Source of the DNA: Amoebophrya sp. A120
Taxonomy: Eukaryota; Protista; Dinoflagellata
Assembly: GCA_905178155.1 (NCBI GenBank)
Contig: CAJINV010000005.1
Location: 4,873,369 to 4,937,368, forward strand
DNA: 64,000 bases
Direction of reading: 5' to 3'
Part shown: piece by piece, positions 1 through 64,000 of the stretch
Position numbering within the stretch: the stretch's first letter is position 1
How the letters are laid out: each line of letters starts with the position of its first letter
Program-made: the position numbers and the translations under genes
The notes under the pieces: generated by a model
Told to the model about the DNA's origin: nothing
What the model saw: the letters and a program-made list of their open reading frames with translations, nothing else
Databases searched by the model: none

Positions 1-1163
1 AATCCGCCCCCCAGACCCCTGTTTGTCCTTCCAATGCAAAGTCGAGCTGCGCTCCTTCCTTCTGCCGGAAGACACTTAATGCGCGGCTCATCCAAAAAAC
101 ACCCGCAGCCGGCTCGAACAGTCGAGCCGAGCATCAGACGAGCGGCTACAGCGCCAAAGAATATATAAGCACGGCAAAAAACGTGATCTAAATAGTGCCC
201 TCGGTGGATTCCCCGGCGCGGTCAGTTGCCGACCTGAACTTTTTGGAAAAGGGGGATGGAAGGGCGGACTTCATCTGCGATACTGTCAACGCGTTGTGCT
301 TGTAAAGCGCCTCCCACTCTTCGTAAAATTGTTTCGGATTGATCTTCTTGTTGCGGCTGCTAGGATCGTGCGGTTCAGTTACATATAACCTGTTCTCGGT
401 GAAGCGGCCCTGGTCCGCAGCCGGAATGATCTCCAGAAAAGATTCATGCACTAAAGTCCCTTGGCCCTCCGGAACCACGAGCGGAAGGTCTATGACAGCG
501 CCAAAAACCCCCAAAAGGCGCCAAGTGGCCGGCTCGCTGCTTTAAACCATGATCGCAGGCGCGGTGCGGGCTGCAGAAAAAATGCCTGAACTACAGTGCC
601 ATCATGAGTGCAGATCCCGAATCTCCTAAATGCATCTTTGTCTCCCTCTAGTTGATGCGCATAGAAATAGACCAAGCTCTGTCATACAAAATCGATTCAC
701 GAGTGGGCGCGTGTGTTCAGTTTTCGGCAAAGAACACCCGAATCACCATTCACATACATAGGGCCTTTTTGCCAATCTGCAACGGGTCTTCTCCCAGTGG
801 CGCTTGATGCATTTGCTGCTCCGTGCAGATGCAGAATGCAGCTAAATATGAAGTAAACACGTTCTGTATCAGCCGTGCCACAGGTGCTCAAAGTGGGTAA
901 GAAGTATCTTCTCGGCGTAAACGGCGCCAACGCGGAGTCCCGTGGTCTTGGTGGCGGCGGAAGCGCAAGCGGTCCTCCTGCTTGATCTGCCGCTGGTTGA
1001 GCTGCCGCTGGTTGAGCCGCGGCAAGGGGAACACCACCAGCATCATTTCATATGCAAGGAAGGAAAACTGCGCGCCGTCTCCACACGCTCCATACAAGAA
1101 GAAAGACCGAGACGCCGGCCCTATCCGACGAGGGATGTGGACTCGCTCTTTCCGCTCATCGTG

Positions 1164-1377
1164 AAATCTGTCATGCAAGAAGTACATGATCAACCGTAGT
1201 ACCACAGGTTTCGCATGACAAGTTCTGGAATGCGAAACCGCACTCCAATTACTTATCAGGCGAAATATGTATTGCAGAAAGTGGAACGCTCTGCGAGTCT
1301 GTCATGCTCATCATGCAATAGCACAAAATCCAGCCTCTATCCTAACGATGGAGATTGTAAAGTTTGAGCAGGTCATA
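1164..1377. mobile_element. Truncated family G introner (one TIR only)
   Basis: Ends GAGATTGTAAAGTTTGAGCAGGTCATA and is colinear with 52259-52511; the left TIR is missing. Confidence 0.8.
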
Positions 1378-1609
1378 AACAAAAAAGTTGTTTTCTACAG
1401 TGAAGCGGAGACGACCACAGCACGCATTTTTCTCCCATGATACCGAAAAGTGTGCGTGTTGGAGGTCCACTGTGACTTTGGGCTGGTGGAGGCTTCGGGC
1501 GCGTTGTGCCAAGATTAAGACCGGGACCGCCCAATACCGCCGGGTACCCCTTCGCAACTGGCGGCGAAAGCGCAGGCGGTCCTGCTGCGGCCGGCGCCGC
1601 TTCTCTTCC

Positions 1610-1695
1610 TGCTTGAGCTCCCGCTGCTTCAGCTGCCGCTGCTTGAGCTGCCGCTGCTTGAGCTGCCGCTGCTTGAGCTGCCGCTGCTTGAGCTC
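1610..1695. repeat. 15-bp tandem repeat (TTGAGCTGCCGCTGC), about 5 copies
   Basis: Direct reading; a shorter version lies at about 980-1020. Confidence 0.9.
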
Positions 1696-2630
1696 CCTCT
1701 CCTTGAGCCGCCGCAGCGGGATCACCACCAGCACCAGATCATATGCAAGGAAGGAACACTGCGCGCCGTCTCCACACGCTCCATACAAGAAGAAAGAGCG
1801 ATACGCCGGCCCTATCCGACGAGGGATGTGGACTCGCTTGTTCCGCTCATCGTCGTGTAGTCGAAACCATCTTAGTGGTCGAATTATAGATCCGTGAGGA
1901 CAAGCATTGAAAGAACTAAACATCCCAGCCAAGTACACCCAGTGGCGCTGGCGCGTCTCTACATCGTCTCTCGAGTCGATTCATGCCCAATGTAGTGCCA
2001 TGCCCTCGACCGTTGCCGTTCTTTGCATTTCGCACATGAACTCCTCGTCATAATACAGATTTTTCCCGGAGATGAATCATGCAGGAACAAAAAAGTACTT
2101 AGCTTTCTACGGTGAAGCGGACTCGACCACAGCACGCATTTTTCTCCCATGATACGCTGAAATGTGTCTGTTGGTACACGGTAGGCAGAGAAAGGTACCG
2201 GCGGTCCAGGATTATTGTACCCACCTGGTCGATATTCCACCGCTGGTCCCGCCACTGGCGCCCCTCCAACGTTCGGTCGCTGTCTCTCCGATGTGGCCGG
2301 AGCCTATCAAGCTGGAACAAACCCACCTACCCCAACCACCGCAGCTGAGTTCGCCAGAAGCTGAACCCGTGGCTTTCCACCCTACTCGACGTCTCGTCCG
2401 AGAACCAACTTTTTTTCCATGCAATAAAACAACTTCATCTAAATCGCGTACCTCGCCAGAGTTTGTAGTTCAAATATGCGCTTGATAAACTTTCAGTTTC
2501 GTGACTCCGACACACGTTTTGCAAATGTAAGTGCTTTTTTTTCCGCGCCGGCAACTGAGTTGCCAAATTATTGCATTCAGTGGTCAAAGTCCGACGAAAA
2601 AGCTTGCCATGGGTGGTGGTGGATCTGTTT

Positions 2631-5600
2631 TCACAGCGATAAGGGAACTTGTGGTGGTTGGGCGCCGAGTAACTCTGCGGCCAAGTCATCAAAATTAGGC
2701 ACTTCTTCTATCAATGGGTCTTGTTTTCGGCTGGGGGCAGGAGGCTCCAATGGACCATCTGCGGGAGGTGGGGGACCCGACTGCGGTGGCGAGCCTGCTC
2801 CAGCGCCGCCTGCTGTTACTGAGGCTGCCGAAGCCTGCGGCGGCAGTACCGGCGAATCTTGTTGGGCCAGTAGGAGACCCGGAGCCGTGGCTACTGCACC
2901 CGCCGCACCAGCTGCTCCGCCTGCTCCTGCAGGACCGCCAGCGCCGTCCAAGCTCGCAACCATCGCCGGTTGCGGCCTTCTTGCAACGGAAGCCTGCGGC
3001 GGCAGGTCGACCAACGAGCCTGCGGCGGCAGGTCGACCTCCCTGCTGCGGTTGAAGCTGAGAAGCCGAATCGGTGCCAGGTGGTAGAACGCTTCCCGCTC
3101 CAGGTCCTGCACTCGCGAGAGAAGTCGCCGGGGTCGCGGGTTCTGCCTGACCGGGAACACCTCCACCTGCCGCGGATGCCATACTCGCCAAAGATGGTCC
3201 AAGGTCGTCGTCGCTATCTGGCATGAAGGGTCCAACGCCACCTCCAACATCGCCAATTCGTCCACCTTCACCAAAGTCACTACCACTTCCCGGCTGCCTG
3301 TGCTGCGGTAACAAGGAAGTCGGAAAAAGCTCGATTACAGGAGCTGAGACTGCTTCGACCTGTGGCGCGAGCGGTCGCTGACCGGAACCTATCCTGAGTA
3401 AAAACATCCCCATGCCAGAGTCAAGATGGGAAATCTGCTAGACAAATTAGCCAGCTTTGGTTGTTTCGCATGACAAGTTTGTCCTCGTAGTGTAATCCTG
3501 TTGAGGTAGTTCAGAAGCATCACAGATCCAGCATATCATGCTGACTACATCACAAATTTCAAAACACGACTAGAAATAAGTGCTTCTCATGGGGCTCCGC
3601 ATGAGAAACTTTTTTGGCATGCAGATTTGCATGAGAACTCTGGGGTGGGCACGTTTTTACACAGGATAGAACCTCCTCCACCTCCCCTGGGTCCCGCACC
3701 CGGGCCCGCCGGCATCACCGGCGTCCTTTCTCCCACTCCCCCTCCCGCGTAACTGGCGGGAGGGCGAGAAAGTGACGACGCGGCGCTTCCCGCAGCGGCC
3801 TGTGCAGACCCTGCATCCGCAGCCGATGCAACAGGTGCCGTATCAGGCCCCGCCGGCACCACCGGCGTCCTTTCTCCCACTCCCCCTCCCGCGTAACTGG
3901 CGGCAGGGCGAGAAAGTGACGACGCGGTGCCTCTTGCAGCGGTACTTGCAGATCCTGCACCCGCAGCCATCGCATCGCCGGCCCCAGAATGTGCTGGAGG
4001 TTGAGCCGATGCAGAAGGGTCCGGCGGTCCCAGAAAAAGATCTCCTCCATCGTCAAACCCTCCCAAACCCGCCTGGCCCCCACCACCAGACACAGTTCCC
4101 GCATCGCTGCTCAAGGTAGAGCGCCCTGCTGATCCCGGAACACTCGCCGAACCGGATTTAGAAACACCAGAAGCGTGGTCAGAATCAGAATCGCTCTCCT
4201 CCGGAATGGTGTCGAGGCGTGTTGTCCGCAAGCGGTCCTCGTCAGTGGGTCGCCCCATGCTTCCCGCGTCTCCACCAACAAGTCCGACTTGCGGAACAGG
4301 ACGTCCGACAAAGGTGGCAGCGCTTGGCGCTGCAACGGTTGGAAGCAGAGGGGAGTCCGCAAAAGGTCCAAGCGGAATGTCGTGGGCCCAAATGGCGGGT
4401 TGACCCCGTGGACCCAGCAAGCCCGGTGCCTGTAGATCAGACTGCTGCGCCAGCCCCGGTCGTTGCCGTGGTGCTTCGTCCGCGGGCCCCCCTCCCATGT
4501 CCGAGGAACTGGGACCTGCAATAATAGAACCAGAAGGTGGTGACGCGGAAGCGCGTCCTGTCGCGGTACCTGCCGCCTCTGCACCTGCAGTCCTCGCATC
4601 CCCGGCCGCGGGGTGTAGCTCCGTCGGTGCAAAAGGTGCCGCAGCAGGTTCCGGCGGTACATCAAGGCCACCTCCAACGCCAAATCCCCCACCCCCGCCA
4701 CTAAATAAAGTGCGGGGCGGACGTACTGTCTGGAAAGGGTCGCGGGCCCCTTGCATTTCTCCCGCGCCTCCGCCTCCAATTCCGACTTGCGGAACAGCAC
4801 CTCCAAGAGAAGTTGCATCGGTCGGCGCTGCTAGACTTAGTGGACGAAGGGGGTCCGCAAAAGGTTCAAACTGCGACCGCGCGTTATGCGGATCGCCGTC
4901 ACTTGCTGCCACGGCAGGTCGTTGTGAATCCAGGACGCCCGCTTGTTGGGGGTTCAACGCATCGGTCGGTGCGAGACCCGGTTCGAATTTCATGCCAGGG
5001 TACTGGTGTAAGTTGTTCGGAATAGATGCAGCAAACGGGTCCGCAGCGGGAAGAGCCGAAGGTCCTCCGTCTACTTGTTCTCGCGAAAGCGGATGCTGCC
5101 TCGAGTCTGCTGGCCCAACATCGCTCGCCGAACCGAGATGATCAGAAAGAACACCAGAAAGAACAGAAGGGGTCCGGCTCCCTCCCCCCAACGCACCGGG
5201 ATGCACTGGCTCGAATGGCGACGCACCGGGAGGCTGCAGCAGTCCTCCCCCACCTCCGCCAGTTCCCATCCCGCCTTGCAAAGAACCTCCCCCAAAAGAG
5301 GACGCGCCGGCGCTCAGCTGTGTTGAAACGGGTGTTGGAGGAACGGAGCTCCCAAGAGATTCGCCGTCACTTGCTGCCATGGCGGCTTGGCCTCGTGGAT
5401 CCAGCAAGCCCGCTGGCGGTAGACCCGATGGCCCCGGCTGCGCCAGCCCCGGTTGCAATGCCGCTTCACGGTAGTCGTGCAAGCTGTCCAGAGTAAACGG
5501 CCCCGCAACGGGAAGCATTGCAGTTCCTCCGCTTTGTTCTCCCGAAGGCTGCTGCGGCTGTCCGAGTGGCGAGTACAGGCTCTGTGCTGGGTCCGCAAGA

Positions 5601-7260
5601 GAACCGGGAAAACGACGCTCTCCGCCGTCATAGAAGGGCTCTTCTTGGGGGAGAACAAAGGGGGCAGTGGCAGCACCACCGAAAGCCGGTTCGCCGATGG
5701 CAGGATACGTCGGAGCCGCCGCACTTGAAGAGTACGACGCAGCTGCGGCCGGGTAAAATGGCGTAGCAGCAGCAGCGGGCGGATATGATCCCGCCGAAGA
5801 AATAAACGCCGGTGCGCTGCCCCCGCCTGCCGCAGAATAAGGCTCCGCGGCGGTCGCACGGTACCCTCCTCCTCCTCCCCCCGGAGGATAACTCCCCGTC
5901 CCCACGGCGCCAACAGCGGGTCCTCCTCCCGCGAACGCATTAACACCGGAGTCTCCGCTCAACCTGCCACCTCCAACAAAGGGTAGTTGCGCCGGAACTG
6001 CGGCCATTGGAGCTCCAGCGTGGGCAGCTGCCGGTTGTCGTGCGCCCGCTTGGGCAGCAGCTCCCACTTGTCGTGCTGCGCCCGCTTGTCCGCCGACTTG
6101 CGCTCCCGCCCCGGCAAGTTGTTGGCGTTCGTCCGAAGGAGTTGTCGCCTCGTTGTAGTAGTGGGAAGGCTATCCATTGCAAATATGTCTGGGTCTGGAT
6201 GTGTCATGCTAGGCTCGCAACACTCGTAAGTCTGTCATGCGCGTTACCTTTGAGCCCTGTTTTTCTGTGATGCAGAAACGCAGTTTGCCATGCAGAAGAG
6301 GCAACACTTAGAAGCTCCGAAACTTGTCATGCTGAGCCACTACTTGCGGACTCCACATGCTACGTCACTACAGCAATACAAGTTTCCAGAAGCAGACCTA
6401 TTTGCATTTCGTAAGCGCGGCGGCAGTTGGTGCCCGTAGTGTTCAAAGTGTGCCGCGACTGCCGCCCGGTGCGCGTCATCTACGTGCCGCAGATGCTCCG
6501 GTAGATTGTGGCCGGACATCACGGCGCGAATCGCCGCCTCTTGCGCTTCCCGTTCCGGGCTGCCCGGGGGATAGTCGTGGTTTCCCCCGGCGGCCTCCAC
6601 GAGCCAAGCTTTAGGCTGGTACTTGCTGCCCGGTAGAGGGTAATGGTCCAGCCGGGTCCTCGCGCCGCTCGGAAGCTGGTGCTTTTCCCGCATTTTTGTC
6701 CTCTTGGCCACGAAAGAGGAGGCGGACGCACGTCCAGGACGAGACCCTGCAGCCTCATCGGTAGCACCGAGGACAGCTTCTCGCTCCTGCCGCTTGTGGT
6801 TGTGCAATCCTGCAGCAGGAGCAAGCTCTCGTCCGCCTTCCCGCCGCTGGTTCCGGAGGTATTCGACCGTATTTTTGCGACTCAGCTGTAAGTACACCTC
6901 GGGCGGATGCAACACGTCGTCGGCGGATTCATCGTCTTCAAAAATGTCGAGGGTTGGACGATGGTTGTGGTGTTGGTGAATATTAAAACCGTAGTTTTTC
7001 TCATCGACATCGTCCTCCTCATCATGTTGATCGGCGTTCAGATTCTTGTTCGTGATTTTGATGTTCTTGTTGTGTTCTAAATCTGTATTCGCCTGCTCCT
7101 GCTTCCTGACCCCGGCTGCGAATTTCACAAAATTGTTCCCGGAAAAGAACACGACAAACAGCTTGGAAAAGGAGCCCACCGCGGCGCAAGACGGAAGAAA
7201 CCCCACACGACGTGTCGCCCGGGGGGAAGACCGGCCGCAGGTGGGGAACAGGGCAGCCAT
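2631..7260 (-). CDS. Large low-complexity Gly/Ala/Pro/Ser-rich protein (~1360 aa), unknown function, 3 exons
   Basis: ORFs 6340-7260, 3587-6067 and 2631-3413 join in frame (QLPP|PSHYY; GGG|SGQRP) after removing the introners at 6171 and 3390 plus 5 nt. Internal 144-bp duplication at 3716/3860. Confidence 0.75.
3390..3668. mobile_element. Introner family B
   Basis: TATCCTGAGTAAAAAC...GTTTTTACACAGGATA; TSD GAACC. Confidence 0.95.
6171..6413. mobile_element. Introner family A (diverged)
   Basis: TATCCATTGCAAATATGTCTGGGTCTGG TIR; degenerate TSD AAGGC/AGCGC. Confidence 0.85.
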
Positions 7261-8249
7261 GATGTAACTTCTTGGTAGAAGCAGGATGAGAATCCAGTAC
7301 TACACTGGAGCTTTTTATTGATTGGCCTTGTATATTAGCTGCAATTGGGTTGCAATTGCACGTTTGCTTGTTTGCAGTGGTTTGTTGTTGTTCACCTTCA
7401 GGATCGGAAGAGAATGTTGAACTTGAAAATCAATCAGGTCGCAATAATGTACGGTGAAGCGGGGCGTGAAAAAGTTTTGTCGGTTAGCGAAGTGTTTACT
7501 ATGCTGGGAGTGGGAGCAAAAACTTCCTGTTTTTTTTTTCAACAATTATACGAGAAAAGTCATTTACGGCATTCGCCTTTTACAATACGGAAAATCTAAA
7601 TTGTCTTGGTAGACAGCGCACGTACGAAAAGCGGAGGAAAGAAGTACTAGAGCATCTTCTTCATTGAACGAATACGATGTACCGAACAATTGTTCTTATA
7701 CGCTTTGCAACACAACAGGCCAACAGGCGCACGAAAGAGACCGAAAAGAAGAAGCTGAGGCCAAGTACAGATTGCTATTTTCGAAAAAGTAGACCGACGA
7801 GTTGTATCAAGATCAACTTCTAAAAATCGCTCTATCAACTGTACGAAGGACTAGAGCGTCGTAGTCGTACTGACCGAAAGAAGCATAGACCACGATTGTG
7901 CAGCAAAGGACGAAAATTCGAAACTAGGACATGGAGCAAGACCGAGCGGAGATGACAACGCTTGTATTCAAGAAATACAACCGAATAGGAGCATAAAAGT
8001 ACACCTCTCAAAAGAGCACCGAAAAAGAGAAGTCGTAAAAAAAAAACAAACATCCTGAACCGGCGACATTTCAAAATACCGAGGGGAGCATCGGAAACTA
8101 CGCCAAGCCGTGTGTAGAAACGGCACGGGAGAGTGCATATGCACTAGTGCTTTGCGTGCTTGTTCACAAAAAAATGTCTTTTTTGAAGTGAGATGCAGCA
8201 GCTGATTCTACTGCATCTCCGTAGTTTCATTCCTGCACAAAAAAGCCGA

Positions 8250-10371
8250 TCACTTTTCCCAGTTTAATTTCTTTTTCACCTCCTCTTGAAAGTCCGTCGG
8301 TAGAAAACTAAAGCAGAAACTCAAATGGCTTCGGCTCGCTTCCGTTTCTCGCATGGTGGATTCGAATTCCTTGGAAATTTCAAACACCTGTAGCAGCGGT
8401 TCCACTTCCACTTCTACTTCCCCCTCTTTGCTCTCCTCCTGCCCGTTGCCAGCTGAGGTCGCTGTGGTTTCTTTTTCTGCCATTTCGTCCGCCATTGTCA
8501 TCAGAATCTGCAGAATGTCTTCCAGCAAATCCGGTTCGAGCTTGTGAAAAATCTTGCGGCTTTCCGACACCTTTATTGTCGTGGCCAGTAGCCGTACTTT
8601 CGCCTCCGTTCCCTTCGCTCGGTGCCACGCGGTTACAAATTCGCTCAGGCGCGTCAGTATGGATTGCAAAAATGTCTGGGTCTCGAAGGTTGGAACTTGT
8701 GATCCTAACTTTGGACTCTAAAAAATTCTGTATTGCATAAACAGCAAGAGGAGTCCGGTTTGTGCTACGCGTGGAGGGGATTTGTCATGCGGAATAGGCA
8801 GCAGGAAGGCCTCTAAACATCTGTGATGCTAGGGCTTCCATGGCAGACATTCTGTGTCATGCAAAAACAGCATAAACAAATTTCGGATTCTTCCAGACCC
8901 AGACATTTTTGCATTTCATAGTCAGCTTTTTCGCCTTGCTGCTTGTTCCGGCTTGCTTGTTGCCATCGGCGCCGGAGGGTATGGAAGTGGAAAATGGTCG
9001 AGAGTCTACCAACTGTACTAGTTGCTGCTTCTCTTTTTGCAATCGGAACAAGTGACTTTTGCAGAAACACAGAAAGAATTATTGCAGCAATGAAGCAGAA
9101 GATCGAGCAAGAGAAACTGTGCAACTAACTACACTGAGCAAGAAGGTATCAAATGTAAAAATGTCTGGGTCTGGAAGATTGTCATGCTAGTCTGGCATGA
9201 CTCTGCACTCTGTATTGCGCGGCCACCAACAGGTCCCCTTGCCTGTCATGCAAAAGCGCAGTTTCTCATGCGAAATACGCATCACAGAAGCACGAAAAAA
9301 CTTGTCATGCTTGGCGGCGCATTACAGAGCACTTATTGTTCACGGACTTGCATCACAAGTTTCCAGACCCAGACATTTTTGCAGTTCATAGAAGGAACAA
9401 AACCACCGATTTCCACAGTCCCATACATGCGGAGCTGCTGGAGGAAGTCTGCTTCAGTGCGGGGTCTGCGATTTCATTTTATCCATTCGATTTTCCTATC
9501 TACTACTTCTTCCTGCATGACAAACAACAGCACGAATGCAGAACTATGCATGCCAATAGACTACAGTTCGAAACAAGAACTACGAACTCCTAATATACCG
9601 CCCCCCTGCCTCCCGTACTTGTTGTGGTCGAGACACTTCGGCGGGGCCTGAAAGTCCCTCTTGTTGATCGGCTTCAGCGTGCAGCCCGCGACCAGCTGCT
9701 CGAATTGGTGGTAGGTGGGCGCTATGAACTGCAAAAGTATCCGATACTTGTATAAATGCATTACAAATTTCCTCCGCGTGAGAAATAAAATTTGTAATGC
9801 GGATTCACCTTAAGAACAAGATTTGTAATGCATGATTACAATACGAGTATCAGATGCTATTGCACAGGATAGGCGCCTGGTAAACGGCGCGCTTTTTCGC
9901 TTCGTCGACGGTGTCCCGCTTCCAATCTTCGTAAACGCCGGCGGTGACCTCGTTTTTGAACTGGTCAAAATTACTGGGATCGAATATCGTAAGAAAAAAT
10001 CCCCCCTCCCCATATCGAAAAGGCCCGCCTCAGAGCATTTGTGATGCTTATTTGTGGCCACAAATCGCATCTGTCTTGCTCTTGCAAGAAAGCAACCGCA
10101 TAGGCTGCGCCCCATTATGCAGGCGATTTGTAATGCTGTTGGGCCTACAGCGTAGACGTTCCTCATGCTAAGTGCCTAGGTCGTAACCTCTCTAGATCGG
10201 CATGATATGGGCCTGCACTCCTCTAGTGCAAGACAAATCTGATTTGTGTACTTACGCAAATCCAGCATCAGAAATTTCGTTTTGATGTGGGGAGGGGGGA
10301 TTTTTCATTTTGATATCGAAAACCCCCTGGTCCGGCCGGAACGTCAACTTTTCCTGCTTCAGGATCGGCAT
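8250..10371 (-). CDS. CCDC103: Dynein attachment factor CCDC103/DNAAF19 homolog
   Basis: Spliced N-terminus DWKRDTVDEAKKRAVYQAPTYHQFEQLVAGCTLKPINKRD matches the CCDC103 dynein-attachment motif. C-terminus SEFVTAWHR...IFHKLEPDLLEDIL...LSFCFSFL is RPAP3_C-like. Middle exons (about 9010-9598) are uncertain. Confidence 0.85.
8658..8920. mobile_element. Introner family A
   Basis: TIR ...TGTCTGGGTCT / AGACCCAGACA...; TSD GTCAG. Confidence 0.95.
9147..9390. mobile_element. Introner family A
   Basis: TIRs; TSD GAAGG. Confidence 0.95.
9723..9871. mobile_element. Introner family C
   Basis: TATGAACTGCAAAAGTATC...TGCACAGGATA; TSD GGCGC. Confidence 0.93.
9985..10315. mobile_element. Introner family D
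   Basis: AAAAATCCCCCTCCCCATATC / GATGTGGGGAGGGGGGATTTTT TIR; TSD TCGAA. Confidence 0.95.
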
Positions 10372-11309
10372 CTTGGTCAGTTTCGCGGTGGTACAATAGG
10401 GCTCTTTGATATCCTCGGAGTATCTTTTTAATACAACAAGGGTTGTTGCTATCACCAAAGAAAAGGTAGATATTTTTTCTCTAATATCAGTTTTTGTTCC
10501 GCTTGCGCTTTGTCGAACGTTGTCTTCGTTGGCAAGAACCTCAACCTCAACAGTAGAATCAAACTCCCAACTCTACTCCTCGTTCTCTAAGCCAAGTTCG
10601 ACCTACTAACTTTTCATCAAACACCTTCAAGAACTTTACATCGATATTAACTTTTTCTCGTGCAAACAGAATTAAAACCTGCTGGTGAAATGAATACGAA
10701 ATCAACGACCGGCTAGAAAAGTCAGTTGAAACAAACACGGCGGGCAAGTGATCATGATCTGATCACTTGCCAACACGAGACGCGCCTTCTGCGCAGCTCC
10801 GGTAGACACTACAAGCTGCGTCATGTTCGTATGCGTTGGCGTTCTTGCATAACAACCAATCTAAACCGCATCAAACTGCGTCTGCCGGCAAGTGCAGTGT
10901 CACGACAAAACCAAAGTGTAAAAACTTCTCCGGTGGAGGTGATAACAGTTTGGTCCTGCGCACAACAAGAACTTCTAAACAATAAACGAGGAAATAAACA
11001 AAATCGAATAGGCCAAACGCAAACCAATTCGCAATTATACCTGCTGATGAATTATCTAACGCAAGAACTTGTTAAGCTTTTGTTGTTCCGATCAACGGAA
11101 GATAGCGTATAATTTGTTTGTTGTTTATTCAAGACGTGGCTCTTGAAAGTCTCGCTTTCTGCTCACGTGTTGTTAGAGCTACTTTAAGAAATACAAAGCA
11201 AGGAACTATCTAAAGGTACTTTTGGATGCAAAACGGACAGCTTTTCGTCCGATAAAAACAGTTCGCGTAGATGAAGAAGATAATATCGTCGCAGCTTTCG
11301 CAGTAGCAC

Positions 11310-14300
11310 TCACATCTCCCCATCTGACAGCAGCACCTCGCCCTCTATCATATGCAAATATGTCTAGGTCTGGAACTTGTCATGCAGATTTTACATGGCC
11401 CGCGACGTCTGTGATGTATTCCGTAGCATCATAGATTTTTAGAGGGCTTTCTGATGCCTACTCTGCATGACAAATGCCCTCCCCGCGTAGCACAAACTAG
11501 ACTCCTCTTGCTGGTCATGCAATACAGATTTTTTTAGAGTCCAAAGTTACCATCACAAGTTCCAACCTTCCAGACCCAGACATTTTTGCATTTGATACCC
11601 TCGCTCAAAGCGCAACTCTCCAAAACCCGCCGCTCTTCCTGTTTGAGTTTCTGCATGACAGATTTGTCTTCATCCTCCTCGGCCACAGTGGAAAGTAGTA
11701 CTTCCCCGAGGCTTTGGTTGTTCTGCCGGTTCGTCTTCAAGCCCCCTTCGTCGTCGTCCTCTGGTCGTGCGGTTACTGGCGGTTTCTGCGAAGGAGGATG
11801 AAAGCCAACTTTCGAAGCAGCCTCGCTTTCGACAGGACGAGCAGTGTCGTTTTTATTCTCGTTGTTCTGGTCAACATCTGCTGCATGGGAAGTCGAAGCG
11901 GAAACTGACATTTCGTCCTCCGCGTCAAAGGCCGCTCGGGCGGGGAAGAACGAGTTACTATTTAATATTCCGTATCTTGCTTTGTAGTGGTCAAAGACGA
12001 AACTTTGCGGATTCTGCTTTGCCTGCAGCTCCTTGTCACCGTACCTAGAGTTTTTTGTATAGGTGAAGTGAAGAATTTGCATTGCAGAAACACATTTTAA
12101 GTAGGTCATAATTGATGTTCCGTCTCGATTACAAAAAAAAAACCTTCAAGAATACATCAGAAAAGTACAGTAGCAACTCTGCAAATCGTCTCGTTTTCGC
12201 CTCGCTGTCCCGCTTGTCCCGCTGTTTCAGTTCCTGCTTGCTTTCCAAAAACTCGGTTTGTTTCTTCAGTTCTGAAGTTAGTGTTTCTTTTAACTCCTTT
12301 CTCAAATTCAGCACCACCGCGGTCAGTTCCTCCTTCATGGTGACCTTCAAATCCGTGGTTTTGTTCGAAAAATCCCGCTCCAATTTTTCGATCACAGAGT
12401 CAATTTTCAACTCGTAATTCTTCTGCTGCTCCAGCGTCTCATGGTACTGGGTCATGAGGACGTCTCGGTAAGGAGGAGGAGGGGGGTCTTCACTTTTGTC
12501 CTGTTGCGTCGCGAGTAGATGATCGCGTGTGGTGGAGGAAAAAAACGGAGGTGGCGGTAGAGTGACCTCTGCCTGCTGCTGCTTTTCTGAAACAGTGCGA
12601 GTTTCTGTACTAGTCCCGCCTGAGGCGACAGCTGCTGCTGGCGCATCAGAAATCTCTCCACCGCCCAGCTGCACAGGAGCCGGCGCAGCTCCCTCCACCT
12701 CCATGCTGGCAGAACCTGACTCTTGCGCCACAGAAACATTACCGGGCTTGTTGCTACTCTTGATGATGCTAGAGGGAAGATCACCAATGCTGTCGGTCCG
12801 GAACGTTTCTTCTGTCAGCACCTGTTGCAAAACTTCCCGGAACAAATCTCTTTGCTCCGCTGCTGAAAGAGACCGGGTCTGCCCTATTACAGTGAAAAAT
12901 GCCCCCTCCCCATATCAAAACGTAAATCTGCGATGCAGATTTGTGGCCACAAATCAGCTTTGTGATGCTAGAGGGCAAAAGATGCGGACTGTAGCGCTGT
13001 CTAGCGTGGGAAAGCCTTGCAGCTCCAGGATGACAGGAGGCAGCTGGAAGTGGGAAACCGCATGACAGATCATCTGCAATTTAGGCCGCAGCTTCGTCTC
13101 TTGGCCTTCTAGCAATACAAGTCGATTTGTGTACTCAAATGCAGCATCACAAATTCGCGCATCTTCCGTTTCCGATATGGGGTGGGGGCTTTTTTCACTT
13201 TGATATGCCCGTCCTTTTCTTCCGGGGATTGTTGTGCAGTCTGCGCCTTGATACCCTGCTCCTGCTTCGCAACAGCATCGATTTCGTTCCAGATCTCCGC
13301 GGGCTGCGGCGCTTTTGTCATGATCCCTTTCCTTTTCGAATTCATCGGAGTTGTAGATTTATTCTCGTGGTTCAGACACTCTAACAGCTTCAACTCCGTC
13401 ACGTAAACGCCGTGCGAGGTGTTCGAAATCACCGGCGGCGCGGAACCCGCTGCGGAGGTTGTCGTGGGGCGAGAATCTGTAGATCATGATTTATTTTTGA
13501 GCGATGTTTCTGCTTGTCGCAAATCATATTTCTTCAGAAGGTGCAACTGGTTGTATACGAACACAAAAAAACATCATAGCAGATTATTCAAAAGTGCATT
13601 TCAATACCTTGATAGTAGCCACCTGTAGCACCATTCCTGTCCACGAACTTCTGCACGAACGGTAGCACCGGCGCATGCTGCTGTGGCTGCTGCTGCTGTG
13701 GCAGAGCAAAGTTCGGTGAAGCAACCGCCCCGGCTTCTGCTGCAGAATCCATCCCGTAGAAATACCCGCCGTAAAAATCTGTCTGCACAGAATCCTGGGC
13801 ACTATCCCGGCCCCGCGGGGGGGCCACGTCCGGCGATCGCCGCGCATCATTATTCAAGTTTCGCGCCACGCCCGGCCCTCGTCCCGCATATTGTCGCGAC
13901 GGGCTAGCAGAACTACTACTCGTACCCACTGCGCGAGCTGCTCCTGCATCGCCTGCAAGCTGTGCTTGCTGCTGCCCCCGGAATAATGGTCCTCCTCTTC
14001 CGCCCGGACTGAAACTCCGGCTTTTCGTTTCCGAATACTGCGTCGCCGCGCGGAGCATCTCCCTGGTCTCCCCCACATCGGCGTCGGCGATGTTGTACTT
14101 TTTCTTCAATTTGGACGCAAAATTGTTGTATTCCTGTTCTTTATGCATTGCAAAAGTATCGTACTAGTATAGATTGCATCACAAATTTTTTCAAAAAGAA
14201 AAATAGAATTTGTAATGCTGATTCACCTAAAAATGGATATTTGTCATGCATGATAGCAATTACTACGAGTACGATACTTTTGCACAGGATATTCTTTGAA

Positions 14301-17300
14301 CTGCAGCAAAAGCTCTTCCGGGGTGGAATACTCGGTGGCGACACTGCTTTGCTGCATCTTTTCCTGCTGCGGTAAGAACCCAGAAGGACTGGCGGGTGTA
14401 AAAGAAGTTCCGCTCACCCTGCTGCTCCTTGCGCTGCCTTTCGCCGCGGCATGCTGTTGACCCCCTATGTGTGCAGCCGAGGTCGGCGGTGACCAAGCGG
14501 TTATCGACGCGACGCTCTTGCTATCCGATTTCGCAGACTGTGGCGGGCTGGAGAAGTAGTAGTAATTGTTGCGTGTTTTGTTCTGCTCTTCATTCAATTT
14601 CTCTGGCGGACTACTGGACGCTGCGCTGGCGAACCCGGCGATGTTATCAAAAGGAAAAACTCCCCCTCCCCATATTAAAACGGAAATCTGTGATGCAGAT
14701 TTGTTGTCACAAATCAGCTTTGTCATGCTACACGGGAAAAGATGCGGACTGTAGTGCTGGGTGGCGTGGGGAAGCCTTGCATCTTCAGCATGATAGGAGG
14801 CAGCTGAAAGTGGGAAACAGCATGACAAATTGCCTGCAAACGAGGCCACGACTGCGGCTCTTGGCCTTCTAGCATGACAAATCGATTTGTGACCTCAAAT
14901 ACAGCATCACAAATTTCGTTTTCGATATGGGGAGGGGGGATTTTTCCTTTCGATAGATGTCGTAATTCTCCTGGTCGTCGAGAAAGTTTTGGTTTTTGTT
15001 CAGAGGTATGAACTGCAAATATGTCTGGCTCTGGGAGATTCCGAGCCTTGTCATGCAGATTTTCCATGATCCATGTCGTCTGGAATTCAGCACCTAGCAC
15101 GACAGATTCTCTGAGATCCCTACCATGCCTATCCTGCATGAGAAACTCCCTGTCAACTTGATCGAAAGTGGACGTCTTTTGGCACTCATGCAACACAGAA
15201 TCTTGCATGCTTCAGACTTAGCATGACAAGTTGCAACCTTCCAGATCCAGACCCAGACATATTTGCAATCCATAAGAGACTGAAGCACCGTGGTCAAAGG
15301 TGACCGGGGCCGCTTGTTCGTGTTGTTATAGCCTTTGTTCAGCATTTCATGTCGTGGACTGCTGTTAAAACTGCTGTTAATTGCCGCGGTGCTCGCAGTA
15401 TGCATTGCAAATGTGTCTGGGTCTGGAAGATTGCTATAGCAGACTTGTGACGGCGCAGGTCTTGCATGACCCATACCGTCTGGCAAACAGGACCTAGCAT
15501 GACAGATTCTGTTTTTACATCTCTATCATACCTCTCCTGCATGACAAACTGCCTCTCAACTTGGGCAAAAATACACACCGTTTGGCAATCATGCAACACA
15601 GATTCTTGCACCATTCTAGACTTACCATGACAAGTTGCAGTGTTCAGGACCTTCTAGACATATTTGCACTTGATACGCATAGGCAGCTTGCTTCACTTTC
15701 CCAGAAGAAAACACTTCTTCCAGCTCCTGCATTCGTCTTCTCGCTTGTTCGATTTTCTTCACTTGCTCCTCTTTGGACAAAAGCTTGCTCGCGAAATCAT
15801 TTTTAGCGGTCTTCTTGTTGCTTTTCCCAAATTTCAAATTGTTGTTACTCCTGCCCTTCTTGTTCGCATTCAGCACTTCCTGCAGCGCCTCCTGGGCTAT
15901 TAAGAGGAAACATCCCCCCTCCCCATATCGAAAAGGTATGCTTGCGAAAATTTGTGTTGCTGATTTGAGACCACTAATCACGTCTGTCTTGCAAGAAGGC
16001 AACTCCACAAGCTCCGCAGCATTGTGCAGGCGGTTTGTGATGCTCATGGGCCTACATCACGGACTTTTCTCATGCTAGACCCCTAGGCCAAAACCTCTCT
16101 ACTTAGGCTTAGTATGGGCCTGCATTCCTCTCCAGCAACACAAATCTGACTTGTGTACGCAAATCCTGCATCAGAAACTTCGTTTGGATATGGGGAGAGG
16201 GGATTTTTCCTTCTGATATGCGCTTTCTTCGCTTCGAGCCTCAGTTTTTCCAATTCCATTTCCCGTTTTTCGTTTTCAATCTTCTCCCGTTCCTCCACCA
16301 ACTGCGCAAGCATGGTTTCCTCTTTCGCCTCTTCACAGATCAGCTCGCCCTATCAACTGCAAATATGTCTGGGTCATCTGGAAGATTTCTCATGCAAGTC
16401 TGGTATGACTCTGAGCTCTGTATTGCGTAGCCGCAAAGACGAGCTCCTCCTTTATGTCTTGCAAAAACGTAGTTTCTCATGCGGAGTACGCAACTCAGAA
16501 CCACGGAAAAACTTGTCATGCTGTGCAACGCATTACAGTGTGCTCACTATTTTCCCCGTGCTTGCATCACAAGTTTCCAGACATCCACGGGAGATATTTG
16601 CATTTGATACGCCCTCGGTCGTGTTCAGCAGCAAGTCGTCATTGTCGTATTCGTCGGGCTCTTTTCTGTCAAAGCTGAAGGGTTATCCTGAGTAAAAACG
16701 TACCCACACCAGAGTCAGGATGGGGAATCTGCTAGACAAATCAGCCAGCTTTGGTTGTTTGGCATGACAAGTTTGTCCGCGTAGTGTAGTGCTGTTTGAG
16801 CTAGTTTAGCAGCATTACAGATCTAGTATCTCGTGCTGATTGGAGCATGACAAATTTCAAAACCACACTAGAAAATGCTTCTCATGGGGCTCCGCATGAG
16901 AAACATTTTAAGCATGCAGAGTTGCATGACAACTATGGTGTGGGTACGTATTTACTCAGGATAAGGGCTTCGGCTTAGTCACCGGGGCGGGTTGGATGTT
17001 TGGGTTGTCGGTGTTGGGCGGGACAAGATTTGGATGCAGCTTGTCCCGTATTCTCGTCGCCATGTTGTTTCGGCGGGCAGTGGAGCTGTTGTTATTCGAG
17101 CTGGATTGTAGTTTGCCAGCAGTCTGTCTTGCGGGTGCTGCTGGGGCAATTTTTCCACCACCAATATTCGCCATGTCCTCCCTCCGGATGATTTCCGTTC
17201 GCGTTTCCTGCTTCAGATGCGCGGGCTTGGTTGTGGACATCACGACATTGGTACTGTTTGATGTAGTTCCGACACCACCAACATTACCGCCGCCGCGTGG

Positions 17301-20300
17301 AGTTGTACGTGAGTTCGAATTTGTATTGGCACTACCAACTCCATGCGACGAGGACGATTTCAGCACCGTTTTGTTGTAATTCCGCTGCACGATTTCCGGA
17401 TCATTTTGCACCGAATGTTGGAAGTTCGTCTCTGCGAAATTCGGTAAATCAACCCCGGTTGTAACAGCTCTACTCTGATGTCCGCCTCCTCGTTGTTCCC
17501 GTCTTGACGTCGAAGACGAGCTCCCGCCGATTTGTTCTTTCTGCGCGCCCAAAATTTTTTCCCTGTTCAATTCATACCGCATCCGCCGGTCTTCTACGCG
17601 TTCTAGGAGGTCGGGTGAGGTGGAGGTAGTCCCCGCGGCCGACGTGGAGGTTTTCGTGCGTTTTTTCATTGCACCACTAGCACCCTGCGTCGCTGTTCCA
17701 GAGCCGGAACCTACACCGCCGTTCTTATTCCCAGCGCTAGAAGCGGAGGACGATGATGTCCAGGTTAAACATTCCTTCGTGTATGAACTGCAAAAGTATC
17801 GTACTAGTTCTAGTATAAATTGCATTACAAATTCACTTAGCATTACAAATCAAATTTGTAATGCGGATTTGCATAAATGCAATTAGTACGAGTACGATAC
17901 TTTTGCACAGGATATCGTGTTTAACTTCCCGATTTCCGATTTCAAATTCTGGTAAAACGTCAGCCTCTCCGGATTTGCGGAAGCGGTTGCGGTGGAAGCA
18001 CTTTTGTCACTTGTCATGCCAACGCCAGCTGTGAAGTTCGTTGGGTCTTTATCGCATCTATCCTGTGCAAAAGTGGTACAGCACTCGTAGTATTGCAATA
18101 CGAATTCGCTCAACACGACATAAGAAACTTGTCGTGCTGGTTTGCAAAATTGCGAATACTACGAGTACGATATTTTTGCACATGATAGCGTCCGCCGCTC
18201 GCCGTGCTTTCATACGACATCACGCTGGCTTTCGAGGATTTTGCGGAGTAAAAACTGAAAACATTCTGACCTGCAGCAGTTCCTGTTCCTTCGTCCCGCT
18301 GACCCCGCTCCTCGTCCTTCGTCTCCGCGTGGTCGGTGTCGAACAGATTCGTGGTGTTGAGATTGTTGTTGCGATAATTCTCATCTCCGTGACGATCCTG
18401 TTCCCTCGTCGTTGATTCCTTCGAACTTGGAAAAAGTCTGGACGCGAGGGACTCGAATACCGTGTTCTCTAGGAACGGCTTTTTCGAGTCAGAAGCGGAT
18501 GCTGTTGTTGTGTCTAGTCCACCTTTATTCATTCCTGCGTGTTGTGACGAATTCTGATTTTTCTCCCTTTGCTTGTCGCTCACCTCCTTCCGAAACTGGC
18601 TGCTCCCATCGGCCATCTGCTTCTGAACGATTTTTTGGGATTCTTTACTCAAACCGGATTTTGGTGCGGGGATCAGGGACGGCTTGTTCGCAGACGCAGC
18701 GCTGTGCCCTCTCCCATGCGATCCGTGCGAAGATCCCGGTCTTGACGAAGAGGACGCATATTTGCCTTGCTTTATTCCGGACGACGGTCGTGAGCTTGCG
18801 GATGCACCTGAATTCACTTGTTTTTCGCTGACACAGCATATGGAATAATTCGTGCTGCACTTACTATGCAGAAAAACCTCCCCAATGATAGATTGTGACT
18901 TCGACGCCAAAATTTAGATTTTCCCACTTCCGAAACCCTAATGCAAAAATCCTTCCTACCTCGCCCATGTCTGCTGCCCTGCAGGTGCTCCCCACCGGTT
19001 CTGCCAGCACTACTCACAGCTGCGTCGAGGGTCGCCAAATTTTTCGGCTCGGAATTGGCTCCACCTCCATTCTATGAAATGCAAAAGCAGCGTACTAGTA
19101 GAAATCGCATTACAAATTTTCTCACCAATAGAAATGGAATTTGTAATGCGGAATTACCTTGATAAAAAAATTTGTAATGCATGAATGCAATCACTACGAG
19201 TACGATACTTTTGCACAGCATACATTCGCCCCCGCGATCTTCGACATGAGATGCCCGAGCTCCTCCTTCGAATTGGCGACTTGCTCGGCGAGTTCCCGTT
19301 TGGAATTTTCTAATTCCACCTTCACCTCCTCGTGCACTATGGAAGCGTCAGGTTTGAAATCGTCAAAGTTGAAATAATTTGTAATGCATAAAATGCGTGA
19401 CCTGAGGCACGTGTGTTGCAGAGCAGGCAAGTGAGGCCGATTGTAAGCCTGTTTGGGGTTACATCTCGAGCTGCTAAAGTAGCATAAGAAAATCGCTCTT
19501 CTTTGCCTAAACAGCATGACAAAGTGGATTTAGGGACCACCGAAATTTGTCTTGCGCCGCTTACAAATTGGGTCACAATCTTTCATCCATTTTATGCATG
19601 ACAAATTATTTCAACTTTGGCGATTTCAAACCTGACGCTTCCATATGCACTTGGCTGTTATTAAACGCGTTCATGATCAGCTCCTGGCGGTGAAAGTGAC
19701 CTTTCTGCGGATCGTTCGCACCAGGACCCAAGCTTGTCAAATCAGTTTCTACTGCGCCATTATACCCCGCTGGTGCTGATGTCAACATCTGCGAATTACA
19801 ACTATACGGGTTGTAGTTTGATGGACCACCAGAGGATGCAGCTCCTGCTCGTCCGCTCGCAGTACTATTCTTATTCGAATTACTGATCACCGCCCCCGCG
19901 GTGTATTGCATGGCCTGGGCAACTTGCTGCAGCGTCTCCGTCAATCTCCGCTGTTGCTCGTTCTGCAAGCTGATTTGCCCCTCCAGCAACCGCGCTTGCC
20001 GCTCCAGGTAGAGTCTTTGCCACATGCCTTCGAACACCTGAGGCTTATGGATCTGTCAGATTCGAAATCGACAAAGTTGAAATAATTTCTGATGCATAAA
20101 TTGCAAGGCATGAAGTGCCTCTCTTGCAGGGATGGCAAGCGAAACCGACTGTAGGCCTGTTTGGGGTCTGCGATAGAGCTGCTAAAGTAGCATGACAAAA
20201 GACGCCCTCTGTCCCTCAACAGCATGACAGACTCGATTTAGACAGTGCCGAAATTTGTCATGCGCCGCTTGGAAATTGGGTTTCCAACTGGTATCGATTT

Positions 20301-20707
20301 CATGCATTACAAGTTCTTTCAACTTTGTCGATTTCGATCCTGACACATCCATAAGGGTTTTCCTTTGCGTACTGCTGCGCGTCGGAGGCGAAGGAACCTG
20401 CATTTTTGTATGCTGAGTACATGTTGTTCTACTCCCAAAGAACGCATGCGAAATGAGGTTTGCAATGTGAGATCATATCGCATGACAAAAAGCGCCCAGT
20501 AAGAAGATCTTCCCATTTATCTTCTATACCTTCCACATCTTCGTCGAAAAGGACCCGGGTCGTGTTATTTTTCAATTCGTCCTCGGGCGTTTTCGATACC
20601 ATCACATCGTCGTCGTCCTTCGTGACGATCAAGGGGTCGCCCGCCTCGATGATCGGCACCTGCTCCGTGTCGAGCTCAATCATGGATTCTTTACTGATCT
20701 TCAACAT
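11310..20707 (-). CDS. Large coiled-coil/low-complexity protein of unknown function, ending LSEGEVLLSDGEM*
   Basis: One reading frame traced through 14 introners (each removed plus 5 nt) and about 4 canonical-type introns (e.g. 18808-18959, 13477-13607). The first intron boundary near 20400-20495 is uncertain. Confidence 0.7.
11346..11597. mobile_element. Introner family A
   Basis: TIRs; TSD CCCTC. Confidence 0.95.
12885..13205. mobile_element. Introner family D
   Basis: TIRs; TSD TGCCC. Confidence 0.95.
14142..14291. mobile_element. Introner family C
   Basis: TIRs; TSD TTCTT. Confidence 0.95.
14645..14955. mobile_element. Introner family D
   Basis: TIRs; TSD GATGT. Confidence 0.95.
15007..15274. 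mobile_element. Introner family A
   Basis: TIRs; TSD AGAGG/AGAGA. Confidence 0.93.
15399..15675. mobile_element. Introner family A
   Basis: TIRs; TSD CGCAG/CGCAT. Confidence 0.93.
15898..16218. mobile_element. Introner family D
   Basis: TIRs; TSD TGGGC/TGCGC. Confidence 0.93.
16351..16609. mobile_element. Introner family A
   Basis: TIRs; TSD CGCCC. Confidence 0.93.
16684..16963. mobile_element. Introner family B
   Basis: TIRs; TSD AGGGT/AGGGC. Confidence 0.95.
17782..17914. mobile_element. Introner family C
   Basis: TIRs; TSD TCGTG. Confidence 0.95.
18059..18187. mobile_element. Introner family C
   Basis: TIRs; TSD GCATC/GCGTC. Confidence 0.9.
19073..19222. mobile_element. Introner family C
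   Basis: TIRs; TSD CATTC. Confidence 0.95.
19338..19645. mobile_element. Introner family E (near-perfect ~58-bp TIR)
   Basis: TATGGAAGCGTCAGGTTTGAAATCG...; TSD TGCAC. Confidence 0.97.
20046..20353. mobile_element. Introner family E
   Basis: TIRs; 308 bp; TSD AGGCT/AGGGT. Confidence 0.95.
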
Positions 20708-21258
20708 TTTTGGTATTGTGCTTATGGCGGGTACAGGGCGGGACTGAGAACTTCTTCTACCGATGCGATGGGTTAATAATAGCGCGAATTCGACTATACA
20801 TATGGAAGTTTCCAACTTCTTCCGTACGTGCGTGCTCCTTGCAAACAAGCAGCGCAGAAACGCGGTAGGTGAATAAGAGACACTACACAAACTGAAGCGC
20901 TTTCTGTTGCAAACTTCAGTCTTCACTCACGTCGAACAAATTTTGTCGGCTTCTTTGAGAGAAAGAGAGCAAGTCCTTCCGGTCACACAAGAAAACGGCA
21001 GCTTTGCTCATCTCACATCAAAACTTCTTTTGATGCTAGAACACAAACGACGAGTAGGACCACCACGGGAAAACTGTTTTGTACGAAGATTTCAGGGTGG
21101 TCGTGAATACAGGCACATAGTAATCATATTGACCACTGTGCCGACGAAATGAAAGCTGAGCGGGTGCAGAAACGCCAATAATGTAAAAAGAAGCTTTGCT
21201 TGTTTTGAATATAGACGTTGCAAAAGTTGTATCTTCGAGAACTTCCGTTCATTATTCG

Positions 21259-24200
21259 TCACCTTTTCGGCTGCTGTGGACTACTACTACTGCTATTTTT
21301 CGTGCTTCTATTGGAGGTTGCACTAGGTTTCTGGTACGGCCCCGCACTGGCAGCACTCGAACTACTTACTCCCGCAGCGGAGGTGCCCGCTGAGTTCCTG
21401 TTCTCAATGCACCCATCGAGCGATATCGCTTCCAGGATCCTTACCCTTGTGTCCTGCTGGTACGCAACAGCCGCGGTGTTCGTACTGAAATCCGGGGCAA
21501 CCATCGTGTCCTGCATGGTTACATCGGCCGGAGGCTCATCGTTCTCGTTCAGATTTATCTCGTCCACCCGATTTGCCTTCTCCGCAGATGACGTCGTCGG
21601 AGAGGACGAACTCACAACAGACCGCTTCCCGTCGTCGCTGCCGAGCGCGAAGGAAGACAAAGTGGACAGCTGCGCGATGGAATTCTTATCCTCGTCTTCC
21701 GCGACAAGCGAAACCGAATCCGCGTTGGAGTTCGTTCTCGGCGGCTGACTCAGAGTGGTGACGGAGGAGGAGGAACTCGGAGAAGTTCTCGCGTTATTTG
21801 TACTGCTAATACCTTTAGTACCTGGGGAAGAACGACTCGGGCTTCCTCTCGGGTTCGAAGAGGTGGAAGCTTGTGCAGCAGCAGCGGTTCCGGGGACTAC
21901 CAGCAATTCCGCAACGGATTCCGCGCCGGGCGGGGGCTGGTACCGCGGGACGTGTTCGGAGGTGGAGCATGTTGAACCTTCCGGGTTATCTGATGTCAGT
22001 CTCAAATCACCACTACTGCTACCATTGCTCTCGTCCCGGTCCGCCCCTCGGGTCACCTTGCAGTGAATAAAAACCACCCCGAACAGGCCGATCACGCACA
22101 AAACCGTGAAAAACAATTGGCTCATGAAGTAATTGTTTCCCGTCGCGTCCACCAAGTGTCCGTACACGATATTTCCGAAAAACAGCCACAGGGACTGCTG
22201 CATGTAGCACCCCCCCACGTGCAAAACTTCCAAATCCTTGTTTTTGCACACGTGGGGCACCAGGGTCCAGAGCGGCACGACGCAGCAGCCGAAACCAATG
22301 CCGAGAATCACGCAGCAGACCCACGGCGGAATTTGGAGAAGCGCGTTGTGGATGGAGGAGGTCGTGAGGGTTGAGTTTGTTTGGAAGGAACTCAACATTG
22401 TTGTCCCAAAAAAGCTGCTGCTGGTACTGCCACTGCTGTTTTCAACATTATCCTCGAAGAAGTTGTTATTTGTCCAGGAGACGTCGGCGCTATTGTACTG
22501 AAACGCAGCAGAATCGTTGTACTCTGTGTCGTAGGCCTTCAAAGTGATCAGGCCCTGACCGATGAAGAGCAGCACGAACGCGAAGCAAGCAAACCGGATC
22601 AAGCGTTGAAAAGTGTGGAGCAGCGGGGCCAGGAAGAGGGAGACAACGGAGATTCCGGGAATCAGCGCGATCGCGGAACCGGCGACGCTGTTTGGTTTTT
22701 CGTTTGGTGTTTTTGCATGACAGATTCTACTTTCGTGCTTGCTTTCTTGCATGACAAACTAGTTTTGGACAACTGACAACCAAAATAGTAGATTTTACCT
22801 CTCCGACACCCCCGCGACCCTTTGCAACGTCAGACAGCCGTTGTACTCGAAAACGAACACCACTGTGTATAGCAGCCCGATTAGCGCTTGGTGGATGAAA
22901 CACAAGGCGGTCAAATCTTTCAGCCCCGGCTTGCCATTCCCGTCACTGCCATACTTCCCGCCGCCCCCGCTCGCGGCTAGCAGCGGCCGGATCTTTCGGG
23001 AAATCTCCGTCCCGCTATACAGGTACGCGAAGGACAGGTAGCAGCACCCGGACACGCAGACGAAGACGAAGGAAAATTTCATATCCTGAGTAAAAATGTC
23101 CCCACACCAGAGTCAAACTGGGAAATCCGCTAGACAAATCAACCAGCTTTGGTTGTTTCGCATGACAAATTTGTCCTCGTAGTGTAGTCCTGTTCTAGGT
23201 AGGTCAGCAGCATCACAGATCTAGCATGTAATGCTGATTGTAGCATCATAACTTCCGAAACACGACTAGAAAATGCTTCACATGGGGCTCCGCATGAGAA
23301 ACTTTTTTGGTATGCAGATTTGCATGACAAATCTGGGGTGGGGGCATTTTTCCTCGCGATATTTCAGCGCCTTCAAAAACGCCGGGTTGTTGGTGTGTAT
23401 GTCCGCATCTGGGTCGGCGAAGTACTGCTTCAAAGGGTCGGCCAAGATGTAGCCCATGGTCCCGCCGATCCGGCACGCCGCCAACACTCCCGCCTGCGCG
23501 ATCGCGGCGTACTTTTTGCTGAAGAGCAGAAACACGACCACCACCTGCACCACCCCGGTGGTGCAAATCCCCGCCCAGAACAGGACCCGGCCGAGGATGG
23601 AGAGGAAGTACACCTCATACTGGATGGCGGCGATTAGTAGGAAGGACCCGAGACAGACCATGGACCCGAAGAGGAGACAGGATTTCGAAATGCCCCAGTT
23701 CCGCACGAGAAACCCCGCCGGGCCGGAGAGCACCGCGGAAAGCGAGCCCGTGGCGAGATATCAAAATGAAAAATCCCCCCTCCCCATATCAAAACGGAAA
23801 TTTGTGATGCTGATTTTTTTTTTTTTTATGGCGGCAGTTTGTTTTGGCTACTAAACTTGCGATGAATCTCATTCCTAGTTTTCATTTTGACCTTAATGCT
23901 GCCGCGGTGCTCACGTCGACCGATATGCAAACAGGTGCCGAGGCCTGTTTGCATGCGATCTAGTGAAGGTATATTGGGCGTTCCCGTCTGCCTTACCACG
24001 TCGCCCGGGCTTGCAGGGTTGGGATTTTCCTGCCGGATGTTCAACGACATCTACGTGGCTAGTCATGATCCCTCTCCCTGTTGCGACCTGCTTTTTTGTT
24101 TGGTTGAAAAAATCCAAAAAATGCAAGGTTGAAAAAAAAACAAAGGCCGCGGTCTGTATTTGTTGAAAGATAGGAGGGAAACCCACCACGTAAGCAGGAG

Positions 24201-26033
24201 AAAATTTGGGCACGAGAGAAACAGAGCATGTACTAGGGCTGGGATTATGAAGCGGAGGCCATTAGACTACGAGGGCAAATATGTAATGGGCCAGACGATG
24301 AGAAAAGCGACAAACTTACTTAGGGGCTCACTAGCTAGCAAGGGCGCGAGGGGCTATCAATCGCAAGTAAAGCGGCCTAGGGAGAAAATGCTTAAGACTC
24401 GACAAAAGCCAAAGGAATCATCAACGATGCGAAAAAAGCGAAAAAACAACAGAGAATCAGAGGCGCAGGCTAGAGGAAGAAAAAACGCTTAACGGTCTCT
24501 CAGGAACAAGAGGAAAATCGTAGCCAAAAAACCAGAAGAGATTCTTTCAGTTAAGGGGAAAAAAAAAAGAGGATAGGACGCGAGTTGTCATGCAAATTTG
24601 CTGCAATGACAAGAACATCTGCGATGCGCATCCCCCGGATAGGCATTTGCAATCGTGTTTGGGGATTTGTGCTGCTGTAAACACGATCAGGACATGAATT
24701 TGTAATGCGGCTGGTGTTAATTTGTAGTTCTATCCGTGGATGAAACAACATACAAACCTGAAAGACATCACAACAATTTAGATGCTGATTGTGTGGTCAC
24801 AAATCATCTTTGTCTTGTATATAGGATCATAGGAGCCATTTGACGCATTCCAGAGCAAGTCTGTCATGCGCTTTCGACTACTGCAAGCCTGTTTGTCATG
24901 CGCAATTGCTAGCCTTCTGCATACCCAAACAAGCTGAGAAAATGCCGCCAAGCACTTTCTGCAAGACAGATCTGATTTGTGTACGCAAATCCAGCATGAG
25001 AAACTTCGTTTCGATATGGGGAGGGGGGATTTTTCCTCTCAATACGAGGATGAGGGAGTACTTGGTGTTGTTGATGTTCATCGCGAGCTGCAAATCCTCC
25101 TTGTATGGGGGTGTCAGGATTGAAATCGACAAATTTGAAATGATTTGTCATGCATAAAATCGATACCAGTTGGAAGCACAATTTCGAAGCGGTGCATGAG
25201 AAATTTCGGCACCGTCTAAATCCAGTTTGTCATGCTGTTTAGGCACAGAAGGCGTCTTTTGTCATGCTACTTTAGCAGCTCTATCGCAGACCCCAAACAG
25301 GCTTACGATCCGCCTCACTTGCCATCCCGGCAAGACAGGCACTTCATGCCTTGCATTTTATTCATCGCAAACTCTTTCAACTTTGACGATTTCAAACCTG
25401 ACACATCCATACCTTGTACGCACCAAATAAGCTGTCGAAGAAATACGGGCCGGGAATGAAGCAACAAACCAGCACGTGGACGATCAGCAAGTGGCAGGTT
25501 CTCCTCGGATCCACCAGGTACTTCATCCACCGGTCTAAACAGGTCCTACCGGGTCGCGACGAGGAGCTCGACGGGCTGGTGCTGGAGGAGTTCTGCTCTT
25601 CATGATTGCCCCGCGACCCCTGCTGGTCGTAGTTGTTGTCCGCTCCTCCTGCTCCTCTTGTTCCGATATTAAGGAGGTTGCTGGAAGAGGAATTCCTTGA
25701 ACTGGCCGGCGAATTGTCTCTACTACTCGTTGCTGCGAAAGTATCGAACGCGTGGCCCGCATTTTCGTTCGTGCCGTCGAGGGCGGGCAAGGCGATGGAG
25801 AGCACGGGTTCGGACCCCGCGGTCCGGATCCACTCTTGCTTGGTCTTTTGCACGTAGAGTTCCGGATTATTACTTACTCGGCTGGGCGGTCGCTGCTGCT
25901 GTTGTTGTGAGGCAGCATGGTCAGATGGATTCAGCAGCGGGCGGTCGCGCCGATTGTTCCCGGCGGACGGCGAGGACGGCCTGCGCGGGCCCTGCTGTCT
26001 GCGCTGGTTCTGGCTCGGTTGCGAAGAACGCAT
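21259..26033 (-). CDS. Major facilitator superfamily transporter, MFSD1-like
   Basis: Spliced CCFIPGPYFFDSLFGAYKEDLQLAMNINNTKYSLILATGSLSAVLSGPAGFLVRNWG...LGRVLFWAG...ACRIGGTMG resembles MFSD1 TM1-5, with multiple hydrophobic helices. Three introners plus one GT-AG intron (about 22689-22798). Confidence 0.85.
23082..23361. mobile_element. Introner family B
   Basis: TIRs; TSD TTTCA. Confidence 0.95.
23759..25044. mobile_element. Introner family D expanded by a ~965-bp nested insertion
   Basis: D-type TIRs at both ends; TSD CGAGA/CGAGG; body interrupted at a duplicated GATGCTGATT. Confidence 0.9.
23816..24780 (-). mobile_element. Nested insertion with a poly(T) end and 10-bp flanking duplication (retro-type or repair-templated)
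   Basis: GATGCTGATT at 23806-23815 and 24781-24790; T-run to 23827; contains a TIR-less family B fragment at about 24582-24730. Confidence 0.65.
25104..25411. mobile_element. Introner family E (opposite orientation to the 19338 and 20046 copies)
   Basis: TIRs; 308 bp; TSD CCTTG. Confidence 0.95.
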
Positions 26034-26319
26034 GGGATAGAGAGTTTTGGTGGATCGAGTTTAGTCATAAGCTAAAGAAACACTACTAGCGCAGCGGTAG
26101 CGAATATAGACGGGGTGTGGGAAATTAGTTCATGAGGCTGCTGATCATTTTTCAGATTTTGTTGTGTTCACTTCGTCACTTCCAGTGCTGGCGTTGGGTT
26201 CTTGACATAGAAGCTCTCAACCTATCTACTACAAACTCTGTGGCAGAACAATCTCGACAGTGGGCCAGGAGTATGACACACAGCGGCGAATGCTTTTACG
26301 TCATCTGTGGAAGCCCGAC

Positions 26320-27800
26320 CGACCTCAAGGCCGCGTAGCTGCGCTGCGACGGCCCGAGCGCCCCGCCGCGCGCCGCGGTGCTATTCGGGGGGCCCACTGC
26401 CTTGGCGCAACGGGAGCAAAAGCCGCGCCGAACCGGCTGGCGGGCGGCGCAGCTTCAAGCATTGGCGGCGGGGCCGTGGGGTTTGCTTGGAACCGCAACC
26501 GGGCGCCATTGCCGGCGGAGGTTTTCCGCCGGGCGGCGGGGGGCCATCGCGCAGGCGGGCGGCAGCGAAGCAGGCCGCGCCCTCCGAAGTAAAGCGGGCC
26601 GGGCCGGCTAGGGGCCGGCAGGCCCCCTGCGCGCGCCTGCCCCGGCTGGGAACTCCGAGACGCCCCCGCCCCCCTCGGCATTCCCGCAGGCGGTCTGCGC
26701 GCGAAAGCCTTCGGCCCGCCGCTGGCCCGCAATGACCGCGGGAAGCTTCTTAGCCGCGCGCACTGCACGCGCGGCCGGGCGTTTGCAATCGAGGCCCGCA
26801 GCGTGGCGCCTTCGTTCTCCTTATCCCGCAGCATTTTGGACGGCGAGCATCGCGCGGCTCGGTACTTTCGTGAACTGTCGCCCGGATGGCCTTCGAACCT
26901 GGGCCCGGGATCCAGGGAGGCCGCCAAACTGGAAACCAAGCGCCGGGAAAGGGGAAAGCGTAGGCAAAGCCCCGCCGATCTTTTCGAAGGCCCTCCGGGA
27001 GCCCTCCGCCGCGCGAGGCGTACCGCGGGAAATGCGAAGGCTGCGGCGCGCTAAGTCGCCAAGAACATCCGCGGGCCCGTATATATAAGGCGCCGGCCAC
27101 CATTACTGCCACACGGCCGCCCAAGAAACAGGCGGCCTGGCCGGCCGGGCTTTGAAAGATTCGCGCCCTGAAACCCCCAGCGCGTCCCCGCGCGACGGGG
27201 CCGGCTGCCGAGCTTCCCCGGGCAGGCCGCTGCCCTTTTCCTCGCGCACCGGCCCCGCCGCTTTCTGTGCCTGCGGCGCCCCTGTTTGCGCGGCAAAAAG
27301 GAGAAGGGCAACGGGCGCCACGGCTTCTGTTCGGCGGGGACGCCCGGCAAGGGCGGCGCTGCCAAGATTGGCCGCCTGCGGTCTTGGGGTAGTTCTTCGC
27401 GCTTTCGTCGGGGTTGTACAAAATGCCGGAAATCTGCGGCCCCCCCCCCCGAATTGCGCCAGCTTATGCGCCCGCTGGGCCTGCGCCTTTTCTTCGGTCT
27501 GCGCTGCCTTTCCCTCGGTCTGCGTCAGGCCCTCAGTCTTCTGGGCCTGCGCCTCGCGGCCCGGCCGTCGCTTCTGCGACGGGCAACCCCCGCGGCGCCG
27601 GGCGCCGCCGCCTATGTTTCTTCGGCGTCTCAGCTTTGCGGCGGCCCTTCCCGCTTTGGCCCGGCGGGCCCCCGCCGCCAGCAGCCAAGCGCCCCTGGCC
27701 CGTTCCGTTTTGGCGACAGCCGCGCGATTCGAATAACGGCCCGAGCCTGCGCCACCGAGTCACGCGTGCGCGCGCTGTGGCGTCAGCATTGCTTTTCGCT
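26320..27800. other. Very GC-rich, apparently non-coding island
   Basis: Abrupt compositional shift; overlapping Arg/Ala/Pro/Gly ORFs in all frames; no introner motifs. Confidence 0.6.
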
Positions 27801-28314
27801 CATCATCGTGGCGGCAAACACTAACCGCGCAGCGGCGCATCGCTCGACCTTCGGAACACTTCGCCAAAACCTCCTGCGCTCAAGGCCCTTTACTCCTGCG
27901 CTGCTCACCAAAGTACATACTTACTCGCCCGCGACCCGGGCAGCTGCCATTGAGAAACTAGCTTATTTAGTTGTGTCGTACTTGCTTTCTAGTTATCGTC
28001 GTGTTAAAAAAAATCATTTCAAGCTGTATCAAAATGTCTGTTGATCCAAGAATTCCCTTTACATCACAAAGTATTCAGCATAGACAACTCTAGTACATCA
28101 ACTTCACCAGATGCAATCTCCATCAGACTGCATCGAATTTCTTTCGACCGAGCCCTTCAGCAACGGTTTTGACGCAGCGGACGACGGCGTTCGCGGGTCC
28201 TCAGAGGAAGTTATGGAAAGAGCAAAAAACTGAAGCTGCAGTCACAACAGTCTCGTATCATGCCAAATTCTTGTTCTTCTATCTATCTATGCCAACACCT
28301 GCTACTTCCGCTGT

Positions 28315-31300
28315 CTACAAGCATGACAAACTTGTTACTCCCGCTTTCTTTTGCATTTTCATACACTTCGACGCCGCGTTGGTCGTTGCCACGCGGAAAT
28401 ACTCGCCCTTCTTCTTCAGCACCCCGCTGCTCGGGGTGATTTGGTTCATGGGGCTCGGGAGGCGCACCACCTGGCCCCGGTTCAGCTCGATGTTTTCCGT
28501 GCTTAACCCCAATTCCACTTCCCGGTACTCCCGCGTGACCGAGTCTAGCGAAACCCCGCGCACGATGATTTTCGATTGTCGCGGACTCAGCGGACTGGTC
28601 CCCGTTTGCATCGGACTGGCGGGTAGGCTGTGCGGGCTGTCCGGGGCGAGCGTCAGGACCTCGTCGTCGTCGTAGTCCAAATCCCGCCCCAAACAGAAGC
28701 AAAAGATCATCGCTAGGTAGTACAAAATCGGGTTCCGATTACCGCAAATCACGTGGAACCCGCAGAGTTTTGTGTGCTGCGTCCAGATCGCGGTTACCAC
28801 CCGGGCGATCAGGCTCATACCGGAGAGGAAGCCGAGCAGCAAACCTAACACGTCGAACACCGTGCGTTTCGGGCTGAGAATCAACTTATACGCAGTGTGG
28901 GACACGTCTAAGAGCATCTCCGAGTGGATCTCCGGCGGTTGCTCCGAGTAGAAATCGGAGTTCCCCGTGGCCGCCCTTTGTTCGATCGCGACAAAGCTCC
29001 CGGACTCTGTTTGCGCGACAAATTGCGCCACGAACCCGAAGAACTGCTTGTTCTGAATCAGATCGCGGTAGTCCGTGTATCATCTGTAAAAATGTCTGGG
29101 TCTGGAAACTTGTGATGCTACAATGTGCATGATGACAACACTTCCGAATGCAGTCCGGCATGACAACTTCCCAAAACGCTTCGTCATAGGAAATCCGCAT
29201 GAGAAACTGCGTTTTTGCACGACAAAAGAGGCTGCAACTTTTGTTGGTTACGCAATACAGATTTTCTAGGTATGGAAAGCTAGCATTACAAGTTCCAACC
29301 TTCCAGACCCAGACATTTTTACAATCCATACCGTGGGCACTAGCGCAATCCGGATCTCCGACGCGTCCGGGCCGCGCAGGACGGCGTTCTCGGGGTTACT
29401 CGACATCCGCGCCTCGGAGGTAATGGTGGAGACCGTTGTTCCTGCTGACGCTTTCCCGCTCGCATCTACCCCGTTCTCCTGTAGTTGGTCGTGTGCAGAG
29501 GAACGACCAATACTACTCGTCGCTCCTGCGTCGAGCAACCGCAGCCCGGAGTGGGAGGAAGGGGGAGTTCTAGTTGAGCCGGTTCGTCGTGATGAGGATT
29601 TTTTATTTGAGATCGTATTTTCCTTCTGCTCTTCTTGGTCCCTACGCTCTTTATCCCTCATTCGCGAACGATTAGACGTCGCTGGCACAGCGCTGGGCGT
29701 TATCGACACATCCACGCGGGAGTATGCGTTGGTTTGTTTGGATTCTAGTAGTTGCAGGTCGGTGTTCCTCTCTTCGTCCTGGTTGTGTTGCTCTGCATTG
29801 TCATTCGCATTCGAACTAGTTGACAACCAGTCTACCGTCAGCGACCACCGAATCTGCCGTGCTGCGGTGTAGATGAAATCCGCTGAATTACTTTTATCTC
29901 CTTGTCCACCTGAAGTAGAAGAAGTCCTCGTCGGCTCCACGTCTATCCTGACCCGCGCCACCCGCCGGTCCCCTCGGTCTCGGTTCACCGTGCACTTGCC
30001 GCACTTGTACTTCACAACGCACTTTTGCAACCGCCGATCCGCGTAGCAGGACTGCAGCTGGCGTTTGGAATTTGGTGCTGAGGAAAACCGAAACCCGTCG
30101 ACGGACAACTGGATGGAGTCGTCACAGGTATGTGGTTATCAAATGCAAAAATGTCTGGGTCTGGAAGAGTCGGGACTTCTCATGCACATTTGGCATGACC
30201 CGTGAGGTCTGTGATGCAGGTGCTAGCATCAAAGATTTTTTGAGAGCTTCTGATGCTAGTCACGCATGAGAAATGCCCTCTCCGCGTGCCAAGAACTGAC
30301 TCGTCTTGCTGCTCATGCAACACAGATATTTTTAGAATCCGCAGACAGCAATACAAGTTGCATTCTTCCAGAGCCAGACATTTTTACATTTGATAGTGGT
30401 TCTACTTCTGCACCAGCGGACAATCTAGAAGGAGCACCCCGCGCCTCTCCCGCACCTGCCTTCACACACGGCCCCACGTACCCGTCTAGAACTGCTTGGA
30501 CGAAAAAATCCGCTTTGATTTCCCCAACGCCGATTTCCTCCTCCTCGGGCAACGCCATCGACGTCAACACTTGATTTGCGTACAAGTGTCTCGCGATCGT
30601 GAAAAACATCACGCAAATCGCGACGATCGCATACATTAGAAAGATGATGCCCCCCTGCTCGGACGGAATGAAGGAACCCGTGATCGGCCGCATGTCCAAT
30701 CGTCGCAAAATTCGCGCCGCCCGCCGAGGGATTTTCACGTGGATCAATAACAAGCACGTTGTGATGATCAGCGTAGTCGTCATCCCGACTTTGAGCGTGA
30801 TGGACTGCCACCACGTATCAAATGCAAATATGTCTGGGTCCTCTGGAAACTTGTGATGCTGAATCATGAATGATGAGAGCACTTCATCTGAGTGCATCCA
30901 AGCATGACAAGTTTCGAAGACCCGCTGCCATGCGCAGTTCGCAGTCCAAACTGCGTTTTTGCATGCCAAATTAAGCTGCTATTTTGATGTCGGTCATGCA
31001 ATACAGAGCTGGCAGGAGTGCCAGCCAAGCAATACAAGTTCACCTTTTCCAGACCCAGACGCATTTGCAGTGGATACCACGAGTGCTGCTTCAAAATCGT
31101 ATCGTTGTGCGGCTTATCAAATGCAAATATGTCGGGGCCTGGAAACTTGTGATGCTGGTTGAGAAAGACGAGGACGCCTCAACTGGCTGGCAACCATGAC
31201 AAGTTTTGGAGGTCCTACAGTCTTGGCCTTTCTGCATGATAAAGTGAGCTTCTGCATGACAGAAAAGTGGGGCTTCTGGGTAATGTGCATGACAGACTTG

Positions 31301-34300
31301 AGAGTCATGTCAGACAAGCATGACAAACTTCCATTCTTCCAGACCCAGACATGTTTGCATTTGATACGGCTCGTTCTTCTCGCGCACGTGCGATTTCGGC
31401 TGCTTTTGGTTCTTAAAAGTCGCCATGAGAGGACAAGTAGGGGCGTTGTTGTGGCTCAGTTGTTGAGATTCATCTTCGCTAGATGCAGTAGGTGCAGCCG
31501 GCGATGGGCTATTGCTAGGGATGAACTTCCTCTCCTGCTGTGCAGCTGCCTTCCCTGCCGTGAGGCCCGAGCTACTGCCCGTGGTCGTTTTCACCCGCGG
31601 TAGCAATGTTGATGTTGAAGCGGCGATGCTGTCGAAGTAACTCATGGTTTCTGAAGAAGATGACACCGTCGTCGAGCTACTTGCAGTCAAAACTCTCATT
31701 CTAGTTTCGTTCTTCCCCGGCACCGCCTCCACTATTTCCTCGCTCGAAGCAGACGAGAAATCGCAGGACAAACACTTCCCCGCGCCGGGGAGTGCACTGT
31801 ACGTGTTGTCACTGCAGGGGAGACAGGCTCGGAGCTCCGTCATACCGGCAACTGGCTGGTAGAACCCCGCGGGGCAGGGTTCGCAGTGTAGACTCGATCT
31901 TGCTGTTCTCTCCCCCTGTTGTTGCGCAAACAACGAGCCAGCGGCTACAATGCTCCCGGGCGGGCAGGGCGCGCATTGATAGTTGTACTTCAGCTGGTGA
32001 TGATGCCCTCGCGTGGTTGCTGCGTTCTCGTCGTGCGCCGTCCTTGCATCGGTTATCTTCTTTACCACGCTGCCACTGTCGCAGACGACATCAGCTCTCC
32101 TCCCTCCTCGCTCCTCCTCCCGCATCAGAAACGCTGTCCAGGGGTTTAGAAAGTGCAGCGCCACGTTGCCCCTTTCCCGACTGGAAACGGCACCGCTAGC
32201 GGCATCTCGGCCGACCTCGACACTGTTCGCCGTTCGTCTCATGCTAGAGATTGCCCTGCTGAGCAAATCTCCAGTGCTGCTGGTTCCAAACGAAGAAGAT
32301 CCGGCTCCTGCGCTGCTTGGCAGAGCCTGCAATCCCCCGTCTATCAAAACCCTCCCTGTCGCAGGCCAGTACGCCGTAGCAGAAAAAACCGCAGCGCCGA
32401 GGGAAAGCGGGTTCTTCTTGAATAACGGTTCCAGGAAAAGGGATTCTTTACTCAAATCTGCAATCCCGGAGCCCCCGCTGGACGAACTACCGGTTGTTCC
32501 GAAGAGAGAGGAAAGCAGGCCGGCATCTTGTCTCGTTTTCTTCAGCCTCGGGTCAGGTAGTCTAGTTTCAATCGTTCCGGAGGACGAAGCGGTTTGTTTT
32601 GGAACTCTCCGCCACTGACCCGGGAGGAGTTTTGGACGAGGCGGAGACTGCGCTGCGGCATTACCATCGCCACCAGCGGAGTGATCTTCCTCATCGCTAT
32701 CATCTGAGCCAGAACTGAGAAGGCGACTTTCGTCGTTTCTCGTGGAGCGTGTTTTCTGTTCCTCTTCCTCCTCGGTGCTGCCTTTGTCATCCGCCCGGTT
32801 CTGCGAAGGCTCATGATCGGTTTGGTTTTCCTCATCCTTTTTGTCAGCCGACTTCTCATCTTCCGAACGCGCTCTTCCCCTGCTCGTCCCCGCATCGGCT
32901 TTTTGGTTTTTCTGATTTTTAATTCGTGGCTTCTCTCCTCCACGCTGGCTCGGCTCGTGTTTCGCTTCGTCCTCCGGTAGCTCCTGCAACCGCAGCTGGT
33001 AAATCTCCTGTGACACCGCAAAGTCCTCCCCCACGCCGCCACTCACGATCAAACTGCTACACTCTACCTCATCTACCCGCCCGGTGTGAAACGCGAGTTT
33101 CGGCGGGGGTACTACTTCCTCCTCTCCTCCGGCTGCTTGTGAACTAGAAGTTCCTGCGGTATCGAGCCTGACCTCCAGCCAGATCTTGAAAAAGTAGTCG
33201 TAGAACCACACATCCCCCAGCACCTCGCTGCGGTCATTCACTCCGCCGAAAAGCAGCAAGCCGCCCTGGTCGTGCTGTTTTGATGTTTTCAGTTCCTCCG
33301 GCGTCGCGATGGCGAAACTACTCCGCAGCAGGGAAAACGCCGGTCTTCGTTTGCAGACGCTGAGACTGTGGCCGACCCTTGGGGACGGAACATCGACGCT
33401 GGATAGTTCTCTGGGAAGATTATTTGCATTGCCATCAGGCCCTGCACTGCTGTCATCCCGGCCGGTAACGGAAAGTTTTTGGAACGGTAGCGGTTTTTTC
33501 ACCGAGTGGTGCTTGTCGACATCTACTTCTGCGTTCAGATTGTCCACCACCTTTCGCAAGTCCAGCTGCCACAAGTCGTTAGTGAATACTACCGGGGCAG
33601 CACTTGTCGCTGCCGCGTACGAGGAACTTCGTCCCGGGGCTTCTTGCCCCCCGAAGAGAACCCAGTTCTCCTTCCTTCCTAAATCAGTGTTAAACATCGC
33701 ATATCCACTGCAAAAATATCGCACTCGTACTGATCGCAGTCCTAAATGACAGATCTATGATCTAAGGGAAAACAGCCTTACAAATTACATTTCCTTTCTT
33801 GGAAAAATTTGCAATGCAATTTCTAGTAGTACGATGCTTTTGCATTGCATACCGCACCCGTGACAAAGTGGCTCAGCCGCAGGCCGGACGGAACCCGGCC
33901 GCACCGGCGCCACATAGAACCGGAGGGGGATTTCTGGAAAGATTTAGTGGTGCTGTCCGAGCTGTGGGGTTTTAGTCCGGCTGCTTCGTCGGCTTCCGGC
34001 ACAATGCTCGCCGCAATTCGAATGACCCAGACGTCCTGCAAGAGCCGATTGCTCCCGTCCCGCCCACCGAAGATGAAAAAGTACCCGCTATCCTGTGTAA
34101 AAACGTCGCCACCCCAGAGTTGTCATGCAAATGCGCAATGCCAGGCACGTTTGTAATGCGCAGCTCCATGAGAGGCATTTCCAATCGTGTTTTAGAATTT
34201 GTAATGCTGCAAACAGGATGACAAGCTGACTTTCTTACGCAGCTTCCTTTGCTAACCAGCACGACACTGCAGAGGCAAACTTGTCATGCGCAACGCTCAA

Positions 34301-36615
34301 AACTTGGACATTTGTCAAGCAGATTTCCCATCTTGAGTATGGGGTGGGAACGTTTTTACATATGATACCCGTCGCGCGTACTGGTCGCGACATGGCCGTA
34401 GCGGGGCTTCGGTTTTTTGTGCTCAAAATACATGTTCGGACCGAGAATTTGTCTTTCTAGATCGAGTTCCCGGAGCAGGTGGTTGTTTTGCTGTGTAGTT
34501 ATTTTACCATTTCGTATTCCGGCAAGCGCAAAACCGGACAGCTTATTTGAGAGCGTGAGAAAGGCGCTGGATGACGTAGATGATGAATCTTGGCTGTTTG
34601 TTCCCCCATCTCCCTGTTTTACTCGAAACCCGCCGAACCTCACTGCGTACGTGCCCACGATGGTTAAAGTGTGGCCGATGTAAGAACTGCTCGGGGCGGC
34701 AGGTGAAGATTTTGTCATGCTACTAACAGCACCAGGCGAATAAACACTGCACGCTACCTGAAATGGTTTCGTGGAGGTGATTTGGCTTTGAATTGAAACC
34801 TCGATGGTGTGATTCCCAACGTTGCTGTGCCGCAAGTCGGTTTGTTCTATTTTCAGAGACAATTTATTGCTTTCGCCGGTTGAAGATGCGCTGCTTGTTG
34901 ATTTTGCTGTGTCACAGGGGTCTATCGGAAGAATCAACAACTCCTGCATGTTCACGCCTTTGATAGTACTTGTGTGATCCGCTATTTCATCTTTTTCCTC
35001 CTCTCCTCCACTATCTGCGTCTGTCTCAGCCGAAAGACGACCCGCAGCGCCACCAATCTGCAGCTCCCCTTCCAGATACCGTGTGCAGGGGGCCAGGGCG
35101 TAGTCGACCTTGCGGTGGGACATCGAAAGGACTTTCAAATCCCGTTTTGGCTCTGTGACGATAAATTTGTTTTTCCCCGTGATCAAGTCGGAGAGCCAGG
35201 AGGTGCTGCTACTGGTAGTACCAGAAGACGTCGTCGACGCCTTTTCTTCGACCGAGTGGTGCTCCTCTGGGTTTTCTTTCACGACAGGGGCCGGGGATTC
35301 TTCGCCCCCTGTACTTGTTCCTGATGTTGGGGGCTGTGCTGCTTCTAGACTTCTTCTCGTTCCACCTTTTCCGAGACGAGAGCCTTCCGTTCCCGCATCG
35401 GCATCGCTTACGGAAGCAGACTTCCCGCCGCTGCTCGTTGCTTCATCGCTTGCGCCACTATTACCCGCTGACGAAGAAGCCGAGTGGGTGATATTTTTTC
35501 CACCTGTGGGAGCAGTGGGCTTTTTCTCTTCGACTTTTTCTACAATCTCCGTGTCGCTCAGAGTCGCTGTTAACTTCTCCAAATCGATCGTGTGAATTTG
35601 TTTTGCTGCCGCGGCCGTCAGCACCTTGCGACTGATGACGACGCGGAAGAGATTTTGAGGTTATGAAATCGAAAAGAGAACGGCCTGACATAAACCAAGA
35701 AGCGAGTTTAAATGCTTTGAATCTGTAGTTCTGGCATGGTGTACAAGAAAGTCTGCATCCGACTTTTACCGTGTTCAGTCCATCACAATACACACCTTTA
35801 CCCACATGCTACACTACGTAAATTCCCATCACAAACCCGGCAAGTTGTTTTCCTTCTTTTCATACACTCTCTGCTGAACTGGCGTCTGCGCGTGAATCCC
35901 GCAACAGTTGCGAGTCTAGATTCTTGCGTGAATACTCCAAAAGCTCATGATTTGCCGTAGATGAACTGCTGCTTTCATCTTCCTGTGCTAGCGCTCTGGA
36001 ATGCCCCGTTGATGAGGACGCTGTTCCGCTCGAAGTATCTGATCGCGCACCATGATCCGCCCTGTTACCTGCGTCCTGTACAGCAGGAGCTGCCCCGTGC
36101 GAACTTCCCCCTTGTTCCTGCGCATCGTTTGCACTTCTTTGTGACGAGCTGCTCCTACTTCTTGCCCCCGTCGACGAGGACAACAGTTTCGCCGTGACGG
36201 CGCGGGTTCTAGTCCCGTCTGCAAAACCCTCCTGCTCGTCATCACTGCTTGTAGTTTCTACCGCGATTCCAAGAAAATCCGCAATGCCCTTCTCCACGAT
36301 TTTCCCCGTTGCGTTGCCCTCGATCAGCACCTGCAACGAAATTTTTTCCACGTACCGGCAGCTGACTGTGATGTTCACTGCTTGTAAGCCGCGTAGCTCC
36401 GTGTCAAAATCCACCGCTTGTTCAAATTCCAACTTTTTCCCGGCTTGCGAGTAGAGGGTGACGTCTAGCTGGTCGATTTTTGATGTCGGAGAGGGTGAAG
36501 ATACGGCTGCAGTGCCGGTCGTAACGAACAAACTCGCCGCAGCTGCGAAGACCAAGATCCGCAATAGGAATGGTGCAACACGAGGGGGGAAAAACTTCTT
36601 CTTTCCCATCGTCAT
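28315..36615 (-). CDS. Signal-peptide, Kelch-repeat, Cys-rich (GCC2/GCC3 or ephrin-receptor-like) membrane protein
   Basis: N-terminal hydrophobic LLRILVFAAAASLFV; Kelch motifs (PRYGH, FFIFGG, WVLFGG...TNDLW, PSPRVGHS, LLLFGG...LGDVWFYD); CAPCPPGS...CEPCPAGFYQP...CLPCSDNTYS; C-terminal TM helices. Frame restored across 6 introners; the 3' end is uncertain. Confidence 0.75.
29078..29330. mobile_element. Introner family A
   Basis: TIRs; TSD CCGTG. Confidence 0.95.
30137..30395. mobile_element. Introner family A
   Basis: TIRs; TSD GTGGT. Confidence 0.95.
30816..31076. mobile_element. Introner family A
   Basis: TIRs; TSD CCACG. Confidence 0.95.
31115..31366. mobile_element. Introner family A
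   Basis: TIRs; TSD CGGCT. Confidence 0.95.
33702..33851. mobile_element. Introner family C
   Basis: TIRs; TSD TCGCA/CCGCA. Confidence 0.9.
34089..34367. mobile_element. Introner family B
   Basis: TIRs; TSD CCCGC/CCCGT. Confidence 0.93.
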
Positions 36616-39532
36616 TGTCCACAGCGGTGCGGGAAGTTGCTTTTCTGAAAGGCGATTGTTACGTCGGAAGGTTTCCAAAATTTTTACCTCCGGTCGCTAC
36701 TGCAACTTGTGCTTTACCTCTTTCATGCGAACCAGGTTACCGGGCTGCAGCCACGGGTACTTCTCCACGTCGGTTTTGGCGTGCCTCTTCTCTCCGCTCT
36801 GCCGCGCCTTCCGATTCTTCATGAACTTTTGCTGTTTCAAGTTTGCGAGAAGTGTTATAAAGAGTGAATAAATAATCTCCACCAGACAGAAATGATCTTG
36901 TTTCACTGGACCAATTACCCAGGGAAATTGAATTTTCCACCTGAAAGGAAAGCCGGTCGTGAAGACGTCTCCCTCAACTATCAGAGCATGCATGTTTTTT
37001 AATAATTTACCGCCACGCGGCGAAAGCGAAAGTCAAGGCACACTGTTCTTCTGGGGAAGATTTTCTTCTAGATAATCTTCAGTGCGTTCTTTGCCGAAGT
37101 GCCGAAAAAGCGCGGAGCAAATAGCGTCGGAGTTGTGGGCCTGCCCGCTGCTGCCTCTGCAAGTCGTCCGCTCGGCAGGGCCGTAACTGTGTGCGTGTAA
37201 CAGCCGGTCGTAAAAAGGAAAACGGGGCCGAGTGAAGAAGAGCACCCGGCGGTTTTCAAATGCCGAACCGCTTGCGACCCGAGTTGTCCTGCCACTAAGC
37301 CGCGCGGAAACGCAAGGCGTTCGGTGGCGAGATGGGAACTTCTTCCGAGCGGGGCTCTTTGCGCTCGTGGACAAGTGCGGGAGAAAAAAACGCTCGCCGG
37401 GCCGATCGGTGTTCGTCGCAGGGAGAAAAAAAAATCTTGCCGCGCCAGGGATGACATGTCTGTTTCTCTCAAGATCGAAGGGAGAACGGATAAATAGATT
37501 GTTACATTCTCGCTCCACACGCAGCCGGTAAGGTTTTTAAACGCGCGGGGTTGAAAATAGCCCGTAGGCATCGACGTCGCGGGGCACCGGTGACCTACAT
37601 GCATCTTCTCTCGGTAGAAAAAGCAAAGGTCCGGCATCTCCGACGCGCATGCCTCCTCTCTTGGTGGTTAGTGATGTCTACTCTCTAATACCCCGCAGCA
37701 GGATCTGCGTCACTCGGTGAGTGCGCGACGTAGACAGCCCACCCTGTATGCACGGAACGTTATTCGGGCCCCGATAGACCTAATCGCGGCGCCGCGCGTG
37801 CGGGCGCGTTTTTTATGAGCGCCCGCACGGGCCCTGCGTTCAACGCGACGGCCCGAGGCCGAGACCGGGACGCCGTGCACACTTGGCCCGGTGCGCGCAG
37901 AAGTGCATCCGAAGGCGGGACGAACCGCGCGGACCCCTTGAAGAATGACAAATGCAAAACCGCGGACCGGATCGGGTGCGGGCGCAAGAAAAGTTCGAGA
38001 ACGCGAGTGCCGCGGCCATTAAAAAGCCAAAAGAGCCAGGCGGGCTGCCGCCCGGAGATTAACCGCCAAAGGATGGGACTCATGCGCGCCAATGTCCATC
38101 AGGCTCTGCACATCGGGGCAAGCGAAGCGCAATGGCGCCCGGCGCGCGCCTGTGGAGGCGCATTTCCGAATGGCGCAAAGAGCGCGCTCATGCCTGAGGG
38201 CCCGAAACGGCGGCAGGGGCGGGGGAAGGGGGGGAACGGAATCGGGGAAGGGGTGCGAAGTGGCGCCATTTTCGAAGGGGTTGCGGAATCTGACCATCTG
38301 GGCCTTCCTATGCGTTTTCGGATTTTTCGAAAATGATTAGGATCCCAGTGCGGGGGATTTCATCTGCCATACTTAATGGATAGGGGTCGGAGGCCCATAG
38401 GTAAGGCGACCAGACCCATAGGAGGTCACTTGAAAGCACAGACCTGACTTAGAGGATTTTTAGTGAATTTTTTGAAATTTACAATATGGAGTAGCAACTG
38501 CAAAAGTGGACGCAATCCAAGTAAGCATATGCCAACAATCCGCAAAATACTATTTACAGAGTCCATCGCTGGTAGTCCATAGCTCAAATATGGCCACGCT
38601 CCGATGCGATGACTTTTTTTGATTTTTTTCAGATTTTTTAAGATGGGAGTAAATGCCTTAGAGTACAGAGCCACGAGATTTCTTTGCATATTATAAGCAT
38701 AGCAGGGCACTCTTGGAGCATTTTTCCACGCTTTGCGCTTATATTTTTCACGAAAAGCACCACAGTCACAATTTTTGCAATTTTTTCATATTTTATAAAA
38801 TGCAAGGAATGTGGATACTTTATCAACAGAATTGGCAATGTACTAAGAAAATCCAAAAAATATAGACTAGACGCCTCCTAGGTGTCACATTTGGAGGCTT
38901 AGTCCGCAGAGTTGTGATTTTTGAATTTTTTTGAAAATTTTTGACAAGTTCAAAACACAGCCAATACTCACTAAATTTGGCCAGATTCTGAATGTAACCG
39001 AAGCGAAATTATAGGAATGTGCTTGGTCCCTTTAGAAAATGCTTTTTGTACTCATTTTCTCAGAGGGCTGCCAATGTTCTCAATTTTTTGCATTTTTAAA
39101 AATTTCGGAAATTTTTTAGAAAGTGTCTGACCTGCAGGTATTTCACTAGTGAAAACCGCGCAAAAGTGAAATAACAAGCATCACATGTATTCAGTGTCTT
39201 CCTTTTTGGCGTTCTTGCGGTTTTTGCCAGAGTGCAGCATTTTTGAAATTTTTGGATTTTTTTAAAAAATTCACAAAAACCGCAACAATGCACTTAGTCC
39301 GTCGACGGTGATGGAAAGAGGGTGAATAACTATGTGAGAAACGTCAGGCATTCTGTATTTCTGTCCAGCCGTACAGGCTTAACACCCAACATGTCGGAAA
39401 TGGCCACGTGTCCACTTATGGACTTTTTTCAAAGGCTATTAGGAATGCCTCTCAGCATCGGATCAAGTGTAGACAAGGAAGAAAGGCTGCAGCCCCACAG
39501 GCAACGCGCTCCAGGCCTGTGCTTAGTACCGC

Positions 39533-39533
<1 letters not shown>

Positions 39534-39572
<39 letters not shown>
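39534..39572. repeat. Poly(C) homopolymer, 39 nt
   Basis: Direct reading. Confidence 0.95.
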
Positions 39573-39575
<3 letters not shown>

Positions 39576-39658
39576 CAAGCCGGGCCCCTCCCGCCGGGTG
39601 CGGGCGCCCGCTTCCTGAAGCCCCGTTTCCTGAAGCCCCGCCCGATTCTAGGAGTTTA

Positions 39659-39721
39659 GTGCGATCGCAATGCCGCCCGGTGCGATCGCAATGCCGCCCG
39701 GTGCGATCCCAATGCCGCCCG
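39659..39721. repeat. 21-bp tandem repeat x3 (GTGCGATCGCAATGCCGCCCG)
   Basis: Direct reading. Confidence 0.95.
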
Positions 39722-40274
39722 CCTAGGCGGCTGCGTTACGCCCCGGCGTCGGAAACGAAACGTAAGAAGCCGCATGCGCGGGCGCGCCGATCCTACGACG
39801 CTCCCATGCAGCAGGCCTTCGGGGTTCCGCGGCCTTTTTTTCATATGTAGTGACACTTTTCTTACTTGCCCCCTGTGCATCATGCGAGAAGGCTTTCAGC
39901 GTGCGTGCGGATGGGGCTTGCCACTGTCTAAATTTCACTTCGAGTGCTGGTCAGCGAAGATGAAAACTTGAGCAGGAAAAGGGTGAGGGACGACGAGCGA
40001 AAGGTTGAGTGGACTCTGTTTTCCACCGCGCGTCCGGCTTTTCGAGCGAGTGTGTACGGAATCACCAAGCGCAGCAGCTCCCGAGCGATCGCAGCTGTGA
40101 TAAGTACAAGTACTGCCGGGGCCAGGGCCCCCCGCGGGTTTTCTATCTCCTCTCTCCTGCCCTCGTACGGGGGGGTAAGTAAGTAGCAGCTACGGCAGGA
40201 CGCAGATTTATTTGCGGGCGGAGTCGCGGGGGTTCTTTCAAATTTCGTTGAACCATTCGCGTGTGGGAAAAAAA

Positions 40275-43200
40275 ATGGACTTTGACCAGTTTGACACGGA
40301 AGAGCTGGACCAGCTCGACATCAACGCGCTGCGGGAGGGCATCCTTCAGCTGATCGGCGACCGGCACAAAAAGCGGGAGGCGCATATCAAATGCAAAAGT
40401 GTCTGGGTCTGGAAGAGTACAACTTGGCATGCTAAATCTGAACCATACAAAAATCTGTGTTGCATGATTACCAATTATAAAGCTGTTCACTTTTGAGAAG
40501 GCAGTGAGGTAGTTTCTCATGCGGAAAAGGCATGGTGAAGATCTTGCAGAATCTGTGCTGCTAGGGCATGCATCACAGACCTCACGCGTCATGCGAAACG
40601 TGCATGACTAACGTTGCACTTTTCCAGACCCCGACACTTTTACACTTGATAGCGCAGGAGCGGATACAGGAGAAGATCCGGGCCCTGAACAGCGAGCTCG
40701 CTATGAGAGTGCACAACTCCCCCTCCCCCTCATTTGTATAGCATGAACGGCAATAGAAGCGTCAGCAAGGCTGCCGGTTTTGCATGGCAAATTTGCACAG
40801 GAGAGCAGTACTATTTGTGCTGCCGGAATCTGTCATGCAAACAGTGCCACAAGGCAGCGCCTGAGTTTGGAGTTTTGCATGACAAATGAGGGGGAGGGGG
40901 GGTTGTGCATTGTCATACCTGCGGCCAGGCAGGTAGAAGGCGATGAACTCGCGGAGGAGTTGGAGGATGTGCGGGCCTATCAAATGCAAAAATGTCTGGG
41001 TCTGGAAGAGCCAAACTTGTGATGCTGCATTTGGATGCTAAAAAAATCTGTATTGCATGAGCAGCAAGAGGAGTCAAATTTGGCTACGCGGAGAGGGCAT
41101 TGGTCATGCAGGATCCGCATCGATAGGCGCTCAAAAAATCTGTGATGCTATGGCATACATCACAGACATCATGGATCATGGAAAATGTGCATGACAAACT
41201 TCTCCTCTTCCAGACGCAGACATTTTTACATTTGATAGGGCCGAGAACACGAGGAAACTCAAGTCCATCAACATCAACACGGACTCGGGTGTATGATCCT
41301 GTGCAAAAGTTGTACCCTCGTTGTTGAAAACCATACGAATTGCAGTCTTGCATGACAGATCTGCTTTGCTTGCCTCAAGCAGCATGACAAATCAGTTTTG
41401 GAAGATCAAAACTTGTTGTCCCCGTTGCGCAGGCGTGGTGCTTTTGCAATGCATACCGTTCGGGAGACATCATGGCCATGGACTTTGACCAGCTGGAGGA
41501 GATTCGTCAGATCTTGTTCGGCGAATTGCAAAAGCTCGCGGGGTCGAAATTTGATCCGAGTGAGGACATCACGAAAATCGAACCAGATGAAACCGAGCTC
41601 ATGGTGGAAAAGGACGATCCGTCCAAGGAGCAGTCCATAGTCGACACAGTGCTGGTCCTGTTCCACCCAACAGAAGATCCCGAGGGACAGGTATTCACGC
41701 AAACCTACCGAACTACCGAGTCGACCACGGTGAAGCAACTTTTGCGCGACGCCTGCAAATACTGGGCCGTCAGCACGGAGGAGTTTGTTCTGAAGACCGT
41801 CGGCTACAACGCCAAAGTGCAGGGGTCGATGCAGGTGACGCAGGTTTTCCGACCGGGGGAGCTTAGCCAGCTGGTGCTGATGAAGAAGAACCCGAAGAAC
41901 GTCTTCGTTTCCGAAGCGGAAAAGCGGGCGTGCTTACCGAAGAAGGGGCGCGGCGCTGCGGGCGCTGCCGGGGCGGTGGAGAAGAAAGACAAGGACGAGG
42001 ACGACGCCCCTGTGTACAAGAAAGAAAAGCCGTTTTTGGAGCAGCTGAACCAGATATGAGAGTGCACAACTCCCCCTCCCCCTCATTTGTCATGCAAAAT
42101 ACCGAATGCACTCTGTGCCCTTTTGGATTGTTAGCATGACAGATTCTGGCAGCCAAAAGACCACTACAATCCTGTGAAAATTTGTCATGCAAAAGCTGTT
42201 CATGCAATGCAAATGAGGGGGAGGGGAGGGCTGTGCACTCTCATACCAGTTTCCAGGGTTGCGGGAAACCTTACTGCAGAAAGACTTGTCGGTCTACCAC
42301 GAACCCGAGAAGTGCCGGGACTGCTTCGGGTTTTTCCTCCTAGTGCTCTTTTCGTTTTTACTGATCTACCTCGGCTACGCATTGCAAATATGTCTGGGTC
42401 TGGAGGGTTGGAACTTGTAATGCTAAATCTGAATCATGCAAAAAATTTGTGTTGCGTGATTTCCAACAGCCGCCTCTTTTTACCAAGTTGAGAGGGAATT
42501 TCTCATGCAGGATAGGCATGATAGAGATCTCACAGAATTTGTCATGCTAGGCACTGCATTTCGGACCTCATGGGTTATAGAAAACCTGCATGACAAATCT
42601 GGCATCCTTCCAGACCCGAATATGTTTGCATTTGATATCGACCGGGATTTCCAGAAGGAATTTTTCCTCGCGGAGGACGTGCGCGCTATTTTGGTCGACA
42701 AGTTGCAGCTCTTATCCTGTGTAAAAACGTACCCACCCCAGAGTTGTCATGCAAATCTGCATGCTCAAAATGTTTGCCATGCGGAGCCCCATGCGAAGCA
42801 TTTTCTGGTCGTGTTTTGGAATTTGCAATGCGCCAATGAGCATGATATACTAGCTCTGTGATGCTGCTGAAACAGCACTACACTGCAACTCCAAATTTGT
42901 CATGCAAAACAGCCAAAACTCGTGGATTTGTCTAGCCGATTCCCCATCTTGACTATGGGGTGGGGACGTTTCTACATAGGATAACTCTACCGCATCGCCA
43001 CCAGCGACGACTACTTCAGCTATCTGAGAAGCCTCGAGCTCGAGTTATGCACTGCAACAGTGTCGTACTCGTACTAAAACTAATTGCGGCTATGCATGAC
43101 AAGTCTTCTTCTTAAGGTAAAAGAGCAAGACAAGTTCCATTTGTCATGCCGAGCAAATTTGTAATTGCAATAGCTACAAGTGCGATACTGTTGCAATGCA

Positions 43201-46200
43201 TAGGAACTCACCAACAACGACTTGTTCAACCACTTCTCCGTGCCCGTCGGCTATCTGCGCTTACGCCAGCATATGCGAGAGAAAAAAGCAGGTAAGACAT
43301 ATTTGCAATGCAAAAATACCTACGCAAAAAAAATCTGTATTGCATATCCTGAACAGCATACTATGGGGCCGCCCATGACAGATTTTTCTGTGTATTTATT
43401 TTTGCATTACTACCTTCTTTTTTCTGTGTGATACAGCAGCGCGTCCTGGACGCGATCCGCGGCGGGGAACTACTCGACGACGCAGCCGAGGTGTGTGTGT
43501 TAAAACGGGGCCGAATAGCAAGGCAGGGGGTCTGTCCCGCACGGTACGTGAACGAGGACAGCGCGGACAAGGGGAACATATGCATTGCAAATATGTTGTC
43601 TGGGTCTGGAAGCAGGATCCAAACTTGCCATGCTAAATCCGAATCGGACAAAAAACTGTGTTGCATGATCCGCAGAAGTTACAGACATCTTGCCACAGAG
43701 AAGGCAAACTTCTCATGCGGAACAAGCATTAAGAATAAGTTCAAGAAGCTCTGGTAAAATTTGTGATGCTTCTGGGTGCATTCCAGACCATCTTTGTGGT
43801 CCACGAGATGCATGACAAACGTTGCTCTCTTTCAGGAGACCCAGACGTAGTTGCACTGGATAAAACACGATTACCAACGAGTGGATTGCGTACGCGAACT
43901 TTGACAACGGGGTTACCGGGGTATGCATTGCAAATATGTCTGGGTCTGGAAGAATGCAATTTTGTCATGCTTGTCTCACACTACAGTTGCATCTGTAATG
44001 CATCAGCAGGAAAAAGACCACTTGCCTGTCATGCAGGAGTGCAGTTTGCCATGCGGAAAGCGAAACACAAAGGAGCCCAGAAACTTGTCATGCTTGGCTG
44101 CGTATTGCAGTGCGCCCATCATTCACAGATTTGCATCACAAATCTCCAGACCCAGACATGTTGGCAGTTGATACGGGGTCACCAATTACAACACCAGTCT
44201 GCTTCTGACAAGCAAAGCGGGCAACGAGTCGCTGATCACCACAGCGGATTACAACCGGTTTTTACAGTCGGAACCGGCATATGCATCGCAAATCTGTCTG
44301 GGTCTGGAAAGGTTGAGCCTGTATTGCGTGTCCAGGATTCCAGAAAATTCTGTATTGCATGAAAGCAACAGACGCACCACGATTTCCTCATGAAGAAGCA
44401 GAGTTTGTAATGCGCGCTCAGCATGAAAAAGCGATTAAAAAATTTGTCATGCTACAGTGCACTGAAAGGCGCACTCGCTCACGACCATTCAGCATTACAG
44501 GTTTCCAGACCCAGACATATTTGCATTCCATACCGCAGAGTACTTCCGCGACCTACTGTACCACGGGCATGCGGATTATCAACTGCAAATATCCACCCTG
44601 GATGTCCGGAAGAATCCAACTTGTGATGCTGTCTTTGGATTCCAAAAAAAGTCTGTGTTGCAACATGACCAGCAAGAGGAGTCCAGCTTGTGCTACGTGG
44701 CGAGGGCATTTCTCATGCGGAAGAGGCATCAACAAGGAAAAGGATTCTAAAAATCGGTGATGCTAGGGCATACATCACAGACAAGCATGGGTCATGTAGA
44801 ATATGCATGAGAAACCTGGCAATCTTCCAGATCCAGACATATTTGCATTCCATACGGATTCCTTATCGACAACGAGTGCGAATACACACACCCTCGCCCT
44901 CCAGCAGTCGACGTCAGTGGTGGAAAATCTTCTGAACCTCAATCCGACTTTGAAAGCGCAGTGGGAACTCCGGGGGCGGAGAAGAAGGACGCAGACAACA
45001 GGAACTACAAGCGAGTACATCTACGTCGACCCGCCCTGGCTTTCCATGTTCCTCACGGGAGGTGCATCACCGACAGGGAGCTTGCCCACTACGACTTCCT
45101 TATCGAAAAGAAAAGAAGACCCCTTCACCTTTGTCTCCGCGGAGCAGGCCGTCGCGTCCTCTGCTGATGTAGATTACGAAGCGACCGACGGGCTCGTGCA
45201 ATCCTCATACGACGCATCGGGGTACCGAATCGACTGGCACATGGATTTCCTCCACGAAACCATGCGGTACGACTTGACAGACCTGCAGCGGGTGCAGTGG
45301 ATCGATACGTTTACGCGGTTATGAATTGCAAAAGTAAATCGCACTCGTACTAATTCTTGCAGATTTGCATCACAAATCCTCGCCTTCCTAATGTAAAACG
45401 GCATCACAAACTCCATCTGTCATGCTCAGGTGATGCAATTTCTGCTAGAAATGCGATATTTTTGCAATGCATAGCAGTTCTTGACCGTGAATTTCGTTTT
45501 GTACAACCCGTCGGACGATTATTTTATCAATGTCCAACTGAAAACAGAATTCCCCGCTACCAGCTCGGCAATAAACTCCGAATCCATCACGCCGATGCGA
45601 CCCAACGTGATGGAGACGGAGGATGAATTGGGAACGATGTGGCCGCTGGAACTGACCAGACTGCTCGTGACCATTCTCTTCGTGTACCCTGATGAAAAAA
45701 AAAAACCACCCCATAGTCAAGATGGGTATCTCGCAACACAAATCGAGAAGTCTTGGGAGTCAAGCATGACAAGTTCCTCTCTGTCGTGTAGTGCAATTTA
45801 GCAAGTACAGCCGCAACACAAATCCATCTAGTCATCCTGTTTACAGCATTACAAAGTCCAAAACACGATGGGAAATGCCTCTCTAGGGGATGCGCATTAC
45901 AAATCTTTCTGTAACTGCAAATCTGCATGACAAGTATGGGGTGCGGACGTTTTCACTCAGCATATCGTGGGCTGCTACATCATTCCCAAGCACATCGGGA
46001 TTTTCTGGGCCCCCCCGGCCAACCGCGCAGTCGTGTGGGCGATCAAGGGCCCGGAGCTGAAGCTGCAACACAAGTATCAAATGCAAATATGTCTGGGTCT
46101 GGAAGAGTGCAAACTTCTCATGCATATTTTCCATGCCCCATGAGGTTTGGAATGCAGGCCCTAGCGTGACAGGTTCTGCGACGTCCCTATCATGCCTATC

Positions 46201-48679
46201 CTGCGTGACAAACTGCCTCTAAACTTGTTCAAAACTGGACAGCTTTTGGTAGTCATGCAACACAAATTTTTGCACGATCCAGACTTAGCATGACAAGTTC
46301 GCATCCTCCCAGACCCAGACATATTTGCAATGCATAACAAGTTCGCCGACTATATTTTTTCTTTTCGCGGGGCGCTGGACTTCGCCATTCTGATCGTGAC
46401 ATTTATTCTGTTCATCACCAAATACACGACGTTCGCGAATCTAAAAACCTACAACGACACAACCGCATCAACGGAAACGACCACCACGACAATAGCCGCG
46501 AGCGGATATGGCGAGGAAAATAAATCCCCCCTCCCCATATTGACACGGTACGTTTTCGAAAATTAGTGTTGCTGATTTGTGGCCACAGATCGCGTCTGTC
46601 TTGCAAGAAGGCAACTCCACAGACAGCCGCCGCATTTTGCAGGCGGTTTGTCATGCTGCCGGGCCCACAGCGCGGAGGTTCTTCATGCTAAGCGCCTAGG
46701 CCAAAGCCTCTCTGCTCCGGCTTGATACGGCTCCGCAGTCCTCTCCAGCAAGACAAATCTGATTCGTGTACGCAAATCCAGCATGAGAAGCGTCGTTCTT
46801 TTATGGGGAGGGGGGAGCTTTCCTGTTGATAGCGGAACCACAGCAGCCGCCACTTCCACTGATGCAATGACGGAACAGGTAGACAGCTCCATATTGAGAG
46901 GAAAAGTCCCCCCTCCCCATATCAAAAAGGCATGCTTCCGAAAATTTGTCTTGCTGATTTGAGACCACAAATCACGCCTGTCTTGCAAGAAGACAAACGC
47001 AGAGGCTTCCGCGCCATTATGGAAGCGATTTGGCATGCTGTTCGGCCTAGAGGGCAGCCGTTTGTAATGCTAAGCACCTAGACCCAAATGTCCCGTGGTA
47101 GGCTGCGGATCTAGCTGCGATGCCGTATTGCAAGACAGCGCGCATTTGTGTACACAAATCATGCATCACGGATTTCCCATTTGATATGGGGTGGGGTCTT
47201 TTTTCATTTTGATACTCCACGACGGTTCTTTACCACCTGTTAAAAGGGGACTACGTCCAGCTTCCCGCAGATAGCTACAAACAGCTCGCCGTCTACGAGG
47301 GTTTGTTTTTCGCGTTGGCACTGTTGCGGTTAACCGGGAACTTAACCTCGCTGACCCGGCACGGCTACATCGCGTTGGAAACGCTGAAAACTTCCCTGGC
47401 GTTTGTCACACCGTGGTTTCTTGCGTTGTTGCTACCAATGTTCTTCTATGCATTGCAAAAGTATCGTATTAGTACAGATTGCATCACAGATTTTCTCAGA
47501 AAGAAAAATGGAATCTGTGATGCTGAGGCAGCTATAAAAAGTAGAATTGTCATGCAAGGTTGCAATTAGTACGAGTGCCATACTTTTGCAGTGCATATCT
47601 TCATCATCGCGCTACTCTTCCACGTCGCGTTCGGCTCGACGTGGGTGAACTACCGCACGTATTTATCATTTGAAAAAACGTCCCCACCCCAGAGTTGTGA
47701 TGCAGAATTGCATCTACAGAAACATTTGTAATCCGGGTCCCCATGAGAGGCATTTCTAGTCGTGATTGGAATTTGTAATGCTGGAACGAAACAGGATCAG
47801 CAGATGGATTTGTGATGCGGCTGTCCTTGCGAACCTGCACTACACTACGGACTGCAACTTGTCATGCGTGGCTCCCAAAAATTCTAGCTTTGTGTTGCTA
47901 AGTTCCCAACTTGACTATGGGGTGGGGACGTTTTTACTCAGGATAGTATTTTCAGTCGGTTTCCACCAGTTTCCGGCTGTTTAAAGGTCGGATGAGCAAC
48001 GGGGAAGAGTTGAAGTTCTACAATACGGACCGGTTAATGACGGCGATCGTGATGCTGTTTTTGTTCACGTTTGTACAGCAGTTGATCACGTTTCTAACCC
48101 TAGCGGTCATCCTCCATTTCTACCAGTTCTACTACACAATTCTCGGTGGGTATCGTACGAAAAAAGTGTTTCACTGCAAGAGTTTTGCGAGTTTTGCATT
48201 ACAAGTTCGGTACACATCATGACAAGGAAAACTTGCCATGCGAGGCTGCAAAAGGAAAACACAGCTAAAAACCACTTGTCTTGCATGTGTAGCAACACAA
48301 ACACTTCTACAATGCATTGTCTGCATTACAAGTTTCCAGTGAAGCCGTTTTTTCTTGCGATAGTGGCTACAGTTACCCAAACGTGCTGGAAGTAGCGCAG
48401 GCGCACGGGCAGGACCCGAGACGGAATTTGGCGAACACGATCAAATATTCAGAAAAGTACCAGTGGAACATAATCCAGTGGGCGGAGTACGCCTGCGTGC
48501 CCCCCTTGGCCGAAAAGATAAGATTGATGGTGGAGAAGAAGCCAAAAACAGTAGAAGAGGAGCTACTGGAGGAATCCCAGGCGTTGAAGGACGGAGATGT
48601 AGAGAAAGAGTCGGACGAACAGAGTGCAAAATCCGGGGAAATAGAGATAAATAGTCCTGTGAAACCGGCGGTGGCGTGA
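40275..48679 (+). CDS. Polycystin-2 (PKD2/TRPP)-like cation channel with an N-terminal coiled-coil extension
   Basis: Spliced motifs IATSDDYFSYL, PVGYLRLRQQRV...C...CPARY..ED, YDASGYRID, LQRVQWIDTFTR, VNFVLYNPSDDYF, followed by several TM helices. The gene contains 21 introners. Confidence 0.85.
40385..40651. mobile_element. Introner family A
   Basis: TIRs; TSD GCGCA. Confidence 0.95.
40702..40917. mobile_element. Introner family F
   Basis: TATGAGAGTGCACAACTCCCCCTCCCC TIR; TSD CTCGC/CCTGC. Confidence 0.9.
40978..41237. mobile_element. Introner family A
   Basis: TIRs; TSD GGGCC. Confidence 0.95.
41292..41455. mobile_element. Introner family C (degenerate)
   Basis: TGCAAAAG / CTTTTGCA TIR core; TSD decayed to GGGTG/CCGTT; removal plus 5 nt keeps the frame. 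Confidence 0.75.
42055..42245. mobile_element. Introner family F
   Basis: TIRs; TSD CCAGA/CCAGT. Confidence 0.93.
42376..42637. mobile_element. Introner family A
   Basis: TIRs; TSD TCGGC/TCGAC. Confidence 0.92.
42713..42983. mobile_element. Introner family B
   Basis: TIRs; TSD GCTCT/ACTCT. Confidence 0.93.
43046..43202. mobile_element. Introner family C variant
   Basis: TATGCACTGCAACAGTGTCG / CGATACTGTTGCAATGCATA; TSD decayed to CGAGT/GGAAC. Confidence 0.88.
43272..43433. mobile_element. Introner family J (single copy, largely palindromic)
   Basis: TATGCGAGAGAAAAAAGCAGGTA...TACCTTCTTTTTTCTGTGTGATA; TSD CAGCA; removal gives RLRQQRV. Confidence 0.9.
43579..43862. mobile_element. Introner family A
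   Basis: TIRs; TSD GAACA/AAACA. Confidence 0.9.
43922..44173. mobile_element. Introner family A
   Basis: TIRs; TSD CGGGG. Confidence 0.95.
44280..44532. mobile_element. Introner family A
   Basis: TIRs; TSD CGGCA/CCGCA. Confidence 0.93.
44577..44854. mobile_element. Introner family A
   Basis: TIRs; TSD CGGAT. Confidence 0.93.
45320..45473. mobile_element. Introner family C
   Basis: TIRs; TSD GCGGT/GCAGT. Confidence 0.9.
45685..45964. mobile_element. Introner family B
   Basis: TIRs; TSD TCGTG. Confidence 0.9.
46075..46336. mobile_element. Introner family A
   Basis: TIRs; TSD ACAAG. Confidence 0.95.
46507..46831. mobile_element. Introner family D
   Basis: TIRs; TSD GCGGA. Confidence 0.93.
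46892..47214. mobile_element. Introner family D
   Basis: TIRs; TSD CTCCA. Confidence 0.93.
47447..47597. mobile_element. Introner family C
   Basis: TIRs; TSD TCTTC. Confidence 0.95.
47664..47945. mobile_element. Introner family B
   Basis: TIRs; TSD GTATT. Confidence 0.95.
48151..48362. mobile_element. Introner family H-like
   Basis: TATCGTACGAAAAAAGTGTTTCACTG / CAGTGAAGCCGTTTTTTCTTGCGATA; TSD GTGGG/GTGGC. Confidence 0.9.
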
Positions 48680-49285
48680 GGGGCAAGACGTATAAGGAGG
48701 CGCGATGTTCTTCGGGTGTGGTTTGGAAGCGTTGCGGTGAACGACTTATTTTTTCCAGCGAGCACCGGTCTAATAATTATAATTTTCGGGCTTTGCTAGT
48801 ACTATCGCTCGTGCTTTCATGATCCCACATGAAAAAGCAGAAAGAAACAGACTCTGAGTTGTTGTGCTGACAACTCTTGTACAGTTCAAAGAAACACGAT
48901 TGTTTTAAGTACACATGCACGACTTTTCCTCTCATGCCACTTCAAAGCAATAGTACCACAACGCTTGCGAGATTCGATGATCTCGGTCTTCTGCTGAACT
49001 TCCACCAGCTCCTGTAAGGGGGTGCTTGTGTCGAGTTCGATTTGTGTTCGTCCATAGTGAAAAAAAATTTTTGTCTGTTGCAGCCTATCGGTAGTTCATG
49101 ATCATAGGTTGATCTACCTAAAAGCATCCAAAAAGTACCAAGGTGCAACTAAATCGGTCTACAACTGTTTCCAAACGAATCCAGCTTGTCCCAGCCTCTG
49201 TCCAGACCAAGATGCCAACCTAGCGCAGATTCGACTGTTCCCCGGGAGGGCGGCGGGGACCAAAGCTGCACCCGGTTGGGACAAA

Positions 49286-52200
49286 ATGCGGCTGCCGCGG
49301 AACAAGATCGCCTGGGTCTTAACCGCGCTGCTGGGTGGTAGCCACGTCAAAACATCAACCCTCGCACTCCGTGTGGTCCCCTACGACCCCTCCGACGGGG
49401 AGGACCGAAAGGAGCTCAACCCGCTGCTCCCCGATGCGAAGACGAACCGGATCCGCGAACCCAAGCAGTGGGTATCAAATGCAAATGTGTCTGGAAACTT
49501 GTGATGCTGGGTGGCGTATCATGAGGAGGCCACACGTGCTGGCTCTGCATGACAAGTCTCCGAGCTGTTCTAGGTGTTGCCTATTCCGCATGACGAAAAT
49601 GCGCTTCTGCTGCATGACAGAAAAGTGGCGGTCTTGGGTAACTTGCGTGACAGGTTTGAGAGTCATGCCAGACAAGCATGACAAACATGCACTCTACTTC
49701 CAGACCCAGACGTATTTGCACTTGATAGTGGGGCCGCGGGTACTACATGGTGGTGACGCCGTATGCAAGAAAAAAACTGTGTAAGTGTAAATTTGTGTTG
49801 CAGAACATGCAACAGAGTTACACCTGTCATGCCAGACAGCCATGAAGTCCTCTACTCGTGTGTGTTTTCCCTTACTAAGCCACGCATGACAGGTTTTCTC
49901 TGTCATGTAGAGCAAATTTGTGATGCTGTCAACCAAAGAAAGTTACACGAACGCAGTTTTTTTCTTGGATACGCCGAAGGGAATTCCGCTCCTGAACCCG
50001 CGGTGGTTGCCGGACAAGTCCGAGATTCCGCCGTATATCAAATGTAAATATGTCTGGGTCTGGAAGAATGCAACTTGTCATGCTGCATTTGGATTCCAGA
50101 AAAATCTGTATTGCATGAGTACCAAAAGGAATGTAATTTTTGCTACGCGGAGAGGGCATTTGTCATGCGGAATAGGCATCAAGAAGCTCTGAGAAAATCT
50201 GTGATACTAGGGCATGCATCACAGACATCAGGGCTCATGCAAAACGTGCATGACAAGTGTCAGAATGTTCCAGACCCAGACACTTTTACAGTTGATACCG
50301 TACGAACAGAAAAAAATCCCGCCCAACAACAAAGTGGACGAGTTTAAGTTTGAGCAGGGGGATGTTTTCCAGGCGAAACTGGAGTCCATACGGAAGAACG
50401 GGGAGGACATCCAGCGGTACTTGCGGATCTCAGAACCCTTATGAGAGTGCACAACTCCCCTGTCTCCCTCATTTGTCATGCAAATCACCTAATTTACGCA
50501 TGGGCTCGTGGCACTGTTTGCATGACAAGTTCTGGCAGCCCAAAGAGCACTACACGCCTGTCCATATGTGTCATGCAAAACCTGTATTCTTGCTGAGTCA
50601 GCAAGAATACAGCAATAACATGCATGAACAGCAATACAAGCGTCAGCAGCTGACGCTTGTATTGCTGTTCATGCAATTACACAAATGAGGGGGAGTTGTG
50701 CACTTTCATAACTCTGCAAGGCCTGGGTGCCGGTGTTTGAATCGATGGGCGGGGAGCCGATGATCAAGCGGATTGTGGAGCACGAATTTGTGGAAAGGGG
50801 GATTCCGGTGCATTTCCGCCTCCCGGCCAACGATCTCGTCGAGGGTGAAACGCTTTACGAGCGGAAACTCCAGGAAGAAGCAAAACCGGAGGAAGAGCAC
50901 GTCACGCAGCCGAGGAAAATCACGACGGAAAAGGTGCCGACCGAATCCGACCCGGCGTCGGAAACGGAGAAAAAAGCAAATTCCATCGTCGTGGAAGAAG
51001 CGAAGGAAGTGGAGAAAAAAGCAACGGACAAGTGGAAGAAAATCATCATGGCGAAAAAGAAACTAATCGCCGATGCGAAAGAGTCGGGAAAGCCGATTTC
51101 CAAAGTCATTGAAGAAGCCAAGCCGAAGGTGGAAACGAAAAAGACTTTGACCACGGAAGAGAAGAAAAAGGACCTGATAGTCCCCCCTCTCGGGAAGCCG
51201 AAGGCGAATAACGCGGGTGGGGCGAAGGAGAAACCAGCAGAGGCGGCTGATGCCACGGGAAAAGCGAAAGCAGAAGCGAAACCGAATATTAAATCAGCCG
51301 CCGTTACATCAACAACTGAAGCAGTTGTTCCACCGCTTCCACCTACCACCCTCGTGCGGACGCAAACCCCCGTGCCGGTTATCCAGGACGTAAATTGTCT
51401 GAGTAAGAAATGCGAAAAGGGGTTTGAGTGCGTCAACGGATTTTGTGAAAAAGTGCCGAATATCAAATGCAGAAGTGTCTGGGTCTGGGAGATTGCGAGA
51501 CTTGTCATGCTAGTCTGGCATGACTCTGAACTCTGTATTGCGTGGCCGCGAAGCGCTCCGCTTGCCTGTCATGCAAAAACGCAGTTTCCCATGCGGAGTA
51601 CGCAACTCAGAACCACGGCAAAACTTGTCATGCTGGGCAGCGCATTACAGTGTTTCCGCTATTCCCTTCCTTACATCACAAGTTTCCAGACCCAGACATT
51701 TTTACATTTGATACCGAATCGGGAGCACAGTTTGTGCGTCGTTCACGAGTGCTACTGGATCCGGCAGCAGGGAAGGGCTTCTGCTCCGCCACCGCCTCCG
51801 AAAGTAGACGCAGCTTCTTTGTTCTTTCTGCAACACAAATACAAGTATCACGACAGACATCTGCAAGACCCTTCGTCGCAAAACAATACTGCGAAAAATA
51901 ATGCAGTAAAAAATGAAACCGCATCTACTGCTCCCCCCTCAGAACCGCCGGAGCAGCCCACTTTGACCGCGCCGAGAACGCAGTTTCAGAACCACACCGA
52001 GGAGAAGTTTGTCGTGAACCACGCTCCTAACGCAACGACGATGACGACAGACCCGCACGCAGCGATTGGATTGACGAATGACACCACGAAACTGTCGCGG
52101 AAAGCGCTGATGAAGAAGAAAACCGCGGTGGACCACTGTTCGAAGATTTTCGAGAAAGCAGATTGCACCGCGGCAAAAACGGATGGGATGTGCAAGTGGA

Positions 52201-52556
52201 AGCAAACCGATGCGCCGGCCTGGTTCCGGATCGAGGAAAAGGAGACAGTCGAGCCGGATATAACCCGCTCAGTGTGTTACAATCCCAAACGTTACAATGG
52301 AATCTGGAATTTGTGTTGCAAGCAGTGCATTCTCTAACCAACTCGCATATGATTGCGCATGACAAGTTCTGGAGTCCCAATCCGCCCTACAGTCTGGAGA
52401 AATTTGTATTGCAAAAAGTGGAAGGCTGGCCGAGTTTGTCATGCTCATCATGCAATACAAAACCCAGACTCTATTGTAACGTTTGAGATTGTAACGCTTG
52501 AGCAGGTCATACCGGAGTTCGATTGTTTCGGGTATCCGAAGGTGCCGGATTTTTGA
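49286..52556 (+). CDS. Predicted secreted protein with a Lys/Glu-rich middle and small Cys-rich modules
   Basis: MRLPRNKIAWVLTALLGG signal-like start; 6 introners; CLSKKCEKGFECVNGFC and CSKIFEKADC...CKW modules; ends EPEFDCFGYPKVPDF*. Confidence 0.75.
49473..49727. mobile_element. Introner family A
   Basis: TIRs; TSD GTGGG. Confidence 0.95.
49762..49971. mobile_element. Introner family H
   Basis: TATGCAAGAAAAAAACTGTG / CGCAGTTTTTTTCTTGGATA; TSD CGCCG. Confidence 0.93.
50036..50297. mobile_element. Introner family A
   Basis: TIRs; TSD CCGTA. Confidence 0.95.
50440..50710. mobile_element. Introner family F with an internal double palindrome
   Basis: TIRs; TSD ACCCT/ACTCT. Confidence 0.93.
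51461..51713. mobile_element. Introner family A (open in frame within ORF 50727-52337)
   Basis: TIRs; TSD CCGAA. Confidence 0.95.
52259..52511. mobile_element. Introner family G
   Basis: TATAACCCGCTCAG...CTTGAGCAGGTCATA; TSD CCGGA. Confidence 0.95.
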
Positions 52557-52576
52557 TTTTGTAGATTCTAGTAAGC

Positions 52577-52830
52577 TATGCATTGCAAATGTGTCTGGGT
52601 CTGGAAAGGTTGAACCTGTGTTGCGTGTATCGCATTCCTAGAAAATCTGTATTGCATAAGCAGCAAAAGTAGCACCGCACTTTCGTCATGCGAAATCGCA
52701 GTTTGTAATGCGTGCTGCGCATGAGAAAGCGTTTGAAATATTTGTCATGCTGCACTGCGCTTCAAGGCGCGCCCAATCATGGCCATTCAGCATTGCGAGT
52801 TTCCAGACCCAGACATATTTGCATTTGATA
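52577..52830. mobile_element. Introner family A just 3' of the stop codon
   Basis: TIRs; TSD TAAGC/GAAGC. Confidence 0.93.
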
Positions 52831-53786
52831 GAAGCAGCTGGGAAGTTCGATTGTTTCGGGTATCCGAAGGTGCCGGATTTTTGATTTAGGATATTCTAGT
52901 AAGCAAGTGTGAGGCTGGTTTGCAAATAGAACTACAGATGGACTATGAGACAGTGATTTTTTTTTTCCAGCGCACTGTGTGCCACGTGAAGTAGAGCGTG
53001 ACAGTGTGGGTCGCATATTTTTTTAAGAAAATTATCCACAGAACCGGCACGATAGGCCTTCTTGCCGCGTGCAGGCTTTTCTCGAGAACAAGTGTTGGAT
53101 ATTGAAGTTGGTCACCAGCGCGGCCGAGCTGAGAGGAACCACACGAGCGCGATGTGAGAAGAAAGCAAGATCACTGTATGCTGAAAAAAGAAATTTTATC
53201 GGTCGTGAAGATAATGTATGAATCAGATTCAGATGATAAGTAGCTTTTGGTATTAGTAAAGTAAGATGTCAACAATCATGCGTGCAGCTGCGAACGTGAA
53301 AATGTAGACCGGAGTCAAGATCAAAATGTCAATTTGCACGGCGGAAGATCTGCTAGTCGAGCATTTTTTTACGATGATCCAAATCCACTAATGTACAAAT
53401 CTAGGTCGTAATCCTGACAAAGCTACAGCAGCACTGCGAGATCCTTCCAACCCTTAGAAAATTCCCCTTAACTACACCTACCGGTGCGGTTTACCGTAGC
53501 CAAGAGCGGACTTTTTAAATCTCGATCGCAAGGAAATTTTCAAAGAATATTGCTCTTGATCACCTTTCATCTATTCTCACATCCGGTTTCTGTCGCAACA
53601 GGTTTTCGCAAGTAGGATTCAACCTTGATTTAGAAGTACAGTGTTTACACTACGTCCGAACTAATTCTTTCCTCTACTTCTCAAACGTACTATACTTTAC
53701 ACCGCGACAACTTTTTTCCACCGTCTTTGTGACTTGTTTTATCATCAGTTTACTAGTTTTTCAGCCACACAAACAAATCCACCAAA

Positions 53787-55706
53787 ATGGCCTCCACCGA
53801 CGTCGCCGCCGCCGAAAAAGCCAGCAAGGCTTACCCGCTCGCCTCCCACACTCTGCAGACCAGCATTTTGGATTTGGTCCAGCAGGCAGCCAACTACAAG
53901 CAGCTGAAGAAAGGTATAGTTATCGCACAGACCACATATCGAAGAAAATATGTTTTTGTCCTGCACAACATCGCAAGAGTGCTGTTGTCTCTGATGGTGC
54001 TGTCAAAACATGAGGCATTATCATCCTCACGCTAGGAAAAAATCTATCACAGGTGCGAACGAGGCCACGAAGACGCTGAACCGTGGTACCTGCGAGATTA
54101 TCATCCTCGCTGCGGATACCGAGCCGCTGGAAATCCTGTTGCACCTGCCGTTGGTGTGCGAGGACAAGAACGTGCCTTACGTTTTCGTCAAGTCTCGGGC
54201 TGCTCTGGGTATTATAGGGGTTTTTTTTATCATGCGGAATTTGCATTCTGCGTGAAAATTTTTTTCGCAAAAATGATTGTTTCAACTACGACCCCTCAGA
54301 CGAATTGGACCTAACCTCACGGCCAAGTACCGCCGCAACGACTACCAAATGTAAAAATGTCTGGGTCTGGAAACTTGTGATGCTGGGTGGCATATCATGA
54401 GGAAGCCACAACTGCTGGCTCAGCATGAGAAGTTTCTGAGCTTCTAGGTGTTGCCTATTCTGCATGACAAACTCATAAAGAAAGAACTTCGTAAAGAAAG
54501 AACTTCGTAAAGAAAGAAAGAAGCAAGCACTTCGTATTTTGAAAGCGTCGCGCTTCGTAAAAGCACTTCGTTTGTTGGAGTCGCTACGTGATGAAGCAGA
54601 TAGCTCATGTAGAAATAAGCAGCAGATACTTCAACGCGTGCGCAGCTTGCGGGGGGGTGACTCCTGTGGTCCCCCCCCACTCGTTGCGCCTTTTTCCAAA
54701 ACTGCAGGGACTTGCTTCCTTTTTTTTCCAGCAGTGGCTGGCGGGGTAAGATCAAGGCCGGGGCTAGTGACATTGTTGCAAAGTCATAGGGCGCAGAGTC
54801 TGATAGCAGTAGCACACAGCACCAAAATACTTAGCCCATAGCGTTTTCCGAAGTTCCTCAGTGGCTGCACCTCGCCTCTCTGTCTTAGTCAAAAACATAA
54901 GCACAAAATGGACTGGCGTAGCCGCGCACATGCATGCACGCGGAGGGGAAGATGGAATAGAAGGGTGGCGGCAACGCGGGAGCCAGGACGCAGCCCGGAT
55001 TTTATCAAAAAGGTACGGCCTAAGGCCTCGGGAACGCCGAGCACACCCGCGCACTTCTTCGTGAATCGCCCACCGCTTTTTGTGCGTCAGCTGTGTCGGA
55101 ATAAAAAAAAAAAAGAAAAAAAGAAAAGGAAGAGGACGCAACAAAAAAAAAAAAGAAAAAATAAAAAGAAAAGAAAAAAGAAATCAGCGAAAACCGACCG
55201 GCGTGCGAATTGCCTAGCAAAAAAAAAAAAAAAAGTATGCATAACAAGTTGCATTTGTATTGCATGTAACCAAATTCAATTTCAACCATAAAACAGGTCG
55301 TGCTTGCGGTGTTAACCGGGCGGTGATTGCCTGCTCTATCACGAGCAAGGAGGGGTCTCAGCTGATATCCTATTTAAAAACGTCCCCACCCCATAGTTCT
55401 AGTTGTAATGCAAATCTGCAGGCTGAAAATGTTTCTCATGCGGAGCCCCATGAGAAGCATTTTACAGTCGTGCGTTGGAATTTGTCGTGCTCCAATCAGC
55501 ATGATATACTAGATCTGAGATGCTACTGAGCTAGGTCAAACAGCACTACGCTACAAATCCAAATTTGTCATGCAAAACAGCCAAAACTTGCGGATTTGTC
55601 TAGCCGATTCCCGATCTTGACTACGGTGTGGGGACGTTTTTCCTTTTGATAGCTGAACTCGCAGATTCAGGACTTGAAGGACCAGGTGGAACAGATCCTG
55701 ATCTAA
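53787..55706 (+). CDS. SNU13: SNU13/NHP2L1 (15.5K) U4/U6.U5 tri-snRNP and box C/D snoRNP protein
   Basis: KAYPLA...[16 protein letters not shown]|[12 protein letters not shown]...[34 protein letters not shown]|[23 protein letters not shown]|[16 protein letters not shown]. Introns: 53914-54052 (GT-AG), 54209-55296 (GT-AG), and introner 55366-55651. Confidence 0.97.
54343..54472. mobile_element. Half family A introner inside canonical SNU13 intron 2
   Basis: One TIR; colinear with the left half of the 49473 copy. Confidence 0.85.
55366..55651. mobile_element. Introner family B in the SNU13 CDS
   Basis: TIRs; TSD GCTGA. Confidence 0.96.
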
Positions 55707-58588
55707 GGAGGAGATTTGTCATGCTGTGACGACATGAGGAGTAGATTCAGGACTTGAGGAGATTTGTCATGCTGTGACGACATGGATATTAAACCGACGA
55801 TGAAGATTTGTGATATGGAAAGAACCGACGATGAAAATTTTATCCGAGGAGATTTATTTCGGGAGTAGTTCTAGACTCAAGGAAGAAACTGTACTACAAA
55901 ACAAAGAAGAAACTGTCGCCGAGCTCAGATATGGAAAGCAACAAAGTATGACGAGGAGATGGAGAACAACAACTAGACCGAGCAAGGCGGGATGCTATGA
56001 TTTTTTTGGAGATGTTGAACAAGGAGCTTTTGCAACTATCGAAAACCACTATCTCTGCTGCAACCAAGATGAATTTGACCGGTGACGGAACAACGGAACC
56101 AGAAACCGCGCGCACTGATACAACAACTATCGAGAAGAAATTATAGCTGATCTTGCAATCGATTACGTTCGAATGGAAAAAAAAACGGAGAAGCGAGATG
56201 ATGAAAAACAAAAGGGCAATGAAGCGGATTTTCTTTTATGAAAAGAACATTTTGGGATCTGGTTTGTTGTGCAGTATACAGCGCTGCATGACAAGCTCGA
56301 TCAGTAAAATAGCATAATTTAGACATAAAGTTAATCAACGCTTCATAATTCTTTTTTGCGAGAACAGAAAACCAACCAGCCGCAGCACCAATGCTACCAA
56401 ACGCACACACGCCGCAGCGGATAGATGACCATGCCAAATATCATACACCACAGTACAAGAAGCACAACACTGAGTTCTTATTTCTGCGAATTTTTTTTAC
56501 TTAGAGATATATCATTTCATAAACCCACGTAGAAGCAGCTGCATAGCAATAGTTCTTTTAGCGTCGAGTTAGCCACCGCGTAAGATGATCGGAGGATTAA
56601 AATGACTAGATTCAGATCATGCACCAATCTCCTGCACTCGTTGCAGAAGAAGATCTGAAAATGAAATGATTATTCCAGTGAAGATTTGCAAGGCTAATTC
56701 TCAGTAGGAGTGCGGTGTGTCGTGTAGGTGCTGTTTCGAGACTTTGTCATACGCCACATGATAGTAGACGAAGGCTGTTGGTCAGATTGGATTTGGAAAA
56801 AAAAACATGTGCTGCAAAAATGATCCAAGATCGCGCGTTTCTCTCCATGAAAACTACAAAGTTTGTATTGCATAAAACACAACAACATCTGTTACAGTTA
56901 GCCGCGCTGCGCAGCATCGTGCTCAGGAAAAAGCTGATGCCGTAGCCGCGAATGAGGCATTTGATTTCTACAAGCTGTGACTGTATCAGTGTTCGCGAAC
57001 TGTTGTATGCGAATAGGATATAGCAGTGCTAAGGAGCACCGTACTTGTGTCAAGTCTGTCGTAGGAAAAGCGGTAGCGAACAAAGCAAGCCAAAGAAATC
57101 GGTCGGATAGCAGGTCTACCACTGACAGAAAGGTTCGAACTCAACAATTTTGATTTCTAAGTAGCAAGATGTCTTGCCACTGTGCGCTCAACATGTGAAG
57201 ATTTCAACCTCTGACAACTCTGAGTGTAGAAGTAGCCCTCTGTGTACTGTGCAGCTGTCACCGCACGTGAAAGAACAATGATCGGTCTGCAATCTGTGCT
57301 GCGAAGAAGTGTCTGTCATACTGCGACTCATACGCAGAAGTCTGAGTGCTGTTGTGAATTCATATCTACTGCATTGTGCTACTGGTATTCTATGTGATGT
57401 ACTACTGTTGTCAATCCAACATCAATTCCGCACTCTTCGCTGATATTCCCCCTTCCAGGAGTTCCAAGAAAGTTCGAGGCGAACCTGCTTAAGATTGATA
57501 GTGAGGAAATCTATAGGTGCGTAGAATCCAACCCTCCTATTTACTCCGATACTCCTACCACTAAACTTTCATCCACGATTAACGATCAATAGTACAATCA
57601 CAACACATCACAATTTGAGAGAAAACATTCGCACATCTGAGTAGAAAAAGCACATCTTTATTTACAACTTAAAACTTCACAAGACCTCGCAAAGACCTGG
57701 GAGCTGCGAAACAATTGCTCCCCGTGTAGCGCAATCTTTGCAACACATTTCTTCAGTTTGTTACTTTACTTTACAACTCTACAAGTACTAGAAGTATTTG
57801 TGCCACCTCATATTATTGTTCACGTCGAAAAACTAAAACTAAAAACACCATATCATTATATCACCACAAATCCCAAAATCACCAAAAAATAAACCAAAAA
57901 AAAATAGGGACGTCGAGGGCATTGTATCTTCGGTAGGAGTTTTTTTCGAAAAAGTATAGTCGAGTTTTCACTTGTCCCAAAGTTGAAACCCGTTTACTAT
58001 AGAAAAGCGTGTGAAGAAACCTGTAGTCACTAATATTCTTCGAGCACAACTATTGATTATGCTACCATTCGCTTCACTCACTGAATTCTCGAGAGGACCA
58101 TTTTTTTAAACACCATATCATTATTTCAAACTTTTTTAAGTACCCCTTAATTACAGTTTGCTTTTTTCATATGAAATAGAAATTGTATCTCAAAGCATAT
58201 TACTTTTTCTAGCAGTTGTACCGTATCTATTATTTCCATTTACGTAGAGCATAATTTTGCACATAGTAAGCATCTTCTGCCGCCTTTTGCGGCTTGCATA
58301 GTTTCGTTTCTCGTTCTAGGTTTAGGATTCGTATTAGAAGTGATCAGAAAGTGTCGGTTGTTTCTACTACTGCGTAGGTACCATTGCATTTTCCAAGAAA
58401 AGTCGGTTGCCAGGAGCTCGTTGCTTGTTTCGGTTTCGTCGTTTTTGCTATCGCTGACTTTTACTCCTTATTGATACTGATACTGTACAAAATCTACGTA
58501 TTGAATATTTCACCGATATGTTTCTCTACACTCTACTTTTACACTATTTTGGTTACGATCCTACCTAAACATATACTAGTAGTTCAAG

Positions 58589-61500
58589 ATGGAGAAGAAA
58601 TCCCAACGCGGCGGCGGGGGCCTTTTCTACTTCGGGGGCCCACGGGCATTGCTGGGTCAACGACCTCCCCATAGTCGCGGACCACGACAGGAGAAAGCAA
58701 CTCCTTTCCCATTCAGCAGAATGGCGGGATCAACATCTTCGTTGTCCCTCCTCATCACGGTTGTATTCCTTTTCGCCGCAACAAGCTTCTCCACCACTGT
58801 AACAGCATCTTCCACCCCCTTGAAAACCCGCAGCACCGACAGTCTTGCCGTCGGCTATGACCTGCTCAAACGTTACAATCTCGAGCGTTCCAATAGCATC
58901 TGGATTTTGTCTTGCATGAAGAGCATGTGGAACGTATGCAGAGTTGCGCCTCTCGCAATACAAAACTCGCCGGATATTAGTGGGGTTTTGGGTGCCGAAA
59001 CTTGTCATGCGAAAACCTATGGGACTACGGTAGATCATGCACTTCCTGTATCACAGATTTCCATATTCTATTGTAACGCTTGAGATTGTAACACCTGAGC
59101 AAGTTATATCGGCGCGTCGGTTTTTCTAGAAACCGTCATTGAGTTCTCGCTGGAGGACCAGAAAGCGGTTGAATTGATGTATGGTGCGTCTTCCAACACG
59201 AAGAACTACCAGCAATCGTTATCAGCCTACAAGGAAAAAACCGGCAAGAGAAACCTCGCGAAGTATTTGAGGAAAGCGGTGTTCAACTATCTCGACAATC
59301 ACCCCAGGTTAGATATCACCAACACCGCGGGGAGTGAATTACTCAAGGAGGAGAACATCGCGGTCCGAATTCGGGACACGAAAGACTCGTTCACGAAGGC
59401 GAGATATGCATTGCAAATATGTCCTCTGGGTGTGGGAAGGTGGAACTTGTAGTGCGTGTCTGGCATTCCAGGAAAATCTGTGTTGCATGAGCAGCGAATG
59501 GACAGACTCCGGATTGCAAAAACGCAATTTGTAATGCGTGTTTAGGTAGTATCAGAAAGCGCCTCCAAAGCTTGTCATGCTTGGCTGCCATTGCAAGCGT
59601 TGCAATCGTGCGCAAATCAGCATCACAGTTTCCAGACCCAGACCTATTTGCAATTGATACGAGAACCGCGATAGAGGAAACCGATCCGGTTTTCAGCAAC
59701 AGCGACCTCGCGGACAACTATCTCAATTAAAAACGATCCCATCCCAGAGTTGTCATGCAGATTTGCAGTGACATGAAGATTTGTAATGCAAATCTCCATG
59801 AAAGGAATTTCCAGGCGTGTTTTCGAATTTGTAATGCTTTGAACTGGATAAGCAGATGGTTTTGTGATGCGGCTGTAGTTGCTAAACAGCACTACAGTAC
59901 AGGGAGGATCTTGTCATGCGTGAAAACTTCTTGATTTGTGTTGCGAGATCCCCATCTTGACTCTGGGGTCGTGGGGACGTTTTTACCCAGGATAACAACA
60001 CAAACATCGTGAACAGCTTAAAGCAGAGCAAATTTGAGGCGGTCATAACCGTGCAACTCACCCCGCGAAAAGCGGCGTATGAAAAACAGTCCGGAAGCGA
60101 CAACTACTCCGCAACCGCTCTCGCCCTGACCGGCGCGTACCGAATAGAACAGACCGGAAACGCAGGGTCAGCTACCACCTTCGCGGGCGACGCGGGGGTT
60201 GGGGTCGCGGCCTCGGTGATATCGCAACTGTTCGATGCGGATTTTGCCGTATGCATTGCAAAAATGTCTGGGCTTGGATGAAAGTTGTAATGCTACGTGG
60301 CGATTGTTGAGCGTACTCCTGACTGCAGACAAGCATGACAAACAATTCCGAGGACGCTTCCTGATGCGTAGCGCTAGCGCGCATGGCAACCTGCGCTTTT
60401 GCATGAGAAGGCAGAGTTCGTTTTATTTGTTGGTCATGATGCAATACAGATTTTGCAGGAATCCAAGACGCGCAATACAGGTTCCACTTTTATTCCAGAC
60501 CCAGACATGTTTGCAATGCATATGCCGCGGCAACCGGTGATTTCCAGCCGGGGATCCACCACTACTTGGGGCCGGTGCTCGTCGCGGAATCCGCGGTTTA
60601 TGCATTGCAAATACGTCTGGGACTGGAAGTATGCAAACTTGTGATGCGCACTTCACAAGACACAAAAATCTCTCATGCATAGGCAGCAAAAGTTGCTAGC
60701 TATCTGTCACCAAAATGGGGCATTTGTCATGCGGATTCGGCATTGCGGAAGCTTCTCGAAACCTGTGATGCTACAGCTTCTATGCCAGACCTTCTGTGTC
60801 ATGCAAAAGCAGCATGACTCTTGCAGACCCAGACAACACATTTGCATTTGATACAGTTGCATCGGGGACAACGTCGCAAACCCTCTTCGCGTCCACTTCC
60901 TTCAAGGTGGTGAAAAATAAAGTCCGCCCCTTGCCCCAAATCCGCGCCGCCTTCAACTTGAACAGCGGGACTTCCACTGCAATAGCGGGCGTTGGAAGTG
61001 GGGTCAGCAGAGCGCTGCAGCAAGAAGTGGTGGGAAAATACACGAATTTGGTGTTAGACCCAACGGTCCACATTTCTGCTTACGCGGTGGACAAGGATTC
61101 TCAGAAGGTGGACGAGGAGGGTCAGAAGACGCCCTGTGCCTACGAGCCGGGGTCGGCGGTGCCGGGGAAGTGGGAATTGTACATGTACAAGCACGGGCAG
61201 GCACCCGAGAACAACGGGTGGCGCGACATGCGGTACGGGCAAAACCCGAACGGTTTGAATTCCCTCTGCCCCCACCCTACATCCGGTAATGCGAAGATGG
61301 CGGAGGCGACGTTTGACCAGAAGTGCTACGAGGAGGTCCTGGCGGTGGGCGGGACCGGGGCCTGGGTGCGGCTCAAGCGGAAGGACGATGGGTGCATACC
61401 TGCTTCTCACGCTTTCGGCCCGGGGGAGCACTCTATCAACGGCCAGTACTCCATCGTGGCGACCTCGAGTGGGTTTTCGGGCGACGCGAAAATCGGCCCG

Positions 61501-64000
61501 GTAAACCACGGTCCGCTCTTTTCTGACGCGCTGGGGGGTGGCCAGTGGATGTGGCGCTGCAATACAAATCCGCCGGACAATTGCCAGACCTACGATACCG
61601 GGGGCGTTTTGGGTAATTCTTTCTCGGATCCCAACACGTGGGGCAATCTGATCACCATGCCCGGCATGTACGACGCGGGGAAAGGGGAGGCCAACTGCTG
61701 CAACAAAGGGTACAGCTGGGCCTGGTACGGAAAAACTGTCCGTGGTACCGGCCCGGTGATGAAGCTTATCAAATGTAAAAATGTCTGGGTCTGGAAGAAT
61801 GCAAGTTTGTCATGCTTGTCTGGGATGACTCTTAAATCTGTCATGCACATTACCAAAGAGCCCCACTTTTCTGTCATGCAGAAACGCAGTTTGTCATGCA
61901 GAATAGACAAGAACACCTAGAAGCTCAGAAACTTGTCATGCTGAGCCAGCAAATGTGGCCTCCTCATGATACGCCACACCGCATCACAAGTTTGCAGACC
62001 CAGACATTTTTACATTTGATGAAGCTGTCCGTGGTATCAAACGCGGATAAGGAGCTGGACTTCTTGACGAATTATTTGTTACTGCAGAAACAAGGCAGGG
62101 AGTACTTTCGGGACTTCATTTTAGATAAGAACAAGAACAGCTACAGTCTGTCCACCTGGTTCGACAGCACGGGATTAACAGCCGCGTCGTTGCCACTCGC
62201 GCCAGCGGGGAAGCGAAGGAGGTACGTGGAAACGGAGATCACTCTGACGGTTACCGACAAGCCGTCCGCCGCCTCGGCCTACACAGAGGTGTTGACCGCA
62301 AGCGGCCAAAAGGGGTTGTGCGCCCAGAGCACAATAACGAACGGGAATCCGACCCACCTTCCGGACGTGCGGGGCTGGATCGACAACGACCCGTCCCCCC
62401 ACGCGCGTTTGACGTGTCAGGCGTTGTGCGACAAGATACCGCAGTGCGTCGGAACCGGGTCGTCCATCTTCAACCAAAATCCCGACGGAAAGGACGCTAA
62501 TGATCGAACCTTTTGCGAGCTGGATCTTGGCAGTTTCGTCGGGTTGGATATCAGCGTGTTGCCTTCCCAGTTTTACATGAACTGGAGCGGCTACCCCCAG
62601 GACAGCACGGACACTTGGGAGCTCGGCACGGTGCACACCGGGTACCCAAACGGAGAGTGCTGGAGGAAGGAGGCGGGCGTTCAGAGCTCCTTCACTTTCG
62701 ACAGTACTGTTGCTGGTGGTAGTATGAAAAGGTCGATCGTGCCCGGGTTGCAGGCGACATTCGCAACGGCGTTTGGCGCGAAGATCCCCGTCTTACCCGA
62801 GGACGTGATTGTCATCCCCCAAGAGGCGGAGAAAAACTACCTGACCGCGGGAGCGCACAAGGTCACCGTGGTGTTGCCCATCGACCTGGACGCGGACGAT
62901 GCAACCCTGCAGAAAAAGATCAAGGAAGAGTACGCGGGGTCGGAGGAGAAGTACATTGAGCAGGAGATTTTGGGGCTTTTCAAAGTCGACGACGACGACG
63001 CATTACCCACCGCGCCTGGCTACACCGAAGTGTTCAGCAGCGACGGCAAAAAGGGGTTGTGCGCCCAGAGCACAATAACGAACGGGAATCCGACCCACCT
63101 TCCGGACGTGCGGGGCTGGATCGACAACGACCCGTCCCCCCACGCGCGCGACACGTGCCAGGCGTTGTGCAACAAGATACCGCAGTGCGTCGGAACCGGG
63201 TCGTACATCTTCAACCAAAATCCCGATGGGAAGGATAACAATGATCGCACGTTTTGCGAGCTGGACCTTGGCAGTTTCGTCGGGTTGGATATCAGCGTGT
63301 TGCCTTCCCAGTTTTACATGAACTGGAGCGGCTACCCTCAGGACAGCACGGACACTTGGGAGCTCGGCACGGTGCACACCGGGTACACAACTGGAGAGTG
63401 CTGGAGGAAGGTGATGGGATACCAATATACAGCGTCGTTTACGGCGCTCGGTATCTCTGGCATGAAGCTCTCCAAGAGGCTCACACTGGTGGAGGGAAGG
63501 TACGGAGACAGTGCAAGTGGGTCATCTATTTCCTCAGTCGACTACGACGCCGAAGCAAAATTGGGATCCATCGTGTCATATGAAATGCAAAAGCATCGTA
63601 CTAGTATAAATCGCATGACAAATTTCTTCAGCATGAGACATAAAATTTGTCATGCGGATTTCGCTTGAGAAAGAAATTTGTAATGCATCGATTACTACGA
63701 GTGCGATACTTTTGCACAGGATGCGTCCAAATCCGATTTCACCACAGCTAGCTACGTCGTGCCGGCGTTTCCCCTATCAAATGTAAAAATGTCTGGGTCT
63801 GGAAGAATGCGCGATTTGTCATGCAGCTTTTTCATGACCCTTGAGGTCTGTAATGCAGGACCTAACATGACAGATTCTGTGCACTCTCTCTCATGCCTAT
63901 CCTGCATGAGAAACTCCCTCCCGACTTGGCCAAAACTGGACGACTTTTGGTAATCATGCAACACAGATTTTTGTATGCTTCAGATTTAGCATCACAAGTT
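58589..64000 (+). CDS. Large predicted secreted/surface protein with a duplicated Cys-containing (PAN/apple-like) module; incomplete at the window end
   Basis: Hydrophobic LSLLITVVFLFAATSFS after the ATG at 58721 (in-frame upstream ATG at 58589); 8 introners; TCQALCDKIPQCVG-type module occurs twice. Confidence 0.75.
58856..59108. mobile_element. Introner family G (opposite orientation to the 52259 copy)
   Basis: TIRs; 253 bp; TSD TCGGC. Confidence 0.95.
59405..59659. mobile_element. Introner family A
   Basis: TIRs; TSD CGAGA. Confidence 0.93.
59719..59994. mobile_element. Introner family B
   Basis: TIRs; TSD ACAAC. Confidence 0.93.
60250..60522. mobile_element. Introner family A
   Basis: TIRs; TSD TGCCG. 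Confidence 0.93.
60599..60853. mobile_element. Introner family A
   Basis: TIRs; TSD CGGTT/CAGTT. Confidence 0.92.
61767..62021. mobile_element. Introner family A
   Basis: TIRs (right end GATG); TSD AAGCT. Confidence 0.93.
62308..63411 (+). repeat. Near-identical ~360-bp intragenic duplication (offset 741 bp)
   Basis: 62308-62670 versus 63049-63411. Confidence 0.95.
63579..63723. mobile_element. Introner family C
   Basis: TIRs; TSD TGTCA/CGTCC. Confidence 0.9.
63775..64000. mobile_element. Introner family A, cut by the window end
   Basis: Left TIR TATCAAATGTAAAAATGTCTGGGTCTGG. Confidence 0.9.

What the first reader, a model, noticed from the sequence alone, without database searches (positions are those of the whole stretch)
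3390..64000. About 65 MITE-like introns in ~9 families obey one rule: TAT...ATA termini, 5-bp TSD, removal of element plus 5 nt without GT-AG
Seen: families with unrelated inner TIRs and family-typical lengths (A ~243-284, B ~271-286, C ~129-164, D ~311-331, E 308, F 191-216, G 253, H ~210, J 162 bp) almost all start TAT and end ATA. They sit between 5-bp direct repeats. At the coding junctions traced, deleting the element plus one repeat restores conserved proteins (SNU13, CCDC103, PKD2-like, MFSD1-like). Established: Amoebophrya genomes have abundant non-canonical introner elements with inverted and direct repeats, and their removal mechanism is unresolved. Inference: a single non-canonical excision pathway (RNA-level, or DNA-level like ciliate IES removal) and one transposase lineage serve all families.
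Basis: partly seen in the sequence, partly recalled or inferred. Interest (0 to 1): 0.88.

Follow-up and report, generated by a model that had tools for sequence, protein, structure and literature searches.

The report
Transposon introns cut at fixed offset
These are the already published transposon-derived introns of the marine parasite Amoebophrya A120; transcripts lose each one plus exactly five bases without the usual GT-AG signals, and the cut likely falls at a fixed place, one base before the element's start and four bases after its end, a rule that gives a handle on their still unknown splicing machinery.

Summary
The window has 65 complete TAT…ATA MITE-like elements in 9 families, flanked by 5-bp repeats. 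It is Amoebophrya sp. A120 (three annotated proteins match at 100%). These introners, their TAT ends and a 5-bp repeat were published in 2021, so the elements are known.

RNA-like contigs skip 13 of 13 elements in 14960-25500 as exactly length + 5, alongside GT-AG introns; a DNA-like run lacks the one skip compared. Removal is therefore at RNA level, not like a ciliate IES.

New here is the cut position, which the paper left unknown. At 17 junctions where the two repeat copies differ, one register fits all 17: intron = N-TAT…ATA-NNNN. The neighbouring register fits 16. It follows the gene's strand and holds where the repeats have decayed. It places TAT at donor positions +2 to +4, as in the host's GTA(T) donors, so a relaxed spliceosome guided by the hairpin is likeliest (0.55); a separate Euglena-like machine is the rival (0.3).

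No transposase was found. TA…TA ends suggest IS3EU/GingerRoot kin, but those make 6-bp repeats. The scan noted one related case in another genome, none in this one.

The parts
3390..6413 (-). Elements 3390-3668 (B) and 6171-6413 (A) in a 1379-aa frame (2631-7299)
8658..10315 (-). CCDC103-like gene with elements 8658-8920 (A), 9147-9390 (A), 9723-9871 (C), 9985-10315 (D); 9723 lies inside the PF15867 match
11310..20709 (-). Gene for A120 protein P0006 (1773 aa): 14 elements starting at 11346, 12885, 14142, 14645, 15007, 15399, 15898, 16351, 16684, 17782, 18059, 19073, 19338, 20046, and 4 GT-AG introns (12045-12168, 13477-13607, 18808-18959, 20398-20529)
   Evidence: 10 of the elements skipped in RNA-like contigs
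15898..16218 (-). Family D element with unequal repeats; RNA keeps at least 3 letters of the upstream copy
18059..18187 (-). Family C element with unequal repeats; RNA keeps at least 3 letters of the upstream copy
23082..25411 (-). Elements 23082-23361 (B), 23759-25044 (D ends, 1286 bp) and 25104-25411 (E, the one GT-AG case at the inferred register) in a membrane-protein gene
   Evidence: all three skipped as length + 5
23759..25044 (-). Longest element: family D ends, a B-like fragment and about 760 bp with no match elsewhere in the window; no long ORF, no Pfam hit; still removed as 1291 nt
28107..36615 (-). Gene for A120 protein P0005 (2220 aa, kelch repeats): elements 29078-29330, 30137-30395, 30816-31076, 31115-31366 (A), 33702-33851 (C), 34089-34367 (B) and two old introns
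28208..28364 (-). Old intron, G-TAT...ATA + 4 nt, no direct repeat left; register limited to 3 or 4
35658..35865 (-). Old intron, G-TAT...ATA + 4 nt, no direct repeat left; register limited to 3 or 4
40275..48679 (+). Gene for A120 protein P0001 (1097 aa, polycystin domain): 21 elements starting at 40385, 40702, 40978, 41292, 42055, 42376, 42713, 43046, 43272, 43579, 43922, 44280, 44577, 45320, 45685, 46075, 46507, 46892, 47447, 47664, 48151; no GT-AG intron
41292..41455 (+). Decayed family C element, repeats 2 of 5 alike, GT donor at the inferred register; register 2 to 4
42376..42637 (+). Family A element; the only junction that excludes register 3 (needs 4 or 5)
49473..52830 (+). Elements 49473-49727, 50036-50297, 51461-51713, 52577-52830 (A), 49762-49971 (H), 50440-50710 (F), 52259-52511 (G) in or at the end of a 654-aa frame
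53787..55706 (+). SNU13 gene: two GT-AG introns (53914-54052, 54209-55296), element 55366-55651 (B), and a truncated A element (54343-~54473) inside the second GT-AG intron
58856..64000 (+). Elements 58856-59108 (G), 59405-59659, 60250-60522, 60599-60853, 61767-62021 (A), 59719-59994 (B), 63579-63723 (C) and 63775-end (A, cut by the window) in a 1208-aa frame
   Evidence: 58856 skipped as 258 nt
1162..1377 (.). Truncated family G element, left end missing

Best explanation
These are Amoebophrya A120 MITE-derived introns that transcripts lose together with exactly five flanking bases, likely by a cut one base before the 5' TAT and four bases after the 3' ATA, and likely through a relaxed host spliceosome guided by the terminal hairpin. 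Steps: (1) inferred: a cut-and-paste transposase, not found here, inserts a symmetric TAT...ATA element and duplicates 5 bp. (2) Predicted: the pre-mRNA ends pair into a stem. (3) Shown: element + 5 nt is absent from RNA-like contigs and from annotated proteins, in either element orientation and without GT-AG. (4) Strongly indicated: register N|TAT...ATA-NNNN|, set by the stem ends and by the direction of transcription, not by the repeat. (5) Inferred: TAT serves as donor positions +2 to +4 (host donors read GTA, often GTAT), +1 is free, and the acceptor is chosen by distance from the stem instead of AG.
For: RNA-like runs X3, X4 and X6 skip 13 of 13 elements in 14960-25500 as length + 5 (X5 shows 8 of the 13), and the same contigs skip GT-AG introns of 152 and 132 nt. 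X3 skips 291 nt at 55366 where DNA-like run X1 has depth 0. Register 4 reproduces P0001 at 1097 of 1097 residues over 21 elements; registers 0, 1, 2, 3, 5 give 4, 4, 2, 1, 3 wrong residues. Over 17 informative junctions (7 RNA, 10 protein) register 4 fits 17, register 3 fits 16, the others 3-11; a common register would arise in 0.002 of random draws; the best strand-blind register fits 15. Two old introns without repeats keep G-TAT...ATA + 4. In three annotated genes 43 of 47 introns fit the pattern and 4 are GT-AG. Terminal bases deviate at 5 of 390 positions against 31 of 325 repeat mismatches (p 4e-7; p 0.01 if only half the mismatches are counted). Seven canonical donors all start GTA, four GTAT. 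Farhat 2021: 83 of 89 spliceosome proteins found, U1 snRNA and snRNP27 undetected; all 9 top A120 and all 9 top A25 non-canonical site pairs have T at +2 (Table S4). Loss of SNRNP27K goes with +4 U donors (abstract of PMC10581693). A canonical-intron Amoebophrya strain has U1 (passage).
Against: Register 4 over 3 rests on one protein-level junction (42376), and the annotated proteins and RNA-like runs may share source material (4 runs, 2 samples, 1 study; 'RNA' is the tool's guess). No enrichment of G at +1 (19 of 63 in the window, 56 of 184 in other loci) or of AG at the 3' end (4 of 63, 19 of 184). The stem would bury +2 to +4 (predicted pairing 0.65-0.72). No invariant branch adenosine: two well-oriented copies end in GTA. 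Canonical 3' ends here are A-rich while element 3' ends carry a T tract. A codon-likelihood test of the register in a second assembly was inconclusive, and one poorly oriented copy (L007 9473-10727) would read a stop at register 3-5. Table S4 patterns may reflect aligner preference. Euglena's analogous introns are thought non-spliceosomal.
Confidence: 0.55

Rival explanations
1. Same fixed register, but a separate non-spliceosomal machine (structure-reading nuclease plus ligase, as proposed for Euglena nonconventional introns) cuts 1 nt before and 4 nt after the stem.
For: No G at +1, no AG, no branch motif; both orientations occur in families A-H and both orientations of family E are skipped in RNA; Euglena uses a stem-offset code N3-CDG...CH'G-N5-6 and its authors favour distinct factors (PMC12501133 abstract and discussion).
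Against: The register puts U and A at +2 and +3 as in host donors, and A25 with a different TIR (TTA) also has T at +2; U1 is undetected in the two strains rich in such introns but found in a canonical strain; three of the four most decayed copies have G at +1.
Confidence: 0.3
2. The cut floats within the direct repeat (repeat-guided slippage or variable splice sites), as the 2021 paper drew it.
For: Most junctions are ambiguous; 40 of 62 repeats are perfect; published annotations scatter.
Against: One register fits 17 of 17 informative junctions, p 0.002; copies without repeats are still removed at the same offsets.
Confidence: 0.08
3. Elements are excised from DNA in some life stage, like ciliate IESs.
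For: TA-containing ends and removal of one repeat copy; DNA from only one sample was laid, on 20 kb.
Against: DNA-like run X1 has no joint at 55359-55651 where X3 has depth 761, and its contigs cross element ends; the skipping contigs also lack GT-AG introns; the register follows the gene's strand (17 of 17 against 15 of 17); a second assembly holds 402 paired elements.
Confidence: 0.03
4. The skips are reverse-transcriptase jumps across hairpins at short repeats.
For: Hairpin plus direct repeat is the known setting for such artefacts (recalled, no call).
Against: Reading frames and conserved proteins need the removal; copies with decayed repeats are removed too; one contig per run carries up to 12 successive skips.
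Confidence: 0.02

Closest known systems
Amoebophrya A120 introner elements (Farhat et al. 2021, PMC7789003)
   Same: Same organism; inverted repeats starting TAT, 7 variable bases, then AAA; 3-5 nt direct repeats with a 5-bp example; non-canonical borders validated by RNA-seq; no transposase found in A120.
   Different: The paper calls the splice sites variable and the border unknown (Fig. 3 legend) and gives repeats of 3-5 nt; here the repeat is uniformly 5 bp and the cut fits one register.
A120 introner family 38 (Gozashti et al. 2025, PMC12130899)
   Same: [quoted passage not shown]
   Different: About 808 bp and 5 copies; for other A120 families the automated TSD calls range from 2 to 11 and no common rule is drawn in the 56 of 58 rows read.
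Euglena nonconventional introns (PMC12501133; review PMC11282704)
   Same: MITE-like origin, paired ends, splice sites at fixed distances from the stem, no GT-AG.
   Different: CAG...CTG stem with 3-nt and 5-6-nt spacers and a purine at the next exon start, against TAT...ATA with 1-nt and 4-nt spacers and no purine bias (35 of 63); circles are reported for Euglena and untested here.
Fritillaria borealis non-canonical introns (as reviewed in PMC11282704)
   Same: Transposon-derived, TIR and TSD, removed by an altered U2 spliceosome.
   Different: Preferred AG-AC and AG-AT borders; here neither terminal dinucleotide is fixed except T at +2.
IS3EU/GingerRoot DNA transposons (PMC10045372, PMC6839031)
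   Same: TA...TA termini, integrase-like DDE transposase would fit family 38's remnants.
   Different: TSD usually 6 bp, here 5; no autonomous copy seen.

Membership tests
Amoebophrya A120 introner elements | Genome is A120 | tested here: met
   three window exons match proteins named Amoebophrya sp. A120 at 100%
Amoebophrya A120 introner elements | Inverted repeat starting TAT, 7 variable bases, then A stretch | tested here: met
   definition
Amoebophrya A120 introner elements | 3-5 nt direct repeat at the borders | tested here: met
   5 bp
Amoebophrya A120 introner elements | Removed from RNA without GT-AG | tested here: met
MITE | Short, TIR-bounded, TSD-flanked, non-coding, repeated | tested here: met
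MITE | Cognate autonomous transposase | tested here: inconclusive
   none in the window or in 72 long ORFs of 599 kb of related loci; no whole genome held
IS3EU/GingerRoot | TA...TA termini | tested here: met
IS3EU/GingerRoot | 6-bp TSD | tested here: not met
   0 of 62 and 0 of 402 perfect at 6 bp; 40 and 287 at 5 bp
IS3EU/GingerRoot | IS3/integrase-like DDE transposase | not testable with these tools
   no candidate ORF in hand
Canonical U2 introns | GT/GC...AG borders | tested here: not met
   1 of 63 at the inferred register, 3 of 63 at any slide
Canonical U2 introns | U at +2 and host donor consensus | tested here: met
   T at +2 in 63 of 63 at the inferred register; host donors GTA in 7 of 7
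Canonical U2 introns | Branch point and lariat | not testable with these tools
   only contigs covered the locus; no invariant A seen
Euglena nonconventional introns | N3-CDG...CH'G-N5-6 code with exon purine | tested here: not met
   TAT...ATA, spacers 1 and 4; purine at next exon start 35 of 63
Euglena nonconventional introns | Excision as full-length circles | not testable with these tools
   needs raw reads of the strain
Ciliate IES | Precise excision from DNA | tested here: not met
   DNA-like run lacks the joint at the one element compared; spliced contigs lack GT-AG introns too

The most novel reading that the evidence does not exclude
Amoebophrya A120 runs a second, non-spliceosomal splicing system that measures 1 and 4 bases from a TAT...ATA hairpin, matching the 5-bp duplication of one TA...TA transposase lineage so that any exon insertion in either orientation is silent: an independent reinvention of the Euglena code in alveolates.
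Probability: 0.3. Interest if true: 0.85.

Novelty: already known. Interest (0 to 1): 0.52.

Why it matters
More than 60% of A120 introns are non-canonical and their removal is unexplained (PMC7789003). A fixed border tells where to look for lariats, circles or cut ends in existing RNA data, lets gene finders model these genes, and explains why insertions in coding exons are silent: 1 + 4 bases equal the 5-bp duplication. Either outcome matters: a spliceosome that needs neither G at +1 nor AG, or a second splicing machine parallel to Euglena's. The elements themselves are not new.

Tried and rejected
No whole genome is held, so no genome-wide transposase search was possible. The run search listed no holder on record as RNA. 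X3 covered few unique exons in 40000-53000: no conclusion drawn. Family A end pattern: 0 hits in viral contigs. No transposase Pfam hit in 61 window stretches or 72 ORFs of 300 aa or more from the related loci; of the 10 elements over 400 bp there, most carry unrelated inserts and some are probably mis-paired. No region of those loci matches the window's unique DNA, so no empty-site comparison. Codon-likelihood polarity test in 184 oriented elements of 372: no trend. A 5'/3' asymmetry of terminal deviations seen in the window (3 TAC at 5', 2 ATG at 3') was not confirmed in the related loci, so a fixed branch A at -7 is not claimed. G at +1 is not enriched overall. Only one of 27 or so unequal-repeat junctions in the related loci lay in a Pfam domain; not pursued. 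De novo scan for further old introns at frame breaks gave too many candidates. The representative-protein search for the 6171 junction returned nothing. A U1-like reading of 38369-38530 was dropped: no Rfam U1 match at E 10. Roy et al. 2023 (Curr Biol) is not held and figures of PMC7789003 (logos, S19-S25) could not be seen; either may bear on the claim that the register is unpublished.
Full report
Observation. A scan for inverted ends with 5-bp flanking repeats, blind to the terminal letters, returned 58 pairs, 34 of them TAT...ATA. Extending from those ends and by BLAST gave 65 complete elements, 3 partial ones and 9 families whose members are 65-87% alike. Flank identity is 0.91 at offset 5 and at most 0.35 at other offsets from 1 to 10 (62 elements). 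A second assembly reached by one pattern scan (148 loci, 599 kb) holds 402 paired elements, 287 with perfect 5-bp repeats. All 65 complete elements lie inside gene spans that I drew from the frames.

Identity. Three exons match proteins named Amoebophrya sp. A120 at 100%. Farhat et al. 2021 (PMC7789003; abstract, sections 10, 11, 12, 16, passages and supplement legends and Table S4 read; figures not visible) report that A120 inverted repeats start with TAT, seven variable bases and an A stretch, with 3-5 nt direct repeats and a 5-bp example. They found no A120 transposase and no U1 snRNA, and drew the splice sites as variable with an unknown border. Gozashti et al. 2025 (PMC12130899; passages and 56 of 58 A120 rows of one supplement) label family 38 'Ginger, 5-bp TSD, TA/TA termini'.

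Removal is at RNA level. Deleting element + 5 nt opens frames of 1036 aa over 17 elements, 1051 over 9, 1954 over 6 and 1208 over 7. On 14960-25500, contigs of runs X3, X4 and X6 skip all 13 elements by exactly length + 5, including the 1286-bp one, and X5 shows 8 of them; the same contigs skip two GT-AG introns, which marks them as spliced RNA of the minus strand. The four runs are two samples of one study. On 40000-59999, X3 skips 291 nt at the SNU13 element while DNA-like run X1 has depth 0 for that joint; only 15 of about 2000 joints were shown, so this is one direct comparison. Only 3 of 63 oriented elements (two of uncertain orientation left out) can be read as GT/GC/GA-AG at any slide.

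The register. Let u be the number of letters of the upstream repeat copy kept in the mRNA. Where the two copies differ, the product shows u. Seven RNA junctions give u of at least 1 (four), 2 (one) and 3 (two). A uniform u = 4 rebuilds P0001 at 1097 of 1097 residues over 21 elements, every other value fails at 1-4 residues. P0005 adds u at most 4 and at least 1, and reveals two old introns without repeats that read G-TAT...ATA plus four bases, u = 3 or 4. Over 17 junctions u = 4 fits 17 and u = 3 fits 16; a shared register would arise in 0.2% of random draws; a register fixed on the chromosome strand fits at best 15. An orthologue's proline supports u of at least 3 at 50440 (read by eye, not counted). 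In the three annotated genes 43 of 47 introns fit N-TAT...ATA-NNNN, two with TAC, and four are GT-AG. The terminal bases are better kept than the repeats (5 of 390 against 31 of 325), which suggests selection after insertion. Weak points: 4 over 3 rests on one annotated residue; annotation and RNA contigs may not be independent; a codon test in the second assembly was inconclusive, and of three copies where a stop codon discriminates, two fit u = 4 and one badly oriented copy does not.

Mechanism. At u = 4 the TAT occupies donor positions +2 to +4. The seven canonical donors in the window all begin GTA and four GTAT. In Table S4 of the 2021 paper all 18 top non-canonical pairs of A120 and A25 have T at +2, although A25's repeat starts TTA; aligner bias may contribute. 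snRNP27 is undetected in both strains and its loss goes with +4 U donors in yeasts (PMC10581693, abstract only). A strain with canonical introns has U1 (bioRxiv 2024.09.05.611473, passages). These points favour a changed spliceosome, as in Fritillaria (review PMC11282704, section 6). Against it: +1 and the 3' dinucleotide show no bias, both orientations occur (family A leans 47 to 26), the predicted stem buries the donor bases, and no branch A is invariant. Euglena's nonconventional introns follow a comparable stem-offset code and are thought to use other factors (PMC12501133, abstract and discussion). I put the spliceosome at 0.55 and a separate machine at 0.3; the register itself (3 or 4) at about 0.9 and exactly 4 at about 0.8.

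Transposase. None was found. TA...TA ends are typical of IS3EU/GingerRoot, whose duplications are usually 6 bp (PMC10045372 and PMC6839031, passages), so membership fails on that feature; an integrase-like relative remains the best guess given family 38. One lineage for all families is plausible from the shared outer frame but unshown.

Verdict. Real, RNA-level, and already described as a class. The fixed 1 + 4 register was not found in the papers returned by four searches; Roy et al. 2023 and the figures of the 2021 paper could not be read. It is a useful new rule about a known system and makes the open question of its machinery testable with existing reads. The scan's earlier notes held nothing for this genome and one related case elsewhere.

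Noticed in passing
window 38369-38530 (+): Starts with a U1-like 5' heptamer and folds into a multibranch structure (z -2.05), in a strain where U1 is reported missing; Rfam gave no U1 match at E 10, so probably chance.
   Followed up: partly
window 38455-39442: T tracts spaced about 9-10 bp within blocks repeating every 155-157 bp, in the gap between the minus-strand and plus-strand gene clusters; looks like a nucleosome-phasing or bent-DNA region.
   Followed up: no
window 26200-27900: GC-rich intergenic block with many short inverted repeats and no element copies.
   Followed up: no
window 52516-52903: About 60 bp around the stop codon of the 49061 gene is duplicated on both sides of element 52577-52830.
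   Followed up: no
window 54343-54473 and 1162-1377: The two truncated copies lie inside a GT-AG intron and outside the long frames, where intact ends would not be needed; all 65 complete copies lie in gene spans.
   Followed up: partly
window 28208-28364, 35658-35865, 41292-41455: Three of the four most decayed copies have G at intron +1, giving GT donors without AG acceptors; too few to call a drift towards canonical donors.
   Followed up: partly
window canonical introns (7): Their 3' ends are A-rich, with no pyrimidine tract.
   Followed up: no
L024 632-1465, L047 3862-4492, L069 6001-6972, L025 6314-6770: Elements with perfect 5-bp repeats that carry 160-690 bp of unrelated sequence inside.
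   Followed up: no
runs X9 and X10: RNA reads under the same species label match only short element-internal stretches with unlike flanks, suggesting another strain with related repeats.
   Followed up: no

Follow-up and report, generated by a model that had tools for sequence, protein, structure and literature searches.

Introners of the window and their removal from transcripts

The window, the entire 64-kb stretch of Amoebophrya sp. A120 DNA analysed here, is densely populated by introners. A search for inverted ends with flanking duplications, followed by curation, recovered at least 65 elements that run from TAT to ATA between 5-bp target-site duplications (TSDs). The catalogued 65 sort into 11 families, with members of 129-331 bp and a single insert-bearing copy of 1286 bp, and further uncatalogued copies lie near 1140-1377, at 54343 (truncated) and at the end of the window, which cuts one. 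The duplication is exact in 42 of the 65 listed elements, has one mismatch in 17 and is worse in 6, one of which (45686) stems from a boundary placed 1 bp off. The end profile of 53 window elements is an inverted repeat of TAT, about seven variable nucleotides and then at least three A, and all families end in TAT-N5-(G/A)NAAA. The elements are short, lack coding capacity and combine terminal inverted repeats (TIRs) with a TSD of fixed length, as do MITEs. They are the introners already published for A120. No transposase, and no transposase or integrase Pfam domain, was detected among 27 ORFs of the window and 125 ORFs of related loci.

The family A introner at 9147-9390 (244 bp, TAT...ATA) is nested inside a minus-strand gene, the strand of which was inferred from the ORFs. 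It is flanked by GAAGG at 9142-9146 and again at 9391-9395 (both read on the plus strand), and its ends constitute a TIR of about 30 bp (9147-9176 on the plus and 9361-9390 on the minus strand), in which 22 of the first 25 positions of the left end match the right one. Between these ends, the minus strand displays TGTCATGC at 9180-9187, with its anchor G 41 bp from the left end, followed by TGTATTGC at 9211-9218 (+31), TGTCATGC at 9244-9251 (+33), TCTCATGC at 9264-9271 (+20) and TGTCATGC at 9303-9310 (+39). The plus strand carries a weak copy, GCATGACT, at 9195-9202, which lies 8 bp (G to G) past the 9180 copy and scores under the 8.5-bit cut-off, then GCATCACA at 9279-9286, GCATTACA at 9319-9326 and another GCATCACA at 9350-9357, the anchor G of which is 41 bp from the right end, mirroring the 9180 copy. 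The family B introner at 3390-3668 (279 bp, duplication GAACC) has six motif slots on one strand, at 3437, 3468, 3517, 3547, 3599 and 3629. All 15 motif starts that the earlier note had claimed in these two elements carry the motif or a near copy, with no mismatch in 4, one in 8 and two in 3 (9211, TGTATTGC; 3437, GCTAGACA; 3547, ACATCACA); the gaps and the 15-16 bp forward/reverse offsets it gave follow from the confirmed coordinates.

A second data set of at least 164 loci (550 kb) comes from another assembly and, having been retrieved with the family A TIR pattern, is biased to that family. It adds at least 348 element copies, among which the matches listed contain no long coding element. 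The one exon compared is 87% identical to its A120 counterpart, which makes this assembly a distinct lineage carrying the same families. Across both sets, at least 408 copies of up to 450 bp resolve into 13 families of at least three copies, two pairs and 21 singletons, with families J and K of the window fusing into one. Spacer similarity links B with F (41 bp at 83%, E 3.5e-6) and F with G (61 bp at 74%). The description of the families as otherwise unrelated has to be given up: the termini, the 5-bp duplication and some spacer blocks are common to them, and they resemble modular derivatives handled by a single machine.

Several further features of the elements are recorded here. TIR positions 4, 5, 7, 10, 14 and 15 vary often even between close copies, next to nearly fixed neighbours, and positions 4-7 are unmatched between the two ends in 4/5 families; three TIR patterns compared with viral contigs gave no match. 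Elements are up to 98% identical across lineages (window 14645-14955 and L036:2965-3275) as against 87% for the one compared protein, a hint of elements passing from lineage to lineage or of shared activity in the very recent past. Of the four long elements, three (L032:632-1465, L036:5314-5770 and L066:571-1051) hold unrelated inserts that resemble retroelement insertions: their tails consist of (ATG)n or (ATGA)n, and they are located at or beside the CATG of the motif. A D-type element at 23759-25044 harbours ~970 bp of inserted DNA with poly(T) at one end and what looks like a duplication of 10 bp. Part of this insert is a family B fragment (24582-24713), and removal of the entire element leaves the ORF open. 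A truncated family A half-element (54343-54473) lies within a long GT-AG intron (~54210-55295) ahead of a short tandem repeat, a 541-codon frame (50712-52337) is stop-free through the element 51461-51713, and a related locus codes for a C5 cytosine DNA methylase domain (L020:2-1090).

As for expression, DNA contigs contain the tested elements, and RNA-type contigs (contigs of runs from one study that were guessed to be RNA) lack both these elements and one copy of the duplication at each. Excising every element with one duplication restores ORFs of 1050-1953 codons; a case in point is the plus-strand host ORF at 40179-48676 with its 21 elements, which after this excision matches the annotated A120 protein in 1094/1097 residues. 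The exon 41460-42047 is 100% identical to an A120 protein and finds a 61% match in strain A25. The stretch 45680-48362 measures 2683 nt in DNA as against 813 nt in the RNA-type contig, a loss of 1870 nt that equals seven elements plus 5 nt each, and similar arithmetic accounts for the 1746 nt lost from 14640-16962 by six elements plus 5 nt each. Length arithmetic likewise places among the removed elements a plus-strand family B copy (45685-45964), in which all strong motifs are sense GCATGACA, together with a minus-strand copy (47664-47945) that is oriented the other way within that transcript. Off-phase copies are removed too: a family A copy at 16351-16609 with first motifs 45 and 46 bp from its two ends (by arithmetic), the copy at 43579, and the family A copy at 49473-49727, in which a terminal deletion leaves a motif 35 bp from one end and for which the joint from 49466 to 49727 is seen. 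No RNA joint was displayed across the family A copy at 9147-9390 itself, and two raw RNA runs matched element ends only, with no exons.

Imperfect duplications mark the cut sites. Joints 45317 and 50437 show the left copy retained through position 3, the annotated residue at 42640 shows it retained through position 4, and the piece that starts at 48363 retains position 5 of the right copy; accordingly, the retained bases point to an intron of the form N-TAT...ATA-NNNN. At junctions 42376, 45320, 48151 and 50440 the cut falls between duplication positions 4 and 5, and the resulting N-TAT intron start is in register with the common GT-AG donor G-TAT. Predicted GT-AG introns of the window and the loci have A/C-rich 3' ends (e.g. 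AAACAG), with the pyrimidine tract absent. At 56864-56888, a motif TGTATTGC ends 17 nt upstream of the point where an RNA-type contig has a loose poly(A) end.

Conservation and spacing of the internal motif

The motif, GCAWBASA, occurs at 19.5 per kb inside the elements as against ~1.1 per kb outside. Its profile, W-GCA(T/A)(G/C/T)A(C/G)A-RRY, in which a variable pair is flanked by two conserved triplets, has 344 hits in the 17.6 kb of elements in the window and 49 in the 46.4 kb outside them, 7 of the 49 sitting in two uncatalogued elements. The exact 8-mer occurs 118 times in the 64 kb, where ~2 occurrences are expected at uniform base use; the profile trained on the window yields 392 hits versus 28 in simulated sequence, a comparison that is partly circular. 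The motif is common to at least 13 multi-copy families and the array spans the entire element. The expectation that motif columns are conserved over spacer columns was borne out in 4/5 families (A 0.84 vs 0.48, B 0.87 vs 0.69, C 0.85 vs 0.62, D 0.82 vs 0.61; p <= 0.002), with conservation in families A-D on par with that of the TIRs; in family E (n = 3) the excess is not significant (p 0.12). Nor is the motif a conserved part of the TIR: among the matches listed, a look-alike stands at nucleotide 4 in 86/816 ends, in the most variable stretch of the TIR.

Periodicity was evaluated by drawing one random copy per family and comparing it with random layouts. Same-strand pairs fit a period of 10.0-10.7 bp, about 10.4 (window p median 0.005, which is the floor of 200 permutations, range to 0.035), and their phasing repeats in the second lineage (p ~0.002 among the matches listed). 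Reverse-then-forward pairs are also phased (window p median 0.005; second lineage 0.01 with a wide range, among the matches listed). Forward-then-reverse pairs (23-24, 41-42 and 55-57 bp) are unphased in the window (p median 0.09) and in the second lineage (0.08, among the matches listed), as are their family-level spacings (p 0.25). Since spacings of 30-33 bp make up 17/27 of the same-strand values at the family level, the peak at 10.4 reflects in part a harmonic of a single unit; an equally high peak lies at 15.75-16, and without the 29-34 bp class the same-strand signal is weak (p median ~0.03-0.04, range 0.002-0.26). Hence, of the helical spacing proposed in the earlier note, the part concerning same-strand and reverse-then-forward pairs stands in the autocorrelation of both window and second lineage and that concerning forward-then-reverse pairs falls, with the 31-33 bp unit carrying most of the signal. 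The half-turn shift between strands it anticipated depends on the anchor: at the conserved GCA triplet, reverse-then-forward pairs are ~1.5 bp off integral turns, and the shift vanishes when one of the two conserved triplets serves as anchor.

The clearest independent sign of helical constraint comes from the distances to the element ends. The first inward TGTCATGC lies 40-41, 48-52 or 60-63 bp from the end, and 16 family-level values, which are hand-read family modes, give a phase R of 0.86 that was matched in 0/5000 nulls, the null range having been set from the data; the best period is broad (9.5-11.5). Several common variants stand 9-11 bp, or about one turn, apart (41 vs 50 at the right end of family A, 52 vs 62-63 in D-type and 51 vs 61 in G-type elements). 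Element length shows no helical period (R 0.29, 13 family modes). Among the matches listed, spacer turnover in family A has left the 31-33 gap in place in 161+11+1 of 185 copies. A lattice that repeats every 31.5 bp and has its forward copy at +8.5 fits, to ~2 bp, 17/27 same-strand, 10/15 reverse-forward and 6/9 forward-reverse modal spacings and reproduces the gaps of 8-9, 23-24, 39-41 and 55-57. It suggests that the ancestral unit measured three turns, and such a 31.5-bp unit with an inverted motif pair, reverse at 0 and forward at ~8.5, is the probable origin of the array. The array is thereby confirmed to be real, conserved beyond the spacers and roughly phased. The elements themselves are known, and neither this shared, conserved and roughly phased internal array nor its spacing turned up in the literature searched (open text and some supplements).

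Candidate readers of the array

We tentatively favor the view that the array comprises duplex-DNA binding sites for the protein that mobilises the elements, most likely an integrase-like transposase acting in trans, with the binding itself predicted. The elements would then be non-autonomous DNA transposons that double as introns, and the predicted transposase would occupy a single helical face and, by bending the element (110-330 bp), bring its two ends together. The array, being phased, end-anchored and conserved over the spacers, appears to work like the subterminal repeats of transposons. The suggestion of a sequence-specific protein on duplex DNA is thus retained as the best reading of the array, the protein standing as a prediction.

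Selection on motif and phase would have operated during amplification of master copies rather than at the splicing of each copy. Amplified variants keep phase, whereas rare private indels ignore it, striking motif cores in 14/114 cases versus 17.2 expected (matches listed); private insertions are not depleted in the motif. The ratio of private core substitutions to the spacer rate rises from 0.31 through 0.46 to 0.51 as nearest neighbors get closer, which suits selection on amplifying masters, but it stops short of 1 (0.5 in the closest copies), so that some constraint may persist after insertion. Displayed differences between DNA and matching contigs fall in motifs in 5/40 cases as against 17% expected, but these are a biased subset of 193 and carry no weight here. 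The idea that rare indels within families come in multiples of 10 was rejected, as their sizes peak at 3 and 6.

The private insertions have a signature of their own. Among the matches listed, 74 of 150 are 3 nt long and 20 are 6 nt long; the former have the form XY-N-XY in 64/74 cases (12 expected) and the latter that of a 5-bp duplication plus one base in 10/20 (0.6 expected). The same duplication-plus-one-base form is seen in 11/14 single-codon exon insertions relative to A120 in one related locus (L013:690-4790; background 0.28). Footprints left by an element with a 5-bp duplication would match the +6 class, and a staggered cut 3 nt into the flank with one added base would yield 0, +3 and +6. 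The insertions are possibly frame-preserving footprints of excision or repair. As this in-frame signature is common to elements and exons, it may be relevant to the fast evolution of proteins that has been reported in the genus.

A less probable alternative, though one to be taken seriously, is that the motif is the site of a host DNA-binding or DNA-bending protein that was co-opted to help transposition or to set a chromatin state, comparable to IHF in Tn7-like elements. It draws on the abundance of the motif outside recognisable elements: in 402 kb of masked DNA the exact motif is enriched 5.6-fold (76 vs 13.6 expected), making GCATGACA the most over-represented non-palindromic 8-mer in element-free DNA (words that are its anagrams have a median of 9 and a maximum of 46). 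In long non-exonic stretches these copies are strand-neutral (63 and 63 vs 20 and 16), and same-strand pairs in element-free DNA cluster at 31-35. The statement that the motif is rare in exons is true in absolute numbers, but predicted exons hold 45 hits as against 17 after codon shuffling, a 2.6-fold enrichment. A related sequence, TGCATGCA, is bound by ApiAP2 factors of Plasmodium (PMC4797266), a parallel of resemblance only. A further occurrence of GCATGACA, in PMC6482013, proved to be a primer adapter.

Some of these outside copies reside in predicted GT-AG introns, where 14/48 carry the motif, often 37-52 or 74-86 nt from the 5' end, with sense TGTCATGC accounting for 15 copies versus 6; neither the strand bias (p 0.078) nor the phase (R ~0.39) is significant in these predictions, which contain errors. 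A predicted minus-strand intron at 9466-9598 has an exact motif at 9515, 84 nt from its 5' end, and another at 22688-22798, also on the minus strand, has two exact copies 50 and 84 nt from its 5' end. The latter is 76% alike over 59 bp to the element at 41295 and so is likely an aged, H-like introner. Against a host protein, then, two or more of the outside hits are element relics (the family B fragment at 24582-24713 and the H-like relic at 22688-22798), the intergenic strand switch at ~37-40 kb has two weak hits only, and the tight end anchoring is explained more directly by an end-cutting complex. Conversely, the orientation bias of family A, the enrichment outside elements and the core ratio of 0.5 all fit a host factor and weigh against a transposase alone, as do the failure to detect a transposase in the ORFs screened, the weak tie of the motif to the TIR, the unphased forward-then-reverse spacings, the weak same-strand signal outside the 29-34 bp class and the element lengths without helical period; given the perfect copies in single-copy DNA and in some GT-AG introns, the motif may have a host role.

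Unlikely, in our estimate, is a splicing code, in which a protein would read the RNA (UGUCAUGC 40-60 nt past the 5' cut) or the template DNA in place of the missing U1 snRNA, which was not detected in A25 or A120 according to the report on these strains (PMC7789003). Here, the symmetry of the TIRs means that in most families a sense TGTCATGC lies equally far from the 5' cut whichever way the element is oriented, and the motif-bearing GT-AG introns could be added in its favor, as could the orientation of family A. Among the 227 copies placed in exons by our in-house gene finder (window and loci), that family is biased to sense TGTCATGC (59:32, p 0.006), with no bias in B (11:9) or C (16:15). 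Yet 34/48 predicted GT-AG introns lack the motif, and an obligate strand-specific RNA signal, with a sense motif at a fixed distance in every spliced copy, is not what these exonic copies display: 68/227 have no sense TGTCATGC within 70 nt of the 5' end, 18/227 have none at all at the cut-off used, and 19/227 lack sense GCATGACA. In family B, the strong copies of which share one strand, the transcript that loses the element at 45685 also loses the oppositely oriented one at 47664. Since removal tolerates both orientations as well as off-phase copies, and private insertions spare the motif no more than chance, the array is probably not a splicing code. Splicing would rather be guided mainly by the paired ends; left-right concordance exceeds expectation at some TIR positions between 9 and 28 in 3/5 families. 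Consequently, of the two roles that the earlier note had considered, its verdict of no RNA signal is upheld, both orientations leaving one transcript and internal stems with the motif failing to covary, and a mark for excision finds no support, since DNA contigs retain the elements that RNA-type contigs lack. The array is best matched by a duplex-DNA signal, with pairing of the ends as the simpler way to guide splicing.

Slightly less likely still, the array might be a by-product of tandem and inverted duplication of the 31.5-bp unit along with module swapping, its inverted copies adding to fold-back of RNA or single-stranded DNA. Such a history would account for the lattice fitting most modal spacings and for the spacer blocks common to families. 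Compared with shuffled sequence, the element interiors have better folds (median z -1.2 to -5.8; whole 9147 element z -9.5), which inverted motif copies would themselves produce. Even so, this account is already strained by motif columns that are conserved while the spacers diverge and by the persistence of the 31-33 gap in family A. Furthermore, stacked internal covariation involving the motif is absent in families A and B, where it is confined to the TIRs, with weak internal candidates in two other families, and the strong copies of family B are one-stranded.

About as improbable is a scheme in which a host factor or domesticated transposase bound to the array on the DNA template passes the nascent transcript to the spliceosome, so that introns would be defined on DNA, free of orientation and without GT-AG or U1; if it were true, aged introners turned GT-AG would keep the motif because of a present dependence of the host on it. 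A branch-point reading is ruled out by the lack of a downstream YAG peak in either orientation beyond the CAG of the motif itself and by motif-bearing GT-AG introns mostly carrying the other strand, nucleosome-type A/T periodicity in motif-masked spacers is weak (amplitude ~0.05), and a 6mA (ApT) target was set aside because common variants lack AT.

Relation to known introners and transposons

The genome of A120 is reported to contain ~30,000 repeated non-canonical introns, with no U1 snRNA detected and no transposase identified (PMC7789003), and the text of Farhat et al. 2021 reports no transposase for this strain (PMC7789003). The introner elements described there resemble those of the window in their inverted repeat of TAT, seven variable bases and AAA, in their direct repeats of 3-5 nt, and in their length of ~240 nt, non-canonical ends and hairpin (PMC7789003). 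As far as its text and the supplement text go, that report mentions terminal repeats only, with no family-specific inverted-repeat motifs detected, and the internal GCATGACA array and its spacing are absent from it (PMC7789003). The shared motif suggests that the numerous 'families' on record are one system with one machine. As one motif runs across the families, it also offers a single bait for the responsible protein and a simple test with phased, dephased and scrambled arrays; in this sense, the motif array is a testable handle on introner spread.

The best lead to a transposase is introner family 38 of A120, which is described as having 'TA/TA termini, 5-bp TSD' and homology to an integrase-type transposase (PMC12130899), a likeness by description. 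The Ginger and IS3EU-GingerRoot elements have TA..TA termini like those of the window (PMC10045372). Unlike them, the window elements are only 110-330 bp and ORF-less (PMC12130899, PMC10045372), and their TSD is 5 bp, as opposed to the 6 bp usual for IS3EU/GingerRoot (PMC10045372). With regard to splicing, the nonconventional introns of euglenids provide a close parallel: they too are paired through TIRs, have TSD-like boundaries and lack GT-AG, and their removal is thought to be based on end pairing (PMC11282704); a phased internal motif array is not part of the description given there (PMC11282704).

With regard to the array itself, parallels come from DNA transposons. The Lemi1 transposase binds subterminal repeats of the Emigrant MITE (PMC1636448), and there is a dependence, periodic at 10 bp, on the spacing of TnsB sites, which in Tn7-like elements occur together with IHF (PMC10201428). 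Emigrant/Lemi1 (PMC1636448), the BED sites of Hermes (PMC10368747) and the Tn7-like TnsB sites (PMC10201428) all share with the introners short repeats in both orientations just inside the ends, spaced at the helical pitch. What sets the introners apart from these three is that their array, with binding predicted, does not repeat the TIR as a conserved copy, spans the element, recurs in at least 13 families and belongs to a sequence that is also an intron.

What the first reader, a model, noticed from the sequence alone, without database searches (positions are those of the whole stretch)
50582..50675. Double fold-back footprint at a 5-bp duplication inside an introner: possible hairpin-type excision scar
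Seen: the sister F copy at 40702 (read as reverse complement) has a single ...CTTGCTGACGCTT... site. Here GCTGA is duplicated (50592-50596 and 50649-50653). The 52 bp between them consist of a perfect inverted copy of the left flank (15-bp arms, 1-nt loop, 50582-50612), 8 nt of filler, and a perfect inverted copy of the right flank (27-bp arms, 1-nt loop, 50621-50675). Removing 57 bp gives 214 bp, close to the 216-bp sister. Established: hAT and Transib/RAG transposases leave hairpins on flanking DNA whose off-centre opening yields palindromic additions, and Transib/RAG makes 5-bp TSDs. Inference: a nested 5-bp-TSD element excised via flank hairpins, hinting at the chemistry of the missing transposase.
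Basis: partly seen in the sequence, partly recalled or inferred. Interest (0 to 1): 0.75.

Follow-up and report, generated by a model that had tools for sequence, protein, structure and literature searches.

The report
hAT-type excision scars riddle parasite genome
Two back-to-back DNA palindromes inside a mobile intron of what is likely the marine parasite Amoebophrya are likely the scar left when a hAT-type jumping gene cut itself out, and much smaller 3- and 6-base scars that follow the same rule are common in this DNA, even in long reading frames, where they would add whole codons to proteins.

Summary
The two palindromes are real and exactly as described; none of 45 other family copies has the 57-base insert. 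That is the published Ac/Ds footprint rule. It makes the duplication 7 bp with hAT geometry, not a 5-bp Transib/RAG scar. Both fold-back joints have zero microhomology, which argues against template switching. Three more double scars obey the rule in 350 kb of related loci (overlaps 6, 7, 8). Minimal scars are common: 106 of 133 three-base and 16 of 28 six-base insertions in introners fit the rule (nulls 22 and 1.5). The excess also appears outside introners and in long ORFs, roughly one per 130-250 bases. Not shown: the focal scar in reads, the excised element, its transposase. Whether the 5-bp introners themselves leave the 3-base scars is open. The scan noted analogous 7-base scars earlier in a fungus; none of the notes shown for this genome describes them.

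The parts
50435..50439 (.). Left copy of the introner's own 5-bp target duplication (ACCCT)
50440..50710 (+). Host introner, 271 bp, TAT...ATA inverted ends, family of 46 copies in the data; removed with 5 flanking bases in RNA-like contigs
   Evidence: joint 50437-50714 skipping 276 in X3 and X4, one sample, RNA status guessed
50582..50596 (+). Original left flank = left arm of palindrome 1; 50591-50596 are the first six bases of the 7-bp overlap
50597..50597 (+). Apex base G: complement of C, the next base of the empty site; inferred tip of the left flank hairpin
   Evidence: sister copies carry C here
50598..50612 (-). 15-nt inverted copy of the left flank (inferred P-nucleotides)
50613..50620 (-). 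8-nt filler; with the four bases before it, it copies 11 nt of the right flank's bottom strand with one extra A (templated patch, 4-nt microhomology)
50621..50647 (-). 27-nt inverted copy of the right flank (inferred P-nucleotides)
50648..50648 (+). Apex base A: complement of T, the base before GCTGA in the empty site; inferred tip of the right flank hairpin
50649..50675 (+). Original right flank = right arm of palindrome 2; 50649-50654 are the last six bases of the 7-bp overlap
   Evidence: an X1 contig matches 50650-51450 with 0 differences
50711..50715 (.). Right copy of the introner's 5-bp duplication (ACTCT, one mismatch)
50303..50439 (+). Host exon upstream; frame runs open across the removed introner
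50716..51460 (+). Host exon downstream, same open frame
40702..40917 (-). Sister introner with the single, empty site (216 bp)
42055..42245 (+). Second sister introner (191 bp), lacking the stretch around the site

Best explanation
The 57-base insert is likely the repaired scar of a hAT-type cut-and-paste transposon that landed inside this introner and later excised, leaving a covalently closed hairpin on each flank. Shown: the insert is two inverted copies of the flanks, each centred on the complement of the outermost base of a 7-bp overlap, plus an 8-base templated patch. Inferred: (1) insertion duplicated the target; (2) at each end the transposase nicked one base into the flank and the free 3'-OH attacked the other strand, so the tip base is the complement of the lost base; (3) host nucleases opened both hairpins on the 3' side, 15 and 27 bases from the tip; (4) end joining used a 4-base microhomology and brief copying from the other end. 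The scar is harmless because the introner is spliced out. The same process, with the hairpins opened right at the tip, likely explains the common 3-, 4- and 6-base insertions (core, complement base, core); the focal scar would be the long-armed form of the 6-base class. The 7-bp overlap is either a true 7-bp duplication (hAT7-like) or an 8-bp duplication cut one base deeper at one end.
For: Both apex bases obey the complement rule, which PMC5873905 gives for Ac/Ds footprints (passages). Zero microhomology at both fold-back joints. Three of 13 pairs of 1-nt-loop palindromes (arms of 6 or more) in 414 kb overlap under the complement rule (overlaps 6, 7, 8); none under a same-base rule, and shuffles give about 0.1. 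A fourth, L028 1296, overlaps by 7 with shared arms. Private insertions in introners peak at 3 (156 of 240), 6 (34) and 4 nt (27). The rule fits 106 of 133, 16 of 28 and 16 of 25 (nulls 22, 1.5, 2); in the informative cases 32 of 35 carry the complement against 1 in 3 expected, P about 1e-12. Outside introners the pattern is in excess for cores of 2 and 5, and little or not at all for 3 and 4, in the window (302 vs 185 +/- 13 for core 2) and in the loci (2144 vs 1003; core 5: 172 vs 29), in non-coding DNA and in all three phases of long ORFs. hAT families with 5-, 6- and 7-bp duplications exist (PMC12730594, passages). An 858-bp CAG...CTG element with a 6-bp duplication lies in L026.
Against: The focal scar is not confirmed in reads. 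No element with a 7-bp or 4-bp duplication was recognised in 414 kb, and no transposase was searched for because no genome is held. The overlaps differ (6, 7, 7, 8). Arms of 27 nt (and about 33 nt in L035) exceed the 20-nt maximum quoted for Ds in yeast. Ten of the 13 palindrome pairs show no overlap (null 3.1) and were not inspected one by one. L043 3106-3130 has a complement loop but resumes about 40 nt upstream, so the loop rule can occur without a short duplication. Short double-sided scars were not above control rules. In the window alone the core-5 excess is weak (13 vs 7 +/- 3) and the rule-breaking class is raised as well (17 vs 9).
Confidence: 0.75

Rival explanations
1. A host enzyme, not a transposon, makes staggered breaks and hairpin ends: for example topoisomerase II (4-base stagger, 5'-linked tyrosine) resealing to the wrong strand after partial fill-in, or a domesticated hAT-like nuclease.
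For: The commonest scar has an apparent 4-bp overlap and no 4-bp-duplication element was recognised. Trapped topoisomerase II makes short duplications in yeast (10.1101/2020.05.03.075358, search listing only). The 3-base scars show almost no site preference.
Against: It cannot give the focal 7-bp overlap or the 6 and 8 seen elsewhere. Wrong-strand resealing is my own conjecture; the listing shows no occurrence of 'hairpin' in that preprint.
Confidence: 0.08
2. Replication template switching or fold-back synthesis at a break copied both flanks backwards (SD-MMEJ, polymerase theta or polymerase delta).
For: The 8-nt filler is a templated patch with microhomology. Short inverted insertions at breaks are documented (PMC11724301, passages). 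L043 shows a one-sided fold-back with a long duplication.
Against: The documented fold-backs prime at inverted microhomologies (10 bp, 41-nt loop). Here both joints have none, and the G at 50597 copies a base that a broken left end would not carry. It does not predict symmetric complement bases or fixed 3- and 6-base classes.
Confidence: 0.08
3. Assembly or amplification artefact at this one site.
For: No contig spans the palindromes; the junction was not found in metagenome contigs.
Against: The same grammar occurs in a separate assembly (L028, L033, L035) and between paralogous stretches L035/L036. The insert has a slipped, templated patch that consensus errors are unlikely to make.
Confidence: 0.05
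4. One reading: a nested Transib/RAG-type element with a 5-bp duplication left the scar.
For: GCTGA is duplicated; Transib and RAG make flank hairpins (PMC5499845, passages); the genome's introners make 5-bp duplications (35 of 60 candidates perfect at 5, none at 3, 4 or 6-10).
Against: It leaves both loop bases unexplained (1 in 16 by chance here; 8 of 8 loop bases fit in four double scars). The RAG rule is at chance in the short scars (42 of 100).
Confidence: 0.04

Closest known systems
Ac/Ds (hAT) excision footprints with P-nucleotides (PMC5873905, passages; it cites Coen 1986, Yu 2004, Lazarow 2012)
   Same: Palindromes centred on the complement of the base next to the element; joining through microhomology; long arms occur (up to 20 nt in yeast).
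   Different: Overlap is 7, not the usual 8; arms reach 27 nt; the scars are natural, fixed and very dense, with one dominant product (core, complement base, core) of 3 or 6 bases.
hAT5, hAT6 and hAT7 families (PMC12730594, passages)
   Same: hAT elements with 5-, 6- and 7-bp duplications exist, so a 7-bp overlap is compatible with hAT.
   Different: hAT7 was described from rust fungi; no 7-bp element was found here, and their footprints are not described in the passages I saw.
RAG/Transib coding joints; MULE Muta1 (PMC5499845, PMC6900584, passages)
   Same: Hairpin on the flank, opened by host enzymes.
   Different: RAG cuts at the boundary, so no loop base is expected; Muta1 excisions are mostly precise.
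Amoebophrya A120 introner elements (PMC7789003, PMC12130899, passages)
   Same: The host element has the inverted ends and short direct repeats described there.
   Different: Neither main text contains 'footprint' or 'excision'; Farhat et al. report no putative transposase in A120.

Membership tests
hAT excision footprint (Ac/Ds type) | [quoted passage not shown] | tested here: met
   G/C and A/T at 50597 and 50648; same in L028, L033, L035
hAT excision footprint (Ac/Ds type) | Flanks overlap by the target duplication, usually 8 bp | tested here: not met
   Overlap is 7 bp; 7 is known for hAT7; 8 seen at L035
hAT excision footprint (Ac/Ds type) | Ends joined through microhomology or short filler | tested here: met
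   4-nt microhomology plus templated patch
hAT excision footprint (Ac/Ds type) | A filled allele or an active hAT transposase with matching duplication length | not testable with these tools
   No genome held; no orthologous locus among 44; no 7-bp element in 414 kb
Transib/RAG coding joint | Palindromes without a loop base (cut at the boundary) | tested here: not met
   Both loops are 1 nt; zero-loop double scars 0 of 2 pairs; 42 of 100 short scars
Transib/RAG coding joint | 5-bp duplication | tested here: inconclusive
   5 only if the loop bases are ignored
Fold-back / template-switch insertion | Inverted microhomology priming the switch, loop of several bases | tested here: not met
   0 nt at both fold-back joints, 1-nt loops
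Amoebophrya introner (host element) | Inverted ends with short direct repeats, repeated family | tested here: met
Amoebophrya introner (host element) | Removed from transcripts without GT-AG ends | tested here: met
   276-nt skip in X3 and X4 contigs; RNA status is the tool's guess, one sample
Amoebophrya introner (host element) | Organism is Amoebophrya A120 | not tested
   Taken from earlier scan notes and the match to the published architecture

The most novel reading that the evidence does not exclude
The introners' own hAT-like transposase cuts one end a base deeper than Hermes or Ac, so that excision leaves the duplication length minus two: 5-bp introners leave exactly one codon, 6-bp elements four bases and 8-bp elements two codons (the focal 7-bp overlap would come from an 8-bp element). 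Introners hopping in and out of exons would then have inserted whole codons every 130-250 bases, a frame-safe mutator that feeds the rapid protein evolution reported for Amoebophrya and gives away the chemistry of the missing transposase. The three scar sizes seen (3, 4, 6) match the three duplication lengths known here (5, 6, 8), and the sizes expected from a symmetric cut of 6- and 8-bp elements (5, 7) fit 0 of 6 and 0 of 5.
Probability: 0.35. Interest if true: 0.9.

Novelty: new variant of a known kind. Interest (0 to 1): 0.72.

Why it matters
A single scar of this type is textbook hAT biology. What matters is what it led to: a simple sequence rule that reads excision chemistry straight from the genome, in a lineage whose intron-making transposase was reported missing. 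The rule shows that hairpin-type cutting has likely been a leading source of small insertions here, and that its two main products, 3 and 6 bases, keep the reading frame even in DNA where frame is not selected. That makes two open questions testable by comparing strains: which enzyme moves the introners, and why Amoebophrya proteins diverge so fast.

Tried and rejected
No whole genome held, and the fetched records cannot be searched as genomes, so no genome-wide scan or transposase search. Laying contigs: neither the scar nor this locus's empty allele was covered; skip-57 joints at 90% likeness vanish at 97%, so they are sister copies; X10 and X9 laid nothing (no test); no RNA holder on record. 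Exact junction in metagenome contigs: 0. Family ends in viral contigs and prokaryote genomes: 0. No orthologue of the host locus among 44 loci. Loop bases as leftovers of the introner's T/A ends: rejected, the centre bases are A 29, T 26, C 25, G 18. Fixing the duplication length of the 3-base class (4 versus 5): short double-sided scars 2 vs 0 and 1 in controls; single-sided arms 2 vs 1, 1, 7; shared-arm pattern 56 vs mean 38, maximum 89, in other cells; target-site logos too weak; mismatch position in introner duplications inconclusive, P 0.05-0.06. Sister-free counts inside introners are swamped by family motifs. Coding status of the L035/L036 paralogous stretch is unclear. Two papers on hairpin footprints and Hermes cleavage were not held, so the one-base offset of the Hermes nick is recalled; the complement rule itself is cited. 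No supplements were read; those of PMC7789003 and PMC12130899 could hold related observations.

Full report
Observation. Perfect palindromes lie at 50582-50612 (15-bp arms) and 50621-50675 (27-bp arms), each with a 1-base loop, the two longest in the window; chance expectation is 6e-5 and 4e-12. They sit in a 271-bp element (50440-50710) with TAT...ATA ends and a 5-bp duplication. Of 60 candidate elements in the window, 35 have a perfect 5-bp duplication and none a perfect one of 3, 4 or 6-10 bp. The element plus five bases is skipped in contigs of two runs of one sample that the tool guesses to be RNA, and its removal keeps the host frame open. The architecture matches the introners published for Amoebophrya A120 (PMC7789003, passages); the organism name comes from earlier scan notes and was not tested here.

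Ancestral state. A scan of metagenome contigs for the family's end gave 44 loci, 350 kb, from a separate assembly; none is orthologous to this locus. With the window they hold 374 detected elements, 46 in this family. The +57 insertion is private to the focal copy, so it is derived.

Anatomy. The empty site reads T-GCTGA-C. The left loop base is G, the complement of the C that follows; the right loop base is A, the complement of the T that precedes. So each inverted copy reaches one base beyond GCTGA and the two flanks overlap by 7 bp. [quoted passage not shown] From established hAT chemistry (flank hairpin: PMC5499845 and PMC6900584, passages; the one-base offset of the nick is recalled), complement bases on both sides mean that both hairpins were opened on the 3' side of the tip. 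RAG cuts at the boundary and would leave no loop base. The two fold-back joints have no microhomology, unlike documented fold-back insertions, which prime at inverted repeats (PMC11724301, passages). The 8-base filler, with the last four bases of the left arm, copies 11 bases of the right flank's bottom strand with one slipped A: ordinary end-joining synthesis.

Is it a class? Among 13 pairs of 1-nt-loop palindromes with arms of at least 6 in 414 kb, three overlap under the complement rule: the focal site (7 bp), L035 (8 bp, arms 19 and about 33) and L033 (6 bp). None does under a same-base rule, neither of 2 zero-loop pairs overlaps, and shuffles give about 0.1; ten pairs show no overlap (null 3.1) and were not inspected. 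L028 adds a fourth, 7 bp, with shared arms. L040 and L043 are one-sided; L043 resumes about 40 bases upstream.

Minimal scars. Comparing each introner with its nearest sisters gave 240 private insertions of at least 3 bases: 156 of 3, 34 of 6, 27 of 4. After removing 2 duplicates and calls with a wide register (22, 2, 1, 5 and 0 for sizes 3-7), the form core-complement-core fits 106 of 133 three-base (null 22), 16 of 25 four-base (null 2) and 16 of 28 six-base insertions (null 1.5), but 0 of 6 five-base and 0 of 5 seven-base ones. Where both flanking bases are equal, 32 of 35 centres are the complement against one third expected (P about 1e-12). The RAG rule fits 42 of 100. Without using sisters, host DNA with introners removed shows the same excess for cores of 2 and 5 and little or none for 3 and 4: window 302 vs 185 +/- 13, loci 2144 vs 1003, and for core 5 loci 172 vs 29 but window only 13 vs 7. 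It holds in 30 kb of non-coding DNA (241 vs 90 for core 2, other centres at null) and in all three phases of ORFs of 200 codons or more against codon shuffles, for both G/C and A/T flanks. The excess amounts to roughly one 3-base scar per 130-250 bases; this is my estimate and depends on the shuffle null. Between repeated stretches of at least 80% identity, some of them introner remnants, 13 of 16 three-base and 6 of 8 six-base gaps fit the rule (no null run).

Which elements? Read as in Ac/Ds, 3-, 4- and 6-base scars imply duplications of 4, 5 and 7 bp, and the focal scar is the long-armed form of the 6-base class. hAT5, hAT6 and hAT7 exist (PMC12730594, passages). But no 4- or 7-bp element was recognised in 414 kb; the scan found the 5-bp introners and one CAG...CTG element with a 6-bp duplication in L026. 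Earlier, unchecked scan notes report hAT-like elements with 5-, 6- and 8-bp duplications in this genome. Those lengths minus two give exactly 3, 4 and 6, which suggests a cut one base deeper at one end and would tie the 3-base scars to the introners. Against this, such asymmetry is not described in what I read, L035 (8) and L033 (6) fit a symmetric cut, and four attempts to fix the length failed. A topoisomerase II origin of the 3-base class is a weaker rival (listing only).

Limits. The focal scar is unconfirmed in reads: no contig covers 50601-50618, nor the ordinary stretch 50556-50564. No genome is held, so no transposase was searched for. Most counts come from the related assembly, not from the window's genome.

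Literature. Searches for introner with footprint (8 papers listed, none on Amoebophrya), Amoebophrya with footprint, excision and transposon (none of 20 listed names the organism) and footprints with codon insertion showed nothing on this; the two main papers lack the words footprint and excision. Supplements and subscription journals were not seen. That footprints can add codons is an old idea from maize genetics (recalled). The scan earlier noted 7-base excision scars in a fungus; none of the notes shown for this genome describes these scars.

Verdict. Observation confirmed; hairpin excision supported; Transib/RAG and 5 bp rejected in favour of hAT geometry with a 7-bp overlap (confidence 0.75). 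The scar alone is a known kind. Its dense, frame-keeping minimal form is a new variant worth following up. Interest 0.72.

Noticed in passing
L035 15289-15397: Second long double fold-back scar, 8-bp overlap (canonical hAT length), arms 19 and about 33 nt with a small indel, no filler.
   Followed up: yes
L033 5395-5443: Double fold-back with 6-bp overlap in AT-rich DNA; arms 13 and 8.
   Followed up: partly
L028 1296-1313: Compact double scar with 7-bp overlap in which both hairpin arms share the same five bases (net +12).
   Followed up: partly
L043 3075-3175: One-sided fold-back (12-bp arms, complement loop) followed by a duplication of about 40 bases; may relate to the long duplications noted elsewhere in this genome.
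   Followed up: partly
L040 10615-10641: 13-bp-arm palindrome with 1-base loop next to a piece of an introner end; complex, not resolved.
   Followed up: no
L026 700-1557: 858-bp element with 23-bp CAG...CTG inverted ends, subterminal repeats and a 6-bp duplication; hAT6-like, no long ORF.
   Followed up: partly
L035 / L036 (host coordinates about 7139-8233 and 326-1425): Paralogous stretches, 86% identical, differing mostly by 3- and 6-base insertions that fit the scar rule; introners are present in L036 at two sites that are cleanly empty in L035.
   Followed up: partly
window 10743-10771: Perfect 12-bp inverted repeat with a 5-base loop outside introners; does not fit the scar rule.
   Followed up: no
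window 50440-50710: The family is large: summed contig depth over its interior in X1 is up to about 1000 times the depth of the flanking unique contig, a rough sign only.
   Followed up: no
introner duplications, all loci: Single mismatches between the two 5-bp copies are commonest at position 1 (23 of 69), mostly transitions; may reflect the splice register.
   Followed up: partly
L039 907-1298; L043 2285-2890: Tandem arrays carrying perfect or near-perfect palindromes (19-bp arms, no loop, every 177 bases in L039).
   Followed up: no
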